Shown one piece after another: positions 1 through 35,582 of a stretch of DNA of 35,582 bases. The translations under genes and the position numbers were made by a program. Every line of letters begins with the position of its first letter. Within the stretch, counting starts at the first letter, position 1. The stretch lies in sequence record SRR20825015_384; one strand, written 5' to 3'. Below the pieces are notes generated by a model, which saw only the letters and a program-made list of their open reading frames with translations, ran no database searches and had not been told where the DNA came from.

Positions 1-51
1 TCGCGTTTCCGAACCGCAAAACCGTTGCCAATTTTGCTGGAAACGCTCTAG
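1..51 (-). repeat. Partial Rhizobiales intergenic palindromic repeat (RIME/Bru-RS-like), cut by the window edge
   Basis: The minus strand reads CTAGAGCGTTTCCAGCAAAATTGGCAACGGTTTTGCGGTTCGGAAACGCG, starting at the serB TAG stop. This resembles the TAGAGC.TTTCCAGCAAAA...CGGTTTTGCG arm of Bru-RS/RIME-type repeats (recalled, not searched). Confidence 0.6.
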
Positions 52-920
52 CGGACGAATTCGTCGTCGTAGTAGCCCTGCAGGTAGAGCAGGGCGGTGA
101 GGTCGCCGTGGTCGATGCGGACGCCGGCAGCCTCGGCAACCGCAGGCTTGGCGTGCAGCGCCACGCCAAAGCCGGCGACCCCGATCATGTCGAGATCATT
201 GGCGCCATCGCCAACGGCCATGGTGCGCGCCAGGTCGAGATTGTGTTCGCTGGCCAGCGCCAACAGGCGCTCGCGCTTGGTGTTCTTGTCGACAATGGGC
301 TTGGCCACCGTTCCGGTGAGGCTGTCGCCGTCGAACTCGAGCACATTGGCAATGGCTTCATCAAAGCCGATGCGCCTGGCGAAATAGTCAGCAAAGAAGG
401 TGAAGCCGCCCGAGACCAGCGAGGTATAGGCGCCATAGGCCTTCATGGTCTGCACCAGGGCGCGGCCGCCTGGAGCCAGGGTGATGGCCTCGCGGCGCAC
501 TTCCTCGATGACCTTGCGTTCCAACCCCTTGAGCAGGGCGACGCGGGTGTCCAGTGCCTGGGCAAAGTCGAGTTCGCCGCGCATGGCGCGATCGGTGATT
601 TCGGCAACTTGTGGCTTGATATCGAGAGCGGCGGCCAATTCGTCGATGCATTCCTGCTCGATCATGGTGGAGTCCATGTCGGCGACCAGGAGAAGCTTGC
701 GGCGGTCTTCAGTGGGCACCAGATTGGCATCGACGGCGTTGGTGCCAATGATGTCGCGGGCGATCGCCAGCGCCTCTGGTGCACCGGGCTCGAGAATGTC
801 GCAGGCCACGCCGTGGTTTAGCCAGTTGAGTTCTCCGCCGGTTTGGGCCACCACAGCCTGCGCCAGCGTTACGCTCAACTCAGGATCGGCGGGATTGGCG
901 ATGAGGGAAAGAACCGGCAT
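48..920 (-). CDS. serB: Phosphoserine phosphatase SerB (HAD family)
   Basis: HAD motifs ADMDSTMIEQECIDE, LVSGGF and AVGDGANDLDM. The true start is probably MPVLSLIA at 920 (alternative 929); the rest of the 773-aa ORF is antisense to miaA. Confidence 0.95.
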   Translation of the reverse strand: MPVLSLIANPADPELSVTLAQAVVAQTGGELNWLNHGVACDILEPGAPEALAIARDIIGTNAVDANLVPTEDRRKLLLVADMDSTMIEQECIDELAAALDIKPQVAEITDRAMRGELDFAQALDTRVALLKGLERKVIEEVRREAITLAPGGRALVQTMKAYGAYTSLVSGGFTFFADYFARRIGFDEAIANVLEFDGDSLTGTVAKPIVDKNTKRERLLALASEHNLDLARTMAVGDGANDLDMIGVAGFGVALHAKPAVAEAAGVRIDHGDLTALLYLQGYYDDEFVR

Positions 921-950
921 GGCGTGCATAACTTTCGGGAGAGTTCGGTG

Positions 951-1841
951 ATGAGCCAAAGGCGCGCTGTGCTGATAGCGGGTCCGACTGCCAGCGGCAA
1001 GTCGGCGCTGGCGCTGGACCGTGCGCGCGCAGGCTGTGGCGTGATCATCAATGCCGATGCCATGCAGGTTTACGACACGCTGCGGATCGTGACGGCCCGC
1101 CCGAGTGTCGCAGATGAAGCAGAGGCTGAGCATCGTCTTTATGGCATCGTGCCGGCCGCCGAGCGGTTTTCGACCGGGCAATGGGTACGGGCAGCGCAGG
1201 CGATCCTGGAAGAGGTTGATCCGGCGTGTGAACTGATTTTCGTCGGTGGGACAGGGCTTTACTTCGAAGCGCTGACAAATGGATTCGCCGATGTGCCGGA
1301 AATTTCCACCGCGCTGACCTTTGAAGTTCAACAAGAGATTCAAGCGCTTGAAGAACCGCAGCGGATGGCCCTGCTGGAGGCGGAGGACCCGGTGACGGCG
1401 CAGCGCCTGAAGGTGGCCGATCCGCAGCGGGTGACACGGGCCATTGCGGTCAAACGCGCCACCGGGCGAGCGCTGTCGAGTTTTCAGGACGATCAGCAGC
1501 CGGGGCTGCTGGAAGGATGGTCGGTCGAGCGCATGGTGCTTTCGCCGGATCGCGATGTATTGCGCGAGCGCATTGCGCGGCGCTTCCAAGCCATGTTTGC
1601 CAGTGGGGCGGTCGAGGAGGTTGAGGCGCTGCGGGCGCTGAAGCTCGATCCAAACCTGCCGGTGATGAAAGCCATCGGCGTGCGTGAGATTTCCGACTGG
1701 CTCGATGGGGTGCATAGCCAGGGCGAAGCGATCACGCTGGCCACCATCGCCACTCATCAATATGCCAAGCGGCAGCGCACCTGGTTCCGCAACCGCATGG
1801 GCGACTGGCCGCGTCTGGGTCTTGAGGGCCAGGCGCTTTAG
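951..1841 (+). CDS. miaA: tRNA dimethylallyltransferase MiaA
   Basis: P-loop IAGPTASGKS, NADAMQVY, VGGTGLY and C-terminal QYAKRQRTWFRN; divergent from serB. Confidence 0.96.
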   Translation: MSQRRAVLIAGPTASGKSALALDRARAGCGVIINADAMQVYDTLRIVTARPSVADEAEAEHRLYGIVPAAERFSTGQWVRAAQAILEEVDPACELIFVGGTGLYFEALTNGFADVPEISTALTFEVQQEIQALEEPQRMALLEAEDPVTAQRLKVADPQRVTRAIAVKRATGRALSSFQDDQQPGLLEGWSVERMVLSPDRDVLRERIARRFQAMFASGAVEEVEALRALKLDPNLPVMKAIGVREISDWLDGVHSQGEAITLATIATHQYAKRQRTWFRNRMGDWPRLGLEGQAL

Positions 1842-3259
1842 GCGTTGATGTTGCGCAGCAGGCCCAGGCGCTCGCGGAGCGCGAAGCGGCCGACCAGCAG
1901 CACGGCGACGAAGGCGAGGCCGGCTGCCAGGCCGAGCCAGATGCCGACACCGCGCAGATCGAGCACATAACCCAGGAGCCAGGCGACGGGCAGGCCGACG
2001 AACCAGTAGCCGAAAATGGCCATGACCATGGGCACCTTGGTGTCGCTCAGGCCGCGCAGCGCATGGGCCGCAACCACCTGGGCGCCATCGACGAGCTGAA
2101 ACAGTCCGGCAATGGCGAGGTAGGTGGCGGCGAAGGCCAGTGCGTTGCGGTTCTGCGGCAGGGCGGGGTCGAGGAACAACGCAACGATGACCGGGCCGAA
2201 CAGAATGAAGGTCAGGGCCGAGACCGCCATGAAGCCGGTGCCGAGCAGAAAGCTCATCCAGCCGGCCTTGCGGATGCCCTCCTGGTCCTTTCGGCCATAG
2301 GCGACGCCGACGCGGACCGTGGCGGCGATCCCGAGCCCCAACGGCACCATGAAGGCCAGTGAGGCGCATTGCAGCGCGACGGCGTGGGCGGCCAGTTCAT
2401 CGGTGCCCAGACGGCCCATCAGAATGGCGGCGGCGGCGAACAGGCCAACTTCGGCCAGTACGGTGAGGCCAATGGGCGTGCCGATGCGAAAGATTTCGCG
2501 GAAGCGCGGCCAATCCGGCTTCCAGAAGCGGATGTGAATGTTGAAGCGCTTGAGGCGGCGGTGGCGCAGCACATAGGTCAGCATGGCGCCGAGCATGAAC
2601 AAATTGGTCAGGACCGTGGCGATGGCTGCGCCGCGCAGTTCCAGTCGCGGCAGGCCGAAATTGCCGAACATCAGCAGGTAGTTGGTGATGGCGTTGACGA
2701 TAACGCCGCCCACAGTGATGACGAGAATGATGCGCGTGGCGTCGAAGGTGGAGAGGAAGGAGCGCAGCACGATGACACCCATGGCGGGCACCAGCATCAG
2801 AATGGCGATCTGGATATATTCCTCGGCCCGGGCGGCCAGAACCGGGTCCTGGCCGAGCCAGCCATAGACGGTGCGGATCTGCAACAGGACCGGCGTGAGC
2901 AGCAGGGCCAGGAGGATCGCAGCCCAGAACCCCTGACGCACGACACGGCGGATGGCCTTGATGTCCCGTCGGCCGCGGGCCTGGGCGGTCAGTGGTGCCA
3001 CGGCGCCGACCACGCCGACGCCGAACAGGAAGAGTGGCATGAGGAAGCTGCTGGCCAGCGTGCCTGCGGCAAGCGCTTCCGGCCCGAGCCAGCCCATCAT
3101 CAGGACATCGGTGGCCTGCAGGGCGTTCTGGGCCACTTGGGCAATGACCAGAGGCCAGGCCAGGGCAAAGGTGGCACGGAATTCCGTGCCCCAGCCGGAC
3201 TTGGCTATGGGGTTTTGTGGCGCCGCACGGGCCGCCGCGACGTTGTCGCTCATTGTCAT
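1838..3259 (-). CDS. MATE family efflux transporter (NorM-like)
   Basis: About 12 hydrophobic segments; motifs LAWPLVIAQ, DVLMMGWLG, LMFGNFGLPRLELRGAAIAT and FQLVDGAQVV. Start at 3259 or 3253. Confidence 0.92.
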   Translation of the reverse strand: MTMSDNVAAARAAPQNPIAKSGWGTEFRATFALAWPLVIAQVAQNALQATDVLMMGWLGPEALAAGTLASSFLMPLFLFGVGVVGAVAPLTAQARGRRDIKAIRRVVRQGFWAAILLALLLTPVLLQIRTVYGWLGQDPVLAARAEEYIQIAILMLVPAMGVIVLRSFLSTFDATRIILVITVGGVIVNAITNYLLMFGNFGLPRLELRGAAIATVLTNLFMLGAMLTYVLRHRRLKRFNIHIRFWKPDWPRFREIFRIGTPIGLTVLAEVGLFAAAAILMGRLGTDELAAHAVALQCASLAFMVPLGLGIAATVRVGVAYGRKDQEGIRKAGWMSFLLGTGFMAVSALTFILFGPVIVALFLDPALPQNRNALAFAATYLAIAGLFQLVDGAQVVAAHALRGLSDTKVPMVMAIFGYWFVGLPVAWLLGYVLDLRGVGIWLGLAAGLAFVAVLLVGRFALRERLGLLRNINA

Positions 3260-3333
3260 GTCTCTCACTCGCAGCCCATGCTGTAGTCCAATCCGGTCCG
3301 GCGCGAAAGCAGGACCGAGGACAGGAGCAAGAG

Positions 3334-3693
3334 ATGCCCAGACTGGTGCCGAGACATTTGCTGGTGCTTGCCGGCCTGATCGGGGCGCTCGGCGTGGCCG
3401 CAGCGGCGGCCGCGTCGCATGGGGAGAGCCGGAACCTGAGTGCCCTGGCGACGATGTTCCTGGCCCATGCGCCCGTGCTGGTGGCGCTGGGTCTGTTCGG
3501 GCAGGGGCGACTTCTGTCGGGCGCCGGACTGGTGTTGGCAGGCGGCACGCTGCTGTTCGGCGGCGACCTGGCGATGCGCGAATATGTGGGGCAGGGGCTG
3601 TTTGGCGGGGCCGCGCCGCTGGGCGGTGGTTTGATGATGCTGGGCTGGCTGGGACTGGCCCTAGCCGGGCTGGTCCGCAAAGGCCGGGCTTGA
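3334..3693 (+). CDS. DUF423 family small membrane protein
   Basis: GALGVAAAAAASH, MFLAHA, LFGGDLA and APLGGGLMMLGW motifs; AGGAG RBS upstream. Confidence 0.8.
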   Translation: MPRLVPRHLLVLAGLIGALGVAAAAAASHGESRNLSALATMFLAHAPVLVALGLFGQGRLLSGAGLVLAGGTLLFGGDLAMREYVGQGLFGGAAPLGGGLMMLGWLGLALAGLVRKGRA

Positions 3694-3773
3694 ATTAATA
3701 AAGTTTAAAACCCGCCCGGAACCATTCACGGAGCCGTGCATTTCTTCGTGCGAGTGTTTCGTTGGAGGAATTA

Positions 3774-4049
3774 ATGCACAAGATCCTGATCATCGCCGCA
3801 ACCGCCCTGTCCTTGGCCGCCTGCACCACCACCCAGCAGGGTGCAACCGTGGGTGCCATTGGTGGTGGTATTGTCGGTGCAACCGCAACGGGCGGCAATA
3901 TTGTCGGTACGGCCGTTGGTGCCGGTATCGGTGCCGTGGCCGGTGCGGCTGCCGGCGAGCTTCTTGGTTATTATGGGACCAGCCGCGACCGCTGCGTTTA
4001 CGAGCGCCGTGACGGCACCCGCTATATCGATACCTGCCCGCGCGGATAA
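3774..4049 (+). CDS. Glycine-zipper lipoprotein
   Basis: Signal peptide with lipobox LAAC, GxxxG repeats (GATVGAIGGGIVGA...GAGIGAVAGA) and a C-terminal Cys pair; GGAGG RBS. Confidence 0.85.
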   Translation: MHKILIIAATALSLAACTTTQQGATVGAIGGGIVGATATGGNIVGTAVGAGIGAVAGAAAGELLGYYGTSRDRCVYERRDGTRYIDTCPRG

Positions 4050-4369
4050 CGCGCCGCATCGCCAAGCCGCAGCGCCCCCTGCGGCCAAGCGCCCCCAGGC
4101 GCCAGACACCCGGTTGGCCCCCCGACCGGGTGTTGTTTTGAACACGTGCGGGCAATCGATTGAACGCGCAGCGCGGCCTTGAAAAAGTCAACAAAAACAG
4201 CAATAATTTAGGCATACGTGCCACTTGTCTTGCGCTAACTGAACGACCGGCCAGCCCGGAAACTTGGCTACCTCCTGATCTCGTGAACCGTAAGTCCGGA
4301 AAAGTTGCACACTCCCGGACAAACCCTTCCGCCGCACTCTGCGGCACAACAGACCTAGAGGACCAAGAC

Positions 4370-4585
4370 ATGGCCGCCATCACCGGGACCGTGAAATTCT
4401 TCAACACCACCAAGGGCTACGGCTTCATCTCGCCCGACAATGGCGAAAAGGACGCATTCGTCCACATTTCCGCCGTGCAGCGTTCGGGCCTGCAGGGCCT
4501 TTATGAAGGCGACAAGGTGAGCTTCGAGCTGCAGACCGGCCGCGACGGCAAGGTTTCGGCAACCGATCTGACCCTGCTGAGCTAA
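4370..4585 (+). CDS. cspA: Cold-shock protein (CspA family)
   Basis: GTVKFFNTTKGYGFI (RNP1) and DAFVHISAV (RNP2); 71 aa; GAGG RBS. Confidence 0.95.
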   Translation: MAAITGTVKFFNTTKGYGFISPDNGEKDAFVHISAVQRSGLQGLYEGDKVSFELQTGRDGKVSATDLTLLS

Positions 4586-4651
4586 GCGCCAGACGCAGAT
4601 TATTGCCTGGTTTTTGCCGTTTCCCCAGGAAACGGTGAAGAACCGGAATGG

Positions 4652-4674
4652 AAGGGGCCCGCTGGGCCCCTTTT
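4652..4674 (+). terminator. Rho-independent terminator after csp
   Basis: AAGGGGCCC-GCT-GGGCCCCTT hairpin ending in TTTT. Confidence 0.75.
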
Positions 4675-4744
4675 GCTTGCAATCGCGTGCACGATCTGTC
4701 CGGCTAGGGGAAAGTCACGACTCGACTATGTGCCGTTGGACGAT

Positions 4745-5203
4745 ATGCGCGAAATATTGAAACACTGGAACCCGCGGGTCGAAACCGCATCGAGCCTGCG
4801 CCAATCCGGTGCCATGCCCTATGCGATCGTTGAAGGCCGCATGGCGTTCCTGCTGATCACATCGCGCCGCAGCGGCAAGTGGATCTTTCCCAAGGGCGCC
4901 ATTGAACCCGACATGACGCCCTGGGAGAGCGCTGCTGTCGAGGCGCAGGAAGAGGCGGGCGTCACCGGCGAAATCTCCAGCGACGTTATCGGCACCTACC
5001 GGACCGGTGCGAGTGGGGATAATGTCGGACTGGTCGATGTCGATCTTTATCCATTGCGGGTGACACAGCAGTTCGACGACTACAAGGAAAAGGGGCAGCG
5101 CATGCGCCATTGGGCGACATTGTCCGAGGCGCGCCGTCTGCTGGCCGACCAGACTTTGGGGCGCCTTGCCGTGGCCCTGCACAACCGGATGATTTCGAGC
5201 TAA
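4745..5203 (+). CDS. NUDIX hydrolase (DIPP/Ap6A-hydrolase-like)
   Basis: LLITSRRSGKWIFPKG followed by the Nudix box GAIEPDMTPWESAAVEAQEEAGV. Confidence 0.88.
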   Translation: MREILKHWNPRVETASSLRQSGAMPYAIVEGRMAFLLITSRRSGKWIFPKGAIEPDMTPWESAAVEAQEEAGVTGEISSDVIGTYRTGASGDNVGLVDVDLYPLRVTQQFDDYKEKGQRMRHWATLSEARRLLADQTLGRLAVALHNRMISS

Positions 5204-5234
5204 AGCGGCTCGGTGTCCTGAAGGACGTGCTGCC

Positions 5235-6734
5235 CTAGGGGATCACCAGGCTCAGGCCAAAATAGAGCGATGCCGAAACCAGTGCCGAGGCGGGGACGGT
5301 AATCACCCACGCCGCTGCAATGGAATAGACATGCTGGCGGCGTACCAGCATGCGGGTCTCGACGCGGCGGGCATTGGCCAGCGCCGCTTCAGGCGTTGCA
5401 TTAAGTTGGCTGGGGTCGACGAAGCGGGCATTGATCGGCACGGCCGTGCCTTCCATGTCGCGCCGCGAGATGTATTCACGCAGGAATCCGACGCCGAACA
5501 CAGCGCCCACGGCAATGTGGGTGGACGATACGGGCATGCCCATTGCCGAGGCAATGAGGACGGTGACGGCCGCGGAAAGCGCGGCACAAAAAGCGCGGAT
5601 CTCGTTGAGCTTGGTGATCTGCTCGCCCACCGTGCGGATGAGGCGCGGGCCGAACAGGGCCAGCCCCAGCGAAATGCCGATGGCGCCAATGGCCAGGACC
5701 CAGAAGGGCAGGGTGATGCCCGAGACTTCGCCGTGACCGGTCTGGATGGCGGTGACGATGGCGGCAAAGGGGCCGATGGCATTGGCCACATCATTGGCGC
5801 CGTGGGCGAAGGACAGCAGCGCGGCCGAGACGATCAGGGGCAGGCGGAACAGCGCGGCCACATGCTTCTTGCGGTTTTCCATGTGGCGCGACTGGTGACG
5901 GACCCAGGGCATGGCGGCGACCCAGCCGAGTGCCCCCAAGGCGATGCCGAGCGGAAGGGTCACGCCCCAGCCGGGCTTCCAGACGCGGCTCAGGCCCTTG
6001 GTGGCCAGATACATGGTGAAAATGCCGGTCATCACGGCCACGAAAATCGGCACCCAGACGCGGGCCGAGGTGATCTTGTCGAGGCGCGTGGTGATGGTCA
6101 TGCGGATGATGACCAGGAACACGGCCGCGATCAGCCCCCCCATGACCGGGGAAATGACCCAGCTCGCTGCCACGGCGGCGATGGTGGGCCAATTGACGAT
6201 GGCAAAGCCGGCCGAAGCGATGCCGGAGCCGACGACGCCGCCGACAACGGCGTGGGTGGTGGAGACCGGGGCGCCGACAAAAGTGGCCAGATTGACCCAG
6301 AGGGCCGAGGCCAGAAGGGCGGCCATCATCACCATGATGAAAGTGCGGCCTTCCATTTCCGGGGCGATCAGCAGGTCGCGCGCGACCGTGTTGACCACGT
6401 CGCCGCCAGCCAGCAAGGCGCCCGCCGCTTCGAAAATGCCGGCAATGACCAGGGCGCCCACCATGGTCAGCGCGCGGGACCCAACGGCGGGACCCATATT
6501 GTTCGCCACGTCATTGGCGCCGACATTGAGGGCCATATAACCGGCAATCAGCGCCGCGATGACCACGACATAGGTGCCCGGACCCTGGCCCATGACGAAA
6601 GCGGCCCATACGCCCACCAGCAGCAGGAAGACCAGCGCAATGCCAGGTGCGGCCAGCGAGCGGCTCAGGTTGTGGGTCGCGTTCTCGAGGCCCGAAAACC
6701 GCTGCAGATCCTTGTCGAGCGCGCTTTTGCTCAT
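5235..6734 (-). CDS. pit: Inorganic phosphate transporter, PiT family
   Basis: Two GANDVAN signatures plus PVSTTHAVVG and PVSSTHIAVG; multiple TM segments. Confidence 0.95.
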   Translation of the reverse strand: MSKSALDKDLQRFSGLENATHNLSRSLAAPGIALVFLLLVGVWAAFVMGQGPGTYVVVIAALIAGYMALNVGANDVANNMGPAVGSRALTMVGALVIAGIFEAAGALLAGGDVVNTVARDLLIAPEMEGRTFIMVMMAALLASALWVNLATFVGAPVSTTHAVVGGVVGSGIASAGFAIVNWPTIAAVAASWVISPVMGGLIAAVFLVIIRMTITTRLDKITSARVWVPIFVAVMTGIFTMYLATKGLSRVWKPGWGVTLPLGIALGALGWVAAMPWVRHQSRHMENRKKHVAALFRLPLIVSAALLSFAHGANDVANAIGPFAAIVTAIQTGHGEVSGITLPFWVLAIGAIGISLGLALFGPRLIRTVGEQITKLNEIRAFCAALSAAVTVLIASAMGMPVSSTHIAVGAVFGVGFLREYISRRDMEGTAVPINARFVDPSQLNATPEAALANARRVETRMLVRRQHVYSIAAAWVITVPASALVSASLYFGLSLVIP

Positions 6735-6754
6735 GTCACCGAACTGTCATATTG
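6733..6754 (+). promoter_or_regulatory. Putative Pho box (PhoB site) overlapping the pit start, in reverse orientation
   Basis: ATGTCAC-CGAA-CTGTCAT-ATTG: two CTGTCAT-like heptamers with 11-bp periodicity. Confidence 0.65.
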
Positions 6755-6927
6755 CGTGTTGGCTCCGCCTTAACATCTCAATGACGTGCTGCCAGCCCCA
6801 TTCGGGCGGGAAATCGCGCCTGTGCACGAGAATCCCGCCGTGTCGGGCCCAATGGACGCATGGCGACTTGACTTCGGCGTGACAGTGCTTCTATCAATGC
6901 GCCGTCTAGAATTTTTGGAGCGGTCCA

Positions 6928-6978
6928 GTGCGGGCACTCATTCTCGTAGTACGCAGGCGCATTGGCAACGTGGGGTAG
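6928..6978 (+). CDS. Branched-chain amino acid attenuator leader peptide MRALILVVRRRIGNVG
   Basis: GGAG RBS at 6917-6920, GTG start, Leu-Ile-Leu-Val-Val run and TAG stop at 6976-6978, directly upstream of the ilv attenuator hairpins. Confidence 0.85.
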   Translation: MRALILVVRRRIGNVG

Positions 6979-7032
6979 AACCCCGCGGACTCGCTGATGC
7001 GCCGAACACAGGTCCCGAACGGGGCCTTTTTT
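6956..7032 (+). terminator. ilv transcription attenuator (pause/protector stem plus terminator)
   Basis: GGCGCATTGGC (6956-6966) pairs with GCTGATGCGCC (6993-7003) around an inner CGTGGGG/CCCCGCG stem. Terminator AGGTCCC-GAAC-GGGGCCT plus T-run at 7010-7032. CCCCG (6981-6985) can alternatively pair with CGGGG (7020-7024). Confidence 0.85.
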
Positions 7033-7123
7033 ATTGCCTTTTTTCCGCACGAGCGGGAACACAGGCGGCAGGTGAGATATGGGCCCCACTGGGAGGGGCG
7101 AAAGAGTTAGGAAGGGCTGAGCA

Positions 7124-8893
7124 ATGGCCGAAAAGATGACCGGCGCGGAAATGGTGATCCAGGCGCTGACCGATCAGGGCGTGGAGCACATCTTCGGATA
7201 TCCCGGTGGTGCTGCGCTGCCGATCTATGATGCCATGTTCCAGCAGGATTTCGTCAAGCACATCCTGGTGCGCCATGAACAGGGCGCGACCCATATGGCG
7301 GAGGGCTATGCCCGCTCGACCGGCAAGCCCGGCGTGGTTCTGGTCACCTCAGGTCCGGGCGCGACCAATGCGGTGACCGGCCTTACCGACGCGCTGCTCG
7401 ATTCCATCCCGCTCGTCTGCATCACGGCCCAGGTTCCCACGACGTTGATCGGCACCGACGCGTTCCAGGAATGCGACACTGTCGGCATCACCCGCTCCTG
7501 CACCAAGCACAATTACCTGGTCAAATCGATCGAGGATTTGCCGCGTATCCTGCACGAGGCATTCCTCATCGCCACCACGGGCCGTCCCGGACCGGTCGTC
7601 ATCGATATTCCCAAGGACATTCAGTTCGCCGTGGGCGAATATTTCCGGCCTGAGGTGGAGACGCTGCGTCACCAGTCCTACCGTCCGCAGGTCGATGGCG
7701 ACCTGGCGGCGATCGAGACGGCCATCGATTTGATGCTGAAGGCAGAACGGCCGATCTTTTATACCGGCGGCGGCGTCATCAATGCCGGCCCGGAGGCCTC
7801 GGAAAATCTGCGCGAGCTGGCGGATTTGACCGGCTTCCCCGTGACCTCGACCCTGATGGGGCTGGGCGCCTTCCCGGCCTCCAATCCGCAGTGGATGGGC
7901 ATGCTGGGCATGCACGGCACCTACGAAGCGAACATGGCGATGCATGATTGCGACGTGATGATCAATATTGGCGCGCGCTTCGATGACCGCATCACCGGCC
8001 GCATCGATGCGTTCTCGCCCAACAGTACCAAGATCCACGTCGATATCGATCCGGCCTCCATCAACAAGGTGGTGCAGGTGCATGTTCCGATTGTCGGGGA
8101 CTGCAACCGCGTGCTGGAAGAAATGATCCGCATCTGGCGTAGCCGCACCAATGAGCCGCGCACCGAGGCCATTGCCGGCTGGTGGACGCAAATTCAGAAA
8201 TGGCGCGATGTCGGTTCGCTGAATTTCAAGAACTCCGACACGGTCATCAAGCCGCAATGGGCCATTCAGCGTCTGTATGAAGCGACCAGGAAGCAGTCCA
8301 AGGAGGTGTTCATCACTACCGAGGTGGGCCAGCACCAGATGTGGGCGGCGCAGCATTTCCATTTCGACCAGCCGAACCACTGGATGACTTCGGGTGGCCT
8401 GGGGACGATGGGCTATGGCCTGCCGGCGGCAGTCGGCGTGCAGGTGGCCCACCCGGACGCGCTGGTCATCGACATTGCCGGCGAAGCCTCGGTGCAGATG
8501 ACCATGCAGGAGATGTCGACGGCGGTGCAGTATCGCCTGCCGGTCAAGATCTTCATTCTCAACAATGAGCGCATGGGCATGGTGCGCCAGTGGCAGGACC
8601 TGCTGCACGGCTCGCGCTATGCGCATTCCTATTCGGAATCGCTGCCCGATTTCGTCAAGCTCGCCGAGGCCCATGGGGCCAAGGGCATCAAGTGCGACAC
8701 GCCGGCGGAGCTGGACGCCGCCATTGCCGCGATGCTCGATTATGATGGCCCGGTGTTGTTCGACGTGCTGGTCGAAAAGGACGAGAACTGCCTGCCCATG
8801 ATCCCCTCGGGCAAGCCTCATAACGAAATCATCCTGCCCGATACGGCCAATATCGGCGACATCATCGACGAGAAGGGACGGGCGCTCGTCTAG
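7124..8893 (+). CDS. ilvB: Acetolactate synthase large subunit (IlvB/IlvI)
   Basis: FGYPGGA, RHEQGA, TSGPGATN, GMLGMHG, SGGLGTMGYGLPAA and GMVRQWQ motifs. Confidence 0.97.
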   Translation: MAEKMTGAEMVIQALTDQGVEHIFGYPGGAALPIYDAMFQQDFVKHILVRHEQGATHMAEGYARSTGKPGVVLVTSGPGATNAVTGLTDALLDSIPLVCITAQVPTTLIGTDAFQECDTVGITRSCTKHNYLVKSIEDLPRILHEAFLIATTGRPGPVVIDIPKDIQFAVGEYFRPEVETLRHQSYRPQVDGDLAAIETAIDLMLKAERPIFYTGGGVINAGPEASENLRELADLTGFPVTSTLMGLGAFPASNPQWMGMLGMHGTYEANMAMHDCDVMINIGARFDDRITGRIDAFSPNSTKIHVDIDPASINKVVQVHVPIVGDCNRVLEEMIRIWRSRTNEPRTEAIAGWWTQIQKWRDVGSLNFKNSDTVIKPQWAIQRLYEATRKQSKEVFITTEVGQHQMWAAQHFHFDQPNHWMTSGGLGTMGYGLPAAVGVQVAHPDALVIDIAGEASVQMTMQEMSTAVQYRLPVKIFILNNERMGMVRQWQDLLHGSRYAHSYSESLPDFVKLAEAHGAKGIKCDTPAELDAAIAAMLDYDGPVLFDVLVEKDENCLPMIPSGKPHNEIILPDTANIGDIIDEKGRALV

Positions 8894-8914
8894 AGCGCGC
8901 CGGAGGACACGAAA

Positions 8915-9469
8915 ATGAACGCACATTTGCAGCCCACCGGTTCGGCCTATTTCCTGACCCAGGAAACCCAGCAGACCGAGCGTCATACCCTCTCCGTGCT
9001 GGTCGACAACGAGCCAGGCATTCTCGCCCGCGTGGTCGGCCTGTTCTCGGCCCGTGGCTACAATATCGAGAGCCTGACGGTCAGCGAGACCGAACACGAC
9101 AAGCGACTTAGTCGCATCACTGTCGTTGTGATCGCCACGCCCAAGGTTCTGGTGCAGATCAAGACCCAGCTCGAGCGGCTGGTGCCGGTGCACCGCGTGC
9201 ACGATTTGACCGCGGAAGGGGCCTATCTCGAACGCGAGCTGGCGCTGATCAAGGTCAATGGCTCGGGCGACAGTCGTGCCGAGACGCTGCGCCTGGCTGA
9301 TGCCTTCCGCGCACAGATCGTGGATGCGACCGTTGAAAGCTTCGTCTTCGAGGTGACCGGCAAACCGTCCAAGATCGACAGCTTTATCGCCCTGATGCAG
9401 CCGCTGGGGCTGGTCGAAGTGGTGCGCACGGGCCTGGCCGCGATCAATCGCGGTCCGGAGGGCATGTAG
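8915..9469 (+). CDS. ilvN: Acetolactate synthase small regulatory subunit (IlvN/IlvH)
   Basis: ACT domain [29 protein letters not shown], plus ERELALIKV and EVVRTG. Confidence 0.96.
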
Positions 9470-9563
9470 TCAGCAAGACGCTGATTGCTCTCATCAAAAG
9501 GTTCGATTGGGCGAGGCGCCCAGTCTGGTGTATGGCAGGGGCCTATTATTCCGGGTTCCTGCC

Positions 9564-10304
9564 ATGACTTTGCTTTCCGTCAATCTCAATGCCGTCGCGC
9601 AATTGCGCAATCGCCGCGATCTGCCTTGGCCGAGCGTGACCGGAATCGCGCGCGTCGTGCTTGATGCCGGAGCCAGCGGGGTTACCGTGCATCCGCGCCC
9701 GGACGAGCGGCATATCCGGCGCACGGATGTGTTCGAACTGTCCGATCTGCTGCGCGCGGAATACCCAAGAGCCGAGTTCAATATCGAGGGCTATCCGAGC
9801 GAGGATTTCCTCGCGCTGATCGAGCAGGTGAGCCCGCAGCAGGTGACGCTGGTGCCTGACGATCCGGCGCAGGCGACATCGGACCATGGCTGGGATTTTG
9901 CCGGCAAGGGCAATTTTCTCCGCTCGGTCGTGCAGCGCCTGAAGCGGCCTGACCGGCGGATATCGCTGTTCTGTGATCCGGATGCCGGAGAGGCCGGCAT
10001 TGCCGCCGCACAGGCCACGGGGGCGGATCGGGTTGAGCTGTTTACCGGCCCCTATGGCGCCTGCTTTGACGATGCGGAAGAGGCCGAGCGGCAATTGACG
10101 GCGCTGGCGGTGACCTGCCGGGCGGCGCTGAATGCGGGGCTGGGAGTGAATGCCGGGCATGACCTGACGCTGGTCAATTTGCCGGATTTTCAGACGGCGG
10201 TGCCTGGGGTTGCGGAGGTGTCCATCGGCCATGGAATCACGGCGGATGCGCTCTTGATTGGGTTTGCCGAGGCGACCCGGCGCTATATGGACGTTCTGGC
10301 CTGA
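9564..10304 (+). CDS. pdxJ: Pyridoxine 5'-phosphate synthase
   Basis: [35 protein letters not shown] and EVSIGH motifs. Confidence 0.95.
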
Positions 10305-10536
10305 GGCGATTGTTCGCTCAGGAAGAACACTTCGTGCGTGCAATGAAGGCAATGGCCCGGATTCGAGGCAGCCAGACTGCCTCGAAGGCGGAAATTGCCG
10401 GTATTTCTTATACTTACATGAGTGTGACCGGGGCACGGCAATGTCCCTGGCTGACATTTTCGTGCCCTCTTGAGGCTTTTCGTGACAGGCACATATATCG
10501 CCTCAGTTACGTTTTGTTACTAAGGAGGGCACTCAA

Positions 10537-11151
10537 ATGTCCAAGCTCAAGATCGGCGTCATCATCTCGTCCACCCGTCCCACCCGTTTCGGCGAAGTGC
10601 CGGCCAAGTGGATCCTGGACAAGGCCAATGAACGCCCGGAAATCGAGGCCGAGCTGATCGACCTGCGTGATTTCGACCTGCCGTTTTTTGACGAAGCGGC
10701 GTCCAATGCCTGGATGCCATCGCAGAATCCCGAGGCCGTACGCTGGCAGAACAAGATCTCCGAATTTGACGGCTTCATCTTCGTGGTCGCCGAATACAAC
10801 CGCGCCATCACCGGCGCGCTGAAGAACGCCATCGACCAGGCTTATGTGAACTGGAACAAGAAGGCTTTCGGCGCTGTCGGCTACGGCACTGTGGGTGCTG
10901 CCCGCGCCATCGAAAACCTGCGCACCATCGGTATCGAACTGCAGATGGTTTCGACCCGTTCGGCCGTGCACATCGCCGGCGCCGACTTCTTCGCCGTGCA
11001 TCCGCTGGGCCAGCAGAACAAGCCCATGAGCGAGATCGAAGGTTCGATCGGCAATTCGGCAAATGACATGCTCGACCAGCTCGTCTGGTGGGGTGAGGCC
11101 GCCAAGGCCGCCCGCGAGGAAGAAAATTCGGTCGCTGAGGCTGCCGAGTAA
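10537..11151 (+). CDS. NADPH-dependent FMN reductase (flavodoxin-like)
   Basis: ISSTRPTRFG, IDLRDFDLPFF and AEYNRAITGALKNAID; AAGGAGG RBS. Confidence 0.9.
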   Translation: MSKLKIGVIISSTRPTRFGEVPAKWILDKANERPEIEAELIDLRDFDLPFFDEAASNAWMPSQNPEAVRWQNKISEFDGFIFVVAEYNRAITGALKNAIDQAYVNWNKKAFGAVGYGTVGAARAIENLRTIGIELQMVSTRSAVHIAGADFFAVHPLGQQNKPMSEIEGSIGNSANDMLDQLVWWGEAAKAAREEENSVAEAAE

Positions 11152-11180
11152 GAACCGACCATCGCCAGCGTTCGCTAGGT

Positions 11181-11213
11181 AAAAGGGGCTGTCCTGTCGG
11201 GACAGCCCCTTTT
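11181..11213. terminator. Bidirectional intrinsic terminator
   Basis: AAAAGGGGCTGTCC-TGTCG-GGACAGCCCCTTTT perfect stem. Confidence 0.9.
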
Positions 11214-11306
11214 GTATGTGAACTATTCAGTTCACCGGGTGTTGTTTGTGAAGGGGGACGGGTGTATAGCGGCGCCCGCCCTGAAACAGCGAGAGCCCCA
11301 AAGCTC

Positions 11307-13229
11307 ATGACGCATGCGGAAACTGCCGGCGCTCCAGCCGGTGACGTAGCGACCGAACAGGCCAGCCACGGAAAATCCAGTCTACCGCTCCTTACCCTGG
11401 GGGCAATTGGCGTTGTGTATGGCGACATCGGGACGAGCCCGATTTACGCCTTCCGCGAAGCCATGGCGGTGCGTCCGGGCGTCGCCGCGACCGAAACCGA
11501 AGTGCTCGGCCTGCTGTCGCTGATCGTGTGGGCGTTGGCGCTGACCGTGGCGTTCAAATACGTGTTCTTCGTGACCAGGGCCGACAATAATGGCGAGGGC
11601 GGCACGCTCTCGCTGATGGCGCTGGCCCGCAAGACCTTCGACAAGCCCCCGGTGTGGATTACCGCGTTGGGCGTGGCCGGTGCGGCCATGTTTTATGGCG
11701 ACGCGATGATCACGCCTGCCATTTCGGTGCTGTCGGCTGTGGAAGGGCTGGAGTTGGTGGCGCCCAACATGACCCGATGGGTGGTGCCGATCACCCTGGT
11801 GATCATTCTGGGCGTCTTCTTCGTGCAGCGCTTCGGCACGGGCAGGGTGGGCGTGGTTTTCGGGCCGATTACCGCCGTATGGTTCCTGGTGATGGGGGGC
11901 ATTGGCCTTTTTCACATCGTGCAGAACCCCTTCGTGCTCTGGGCGCTCAACCCCTACCATGCGATCGAATTTCTCGCGACGCATGCCAATATCGCCTTTG
12001 TCGTGATGGGCGCGGTGTTTCTCGCCGTGACCGGCGCGGAAGCGCTCTATGTCGATCTGGGGCATTTCGGACGCAAGCCGATCGTGCTGGCCTGGTTCGG
12101 CCTGGTGTTTCCGTGCCTGCTGCTGAACTATTTCGGGCAGGGCGCCTTCGTGCTCAATGTCGGGCCGGAAAATGTGGTCAGCCCGTTCTTCGAAATGCAT
12201 CCGGACTGGGCGCTTGGCCCGTTCGTGGTGTTGGCCACGATGGCGACGATCATCGCCAGCCAGGCGGTGATTTCCGGCGTTTTCAGCCTCACCCAGCAGG
12301 CCATCGCGCTCAATCTCTTGCCGCGCATGATCGTGCAGCACACCTCGCAGGACCAGCGCGGCCAGATCTACATGCCCCAGATCAACACCATCATCATGAT
12401 CATGGTGCTGATCATGGTGGTGAGCTTTGGCAGTTCAACGGCGATCTCGGCTGCCTATGGTATTGCGGTTTCCGGCATCATGGTCGTGACGCTGGCGCTG
12501 TTGATGGTCGTGATGCGCCGCAACTGGAAGTGGCCGCTGGGCGGGGTTATCGCTTTCGGCCTGCTCTATGTGGTGATTGACGGCGGGTTCTTTGCCGTCA
12601 ATTCGGCCAAGATCGCGCAAGGTGGCTGGGTGCCGGTCGCGGTCGCGCTGTTCGTCTCCCTGCTCATGGTGAGTTGGATGACGGGGCGGAACCGACTGGC
12701 GGAAAAAACCCGTCGCGATGAAGTGCCGCTTGAATTCCTGGTCGAGAACCTGGCCAAGAAGAAACCGACCGTCGTGCCGGGTACTGCCATCTTCCTCACC
12801 AGCGATGTCGAGGGCGCGCCCACCGCGCTGCTGCATAGCCTCAAGCACTACAAGGTGCTGCATGAGCAGAACGTCATCCTGACCGTGCGGACCTCGACCT
12901 CGCCGCGCGTGCCGGACGATGAAAAGGTGACCATCGACGCCTATAACGAATTGTTCTTCCGCGTGGTGGTGACCTTCGGTTTCATGGAAGAGCCGAACAT
13001 TCCCAAGGCACTGGCGCTGGCCCGCAAGCTGGGCTGGAAGTTCGACATCATGTCGACCTCGTTCTTCCTCTCACGCCGTTCGCTCAAGCTGGGGCAGAAG
13101 TCCGGTCCGATCCGGTTCTGGCAGGACCGGCTGTTTATCCGGCTGGCGCGCAATGCCAGCGATGCGACCGAATATTTCCACATTCCCACCGGGCGTGTGG
13201 TGGAAATCGGTACGCAGCTTATCATCTGA
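11307..13229 (+). CDS. kup: Potassium uptake transporter Kup
   Basis: GVVYGDIGTSPIY, ADNNGEGG, TPAISVLSAVEG, TGAEALYVDLGHF and C-terminal GRVVEIGTQ. Confidence 0.96.
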   Translation: MTHAETAGAPAGDVATEQASHGKSSLPLLTLGAIGVVYGDIGTSPIYAFREAMAVRPGVAATETEVLGLLSLIVWALALTVAFKYVFFVTRADNNGEGGTLSLMALARKTFDKPPVWITALGVAGAAMFYGDAMITPAISVLSAVEGLELVAPNMTRWVVPITLVIILGVFFVQRFGTGRVGVVFGPITAVWFLVMGGIGLFHIVQNPFVLWALNPYHAIEFLATHANIAFVVMGAVFLAVTGAEALYVDLGHFGRKPIVLAWFGLVFPCLLLNYFGQGAFVLNVGPENVVSPFFEMHPDWALGPFVVLATMATIIASQAVISGVFSLTQQAIALNLLPRMIVQHTSQDQRGQIYMPQINTIIMIMVLIMVVSFGSSTAISAAYGIAVSGIMVVTLALLMVVMRRNWKWPLGGVIAFGLLYVVIDGGFFAVNSAKIAQGGWVPVAVALFVSLLMVSWMTGRNRLAEKTRRDEVPLEFLVENLAKKKPTVVPGTAIFLTSDVEGAPTALLHSLKHYKVLHEQNVILTVRTSTSPRVPDDEKVTIDAYNELFFRVVVTFGFMEEPNIPKALALARKLGWKFDIMSTSFFLSRRSLKLGQKSGPIRFWQDRLFIRLARNASDATEYFHIPTGRVVEIGTQLII

Positions 13230-13251
13230 ATTCAGAGTTATTTCGGAGTTC

Positions 13252-13279
13252 AAAATGAGGCCCGCCGGGCCTCATTTTT
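13252..13279. terminator. Bidirectional terminator between kup and the convergent gene
   Basis: AAAATGAGGCCC-GCC-GGGCCTCATTTT, overlapping the stop codon of the minus-strand gene. Confidence 0.8.
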
Positions 13280-13703
13280 GCATGTCGGGACAGAGGTAGG
13301 GCACGCCGGCGGGCGCGAAGCGCTGCTCCTCGACGCCGCCGACAAGTTTGAGACTAAGCACCAGTTCGTCGCTGGTCAGCGAGGCGATGTCGGCATTGAT
13401 GGTCATGCCGTCCTCGTCCCATGCAATCTCGGTGTCGGAAAGCTGTTGCCAATTGGAGAGACGATAGGTCTCCCAGCAGCTATCGGACACCATGGTGCCG
13501 TCCGAAAGGAAGACATGCATGATACCGGGCAGGGCGTCGCTGCTGTCCTGCCGGACCCAGACGCGGTTGAGCAGGGGATTGTCCTCGCGCGCTTCGGCCT
13601 CCTCGGCTGCCGGTTCCGTTTCCTGGCCCATGGCGGGAACAGAGGCACAGGTGCCAACGCCCCAAACGGTCATCAGCGCGAAAATGGCGGCCTTGGTATC
13701 CAT
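13272..13703 (-). CDS. Hypothetical exported protein
   Basis: GGGAGA RBS, hydrophobic N-terminus, acidic linker, SDSCWETY...YLCPDM segment; fills the gap between kup and the OYE gene. Confidence 0.7.
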   Translation of the reverse strand: MDTKAAIFALMTVWGVGTCASVPAMGQETEPAAEEAEAREDNPLLNRVWVRQDSSDALPGIMHVFLSDGTMVSDSCWETYRLSNWQQLSDTEIAWDEDGMTINADIASLTSDELVLSLKLVGGVEEQRFAPAGVPYLCPDMQK

Positions 13704-13811
13704 GAAATCTCTCCCTGCAATGCACCACACTTGGGCATCACTCTTGCGTGCGACAAGAGTGATCGTCCCAAGGCGGCGAAATTTGGTTCGCGCCGTGACC
13801 TTGTGAAGGCC

Positions 13812-14933
13812 TTATGCGCGCAGTCCGAGGACCTGGTCGCGCCCCGAGACGCGCTGGGTCTGCACCGGCCAGAGATCGTAATCCTGGTCGAGCACGCGAG
13901 CGGCGTGTGCGGCCCAGTTCGGATCGTCCAATGCACCACGCGCCAAAGCGATGAAATCGGCTTCGTCCCGCTGCAGGATGGCTTCGGCCGCTTCGATGTC
14001 GCCCAGCAGGCCGACGGCCATGGTGGGGATATCGGCACCCTGTTTGACAGTCTGGGCGAACGGCACCTGATAGGCCGGGGTCGAGGCAATGCGCCCCTGG
14101 GCCATGCCGCCGCTGGAGCAATCAATGGCATCGACACCGCGCGCCTTGAGTTCGATGGCCAAAGCGACGCTGTCCTCGGGCGTCCAGCCGCCCGGCGCAT
14201 TGTCGCTCACCGAGAGGCGGGCGAGCAGCGGCTTGTTCTGGGGCCAGACAGCGCGCACCGCTTCGGCAACTTCGAGCACCAGGCGCATGCGGTTTTCGCG
14301 ACTGCCGCCATACTCATCGGTGCGGTGGTTCGAGAGCGGGGAGAGGAACTGATTGAGCAGATAGCCATGTGCGGCGTGAATTTCGACGGTATCGAAACCG
14401 GCCTTTTCGGCGCGAATAGCGGCCTCGACAAAGCCGTCCTTGACGCGCTGGATGCCGGCCGTGTCGAGTTCGGTGGGCACCTGGAATTCAGGATTGGCCG
14501 GATCATGAGACTCTGCGCTGGGGGCCACGGGCTGCCAGTGTTCGTAACCGACCGCGCGGCGCCGCTCTTGGCTGGCAAGGTCTTCGGGCGTGTGCCAGGA
14601 CACCGGGGTCGAAGCCTTGCGTCCGGCGTGGGCAAGCTGGATGCCGGCGGCAGCGCCCTGGCTGTGCAGGAAGTCGACAATGCGGGCCAGGGGTGCAATC
14701 TGCTCGTCCTTCCACAGCCCCAGATCTGCGTAGGAAATGCGCCCCTCGGGCACGACGCCGGTGGCTTCCACAATCACCAGTCCGAATCCGCCCAGGGCGA
14801 AGCGGCCCAGATGCACGAAGTGCCAGTCATTGGCAAAACCGTCGATGGCCGAATATTGGCACATGGGCGCAACCACGGTGCGGTTGCGCAGGGTCAGGCC
14901 GCGCAGGGTGACGGGTGAAAGCAATTTTGACAT
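13812..14933 (-). CDS. NADH:flavin oxidoreductase / Old Yellow Enzyme (YqjM/NamA-like)
   Basis: APMCQYSA, IQLAHAGRKAS, EIHAAHGYLLNQFLSP and RTDEYGGSRENR. Confidence 0.93.
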   Translation of the reverse strand: MSKLLSPVTLRGLTLRNRTVVAPMCQYSAIDGFANDWHFVHLGRFALGGFGLVIVEATGVVPEGRISYADLGLWKDEQIAPLARIVDFLHSQGAAAGIQLAHAGRKASTPVSWHTPEDLASQERRRAVGYEHWQPVAPSAESHDPANPEFQVPTELDTAGIQRVKDGFVEAAIRAEKAGFDTVEIHAAHGYLLNQFLSPLSNHRTDEYGGSRENRMRLVLEVAEAVRAVWPQNKPLLARLSVSDNAPGGWTPEDSVALAIELKARGVDAIDCSSGGMAQGRIASTPAYQVPFAQTVKQGADIPTMAVGLLGDIEAAEAILQRDEADFIALARGALDDPNWAAHAARVLDQDYDLWPVQTQRVSGRDQVLGLRA

Positions 14934-15086
14934 TGGCAAAGTCCTTGGCCGGCTGAAGGCTGGAAAGAATATGCCCTACATGGCCTTTTCCGGCTTTATC
15001 GGCAAGTGCCGATGATTGAAAGCTGTGTTGCGAATGACGCATTTCCGTGAATAGCTCCTCTTCTGGACGTCAGAGCGGGAATCGCC

Positions 15087-15971
15087 ATGCCCATCACTGC
15101 AAGCCGTTTTCGTGAACTCCTGGGTTTTGAAGACCGCGGTGTCACGCGGCTGGACAAGCGTGTCGAGCCCATGGGCGACTATGTTATCGAGCATCTGCAA
15201 TTTCGCATTGGTGATGCAGAGGTGCGGGGCATTCTGACCCGTCCCGCCGAGAGCGCAGCGCCGCTGCCCGCAATTCTCTACGGACATTCACACGGTGGTC
15301 GTTACGACGTTGGCGCCCGCGAATTGCTCGATGGACGCGAATATCTGGTCAGTCCGCTGGGGCCGGTTTTCGCCCGTGCAGGCTATGTCACGCTGTGCAT
15401 CGACATGCCGGTCTTTGGTGCGCGGGCCGATGTCACCGAAAGCGCGGCCGCAAAGGCGCTGCTCTGGTACGGCCAATCGCTGTTCGGCGAGATGCTGTCC
15501 GATCATGCTGCGGCACTGACCTATCTTTCAGGTCGTGATGACGTGGATGCGTCGCGTATCGGGGCCTTCGGTCTCTCGATGGGTTGCGTGCTCAGCTATT
15601 GGCTGGCGGCGCTGGACAAGCGCATTACGGCGGTGGCGCATTTGTGCTGCTTTGCCGATTTCCGCACCATGGTCGAGCTGGGCGCGCATGATGGGCATGG
15701 CATCTATCTGACCGTGCCGGGGCTGCTCAAGGAAGCCGATGGCGGATCGATCGCCGCGTTGATCGCGCCGCGCCCGCAGCTCATCTGCGTCGGGGAGGCC
15801 GATCATCTGAGCCCGCCGCAGGCCGTGGCGCGCGCCATGGACGAATTGCGGCCCGCCTATGCGTCCGCACCGGACAGGCTCGAATTCATCAGTGAGCCTG
15901 GCGTTGGGCACGCGGAGACGCCAAGCATGCGGGCGGCGGTGTTGCGTTTTTTCGAGCGCTATCTGGGGTAG
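15087..15971 (+). CDS. Alpha/beta hydrolase (dienelactone hydrolase-like)
   Basis: Nucleophile elbow GLSMG, Asp in GEAD and His in GVGH; HSHGG motif. Confidence 0.85.
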   Translation: MPITASRFRELLGFEDRGVTRLDKRVEPMGDYVIEHLQFRIGDAEVRGILTRPAESAAPLPAILYGHSHGGRYDVGARELLDGREYLVSPLGPVFARAGYVTLCIDMPVFGARADVTESAAAKALLWYGQSLFGEMLSDHAAALTYLSGRDDVDASRIGAFGLSMGCVLSYWLAALDKRITAVAHLCCFADFRTMVELGAHDGHGIYLTVPGLLKEADGGSIAALIAPRPQLICVGEADHLSPPQAVARAMDELRPAYASAPDRLEFISEPGVGHAETPSMRAAVLRFFERYLG

Positions 15972-15987
15972 GGGCCTGAGCGACGGG

Positions 15988-16176
15988 CTAGCCGATGCCG
16001 ATGAGATCGAGGGCTCGCTGCTGCAGGTCCGGATTGGTCCAGAGCATGTAGCCGCCAAACACCAGCGCGGCGATCAGCGCCAGACCGAACAGTTTCTTCA
16101 TCACCGAAAACACCAGCCAGAGCAGGATCGCGGCGCCGATGCCGAGGACGAGAAGGCTGGACATGTCAGTCGGCAT
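15988..16176 (-). CDS. Small hypothetical membrane protein
   Basis: 62 aa with two hydrophobic helices separated by KK; fills an intergenic gap. Confidence 0.65.
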   Translation of the reverse strand: MPTDMSSLLVLGIGAAILLWLVFSVMKKLFGLALIAALVFGGYMLWTNPDLQQRALDLIGIG

Positions 16177-16319
16177 TGGGGGCCTCTATCGCGTGGATTG
16201 CGGCTGTCTAGGAGAGGGGCGTGCCCAGATTGTGGCAAAGGCGACAATGGCCTGACCGGGCCAAGTCTTGAACAGGCAAGCGCAGCATCCCAATTGAGCT
16301 GGTAACACAAGGAGATCGC

Positions 16320-16625
16320 ATGAGCAGTGACCGTAGCTACGCCCAATATGACATCGAGAAGAAATCACTGCTCGTCGCTTATCTGCTCTGGTTCTTCCTC
16401 GGCTATGTCGGCGCGCACCGCTTCTATCTCGGCCGGCCTCTGAGCGGCTTTGTCATGCTGGCGCTGTCCGGCGTCATCCTGCTTGTGACCTTGCTCAGCT
16501 TCGGCGTGCTCGGCTTCCTCTGGGCCATTGTCGGGATCTGGTGGCTCATCGACGCCCTTCTGATCACCGGCATCGCTGCCGGCCGCAACAGCCAGATCGC
16601 AGACCGATTGCTGGGGCGGCGGTAG
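16320..16625 (+). CDS. TM2 domain protein
   Basis: KSLLVAYLLWFFLGYVGAHRFYLG signature; AAGGAG RBS. Confidence 0.9.
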   Translation: MSSDRSYAQYDIEKKSLLVAYLLWFFLGYVGAHRFYLGRPLSGFVMLALSGVILLVTLLSFGVLGFLWAIVGIWWLIDALLITGIAAGRNSQIADRLLGRR

Positions 16626-16826
16626 AGAAAAGCGTTCATCGCGAGGGCTGAAAAGGGGAGAGGATCAACAACGCCCAAGCGGGATTGTCGCGATGAAGAC
16701 CTTCAACGCTTGTGCGCCGATGTCGCCCCTCCCACCGGCCGTCACCCTCTAGCTTGAGCCGAGGGCCCTGTACTTTGTTTGCCGGGATGGGATGGATTTC
16801 TACAGTCAGCTTTCGATGGCGAGCCA

Positions 16827-17642
16827 TTAAGAAGCGGCCGGGTGGTTTGCCTCGCGCCAGTGATTAACTGCGAAATCAACAAGCTGCGGCATGCCGGTAA
16901 TAATGCCGCGAGCCAGTGCGATGTTTCCCGAAGTGGCGACTCCCGACGCCATGGCAGCATCGCCAACTGGCAGAAATTCATCATCATCCATGATCTGTGG
17001 AACTTTGAATTTCACCCACTGCCGTCCGCCATCGACCATGATGGGAGCCCCTTCCTGCACGATGGGCCGATCAGGCCACCGAATGTCTTCGGCAAGATGC
17101 AGCGCGGTGCAACGATTGAAACCTACTCCAATCAACAAGGTTTTTGCGTTCAAACGATAAAGCGCGCCCGACGGCGATGTTGGCCCCAGTGGATCGCTTA
17201 GTTCGTGACGAGCGATGATCTCGCCTGCGTGTCGACCCCAAGCTGCCATGGAGGTGGCGGGATGGGCGCTACGTCTGGCTCCCGGCCAAGTGCGGAAGAC
17301 TTCGGCTACTGCTCCCATGCCGCCGGTGGGCGTCGTGGCAGGTTCGTAGGCCGGCATGGTCGAACGAATTATCTCAATCCAGGCCATCGGCACTGGCGGC
17401 TGCCGCCAATTTGCAGGGTCAGAAAGCCCGCCAGAATGGGTCGGCATGGCTATGGTGCCCCGGTTCCCCAGCGCATCGAGAAGGGCCTGCACAACCGCAA
17501 CCGGTCCGCCGCTGACCCAACCCAGTGACCGCAGTGAGCAGTGCACGAGCACCACGTCGCCTTGTCGGATGCCTATGCCTTCCAGGTCGCGTTGTAAGCT
17601 TTCCCTTGAGGCAGGGGTCTTTGTGCGATCGATAAGGTCCAT
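16827..17642 (-). CDS. AAC(3) family (aminoglycoside N3-acetyltransferase / YokD-like) protein
   Basis: GDVVLVHCSLRSLGWVSGG, MPTHS, RSAHP and LLIGVGFNRCTALHLAE motifs. Confidence 0.9.
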   Translation of the reverse strand: MDLIDRTKTPASRESLQRDLEGIGIRQGDVVLVHCSLRSLGWVSGGPVAVVQALLDALGNRGTIAMPTHSGGLSDPANWRQPPVPMAWIEIIRSTMPAYEPATTPTGGMGAVAEVFRTWPGARRSAHPATSMAAWGRHAGEIIARHELSDPLGPTSPSGALYRLNAKTLLIGVGFNRCTALHLAEDIRWPDRPIVQEGAPIMVDGGRQWVKFKVPQIMDDDEFLPVGDAAMASGVATSGNIALARGIITGMPQLVDFAVNHWREANHPAAS

Positions 17643-17671
17643 TGAGCCGCATCCATGGTGAACTCGCCCTA

Positions 17672-17765
17672 CAATGTCAGCTCTTAGGTGACGATCGGAT
17701 GAACGGCAATGACCGAAACGGAGCGCGTTTCGGACCGCACGTGCTGACCCCCATTGCGGTCATTG
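17672..17765. repeat. Junction repeat cluster (direct pair plus inverted copy)
   Basis: CAATGTCAGCTCTTAGG (17672), CAATGACCGAAACGGAGCGC (17707) and minus-strand CAATGACCGCAATGGGGGTC (17765-17746). Confidence 0.6.
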
Positions 17766-17882
17766 AGACCCGGCCTATCCCCACAGATTGCCAATATGAC
17801 GGACGTCCTGTCACCAGGATGAACCTGCCCGATAGCACTGGCGCCAGATGTGAAGCAGGTCGAGGTGTAGGCAATGCAATTA

Positions 17883-17914
17883 TTCTTGACTCTGGAGTCC
17901 AGAATGCCTATCTC
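17883..17914 (+). promoter_or_regulatory. tetR promoter with overlapping operator
   Basis: TTCTTGACT-CTGG-AGTCCAGAA palindrome overlaps -35 TTGACT (17886); 17-bp spacer; -10 TATCTC (17909). Confidence 0.75.
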
Positions 17915-17920
17915 GACATC

Positions 17921-18508
17921 ATGGCAAGACCTAAAGAGTTTGATCGCGACGCGGCGCTGGCCGGGGCACTCGAAGTGTTCTGGGCCAAGGGCTATGAGGG
18001 TGCCTCGACCGACGATCTGCTCCGGGCGATGAAAATCGGCCGGCAATCCATGTACGACACGTTCGGGGACAAGCACGCGCTCTTCCTCGAGAGCCTGCGC
18101 CGCTACCATAAGCTCGACAACAAGAATTTCTTCGACCACCTGGGCGACAATCCCTCACCGCTGAAGGTGCTGCACGGCTTCCTCTCCATTTTCGCCCGTC
18201 GTAGCGCGGAGGAAAATGCCAGGGGCTGCATGGGTATCAACGCCACGACCGCCTTTGGCCGTACTGAACCGGAGGTCGCGACACTGGCGCGCAATACCGC
18301 CGACAATGTCGAGGCCATGCTCGCCGAACTCGTTGAGGCCGCTCAAGAGGCGGGCGAACTTGCGGAAACCCTCGACGCAGGGACGGCCGCGGGCTTTCTT
18401 TACGCCGCCCTCCAGGGGCTGACCATCCGCGCCCAGGCGGGGGCCGGTCGGGACGAACTGGCCAATGTCGCCAATTTCACCGTAGAGGCGCTCAAAGCCA
18501 TGCGGTAG
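17921..18508 (+). CDS. TetR/AcrR family regulator (ComR/NemR-like)
   Basis: MARPKEFD...VFWAKGYEGAS...IGRQSMYDTFGDK HTH and C-terminal RGCM motif. Confidence 0.93.
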   Translation: MARPKEFDRDAALAGALEVFWAKGYEGASTDDLLRAMKIGRQSMYDTFGDKHALFLESLRRYHKLDNKNFFDHLGDNPSPLKVLHGFLSIFARRSAEENARGCMGINATTAFGRTEPEVATLARNTADNVEAMLAELVEAAQEAGELAETLDAGTAAGFLYAALQGLTIRAQAGAGRDELANVANFTVEALKAMR

Positions 18509-18544
18509 GCGCCCTCAAACCACCCTAACCACAAGCCTGTTTAA

Positions 18545-18566
18545 TTCTGGACTGCGCAGTCCAGAA
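18545..18566. promoter_or_regulatory. TetR operator upstream of the SDR gene
   Basis: Perfect 22-bp palindrome TTCTGGACTGCGCAGTCCAGAA matching the site at 17883. Confidence 0.85.
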
Positions 18567-18600
18567 AACGACCATCCATGTCTTGCGAAAGGATACTGAC

Positions 18601-19341
18601 ATGTCTGACTATCAACCACTCCACGGCAAGCGCGCCATCGTCTCTGGCGGCTCACGCGGCATAGGCGCTGCCATTGTCCGCAAGCTTGCGGAGCAGGGCG
18701 CCTATGTGGCGTTCACCTATTCGGCAAATGCCGAAGCGGCGCAAAATCTCGTAGCTGATATCAAGGCAAAGGGCGTTACGGCCTTTGGCCTCCGGGCCGA
18801 CAGTGCCGACGTCCAGGGGCTGCAGGACGCGATCCGCGAAGCCGTCGAAACCCTGGGTGGCCTCGATATCCTGGTCAACAATGCCGGCATCCTGGTCCAT
18901 GCCCTGTTAGACGACATGAGCCAGGCCGACTTTGACAAGACCATCGCCATCAATGTGCGGGCGCCGTTCTTTGCCATGCAGGAGGCGGCCAGGCATATGC
19001 AGGCGGGTGGGCGCATCATCAACGTGTCGAGCAATGTCGCGGTCAGCGCGGCGGTGCCCGGGTCCAGCGTCTATGGATTGTCCAAGTCCGCCGTGACGGC
19101 CATGACGCGCTCGCTGGCGCACGAGTTTGCCCCCAAGGGTATCACGGTCAACGCAGTGCAGCCCGGACCGACCACGACCGACATGACATCGGGGATGGAG
19201 GATTTCATCATCGGCCGCGTGCCTGCGGGTCGCCTCGCGGCTGCTTCGGAGCCGGCAGCCCTGGTTGCTTACCTTGCCGGGCCAGATGCAGGCTTCATCA
19301 ATGGCGCGGCGATTACCATCGATGGCGCCATGACCGCCTGA
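18601..19341 (+). CDS. Short-chain dehydrogenase/reductase (FabG/BdcA-like)
   Basis: SGGSRGIG, LVNNAG, YGLSK catalytic motif and NAVQPGPTTTDM; AAGGA RBS. Confidence 0.93.
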   Translation: MSDYQPLHGKRAIVSGGSRGIGAAIVRKLAEQGAYVAFTYSANAEAAQNLVADIKAKGVTAFGLRADSADVQGLQDAIREAVETLGGLDILVNNAGILVHALLDDMSQADFDKTIAINVRAPFFAMQEAARHMQAGGRIINVSSNVAVSAAVPGSSVYGLSKSAVTAMTRSLAHEFAPKGITVNAVQPGPTTTDMTSGMEDFIIGRVPAGRLAAASEPAALVAYLAGPDAGFINGAAITIDGAMTA

Positions 19342-19469
19342 TAGGTGAACCGGGTCCTCGCCAAACCGCTGCGCGGCGGGGGGCCAGACATCCTTAAGAC
19401 GTCAGCGGCATCGCAGGGAGGTCTGCGCCGGTTGCGGTGCTCGTCCTCTAAGGCGTCTCGGGAGAGGCT

Positions 19470-19592
19470 CTAGTGTATGGCGCCGATGTGCCCGGACATA
19501 TGGGCGAGCTTGTCCCGGTTCCGTATCTTGTAGATTGCCCTGATACGACCATCCTCGATCTCGAACGCGGTTGTCTGCAGGGTGCCGTTGTA
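19470..19592 (-). pseudogene. 3' remnant of an ECF41/SigJ-type sigma factor (SnoaL-like C-terminus)
   Basis: GTLQTTAFEIEDGRIRAIYKIRNRDKLAH resembles the ECF41 ...DGRI.AIY..RNPDKL tail; no sigma2/sigma4 region seen upstream. Confidence 0.65.
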
Positions 19593-19824
19593 CAACATCA
19601 AACTGGAATGCTTCTCTAAATGAGCAGAAATGGCCAAGATCACCTGCCGAGTAGCCTGGTGAAGAAACGTATCGGTGCATGTTTTGGAGGCGGACGCCAA
19701 AGACACTTTCAGGCACTTATCCAAGTCGGCGATGCGGTTCGAAAGCAACCGTTCCATCCATGACAGTTTTCACGAAGCGGGGTCACAGCGGGCCCCAACC
19801 GAAAGTTCGCTGAATGATCGTAAT

Positions 19825-19890
19825 AGCCGGCAGCTTGCCGGAAGCCGCACTGGCCATCTCAGGGCCGATTTTGGGCGCAAAGCAGAGATT
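19825..19890 (+). repeat. Junction repeat (direct pair)
   Basis: AGCCGGCAGCTTGCCGG (19825) and TCAGGGCCGATTTTGGGCGC (19859), ending next to the lysR stop. Confidence 0.5.
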
Positions 19891-19891
19891 T

Positions 19892-20797
19892 TCAGTGCAG
19901 CTTGTCGACCAAAAAGTCCACAAAGACGCGAACACGGGCCGGAATGTTGGCTCCGCCGACAAAAACAGCGTGGATATGCTCGACATCGCCCGGATTGTAG
20001 TCCTCAAGGAGTGGGACTAACCGTCCGTTCTCGATCTCGGTGATGACGCTGAAGCGGCCCACGCGAGCGATCCCAACCCCTTGAGCGGCGAGTTCACCCA
20101 GGGTCTCGCCGCTGTTCGCCTCGATCGTGCCCTTCACTGACAGTGCGAAATCCTCTCCGTGGCGGCGAAACGGCCAGATCGGCTCGGCGCGACGGAAATT
20201 GAAATTGAGGCAGTTGTGATGGTGCAGATCCTCCGGCACGCGCGGGGTGCCGGCGTGCGCCAGATAGTCGGGAGAGGCAACGATCATGCGGCCTGTCTCG
20301 CCCAGCTTGCGCGCCATGAGGCCGCTGTCGGGGAGCGGACCGAAGCGAATCGCCACATCCGCTTCGCCACCTGCCACATCGACCAGGGTATCCGACAAGG
20401 CGATGTCGACCAGGATATGAGGATAGAGCCGCACGAATTCACCGAGCAGGGGCACGACGCATAGCCGGCCGTGAGATTGCGCCGCGTTGACCCGAAGCCG
20501 ACCGCGCGGCGCCCCTTGGTCGGAGATTTGCTGCTCGGCGTCATTCAGGTCGGCCAGGATGCGTCGCGCAGCCTGGAGATAGCTGCGACCTTCCGCTGTC
20601 AGGGTGAGTGTGCGGGTCGAGCGCAGCAGCAGCCGCACACCAAGCCGAGCTTCGATCCGGTCGACCGCGCGGCTGACCGCAGAGGGGGTAAGGTCGAATT
20701 GGCGGCCGGCCGCCGAGAAGCTGCCGAGATCGACCACCGCCGTGAATATCTCCAGCGCGCGTGCGCGATCTGCCCCGTCCTTGGCTTTTGCGTCCAT
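19892..20797 (-). CDS. LysR family regulator (CrgA/DmlR-like)
   Basis: HTH GSFSAAGRQFDLTPSAVSR...RLGVRLLLRSTR, plus VASPDYL and HNCL; divergent from the AKR-MFS operon. Confidence 0.93.
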   Translation of the reverse strand: MDAKAKDGADRARALEIFTAVVDLGSFSAAGRQFDLTPSAVSRAVDRIEARLGVRLLLRSTRTLTLTAEGRSYLQAARRILADLNDAEQQISDQGAPRGRLRVNAAQSHGRLCVVPLLGEFVRLYPHILVDIALSDTLVDVAGGEADVAIRFGPLPDSGLMARKLGETGRMIVASPDYLAHAGTPRVPEDLHHHNCLNFNFRRAEPIWPFRRHGEDFALSVKGTIEANSGETLGELAAQGVGIARVGRFSVITEIENGRLVPLLEDYNPGDVEHIHAVFVGGANIPARVRVFVDFLVDKLH

Positions 20798-20804
20798 AGC
20801 AAAA
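20786..20804. promoter_or_regulatory. Putative LysR recognition site (T-N11-A)
   Basis: TTTTGC-GTCCATA-GCAAAA dyad overlapping the lysR start codon. Confidence 0.55.
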
Positions 20805-20885
20805 ATCCTTTGCTCCATTGCCCGCTATTCCAGCGCAGTGCTTACGTTCATCTATGCGTCCATATCGTAACCAAAAGGGTGAACC

Positions 20886-21920
20886 ATGGAATATAGGCAA
20901 TTGGGGGCGTCGGGCCTGCGTGTGCCCGCGCTCAGCTTTGGCACCGGCACCTTCGGCGGCAAGGGTCCGCTGTTCAGCGCCTGGGGTCAGAGCGACGCCG
21001 CCGAGGCGCGGCGGCTGATCGACATTTGCCTGGACGCAGGCGTCAACTTGTTCGACACCGCCGATGTCTATTCGAACGGCGCTTCCGAGGAGGTGCTGGG
21101 CGAGGCCATCAAGGGCCGGCGTGGTGCAGTGCTGATTTCGACCAAGACGGGTCTGCCGATGGGCGACGGCCCCGAGGACTGGGGCGCATCACGCGCACGG
21201 CTGATCCGTGCGGTCGAGGACGCGCTGCGGCGGCTGGGCACCGACTACATCGACCTGCTCCAGCTTCACGCTTTCGATGCTTTCACCCCGGTCGAAGAGT
21301 TGATGGGCACACTCGATATGCTGATCGCGGCAGGCAAGCTGCGATATGCCGGCGTTTCCAACTATCCCGGCTGGCAGCTCATGAAAGCTCAAGCGGTCGC
21401 AGATCGGCAGGGCTTGCCGCGACTTGTCGCGCACCAGGTTTATTACTCGCTGATCGGACGCGGCTATGAGGCGGACCTGATGCCGCTCGCCGCCGATCAG
21501 GGCGTCGGTGCGCTGGTCTGGAGCCCCCTCGGATGGGGTCGGTTGACGGGCCGGATCGGGCGCGGCCGCCCAGTCCCCGAAGGCAGCCGCCTTCAGGAGA
21601 CCGAACAGTTTGCCCCACCTGTTGCGGAAGAACATCTCTACCAGGTGATCGACGCGCTGGAGGATATCGCGCGTGAGACGGGCAAGACGGTCCCGCAGAT
21701 CGCGATCAACTGGCTGCTTCAACGCCCAACCGTCTCGTCAGTCATTGTCGGCGCGCGCAACGAGGAGCAGCTGCGCCAGAATCTCGGTGCCGTGGGCTGG
21801 AAGCTCACCCCCGAACAGATGAAAGCGCTCGATCAGGCCAGTGATCTGCTGCCGCCCTATCCCCACACCCCGTATCGGCAGCAGGAGGGCTTTGCCCGCC
21901 TCAACCCGCCGATGGTCTGA
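20886..21920 (+). CDS. Aldo/keto reductase
   Basis: FDTADVYSNG.SE, LGTDYIDLLQLH, GVSN and WSPLGWGRLTG. Confidence 0.93.
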   Translation: MEYRQLGASGLRVPALSFGTGTFGGKGPLFSAWGQSDAAEARRLIDICLDAGVNLFDTADVYSNGASEEVLGEAIKGRRGAVLISTKTGLPMGDGPEDWGASRARLIRAVEDALRRLGTDYIDLLQLHAFDAFTPVEELMGTLDMLIAAGKLRYAGVSNYPGWQLMKAQAVADRQGLPRLVAHQVYYSLIGRGYEADLMPLAADQGVGALVWSPLGWGRLTGRIGRGRPVPEGSRLQETEQFAPPVAEEHLYQVIDALEDIARETGKTVPQIAINWLLQRPTVSSVIVGARNEEQLRQNLGAVGWKLTPEQMKALDQASDLLPPYPHTPYRQQEGFARLNPPMV

Positions 21921-21935
21921 TAAGGAATTCCCGCA

Positions 21936-23111
21936 ATGAAACTCAACCACGGGCTGATTGCCCTATCGGTCGGCGCCTTCGGCATCGGCGTGACGGAATT
22001 CGCCCCTATGGGTCTGCTGCCGGTCATCGCAACTGATCTTGGCGTTTCCATCCCTGTCGCGGGGCTGCTGATCAGTGCCTATGCACTGGGGGTGATGATC
22101 GGTGCCCCGCTGATGACGCTCACGACCGGCCGTGTGCCACGCCGCACGCTGTTGATCCTTCTGGCTGGCATCTTCACCCTTGGAAATCTGCTGGCGGCAG
22201 TCTCAACCGGCTACGGCATGTTTATGGTCGCGCGGATCGTCACCTCCCTCAACCACGGCGCATTCTTTGGCGTCGGATCGATCGTCGCGGCCAGCCTGGT
22301 GCCGCCAGAACGCAGGGCCGGCGCGGTCGCAGCGATGTTCATGGGGCTGACCATCGCCAATGTCGTCGGCGTGCCGCTCGCTGCCTGGGGAGGCGAACAT
22401 CTCGGCTGGCGAATGGCTTTCTGGGGCATTGCCGGGCTCGGCATTGCTACCATGGTCGCGCTTCGGCTGACACTGCCGGCGCTGCCCGCACCGAAGAGCG
22501 GCAACGCGCTTGCCGAGTTACGTGCGCTGAGCAGCAGACAGGTGCTTGGAGCACTTGCGCTCACCGTCGTCGGTTCGAGCGCGATGTTCACCGTCTTCAC
22601 CTATATTGCGCCGATACTGCGCGAAGCGACGCACGCTTCGCTCGGCTTCGTGACATTGATGCTCGTAACTTATGGCGTGGGGATGACGGTGGGCAACTGG
22701 CTGGGCGGCCGCTTTGCCGACCGGTCGGTCGACCGTACGCTGATCGTCGCGCTGGTCGGGCTGACCGCAGTCCTCATCGCCTTTGCACTGTTGATGCCCT
22801 TTATCGCGCCAATGCCGATCATCATCTTCCTGTGGGGTGTGGCAAGTTTTGCGCTGGTGCCGCCGCTTCAGGTCCGGGTCATGTCGGCTGCGGTGGACGC
22901 GCCCAATCTGGCTTCGTCGGTCAATATCGGCGCGTTCAACCTGGGCAATGCCGTCGGCGCGGCTCTGGGTGGCGCTGTTATCGCGTCCGGGCTTGGCTAT
23001 CCCGCGGTGGCACTGGCAGGCGCGGCGACCTCGGCCATCGGGCTAAGCGCTGTGTTGTTCGCAGTTAGCAGAGCACCCGTGTCGGACGATCGGCAGTTTT
23101 GCAGGACGTGA
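21936..23111 (+). CDS. MFS transporter (DHA1, AraJ/YdhP-like)
   Basis: AFGIGVTEFAPMGLL, HGAFFGVG, GLTIANVVGVP and AFNLGNAVGA; about 12 TMs. Confidence 0.93.
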   Translation: MKLNHGLIALSVGAFGIGVTEFAPMGLLPVIATDLGVSIPVAGLLISAYALGVMIGAPLMTLTTGRVPRRTLLILLAGIFTLGNLLAAVSTGYGMFMVARIVTSLNHGAFFGVGSIVAASLVPPERRAGAVAAMFMGLTIANVVGVPLAAWGGEHLGWRMAFWGIAGLGIATMVALRLTLPALPAPKSGNALAELRALSSRQVLGALALTVVGSSAMFTVFTYIAPILREATHASLGFVTLMLVTYGVGMTVGNWLGGRFADRSVDRTLIVALVGLTAVLIAFALLMPFIAPMPIIIFLWGVASFALVPPLQVRVMSAAVDAPNLASSVNIGAFNLGNAVGAALGGAVIASGLGYPAVALAGAATSAIGLSAVLFAVSRAPVSDDRQFCRT

Positions 23112-23142
23112 GACTTGGCGCCGAACGACTGGAGAGAAGCGG
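23088..23142 (+). repeat. Junction repeat (direct pair) overlapping the MFS 3' end
   Basis: GATCGGCAGTTTTGCAG (23088) and GAACGACTGGAGAGAAGCGG (23123), 35 bp apart. Confidence 0.5.
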
Positions 23143-23339
23143 AACCGGAGCCCACTCGAATATGGGTCACTTATTGACCGAATGCCGAGATCGCCGAGAA
23201 TTCAGAAAGTGTCCAACTGGCCCGCCTAATTGGGATATTGCACACCACCTTCGTTGCTGGAGCAGCCCAACATTGAGTCGAGAGGACGGCGGCCCAGAGT
23301 GGCATGCGGGTCCCACCTTCCGGGCTGGTTGCGCTGCAG

Positions 23340-24347
23340 TCAGGTTTCGACATGCACGACGTCCAGTCCCGTCAGCTGTGCACTGGCGAGCCAGAGCTCC
23401 CGACTGCGTTCTGCGTCGTAGGATTCAGTTGATGATCTGATTTCCTTCAAGCCTTCGAAATATTTGCCGCTGACATTTTCAAGTGCGGGATCAACAACGA
23501 GCCGTGCGAGAGCTGCGCCAGATTCAGCGGTGGAATGAATATTGGGCGATACGAGCCGGCGCAGCAGGGGCAAAAGGCGTGGCAACACAACCCGCCACAT
23601 GAAGAGCAGCGGTGCGGGATATTCTCGCGCCAGTCCCGTGCCTGGCATCAGCCCCGGATCGAAAGCATTGGCACTCATGCCTTGCGGCAGGCGCCGTGCC
23701 AGCTCATAGGTGAAATAGATATTGGCAAGCTTCGAGGTTGAATATCGCCGCCCCCGGTCTGCCTCCTTGTCGTCATCCTTGCTCTCGATCCCCAACTCCC
23801 CACGGGCAAGCCTGGCCGGATCGTTCCATGCAGGTCCAGGCATCGAGCCGGCAAGTGCCGATGGAAGGGTCGCGAGTTGAGCCGGGTCATGCACGCCGCT
23901 TGCTACCACAGCGATGCGCGCGGAAGGGACGAGCATCGGAAGCAGGAGATTGACCAACAAGTAGTGACCCAGATGGTTTACGCCGAAAGTCGTCTCGTAA
24001 CCATCGGCAGTCAATCCGCGCGCGCCCTGGAATCCTGCATTGCAGATGAGTGCTTTCACGGGCGGTAAGTCCCCGGCCGCCAACCGCCGCTCTGTCTCGC
24101 CGGCAAAGGCTCGGATTGAAGTCATCGACGCCAGATCTAGCATCATCGCCTCGACGCGCGCGCCCTCTGTGCGTGCCGACTGACGCAGCGCTTGGATCGC
24201 AGCATTTGCGCGCTCGGGGTCGCGAGCGGCAATAACCACATGCAGATCAGGCGCGTTGGCGAGAATTGATCTGGCACAGGCCAGGCCGAGGCCTGAATTA
24301 CCCCCGGTGATGATAACGGTTTGTGGTTGGTGCACTTGTGTCTCCAT
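23340..24347 (-). CDS. SDR oxidoreductase (protochlorophyllide reductase/retinol dehydrogenase-like)
   Basis: ITGGNSGLG, LDLAS, CNAG, FGVNHLGHY, YSTSK and FDPGLMPGTGLAR. Confidence 0.92.
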   Translation of the reverse strand: METQVHQPQTVIITGGNSGLGLACARSILANAPDLHVVIAARDPERANAAIQALRQSARTEGARVEAMMLDLASMTSIRAFAGETERRLAAGDLPPVKALICNAGFQGARGLTADGYETTFGVNHLGHYLLVNLLLPMLVPSARIAVVASGVHDPAQLATLPSALAGSMPGPAWNDPARLARGELGIESKDDDKEADRGRRYSTSKLANIYFTYELARRLPQGMSANAFDPGLMPGTGLAREYPAPLLFMWRVVLPRLLPLLRRLVSPNIHSTAESGAALARLVVDPALENVSGKYFEGLKEIRSSTESYDAERSRELWLASAQLTGLDVVHVET

Positions 24348-24374
24348 CGGACTTGAAAAGCCACTGGAGCGCAG

Positions 24375-24405
24375 CTAGTAACCCTTGAGCATGGTCCATG
24401 GTCAA
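24375..24405 (-). promoter_or_regulatory. MerR-type promoter/operator for the SDR gene
   Basis: Minus strand -35 TTGACC, 19-bp spacer, TACTAG. The dyad TTGAGCATGG-T-CCATGGTCAA (24385-24405) covers the -35 and spacer. Confidence 0.7.
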
Positions 24406-24414
24406 TGATAAAAA

Positions 24415-24819
24415 ATGCTGATTTCTGAATTTGCCCGACGCACGGCCCTTAGCGTCGATACCGTCCGTTATTACGTGCGCGCCGGGCTGATGTCGCCGCA
24501 ACAGGGGGTCAGAGGTGGGCGAAATCCTTACCAGGAGTTCTCCGAGGACGACGTGCGCGCTGCCGACGTCATCCGCTTTGGTCAGGCCCTGGGGATGTCA
24601 CTCAAGGAAATTGCGGCGGTCCTGCAAGCCGGTAAGGACAGTCAACTCGAAATCCTGCAGCAGCGGCGTGATGAATTGCGTGCACGGGGGGAAGAGCTTC
24701 TTCGACTGTCCCGCTACCTCGATGAAAAGATCGCGTGGATAAGTGCTGGATCGCCAGGTGACCCGCCCGAACTGGATCACCCAAGTCTGAAAAATTCGTC
24801 CTCGGACGTGTGCGACTAA
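24415..24819 (+). CDS. MerR family regulator
   Basis: MLISEFARRTALSVDTVRYY..GLM, LGMSLKEIA and a coiled coil. Confidence 0.92.
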   Translation: MLISEFARRTALSVDTVRYYVRAGLMSPQQGVRGGRNPYQEFSEDDVRAADVIRFGQALGMSLKEIAAVLQAGKDSQLEILQQRRDELRARGEELLRLSRYLDEKIAWISAGSPGDPPELDHPSLKNSSSDVCD

Positions 24820-24947
24820 GCCGCTCCCCTCCCTTCACCCGCCAGTCTGGCGGTAACTGAGGGCATTCGACCCTGAAGCGAGGTTCGCAGTGGTGAGCCG
24901 GAATTAGACGACGCCTGCACGGTAGTATGTGGTTCGGGCCGAAGTGT

Positions 24948-25814
24948 TTACCGCAGCATGGCCGCATCTTCACTGGGGGTCAGGTTGAACAGGCGGCGGT
25001 AGTCCCGGTTGAACTGGGAAATGCTTTCGTAACCCACGTCATAAGCGACAGCTGAAATTCTGCTCGAGCCCGAGAGGCCCCGGCGGGCCTCCTGCAGCCG
25101 AACCCGCTTTTGGAACTGCACAGGGGTGATTGATGTGACCGCCTTGAAGTGCCGGTGAAAGCTCGGAACGCTCATACTCGCCATAGCTGCAAGATCGCGG
25201 ATGACCAGGGGGGCCGCGTAGTTTTCTCTGATCCAGGCGGTCGTCCGGCCAATTCTGGCAGCATGGCCATTGGCGAAAGCGAGTTGGCTCAGCATGGGGC
25301 CATGCTCGCTGTGCAGCAGCCGCCAAACAATCTCCCGGAGGATCAATGGTGCCATGACGGGGATGTCGCGCTTGCGATCGATCAGCATCAGCAGCCGGAT
25401 GAGCGGATCGATCAGATCCTTGTCCAACGCATACTTGCCGGCCACCTTCGCATCTGGTGCCGCCGGGCGCGGGCCGGGCTGTTCGCGCAGGAGTTCAGCG
25501 ACCACGGTTGGATCGAAATCGAGATGAATGGCCAGATAAGGGGCCGATGGGCTTGCTTCCACGATCCGCGAGGTTACCGGGACATCGGCCGCACACAGCA
25601 GCGACTCCCCCGCTGCATAACGGAACGGCACTTCTCCTACCATCAATTCCTTGACGCCTCGCGCCACAAGGCCAAACGAAGGCTGGTACATCGAGTGAGA
25701 GGCTTCGGTCGGCACGTCTGTACGCCCCACCTTGAGCCCGGGGATCGGCGTCACGTAATCATATTGGGCATGGCGCTCGATAACGCTTAGCAGGTCGGAG
25801 AACAGCGGTCTCAT
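24948..25814 (-). CDS. AraC family regulator (YqhC-like, AraC_N plus HTH)
   Basis: YQPSFGLVARGVK, ASPSAPYLA, MSVPSFHRHFKAVT and VGYESISQFNRDY. Confidence 0.93.
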   Translation of the reverse strand: MRPLFSDLLSVIERHAQYDYVTPIPGLKVGRTDVPTEASHSMYQPSFGLVARGVKELMVGEVPFRYAAGESLLCAADVPVTSRIVEASPSAPYLAIHLDFDPTVVAELLREQPGPRPAAPDAKVAGKYALDKDLIDPLIRLLMLIDRKRDIPVMAPLILREIVWRLLHSEHGPMLSQLAFANGHAARIGRTTAWIRENYAAPLVIRDLAAMASMSVPSFHRHFKAVTSITPVQFQKRVRLQEARRGLSGSSRISAVAYDVGYESISQFNRDYRRLFNLTPSEDAAMLR

Positions 25815-25955
25815 AAGGCGGACGTCCTTTGCTGCGAGCGGTCAATTGGCTTGTCACCACAACACCACCCAATGTGGGCAGGCGCTATGCATATCCTATC
25901 AAGGGCGCGCTGTTTTCTCTCAGATTGTGTGCGCCAAGCGGCAGCTCCGTCTGGT

Positions 25956-26020
25956 TGAGAGCCTCAGGCAAATCCCTGATAGGATCTGCGTAGGGTGTGC
26001 GGATGCCCCTTCGCTATGAT
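25956..26020 (+). promoter_or_regulatory. AraC-activated promoter of the AKR gene
   Basis: Direct repeats TGAGAGCCTCAGGCAA (25956) and TGATAGGATCTGCGTA (25977), 21 bp apart, abutting the -35 position; -10 TATGAT at 26015. Confidence 0.6.
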
Positions 26021-26081
26021 GCTTGCAACGGCGCTGTTCGGTGCCTGATCATGCTTTTCACTGCATCTCAAGGATCAAGCC

Positions 26082-27080
26082 ATGCGCATGCGCAAGTTCG
26101 GGAATAGTGGCCTTTTTGTATCAGAACTGTCTTTCGGGGCAATGACCTTCGGCGGTACGGGGGGCATATGGGGACAGGTCGGTAAGCTCGGTCAGGAAGA
26201 GGCCGATGTTCTGGTCAAGGCTGCCCTCGATGCGGGCATCAACCTGTTCGACACGGCCAATATCTACGCCAATGGTCGCAGCGAGGAAATCCTGGGTCAG
26301 TCGCTCAGGAATCTGGGTGTAGCGAGGGAAGACGTGGTCATTGCGACGAAGGTGCATGGCGCGATGGGCGAGGGTCCGAACCGGCGCGGTGCGTCGCGCG
26401 GCCATATCATGAGTGAGGTGCATGCCAGCTTGCGGCGACTCCAACTCGACCACATCGACCTCTACCAACTGCACGGTTTTGATCGGGATACCCCGATGGA
26501 AGAAACACTGGAGGCGCTCGATACACTCGTTCGGGCCGGTGATGTCCGCTATATCGGCCTCTCGAACTGGGCGGCGTGGCAGATCATGAAAGCGGTCGGC
26601 ATCACCGCACAAAGGCAACTGGCGCCGATCACCTCCCTGCAGGCCTACTACACTTTGGTCGGGCGGGACCTCGAGCGCGAGATCGTCCCCATGCTGACCT
26701 CGGAGAAGGTCGGGCTCATGGTCTGGAGCCCGCTCGCTGGGGGTTACCTCAGCGGCAAGTATTCTGCGGGTGGCGACAGCACGGGCGGCCGTCAGACGGA
26801 ACTGGATTTTCCGCCCATCAATCGGGAGCGCGGTGAACCGCTGATCGACGTGATGAAGGCCGTTGCTGCAAAACATGATTGCAAGCCCGCTCAGATCGCC
26901 ATCGCCTGGCTATTGATGCAGCCAGTCGTCTCCACCGTTCTGATCGGGGCCAAACGGGTAGACCAGCTCCATGAAAACGTCCGGGCAACCGAGATCGCGC
27001 TGGACGAAGAAGACTTGGCGCAACTCGACACAGTCAGCCGGCTACCGATCGAGTATCCTGGATGGTCCCTTGGCAATTGA
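26082..27080 (+). CDS. Aldo/keto reductase
   Basis: FDTANIYANGRSE, LQLDHIDLYQLH, IGLSN and WSPLAGGYLSGKY; AAGGA RBS. Confidence 0.93.
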   Translation: MRMRKFGNSGLFVSELSFGAMTFGGTGGIWGQVGKLGQEEADVLVKAALDAGINLFDTANIYANGRSEEILGQSLRNLGVAREDVVIATKVHGAMGEGPNRRGASRGHIMSEVHASLRRLQLDHIDLYQLHGFDRDTPMEETLEALDTLVRAGDVRYIGLSNWAAWQIMKAVGITAQRQLAPITSLQAYYTLVGRDLEREIVPMLTSEKVGLMVWSPLAGGYLSGKYSAGGDSTGGRQTELDFPPINRERGEPLIDVMKAVAAKHDCKPAQIAIAWLLMQPVVSTVLIGAKRVDQLHENVRATEIALDEEDLAQLDTVSRLPIEYPGWSLGN

Positions 27081-27098
27081 GTTACTCCCCGCCAAAGG

Positions 27099-27153
27099 AA
27101 GTGGCAGCTTTCGGGATCCCGGCGAGACTGTCTGAACGGCAGGCATGGGGCGG
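27099..27153 (+). repeat. Junction repeat (direct pair)
   Basis: AAGTGGCAGCTTTCGGG (27099) and GAACGGCAGGCATGGGGCGG (27134), 35 bp apart. Confidence 0.6.
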
Positions 27154-27177
27154 TGGGTTCAACCGATCGTCGCAACA
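27152..27177. mobile_element. Solo IS terminal inverted repeat (IS30-like)
   Basis: GGTGGGTTCAACCGATCGTCGCAACA resembles recalled IS30-family ends (GGCGGxTTCAACxGxTCGxCGCAACA). No transposase or partner end seen. Confidence 0.5.
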
Positions 27178-27454
27178 AGCTGGCTGCCGGATGGTTGGCC
27201 GATGATGATTTGTTCTGGGCGGATTAGGATCGTCCCTCCCGAATGTCCGGTCGCTGGAACCGGAACGGGGCCGAGCGGCGTCATGGCGATGGCCAGTCGT
27301 TAACGGCAGACTTCGTCACGAATGGCCGCGGCGCCGTCTGAGTGGGCGGATGACCGTCTGAAACATCAGACCCCTATAGATATGGAAAGCGATTGGAGTG
27401 GAAAGACCGGCCGCTTTGGCCGCTTAGCGGATTTCGTCAGGACAGTGCTAGCCG

Positions 27455-27934
27455 CTATGACGGTCCTCGGTCGATGTTCTTGGACATATTCACGCCAGTG
27501 ACGCGAAATCCCGCCCCTTCGTAAACACGCAACGCACGTACATTGTCGGCAGCAACTCGCAGCTTGATTTGGTCGAACCCGCATTCTTTCAAAGTTTGCT
27601 CCAACGCCTGAAGCGCCGCCTTACCGTAAGCCTGGCCCCGGTGGTCCGGAAAAACATAGAAGTCTTTGATAAAGACCGAGCGAGCCTCGGCGTTGGGTCT
27701 GTACCACAGATAGCCTACGACCTTGCCGACCGTGTCCTCAAGACAAAGCAGCACTTCGCCCTTGGTGTCCACGCCTTGGGGAAGGTCGGCCGCGACTTCG
27801 CTTTTCGCCTGGTCTAGGGCATCCTCGTGGGCAAGGCCGTAGTTGGACTGTATTTCGGCAGCGTAGTCAGGCAAAAAATATTCAAGGTAGTGGGAATACT
27901 CGCTGGCGAGCATTGGCCGTGATCTGATCGACAT
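27455..27934 (-). CDS. GNAT family N-acetyltransferase
   Basis: VGYLWY, FYVFPDHRGQAYGK (acetyl-CoA motif A) and LRVAADNVRALRVYEGAGF. Confidence 0.92.
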   Translation of the reverse strand: MSIRSRPMLASEYSHYLEYFLPDYAAEIQSNYGLAHEDALDQAKSEVAADLPQGVDTKGEVLLCLEDTVGKVVGYLWYRPNAEARSVFIKDFYVFPDHRGQAYGKAALQALEQTLKECGFDQIKLRVAADNVRALRVYEGAGFRVTGVNMSKNIDRGPS

Positions 27935-28269
27935 GAAGTTCCGCCCGGTTACGCGTTATCGCAAGGCCCATTGGCTGACAATCGCTCGCGCCAAGTCAAA
28001 TAAATTCGGGTGCAGCGTAAGGTGATCGGTTGGCGCCAACGTCCGAATTGGGATCGGCTGCGGGTGACTGATTTAGATCTCCAATTGGGCAGTCCTGGAA
28101 CACAATATCTGGGTTGGAACCTACTGATCAGCGATGCGCCCCATGTTGATCTTCTGTCGCGGCTGAATTCACGCCGCTCGCGTGCCACACCAATGTGCAG
28201 CGCCTACACATGCTCCTTCGGCTTTACCGTTACCTCTACCCACACTGTACGACCATTGACCGCTCATTT

Positions 28270-28314
28270 CCCATCCATATGGATGGGGGAGAGCCAGATT
28301 TTCCCGATTAAGTA
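28270..28314 (+). promoter_or_regulatory. Palindromic operator plus -10-like element upstream of the LuxR pair
   Basis: Perfect palindrome CCCATCCATATGGATGGG (28270-28287); TAAGTA lies 22 bp after GGATGG. Confidence 0.65.
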
Positions 28315-28504
28315 TTTTACGCAGCTCCGCGCGTTTTTGCCGACGGGGAACCCTTGGTGAAAGGAGAATTTTTGAACCCCGGCCTTCGAAGCAATCTGCA
28401 TTTCGGCCGAACCTTCTCGGAGGTCGTTGCGTCTGTATTTCGGCCTGTACTTGGTGGGTGAATATCTTACCTTGAATTTCCAATCGTGGTCAGGATCGCG
28501 CGGT

Positions 28505-29638
28505 ATGCATGATGACATTCTGGACACCATTGAGAGTTTCTATGCCTGCGTCGGAGAGACTTTCGATTTTGATACTGCTCTGTCGCGGTTCAGTCGCGCT
28601 ACGGACGAAACTTCTTATTGTCTGCTCGATTTCAAACTGAGTGGCCCGCACACGTTATTCAGCTTCGTCGGTTTTCCTGACGAGGCGATGCTAACCATGC
28701 TCAAACGGCAGTGGACTAGCGAAAATCATGGCATTTACGGCAATTTCTCCAAGATCCCGAACGGTATTCCCTTACTGCATCGCGCGGTCGAATCCGATGA
28801 CTCCTATTACCGCTCGGAGCTCTACAAGCTTGCGATGGCGCCCTGGGGGTTGCATTCCATTGGTGTCTGCTTCCTGAAAAAGAACGCCCAGGGCGGCTTG
28901 ATAAACGGCTTCGGGCGCAAGCCTGATCAGGCCGAAATTGGTCCCGAGCTGCTGGCGCTCATGTCGGTGCTGAACAACCACCTTTTGAGGGCGATCAACC
29001 TCAATTGGCGAATGGACCGGATCGAGACAGCGCTGGTTCGAGCGAATAGTGTGCTTGACCTGATCGACTTTGGGCTGGTGCTTTACGGCACGTCGCAATC
29101 TGCAATCTTCGTCAATGCTGCCGCGCGACGGATATTCGAGCAGAAAGACGGCCTGGTACTTGAGAAAACCGGGCTCGTGCCAACAGATCGTGAAGCACAA
29201 CGCGTCTTCACGGCATTGCTTGAAGAGGTACAGCGCGAAGACCAGCCCATGTCTGCACGGGTTGGCGGTGTGGTCAGCGTGCCTCGTCCCTCCAAGAAAA
29301 AGCCCTATGGGCTCATGACGGTCCCGATGAATGGTGCCGGACGGCGGGGCCCCGACGCTGCCGGCACCGCAGTCATGATATTTGATCCGGAGGCCAAGCG
29401 CACCAGTGTGCCGGACCTGTTTGCAAACGCTTATGGATTTACGGGGGCCGAGTCTCGCTTGGCAACAGCCTTAGCGGAAGGAAGCAGCCTTGAGGACTAT
29501 GCCAATGCGAATGGAATATCTCGCAACACCGCCAAGTCGCATCTTCATGCTGTTTTCGCGAAGACAGAGACCTCGCGACAGCATGAGTTGGTAAGCCTGT
29601 TGTTGCGCTCGATGGCTGGTATCAACTTCGACTTCTGA
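28505..29638 (+). CDS. LuxR-type HTH regulator with N-terminal GAF/PAS-like region (copy 1)
   Basis: PAS-like IFVNAAARRIF and C-terminal GFTGAESRLA..LAEG...ISRNTAKSHLHAVFAKT..SRQ.ELV. Confidence 0.88.
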   Translation: MHDDILDTIESFYACVGETFDFDTALSRFSRATDETSYCLLDFKLSGPHTLFSFVGFPDEAMLTMLKRQWTSENHGIYGNFSKIPNGIPLLHRAVESDDSYYRSELYKLAMAPWGLHSIGVCFLKKNAQGGLINGFGRKPDQAEIGPELLALMSVLNNHLLRAINLNWRMDRIETALVRANSVLDLIDFGLVLYGTSQSAIFVNAAARRIFEQKDGLVLEKTGLVPTDREAQRVFTALLEEVQREDQPMSARVGGVVSVPRPSKKKPYGLMTVPMNGAGRRGPDAAGTAVMIFDPEAKRTSVPDLFANAYGFTGAESRLATALAEGSSLEDYANANGISRNTAKSHLHAVFAKTETSRQHELVSLLLRSMAGINFDF

Positions 29639-29752
29639 TTGACAATGAGGGTTTGCTGCCCCGCAACGGCAAAACGCGCTACTATGTCCAGCGTCGGCAG
29701 TTCATGGTCTTACGCGTCGTCGGGCGCGTTCTTTTGGGTGGGAGAACTCGAC

Positions 29753-30901
29753 TTGCAGGACCTCTTGTCTGCAATAGACATCATGTACGATTGCGTTGGT
29801 GATCGATTTGACTACCAAAGAGCTATTGCGGCGCTCGGCCACGGAGCCGACGACACTGCGGTATGCCTGATGGAACTGGACAGGAGTCGATCAAGCTCTG
29901 TGGCGCTGGCATCCTACAATGTGCCAGAGGAATCCGTCAGGGCGCAGGTCCGCTGTACCAAAAGAGCGGATGCCAACACCCTTGTCAGGAACCTGTCCGC
30001 GATCGATGTCCGCGTGCCCGTCCTGCGGCGCAGCTTCGTCTCTGACGAGGAACATTTTGCCAGCGCTCTTTATCGCGAGAGCGGCGCACCCTGGGGCTTT
30101 CATAGCGAGGGCACGTGTATCCTTGAGAAGCAATCTACGGGTGGCGTCATGCTTTACGGCTTTGCCCGGGAGCGCGGGCAGCGGGAAGTCGATCACTTGA
30201 TCCTGTCGCGCATGGCCATCCTTGCGAGCCACATGTGGCGCGCAATGACACTGCAGCGCAGATTGAACAAGCTGGAAGAGGCCGTCGTTCAGGCCAACAA
30301 TGTGCTCGACCTGATTGAATTCGGTCTCGTGCTCTATCAGCCGGACGGCAGCGTGGGGTTTGTCAACCGGGCGGCGCGGCGCATGCTAGGTGACGGAGAC
30401 GGACTTGAATTGCGGACACAGGGGCTCGCGGCCGCAGACCGCAATGCACAGCGTCAGTTGCGTGACATCCTTGATTTCGACAACAAATCATCGCTGCCTC
30501 TGTCGCAGAGAACGGGTAAGATGCTGCGCGTTTCGCGCCCGTCGGGCAGGAAGCCGTACAGCATTCTGGTCACGCCGACCCGTGGTCACTCGGTCTCCGG
30601 TCTCGACGGGGTCAACCTCGCGGTATTTATCTTCGATCCGGATTCTCGAATCGTCAGCACGGTCAATTTGTTCGTGTCATCCTACGATCTTACCCCGGTC
30701 GAGGCGGAACTGGCCCACGCGCTCGCCCAAGGATCCACCCTCGATGAGTTCTCTGCGCGGCGCGGCATAACCCGCAACACCGCGAAATGGCATTTGCGGT
30801 CGATCTTCGAAAAAACGGAGACGTCGCGCCAGCCCGAGTTGGTCAGCCTTTTGCTGCGTTCGGTCGCCGGAGTTAACCTCAACAGCCCTCGATCGGGCTA
30901 G
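29753..30901 (+). CDS. LuxR-type HTH regulator with N-terminal GAF/PAS-like region (copy 2)
   Basis: Paralogue of copy 1 (ANNVLDLIEFGLVLY; ITRNTAKWHLRSIFEKT..SRQ.ELV). The TTG start at 29753 has a GGAG RBS and aligns with the copy 1 N-terminus; the ORF is open from 29639. Confidence 0.86.
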   Translation: MQDLLSAIDIMYDCVGDRFDYQRAIAALGHGADDTAVCLMELDRSRSSSVALASYNVPEESVRAQVRCTKRADANTLVRNLSAIDVRVPVLRRSFVSDEEHFASALYRESGAPWGFHSEGTCILEKQSTGGVMLYGFARERGQREVDHLILSRMAILASHMWRAMTLQRRLNKLEEAVVQANNVLDLIEFGLVLYQPDGSVGFVNRAARRMLGDGDGLELRTQGLAAADRNAQRQLRDILDFDNKSSLPLSQRTGKMLRVSRPSGRKPYSILVTPTRGHSVSGLDGVNLAVFIFDPDSRIVSTVNLFVSSYDLTPVEAELAHALAQGSTLDEFSARRGITRNTAKWHLRSIFEKTETSRQPELVSLLLRSVAGVNLNSPRSG

Positions 30902-30902
30902 G

Positions 30903-30961
30903 CAGTGACGGATCTGGAGCGCGTCTTGCTGAGGCGGAAACGCCCCAAACGACGGTCAATT
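30903..30961. repeat. Junction repeat (inverted pair)
   Basis: CAGTGACGGATCTGGAGCGC (30903; 15/20 identical to the 17707 copy) and minus-strand AATTGACCGTCGTTTGGGGCG (30961-30941). Confidence 0.55.
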
Positions 30962-31119
30962 GGTTTTCGGCCAGGAGCGGGAAGCGCAACGGCGCCTCTG
31001 CGCATAGATCCCGAGAGCCAAGTCAGCGGTCGGCGTTTTGATGCCACGCTTCAACGCCAGCCGAAAGCGCAATGCACTTCCGAGCTGACGGATTTGACCT
31101 GGATTGACCCAGGTCTGCT

Positions 31120-33822
31120 CTAGAAACTCATCTTGAAGCCGAAACTCGCGCTCGCCGCTAGTTCGGTTCCAGTGCCGACTCCGATTTCCGCGCCTGCAGA
31201 CAGCGAAGAAGCATCTGACAGGGCATGAGAGAAATCTGCGGCCACGAATCCACCGATCGAAGATTGCGCGCCGCCCGGATCGAACCCGGTGATCGTTTGC
31301 CCAGCGAGCGTGGCATCGAGTTCGTTGCCACCGGCAACGAACCTGCCGTCGAGACCGGCCCGGACCTCGATCGTCGTGTCGGGCATCCCTACCTCAATAG
31401 GCATCGCCATCTGGATACGCGCATCGATAATGTGCGATGTCCTGCCGGCTACTGTCAGCGAACCAGAGGTCAGCCCGCTCTCGCTGTAATTGCCGGAATG
31501 CACGAGATTGTAGCGCAGCGTCGCGCTCGGCTTCACACTCAGTCCGCCGAGGGTCGTCTCGGTTCCAACCGTAACCTCCGGTGCTATGAAATAGGAGGTG
31601 ACGTCGGCGTTCGCCGTTTCGAGCCCGCCCAGCACCAGGTTATTTGCGACCACGCGCTCGGCATCGCTCGCGCTCACACCACCAGTAAGCGCAAAATCCG
31701 TATAAAAAGTACCCGCGTCGAAGCGGCCATATGCACCGGCGAAGTAGGTGGTGCTGTCGATGCGTGTGCCAGACGCGATCTGGGTTTGCAGCGCGCCAGT
31801 CGCAAGACCGGCGAAGAGACCCGCTCGCGCATCGCCGAGCATGGCGTCACCGCCCAATGCGACCCCGCCGAACGCGTGATCGACGCCGAGCGACGGACCG
31901 TCCGCGCCTGTCCGACTGTAGTTTCCGAAGCCTTTGATCCAGATATTGCGCTCTGATGGCGGTACCCCGCCTTCGAGTGTGCCGCCGAGCAACCCGGATA
32001 CGGCGCCGCTAATGTCTGCGATTGCAGTATCGCTTGCCGCCAGCGCGGAAGTATCGGCAACGGCGACAAGGCCGGTCGCGGCGTCGGTCGCCATCAGTAC
32101 GCCGTAAGTCTCGATTTCCTCGGGCAGTGACTGCTCGAATGTCGTTGCAAGGTTCAGACCCGGCCCGACGAACAGCCGGTCGTTGCCTCCTATGCCACCC
32201 TCAATGTCGATCAGCCCCTGTATGACCGAGCCGGGCAGCAGAGTCAGATCTGTATCGCCGCCAAGATCTTCGAAGATTGCATGACTATTGCCGGTCAGGT
32301 CGGCGAAGATCCGCCCCGAATTGGTCAGGCTATAAAGGACGTCGCTGGCCTCGATCGCCGTCATTTCTCCCGGACCGGTGTTTGTCGCGATGATCGTGCC
32401 CGTATTGATCAGCCCGTCGATGTCGGTCGCGAACAAGGCCACGGGACTCGCCGGACTGTTCTGAGTGACCATGATCACACCGGTATTGGTAAAATTGGTG
32501 AGATTCCTGGAAACAAAGAGGCCGTTGTCTGTTCCCGAAATCGTGCCGTGATTGGCGCTGTCCACGAGGCCTTGGTCGAACGTGCGCACGCCGTCCGTGC
32601 CGCCGGTGATGACACCAGTTATCTCGTTCACGAAACCGGTCGCGTCGCTGCCGAGGTTCAGGTACAGCCCCGTATGGCCGCCGGCAATCGTTCCCGCATT
32701 GGTGAAGTTCGAGAATGTGCCGTTGTTGGAGAGTTGAACGCCGTTCACGAGGCCTGCGATGGTACCGCCCTGCATGTTCGTCACCCGGTCGATTTCACCG
32801 CCATCTACGAGAATTCCGGTTTGCGAGAGACCGGCGATGCGCCCCGAATTGACAACATTTCTGATGTCGCCAATGACCCAGATACCGCGCTGGTCGCCAA
32901 TGATTGCGCCGCTGTCCCCGTTGAGGAGGTTTGCGAGGTCGCCGCCATCCAGAAATATCCCGTTGTTGCCCGAGCCAACGCCATCCCTACCAAGAATCTG
33001 GCCGAAGTTCTGGATATCGAAAAGATCGCCACCACCGAGAAAGATGCCGTTATTGCCCCCCTGAATGAGCCCGCCAGCTTGATTGACCATATTGTCCAGA
33101 TCGCCAGACCCGATCCGAATGCCGGCGAGTCCACCGCCAGCGCCGTCTGTTCCTACAATAAGTCCGGAGTTGTCGAGGTAGGAGATGTCGCCACTATCCA
33201 CCTCGATGCCGTAATCAGCACCACCGATCTCCCATGTGGCCCCGTTGGTCAGTCTTAAAATGTCACCGACACCCACAGAGATGCCGGAAGTCCCTCCTGC
33301 GATGGTGCCGGAGTTGATTGCGTCGGCCAGGTCGCCGCCTGACAGAAAGATCCCGGTTACATCGCCGAGAATGAAGCCAGTGTTGTCGAGACCGAGAATA
33401 TTGTCGTTCTGAGCGAAAATACCGACATCGTCGCCGACGATGGACCCCGTGTTGACGAGGGAGACGATGTCCGCGCCATTCAGCGTGTAGATACCGGCAT
33501 TGTTCGTCCCCCGAATCTCCCCGTGATTGCGAATGATCACGCCAATACTGCCACCCCCGCCATCTGCCTCCACGGGGCTGCCGGCCGCGTTCTCAACCGT
33601 CCCGCCCTGCTCAACGATGAGCGTGTCTCCGTCTACGGTCAGTGGCACATAGTTTATGGCGACGCCGTCCGGCACCACCGTTGTGGAGGCAGCCAACGCA
33701 CCCGAAGCCGTAAGCATTGCGATGGCCGTACCAGCAAGAAGAGACTGCATCTGGCGCCTGGCACCGCGTCGCGAGGTCATCGTTTGGCGAGGAGTGAGGC
33801 GTGCGGTCATAGTCCATCTCAT
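31120..33822 (-). CDS. Type Va autotransporter with beta-helical repeat passenger
   Basis: Extended Arg-rich signal peptide ending GALA-A, about 17 N-x-G-x-I-type repeats, barrel starting NIWIKGFG, and C-terminal FGFKMSF. Start could be 33810. Confidence 0.9.
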   Translation of the reverse strand: MRWTMTARLTPRQTMTSRRGARRQMQSLLAGTAIAMLTASGALAASTTVVPDGVAINYVPLTVDGDTLIVEQGGTVENAAGSPVEADGGGGSIGVIIRNHGEIRGTNNAGIYTLNGADIVSLVNTGSIVGDDVGIFAQNDNILGLDNTGFILGDVTGIFLSGGDLADAINSGTIAGGTSGISVGVGDILRLTNGATWEIGGADYGIEVDSGDISYLDNSGLIVGTDGAGGGLAGIRIGSGDLDNMVNQAGGLIQGGNNGIFLGGGDLFDIQNFGQILGRDGVGSGNNGIFLDGGDLANLLNGDSGAIIGDQRGIWVIGDIRNVVNSGRIAGLSQTGILVDGGEIDRVTNMQGGTIAGLVNGVQLSNNGTFSNFTNAGTIAGGHTGLYLNLGSDATGFVNEITGVITGGTDGVRTFDQGLVDSANHGTISGTDNGLFVSRNLTNFTNTGVIMVTQNSPASPVALFATDIDGLINTGTIIATNTGPGEMTAIEASDVLYSLTNSGRIFADLTGNSHAIFEDLGGDTDLTLLPGSVIQGLIDIEGGIGGNDRLFVGPGLNLATTFEQSLPEEIETYGVLMATDAATGLVAVADTSALAASDTAIADISGAVSGLLGGTLEGGVPPSERNIWIKGFGNYSRTGADGPSLGVDHAFGGVALGGDAMLGDARAGLFAGLATGALQTQIASGTRIDSTTYFAGAYGRFDAGTFYTDFALTGGVSASDAERVVANNLVLGGLETANADVTSYFIAPEVTVGTETTLGGLSVKPSATLRYNLVHSGNYSESGLTSGSLTVAGRTSHIIDARIQMAMPIEVGMPDTTIEVRAGLDGRFVAGGNELDATLAGQTITGFDPGGAQSSIGGFVAADFSHALSDASSLSAGAEIGVGTGTELAASASFGFKMSF

Positions 33823-33882
33823 TTTTTCAGGAGCTGTCGTATCGAAGGGGCCGCGTCACGGAGCGGACGAGTGCCCATCCCG

Positions 33883-33926
33883 CCTTTAAGTTGTTTCAGC
33901 CAGCCGCGCCTCGTACGTTTGGATGG
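33883..33926 (-). promoter_or_regulatory. Operator plus -10-like element for the autotransporter
   Basis: Minus strand CCATCC-AAAC-GTACGA-GGCGCG-N16-TAAAGG. Confidence 0.6.
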
Positions 33927-34070
33927 GGTCGGGTCAAAAAACCTCGGTCGTGTCATCACTTGTGACCGTAAGGCATCAGTGTTGATGCGTGCTTCAGTCG
34001 CCGGACTTTGCCGCCAAAACGACCATTCTGGACGGTGGCAATGACGCAGCCGGTGCTGCACGCGATGGTC

Positions 34071-34105
34071 AAAAAAGATGGGCTGGCGAATTGCCAGCCC
34101 ATCTT
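34071..34105 (-). terminator. Rho-independent terminator after the porin gene
   Basis: Minus strand AAGATGGGCTGGC-AATTC-GCCAGCCCATCTT ending in a 6-T run. Confidence 0.9.
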
Positions 34106-34137
34106 GTTCTCACCAAACCGCGCTGGCCCAGACGGGC

Positions 34138-34926
34138 CTAGAAATGAAAGTTCAGACCGACCTTCACGACGTGGTTCGCGTTGAAATCGAAGTTGGCTGT
34201 ATTCACACCACCGATGCCTCCGATGCCGTCTATCGTCAGGTTGCCCATAAGATCGGTGTAGAGGTATTCAGCCTTGATCGTGATGTCCTCATCAACCGCC
34301 ATTTCGAGTCCGGCACCAAGGGTGTACCCGAGCAGCCAGCCTTCCGTGCGCAGGACAGGCAGAACATCGGAGGCCTGCAGCTCTGCATGGGCGTGTCCCG
34401 CTGCTATGCCCGCGGTCACATAGGCGAGGATATTGCGCTCATCTCCGGTTAGGATGCCGGCGCGTCCGCGCAAGGTGCCCAAGGCATCAATCCCGGCCGC
34501 AACGTATTGTGGCCCAAAGTTGCCGCGGATGCCGGGGGTCGTAGCGCTCGCCCCCATGCCTGCCCAGGCCAGGTCGCCTTCAATGCCGACCAGAATATTG
34601 CGATCATCCTCCGGCGTATCATAGTCGTCTTCGCCAAGCAGGAAGTTGCGTCCGATTGTAATGCCAGCGAGTGGGCCTGAAATATCGAGCGTGCGGTCAA
34701 AAAAACTGACCGGAGCGTCAGTCGTGACATCCACACTTCCCAAGCCGTATCCCACGAAAATGCCGGCATAGAAGCGCTCCCAATCGAACGCCTCCTCTTC
34801 CTCAACCATCAGAACCGGCGGGACATAGACGGCGACAGGCAGGTCTGCCGCTGCTGCGTGTCCCGTGATCCAGAGCGCCAGAACTCCCGATGTCAAAGCC
34901 GCATAGCCAGTTATCCTCAATACCAT
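34138..34926 (-). CDS. Omp25/RopB-family outer membrane beta-barrel protein
   Basis: Signal peptide ending AAA-ADL, FDWERFYAGIFVGY, GIEGD, GTLRGRAG, KAEYLYTD and C-terminal VKVGLNFHF. Confidence 0.9.
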   Translation of the reverse strand: MVLRITGYAALTSGVLALWITGHAAAADLPVAVYVPPVLMVEEEEAFDWERFYAGIFVGYGLGSVDVTTDAPVSFFDRTLDISGPLAGITIGRNFLLGEDDYDTPEDDRNILVGIEGDLAWAGMGASATTPGIRGNFGPQYVAAGIDALGTLRGRAGILTGDERNILAYVTAGIAAGHAHAELQASDVLPVLRTEGWLLGYTLGAGLEMAVDEDITIKAEYLYTDLMGNLTIDGIGGIGGVNTANFDFNANHVVKVGLNFHF

Positions 34927-34990
34927 GTGTTTCCCGTTTCGTTTTCTGCGGAACTCGCGCGCGAATTCAGCCTCTCCAAGAAGTCGGGAA

Positions 34991-35034
34991 AACGTAGGCA
35001 GATCGACTTTTGCGCGCCTCATCCAGACGGATGG
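34991..35034 (-). promoter_or_regulatory. Operator plus -10 element for the porin gene
   Basis: Minus strand CCATCC-GTCT-GGATGA-GGCGCG-N16-TACGTT. Confidence 0.65.
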
Positions 35035-35216
35035 TAAAATGGTGCTGGTGCGCCAGGTGTGATCTAGATGCAACGCATGCGGCAGGGTCTGGAATGGAAT
35101 GCGGAGGCCGTCGTTGGTGGAGCCGCTCTCTGCCAAAGTCACCGGAGCATGTGTGAAGGCGGGCATCGCCTTATGGGAAGGTACAGCCTCGCTTGATCGG
35201 GCTCATACGTGACAGC

Positions 35217-35274
35217 TAACGTCGATTTTTGGCGAGAACCGGTCAGACCACTCACGGCCCCAAATGCGACATGG
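35217..35274. repeat. Junction repeat (inverted pair) at the TetR truncation point
   Basis: TAACGTCGATTTTTGGCGAG (35217) and minus-strand CCATGTCGCATTTGGGGCCG (35274-35255). Confidence 0.5.
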
Positions 35275-35505
35275 GCCACTGTAGAACCCTTAGTGGCCAC
35301 GGCGGTTGCAAAAGTCGATGAGGAGCGCATCCAGGTCGCACAGGCTATCTTGGTCCGGGGCGGGGCTCCGGAATCGACTGCAAGGCCTAGGGCGCAATTG
35401 TTGTACTGGGCCGCAATTGGACGGCTGACGATGCCATTGCTATCGGACAACATCCTGTCGCCAGCCGAGATATCTGACCTTACGCACCTGATGTTGCGGC
35501 GGTGA
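35272..35505 (+). pseudogene. C-terminal remnant of a TetR-family regulator
   Basis: WATVEPLVATAVAKVDEERI...RAQLLYWAAIG resembles TetR C-terminal domains (WA..DP.V...V..VD..R...RA.L.Y); no HTH upstream. Confidence 0.6.
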
Positions 35506-35582
35506 TGATAGAGCAAACGCTGGATCAACCGGCATGGCCGATCTGGGGGGCGTCGTCTGCCACCCGAGAGGTATCCACGGCC

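Follow-up and report, generated by a model that had tools for sequence, protein, structure and literature searches.

The right-hand part of the DNA analysed here (hereafter the window, a stretch of 35,582 nucleotides from the genus Devosia) forms a single array from 16.8 to 35.6 kb, in which self-contained accessory modules (aac, tetR-SDR, lysR-AKR-MFS, SDR-merR, araC-AKR and GNAT) are separated by four supported and two weak copies of a dispersed repeat, with a related repeat of 120 nt at the left edge. On balance, these repeats are probably the attachment or end repeats of a family of tyrosine-recombinase elements, the window containing an array of recombinase-less copies lying between accessory modules. 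Across a comparison set of 109 Devosia genomes (relatives labelled G001, G002 and so on), the repeat family is linked to a recombinase gene, forms arrays and ends where homology between loci breaks. The window was scanned with nhmmer profiles built solely from the copies of other Devosia genomes, the window contributing no sequence; the best match in the reversed window had an E value of 0.8-1.2, and the arm matrix gave no reversed-control match of at least 6 bits. The features are as follows.

16679 to 16796, plus strand: copy of a second dispersed repeat, ~120 nt, between the TM2 gene and aac (BLAST matches)
16827 to 17642, minus strand: module 1, aminoglycoside 3-N-acetyltransferase family gene, aac (Pfam PF02522, E 1.4e-81)
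17673 to 17767, plus strand: full hairpin-type copy, gene-less (nhmmer E 1.2e-7, model positions 10-104; arm matrix 10.8 and 13.0 bits)
17879 to 19341, plus strand: module 2, tetR and a short-chain dehydrogenase gene (Pfam)
19826 to 19879, plus strand: weak, decayed left unit (E 0.13, score 6.7 against 4.1 for the best reversed control; unit-only model E 2.8; arm matrix 2.5 bits)
19891 to 23134, mixed strands: module 3, lysR (minus), aldo-keto reductase (plus) and MFS transporter (plus) (Pfam)
23085 to 23141, plus strand: decayed unit at the right end of the lysR-AKR-MFS module, overlapping the MFS stop codon (assigned by orthology; window-only score E 1.5, the noise level)
24943 to 27080, mixed strands: module 5, araC (minus) and aldo-keto reductase (plus) (Pfam)
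27097 to 27152, plus strand: well-preserved solo unit, half-site and arm (E 1.2e-10 and 1.5e-8; arm matrix 22.6 bits, half-site matrix 17.4 bits)
27455 to 27934, minus strand: module 6, GNAT acetyltransferase gene (Pfam PF00583, E 1.4e-17)
28034 to 28175, minus strand: probable hairpin-type copy between the GNAT gene and the next gene, with unit end, spacer and right arm (nhmmer E 1.1e-3 at 28144-28103 and 0.035 at 28062-28034)
35525 to 35553, plus strand: possible, weak arm copy, missing from the initial annotation, inside the last ORF, which is cut by the window end (E 0.57; arm matrix 12.5 bits)

The repeat unit is bipartite, ~66 nt long and terminates in ...AATGGGGCG|C. Its two subrepeats, a half-site resembling GGCAGCTTTCGGGAA followed by an arm resembling TGAAYGGCNGGAATGGGGCGC, are ~35 bp apart, and some copies carry an inverted arm ~21 nt beyond the unit. 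Both geometries proposed in the initial annotation, direct pairs and inverted pairs, are features of this family, the former reflecting the subrepeats within a unit and the latter the inverted arm, which gives a span of ~60 bp. When up to 3 mismatches are allowed, an arm 20-mer has 41 matches in five relatives versus 2 for the reversed pattern; an arm 21-mer with up to 2 mismatches has ~341 matches in 88 of the 109 genomes versus 2 control matches, and an iterated profile run over 1.75 Mb of loci recovers 50-51 matches (37-38 distinct), with 0 in the reversed loci. Because models derived from other Devosia genomes, without window sequence, recover copies with near-zero control matches, the family is real. 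Conservation of the unit stops sharply at GGGGCG|C: among 66 copies, mean pairwise identity falls from 74% (columns 43-63) to 39% (columns 64-73) and to 26-30% further on. In eight copy pairs the units are at least 85% (up to 100%) identical and the right flanks are unrelated (22-38% identity). A second inverted arm is scarce in solo units, the best inverted match reaching at least 13 of 20 positions in 6 of 66 copies versus 2 of 66 controls.

Several window copies can be described closely. The unit at 27097-27152 lies 19 nt past the AKR stop codon and shares 80% identity over 50 nt with copies in G002. Together with the minus-strand copy at 28034-28175 it brackets the GNAT module, and an inverted repeat (27148-27168 / 28024-28044) lies on both sides of the GNAT gene. 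Between the divergent aac and tetR genes, the copy at 17673-17767 consists of a left unit (17673-17727), a spacer and an inverted right arm (17746-17767); it contains an inverted repeat (17707-17721 / 17751-17765) that is 87% complementary, and it looks MITE-like. The counterparts of 23085-23141 in G064 and G085 are better-preserved units, and homology stops at their GGGGCG end.

The modules themselves recur separately in relatives. The aac gene is found alone at 71-80% DNA identity in four genomes (G014, G035, G031 and G007), and tetR-SDR, which contains an operator-like palindrome at 17882-17904 with a second occurrence at 18544-18566, has counterparts at 74-77% identity in six (G045, G090, G091, G037, G053 and G065). 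Module 3 (19891-23134) is present as one block at 90% identity in G064:C13 and at 89-91% in G085, and module 5 as a block at 79% in G046 and 75-81% in G086; in G046, related repeat pieces lie 3' of the reductase gene. At the left edge, the ~120-nt repeat contains an internal hairpin and has BLAST matches at 15 places in G001 and at 1-3 places in each of G002-G005. In G001 it lies immediately 5' of multi-copy small GIY-YIG genes (in locus L117, a by-eye reading places a GIY-YIG ORF after the repeat), and synteny between the window and locus L001 stops at window position 16791.

The consensus written in the initial annotation is, as a motif on its own, not above shuffle level. Requiring at least 10 matches at its 13 informative positions yields 38 sites (18 left of 16.7 kb and 20 right) versus 36.8 +/- 6.0 in 30 dinucleotide shuffles, and requiring at least 11 yields 5 versus 3.6 +/- 1.7. 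The 13 listed plus-strand copies agree with it at only 7-13 of 13 positions, and at these match levels there are 7-114 consensus matches per kb, with equal density in coding and intergenic DNA. Nor does the proposed 34-35 bp direct spacing form a peak as a window-wide signal of this consensus, since pairs (threshold 8) number 14 at 34 bp and 19 at 35 bp versus a mean of 20.9 +/- 4.4 across spacings of 20-60. All-against-all local alignment of 25 intergenic regions was shuffle-like (top score 21.5; the best scores of the shuffles averaged 17.05 and reached 21), and a general repeat search of the window reported no such motif family. About half of the listed sites are true family copies; those at 24867-24886, ~27405, 30903-30961, 35217-35274 and 16801 are unsupported, with arm scores from 1.8 down to -21 bits. 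The claim that the motif marks almost every junction was too strong. Roughly half of the sites it rests on do no better than chance, and a supported repeat is present at 5 of 9 junctions (one of them belonging to the related 120-nt family) and a weak one at 1 further junction. Profile and arm-matrix searches found no supported copy at three window junctions (between merR and araC, after 30901, and between the porin and the last ORF), an observation that speaks against the attachment-site reading. As for the stated absence of the motif from 1-16.6 kb, no copy with E<1 occurs there, and one arm-matrix match of 8.3 bits lies at 3367.

The search for a co-occurring recombinase family was successful. 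The linked enzyme is a tyrosine recombinase of ~210 aa (Pfam PF00589, E 1e-19) in which the R, H-x-x-R, H and Y residues are invariant in the alignment; of the solved proteins, XerH and XerD come closest, the similarity to Xer being distant (E ~1e-4). Among the 27 full-length recombinase genes with more than 250 nt of downstream sequence, 25 are followed by a convergent unit no more than 300 nt past the stop codon, at a distance that is fixed per type (~141 nt in one and ~44-50 nt in the other). An inverted unit upstream of the gene was called at 5 loci and is visible by eye at 8 of 8 aligned loci, with a spacer of 10 to 60 nt between unit and gene and the GGGGCG tip pointing towards the gene. 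The gene is multi-copy and mobile, being present in 53 of 109 genomes and 80-100% identical between species, and a copy on an Aminobacter plasmid shows the same unit arrangement. It also occurs inside arrays, at G013:C3 306072-306722 next to a unit at 306770 and at G049:C1 1052607-1053257 next to a unit at 1052541. In the window, tblastn found no recombinase gene (best E value 0.069), which counts against the attachment-site reading; the recombinase would have to act in trans on the window sites. The initial annotation had offered a recombinase or an HUH nuclease; the linked enzyme belongs to the former class, and no Y1 transposase was found in five relatives. Its suggestion of a decayed MITE family is partly true, given that 17673-17767 has both arms and no gene and that relatives carry the recombinase gene between two inverted units. 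Gene-less copies in relatives comprise MITE-like, hairpin-type pairs and solo units.

Homology breaks precisely at GGGGCG|C in three comparisons between genomes or contigs: the window versus G064 (at 23141), G001 L182 position 4499 versus G002 L235 position 128, and contigs C65 versus C22 of G002. With this sharp end and the breakpoints located there, the motif noticed initially belongs to a genuine repeat family that behaves like a recombination site. For lysR-AKR-MFS, the best-documented module, the only boundary that falls at a unit in G064 is the right one. No recognisable unit was found left of the module in G064, and in the window the weak unit at 19826-19879 stops 12-14 nt short of the left homology breakpoint (19891), which weighs against the attachment-site reading. 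Co-oriented arrays of arm matches are found in G013 (six minus-strand matches in 87 kb), G039 (seven minus in 43 kb), G034 (six minus in 134 kb) and G042 (four plus in 8 kb), and G001 has five plus-strand copies in 9.4 kb and three minus-strand copies in 2.5 kb. The genes between copies in these arrays are accessory, and the cargo between sites, 0.2-15 kb in size, comprises modules of several genes that include their own regulators and lie in both orientations.

In the model that we favour, a recombinase presumably encoded elsewhere in the genome would bind the arm repeats and exchange strands at or adjoining GGGGCG|C. In this way, the DNA to one side of a unit, for example a module with its own unit, would be joined to a new neighbour, and repeated joining events would build co-oriented arrays. 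We infer from the linkage and the breakpoints that the recombinase acts on these sites and that the modules move as units. The arm spacing fits this model less well: classical tyrosine-recombinase core sites have an overlap of 6-8 bp, much narrower than the ~21 nt between arms here, and most solo units have no second arm.

A serious, though rather unlikely, alternative is that the repeats are passive, REP/BIME-like mosaic intergenic elements with a host role (e.g., in mRNA 3' ends or DNA structure), at which the recombinase cassette, IS110 and others prefer to insert, and that shuffling is ordinary homologous recombination between copies without a dedicated enzyme. The placement of copies agrees with it, 31 of 48 lying downstream of a co-oriented gene and 23 of 48 between convergent genes; the latter count tells against the attachment-site reading, as passive REP-like repeats or tolerated insertions would also show it. 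The repeats are indeed mosaic, with several alternative right-hand modules, and the recombinase cassette, whose conserved boundaries are its own, adjoins differing unit copies. Genes of the IS110, IS3 and IS66 families also adjoin copies, so the repeats may simply be insertion hot spots. In addition, units of 55-66 nt at 74% identity or above could support RecA-mediated exchange. However, the strict count is low, at 0-12 copies per genome, and these are concentrated in few arrays with no genome-wide spread, a search of the unit for a consensus RNA structure found none, and 25 of 27 recombinase genes have a unit at a set distance; moreover, the breakpoints fall at one nucleotide position, whereas homologous exchange predicts a spread through the unit.

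It is improbable that a transposon-like element has these repeats as its terminal inverted repeats, with solo and paired copies as one-ended and MITE-like relics and modules lying between old insertions rather than being mobilised as cassettes. The recombinase gene between inverted units, the gene-less two-armed copy at 17673-17767 and the two subrepeats of each unit, a feature shared with the ends of several transposons, would suit such an origin, but the GGGGCG tip faces the recombinase gene instead of outward, the upstream spacer varies from 10 to 60 nt, and arrays are dominated by co-oriented solo units. Very improbable is a chance pattern picked from GC-rich intergenic DNA: although neither the consensus as written nor its spacings rise above shuffled sequence and five listed sites fail every independent model, other genomes yield the family with near-zero control matches, and family models then locate the best of the sites originally listed. 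Chance is refuted for the family as a whole and stands only for the unsupported sites. Finally, two further identities, attC sites belonging to a classical integron and REPINs moved by a RAYT (HUH Y1) transposase, can both be practically dismissed, for despite the co-oriented arrays and the imperfect inverted repeats of some copies, five of five relatives have neither an integron integrase above the curated cut-off nor a detectable Y1 transposase, the recombinase scores 23.6 bits against an IntI cut-off of 265, the sites are sequence-conserved, and the modules include regulators of their own and occur in both orientations.

Compared with known systems, the attachment-site reading shares with integrons a tyrosine recombinase, arrays of co-oriented repeated sites after cargo genes, imperfect inverted repeats in some sites and a junction between neighbouring cargoes at a fixed point in the site. 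It differs in its short, non-IntI enzyme, whose gene is multi-copy and mobile, in its multi-gene cargo, and in sites that are conserved in sequence, with no consensus fold found, whereas integron sites are conserved only in structure. The core boxes of integrons are RYYYAAC/GTTRRRY, and such boxes are not evident in the repeat unit. REP/BIME, REPINs with RAYT and the RIME and Bru-RS repeats of rhizobia and Brucella are all short intergenic mosaics, partly palindromic, lying preferentially between convergent genes and targeted by IS. Compared by description only, the present family shares the partly palindromic mosaic structure, the convergent-gene bias and the IS beside copies, and differs from REP/BIME/REPIN in having no Y1/RAYT gene in five relatives, a low, array-like copy number and a link to a tyrosine recombinase. 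As with MITEs and their parent IS, the gene-less copy at 17673-17767 exists alongside copies in relatives that combine the same arms with a gene, but here the parent encodes a tyrosine recombinase in place of a DDE transposase, and the conserved tips face inward. The attachment repeats of tycheposons derive from tRNA genes, whereas no tRNA gene was found in the window and the unit matches no Rfam family. In Prochlorococcus, these tyrosine-recombinase elements reportedly accumulate, together with cargo relics that lack the recombinase, in genomic islands that have a repeated attachment sequence at their flanks (10.1101/2020.12.28.424599). On the attachment-site reading, the window array shares with them recombinase-less relics accumulating beside repeated attachment-like sequence. 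The pdif modules rely on dif-like sites of 28 bp and on XerC/XerD of the host, whereas here a 66-nt bipartite unit is paired with a dedicated short recombinase that is only distantly Xer-like. On Acinetobacter plasmids, such pdif/Xer-site modules are reported to consist of genes, often including regulators of their own, between short sites for a tyrosine recombinase, and to occur in differing contexts (PMC12907356, PMC9947245). On the attachment-site reading, the window has in common with them modules that are bounded by short sites, carry their own regulators and recur in different contexts.

The hydrolase encoded at 15087-15971 is 94-97% identical to its relatives in Devosia indica, D. subaequoris, D. 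marina and Devosia sp., which places the window in a Devosia genome. Its first 16.6 kb hold housekeeping-type genes (serB-like, miaA, MatE, csp, PHO4, ilvB/N, pdxJ, kup, OYE, the hydrolase and TM2). Between 16.8 and 35.6 kb, Pfam recognizes aac, tetR, SDR, lysR, AKR, MFS, SDR-like, merR, araC, AKR, GNAT, autotransporter and beta-barrel protein genes, largely in agreement with the gene list of the initial annotation. It also supports the description of the modules as carrying their own regulators (tetR, lysR, merR, araC) and genes in both orientations. At E<=1e-3 no Pfam match was obtained for the ORFs 28427-29638 and 29639-30901, previously called luxR, or for the pieces called 'sigJ' and, at the end, 'tetR'.

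Several features of this gene content deserve mention in their own right. The ORFs 28427-29638 and 29639-30901 (plus strand) are tandem paralogs of 403 and 420 aa, with 3' ends 72% identical over 120 nt. In the Devosia genome G001, a 281-aa GerE-domain gene adjoins an autotransporter gene beside repeat units (locus L183). Positions 19464-19594, within the Pfam-less 'sigJ' fragment region, are 86% identical to a place in contig C1 of genome G055. The aac gene (16827-17642, minus strand) is a full-length member of the aminoglycoside 3-N-acetyltransferase family (PF02522, E 1e-81) from an environmental Devosia, with a 120-nt repeat on one side and a hairpin-type repeat copy on the other. A 23-nt palindrome of the ATTCTGGACT..AGTCCAGAAT type occurs at 17882-17904 upstream of tetR and at 18544-18566 upstream of the SDR gene, and looks like the operator of the TetR regulator of this module. 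Positions 6923-7042 (plus strand) match the Rfam family Atu_C8, a Rhizobiales sRNA (62 bits, gathering score 50, E 9e-11). The acetolactate synthase large-subunit gene (7124-8893) follows shortly downstream, and the matching stretch may represent the leader of that operon.

The initial annotation had proposed that a degenerate motif of about 20 bp marks almost every module junction, in direct pairs 34-35 bp apart and in inverted pairs. The proposed consensus has 13 informative positions, of which the listed copies match only 7-13, and it was compared with 30 dinucleotide shuffles. At least 10 matches are reached at 38 sites (18 in the left half, 20 in the right) versus 36.8 +/- 6.0 in the shuffles, and at least 11 at 5 sites versus 3.6 +/- 1.7, so that enrichment is absent. 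Sites at the 7-13-match levels occur at 7-114 per kb, equally in coding and intergenic DNA and in both halves, and the 34-35 bp spacing shows no peak. All-against-all local alignment of 25 intergenic regions remained at shuffle level, and an unbiased repeat finder returned no such motif family in the window. Judged on the window alone, the motif would have been rejected.

Comparison with other genomes leads to a different outcome. When the right half of the window was searched against the genomes behind its five closest loci, two multi-copy pieces emerged: a ~120-nt repeat (16679-16796), and the motif pair at 27099/27134, which matches copies in genome G002 with 80% identity along 50 nt and on whose second half further partial matches stack. 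Alignment of the matching places defines a conserved unit consisting of a half-site like GGCAGCTTTCGGGAA, about 17 variable bases and an arm like TGAAYGGCNGGAATGGGGCGC. Column identity averages 70%, pairwise identity within the arm is 74%, and in eight pairs of copies the units are 85-100% identical while the right flanks are unrelated. Conservation drops beyond the arm, as follows.

Mean pairwise identity along the unit among 66 distinct copies from relatives (model columns)
Columns 11-28: 61%
Columns 43-63: 74%
Columns 64-73: 39%
Beyond column 73: 26-30%

An inverted right arm (at least 13 of 20 matches) follows 6 of the 66 copies versus 2 of 66 controls, and several more when gaps are allowed. 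Both geometries of the initial annotation are genuine features of this family: the direct pair corresponds to half-site and arm inside a single unit, and the inverted pair spanning about 59 bp to the arm together with a right arm that is inverted and follows after about 21 nt, a form seen in the minority of copies. RNAalifold finds no consensus pairs in the 66-nt unit, and single-sequence folds are inconsistent. With rough gene calls, 23 of 48 intergenic copies lie between convergent genes and 31 of 48 after a co-oriented gene. The idea that the unit starts at the upstream stop codon was discarded, as the distance is 30 nt or less in just 1 of 31 cases (median 150 nt, again with rough gene calls).

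The arm is abundant in the genus. In the five relatives, the arm 20-mer (up to 3 mismatches) has 41 matches versus 2 for the reversed pattern, and the 21-mer (up to 2 mismatches) has about 341 matches in 88 of 109 Devosia genomes versus 2 control matches. Among 251 genomes sampled evenly across the order, only the three from Devosia have the 21-mer in multiple copies (8, 8 and 4 matches), and no multi-copy arm family is evident outside Devosia; 27 other genomes have 1-2 matches each (29 in total versus 8 control matches). One identical string is common to seven of these 27 and may belong to a conserved gene. The half-site pattern is uninformative across the same 251 genomes (19 matches versus 22 in the control), and its matrix does not separate the window from the control.

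A long form, with about 85 conserved bases after the unit, occurs at seven places in four genomes (L131, L156, L158, L162, L164, L168 and L183 6600-6662), of which only L168 has a recombinase nearby, a 302-aa integron-like protein. In three genomes (L220 ~12700, L212 ~4960 and L235 90-127), the CG(A/C)CCC arm end directly adjoins another conserved piece, GAGGCTGTGTGAAA..CCTCC, possibly the terminus of a different element with the same insertion point.

To place copies in the window, an nhmmer profile was iterated on loci from relatives only. Its first seed excluded L169, L179 and L161 as probable coding or chance matches, L161 re-entering during iteration; it converged on 38 distinct copies and has zero matches on reversed loci. 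A second model was built from 11 hairpin-type copies of relatives.

Matches of the two models in the window
27097-27152, plus strand: unit copy, E 1e-10 and 1.5e-8
17673-17767, plus strand: hairpin-type copy, E 0.014 (unit alone) and 1.2e-7 (full hairpin model)
28144-28103 and 28062-28034, minus strand: copy, E 1e-3 and 0.035
19826-19879, plus strand: weak copy, E 0.13
35525-35553, plus strand: possible copy, E 0.57
23085-23133, plus strand: decayed copy, E 1.5
Best reversed-window control: E 0.8-1.2

Four of five window copies are on the plus strand, and the one at 17673-17767 aligns over positions 10-104 of the hairpin model. A matrix of the arm columns gives five window matches of at least 6 bits versus none in the control, at 27132, 17745 (minus strand), 35530, 17705 and 3367, the last being the only one in the housekeeping part, from which the motif family is otherwise absent, in line with the initial annotation. 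Arm scores do not exceed 1.8 bits at 30903/30942, 35217/35256, 28037 (scored as an arm on the plus strand), 16801, 24867 and 27405. Models derived from other Devosia genomes bear out a motif family at module junctions, and the phrase 'almost every junction' goes too far, about half of the listed sites being without support.

Module junctions of the window
Supported: TM2/aac (120-nt family), aac/tetR, MFS/SDR, AKR/GNAT, GNAT/next gene
Weak: before lysR
Unsupported: merR/araC, after 30901, porin/last ORF

A composite element formed by GNAT between facing copies was considered and set aside as ambiguous, the right-hand copy being itself hairpin-type. Separately, a 12.9-kb contig of the public sequencing run X4 matches 27146-27177 (32 bases) with one difference; because X4 also contains the whole window, the organism probably has at least one further copy that shares sequence just right of the unit end.

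The ~120-nt repeat (16679-16796; also L117 1-360 and L096 1360-1597) carries a CCCTCGGG..CCCGAGGG hairpin, and a half-site motif is common to its flank and the 66-nt unit. Synteny with locus L001 stops at its right edge, window position 16791. In G001 it has 15 matches, many at contig ends, where it breaks the assembly; there it immediately precedes a small gene, present in multiple copies, whose product, read by eye, would be a GIY-YIG-like nuclease.

Across Devosia genomes the arm matches are strongly clustered and co-oriented, with whole-genome strand counts that include 0/6, 0/7, 8/0 and 9/2. Arrays are listed below, and another co-oriented one is present in G001.

Arrays of arm matches in Devosia genomes (number, strand, span)
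G013: 6, all minus, 87 kb
G039: 7, all minus, 43 kb
G034: 6, all minus, 134 kb (genome size 3.5 Mb)
G042: 4, all plus, 8 kb
G016: 3 plus followed by 4 minus, 92 kb

In profile scans of such arrays, the units occupy the gaps between operons of 0.2-15 kb. Accessory genes fill the intervals, among them genes for oxidoreductases, ABC and other transporters and regulators, as well as defence-like genes, plasmid KfrA, IS110 and IS3. Read from the positions of its copies, the repeat accumulates in co-oriented arrays among accessory genes.

Several modules of the window recur as blocks in other species, as a genus-wide DNA search revealed.

Module matches in other Devosia genomes (DNA identity)
19891-23134, lysR-AKR-MFS block: 90% in G064, 89-91% in G085
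24943-27074, araC-AKR block: 79% in G046, 75-81% in G086
17879-19339, tetR-SDR block: 74-77% in six genomes
aac alone: 71-80% in four genomes

In addition, positions 1501-1758 of L081 (contig C68 of G002) hold a 258-nt 3' AKR fragment, 86% identical to window 26816-27073, directly after the end of a thiolase-like gene and followed by a truncated unit end; it looks like a relic of an araC-AKR type module.

The initial annotation had raised the question of whether module breakpoints between genomes fall at the motif. At the right end of lysR-AKR-MFS they do: G064 and G085 have better-preserved units there than the window itself, and window homology to both stops exactly at the GGGGCG end of the unit (23141), beyond which the two agree for seven more bases and then part. 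Similarly, G001 and G002 share 3.9 kb at 91% identity whose first base directly follows GGG(G)CG, with unrelated DNA on the left side, and two G002 contigs have 235 bases in common up to GGGGCG and then diverge. By these alignments, the repeat ends at the precise nucleotide where unrelated DNA is joined. At the left end the breakpoints do not coincide: the module boundary in the window (19891) is 12-14 bases past the preceding weak unit, and nothing unit-like precedes the module in G064. The missing unit and the offset boundary argue against a simple cassette picture. The main rival explanation is that the units are passive, mosaic REP-like repeats, targeted by several mobile elements, with homologous recombination between copies. 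None of the copies has an empty orthologous site among the genomes compared; for the G064 module none was seen in 20 relatives, the upstream gene being conserved in G071 and G091 and followed by different DNA. Among the public runs, X4 and X5 contain the whole window in one contig with one differing letter, and X7 and X1 contain low-depth fragments. The only two joints listed in this comparison lie inside genes and come from other contigs, and neither module-level variants nor circle junctions were seen in the contigs, which are silent on rare forms.

The suggested search for a co-occurring recombinase family led to a short tyrosine recombinase next to units in relatives: a scan of the genes next to 51 additional copies yielded one and the same short Phage_integrase protein four times, and a 302-aa integron-like protein once. 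Across four species, identity among the short proteins is 85-97%. By its catalytic domain, the ~210-aa protein is a tyrosine recombinase, with PF00589 at E 1.1e-19 and residues R71, H168, R171, H194 and Y203 (R, H-x-x-R, H, Y) invariant in the protein alignment A2. Its best solved-structure matches, XerH and XerD, are distant only, and it stays below every NCBIfam cut-off.

The gene is present in 53 of 109 Devosia genomes, in up to six places per genome, and many of its copies lie inside the co-oriented arrays. In 27 full-length genes with more than 250 nt of downstream DNA, drawn from 30 loci, a unit is convergent with the gene in 25, about 141 nt from the stop codon in one type (95-100% identical) and about 44-50 nt in the other (82-88% identical). 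Eight aligned loci share one layout: a unit ending GGGGTCG, a spacer whose length varies between 10 and 60 nt, a leader that is conserved, the gene, a short hairpin and, directly after it, an inverted unit starting CCCCATT. The repeat is tied to a mobile tyrosine recombinase, and it is this linkage that suggests recombination of the unit by the enzyme. The window itself has no recombinase or integrase gene, and the proposal of a recombinase acting in trans is upheld as likely; the HUH nuclease offered as its alternative is the wrong class, no RAYT Y1 transposase (PF01797) being found in the five relatives searched versus 6 of 14 control genomes.

This recombinase belongs to a very large family with strong conservation among plasmids and genera of rhizobia, which bears generic names only in the sources consulted. 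It has at least 8000 matches, all at E<=0.001; the best 120 are 81-98% identical and, where named, come from Devosia, Paradevosia, Brucella intermedia, Shinella, Mesorhizobium, Rhizobium or Agrobacterium; 355 plasmid records contain a match. An Aminobacter plasmid copy has a convergent unit (E 1e-6), and a Sinorhizobium copy only a half-site-like piece, upstream. A full-text literature search returned no description of the repeat or of the elements of the short recombinase, and the family is not mentioned in the portions available of a GIY-YIG survey (PMC1564403) and a tyrosine-recombinase survey (10.1101/542381).

The simplest mechanism would be site-specific recombination at or next to the boundary between GGGGCG and the following C. 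The recombinase cassette would be the smallest thing inserting at a unit, a module with its own unit would be a larger cassette, and hairpin-type copies such as 17673-17767 would represent a bare site or a gene-less derivative. We tentatively propose, with rather limited confidence, an undescribed gene-capture system in Devosia, and possibly in many Rhizobiales, with integron-like function and a different build: a minimal ~210-aa tyrosine recombinase, itself a mobile cassette, and a 66-bp bipartite site, through which whole regulated modules would be joined at the GGGGCG end into co-oriented arrays of accessory operons on chromosomes and plasmids. If the recombinase acts on the units, Devosia would have a concrete route to assemble islands of detoxification-type modules (reductases, transporters and acetyltransferases, including the aminoglycoside acetyltransferase homologue) together with their own regulators. 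Even on a conservative reading, the repeat is a practical marker of accessory-module boundaries and assembly breaks in Devosia genomes.

As in an integron, co-oriented arrays of sites following cargo are found in G001, G013, G034, G039 and G042. A classical integron is nevertheless very unlikely. It would have an integrase with the IntI-specific insertion encoded beside the array; no IntI exceeds the TIGR02249 cut-off in the five relatives, and the short recombinase reaches 23.6 bits against a cut-off of 265. Integron attC sites are conserved in structure and variable in sequence, with R''/R' core boxes, whereas the units are conserved in sequence and have no consensus fold, and core boxes are not evident in them by eye. 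A typical integron cassette is one ORF that lacks a promoter and shares the orientation of its neighbours, whereas the modules here have tetR, lysR, merR and araC regulators aboard and genes on both strands. A REPIN system is likewise made unlikely by the lack of a Y1 transposase in the five relatives, the sequence-conserved sites and the regulators carried by the modules. The 28-bp XerC-spacer-XerD layout of Xer/dif (pdif) sites is not seen by eye in the unit. Tycheposon attachment repeats derive from a tRNA gene, whereas ARAGORN finds no tRNA gene in the window and no Rfam family matches any copy at E<=1. A likeness to MITEs does hold: the gene-less copy at 17673-17767 has the same inverted arms as the gene-bearing element of relatives, in which, as in a parent type, the recombinase gene lies between inverted units.
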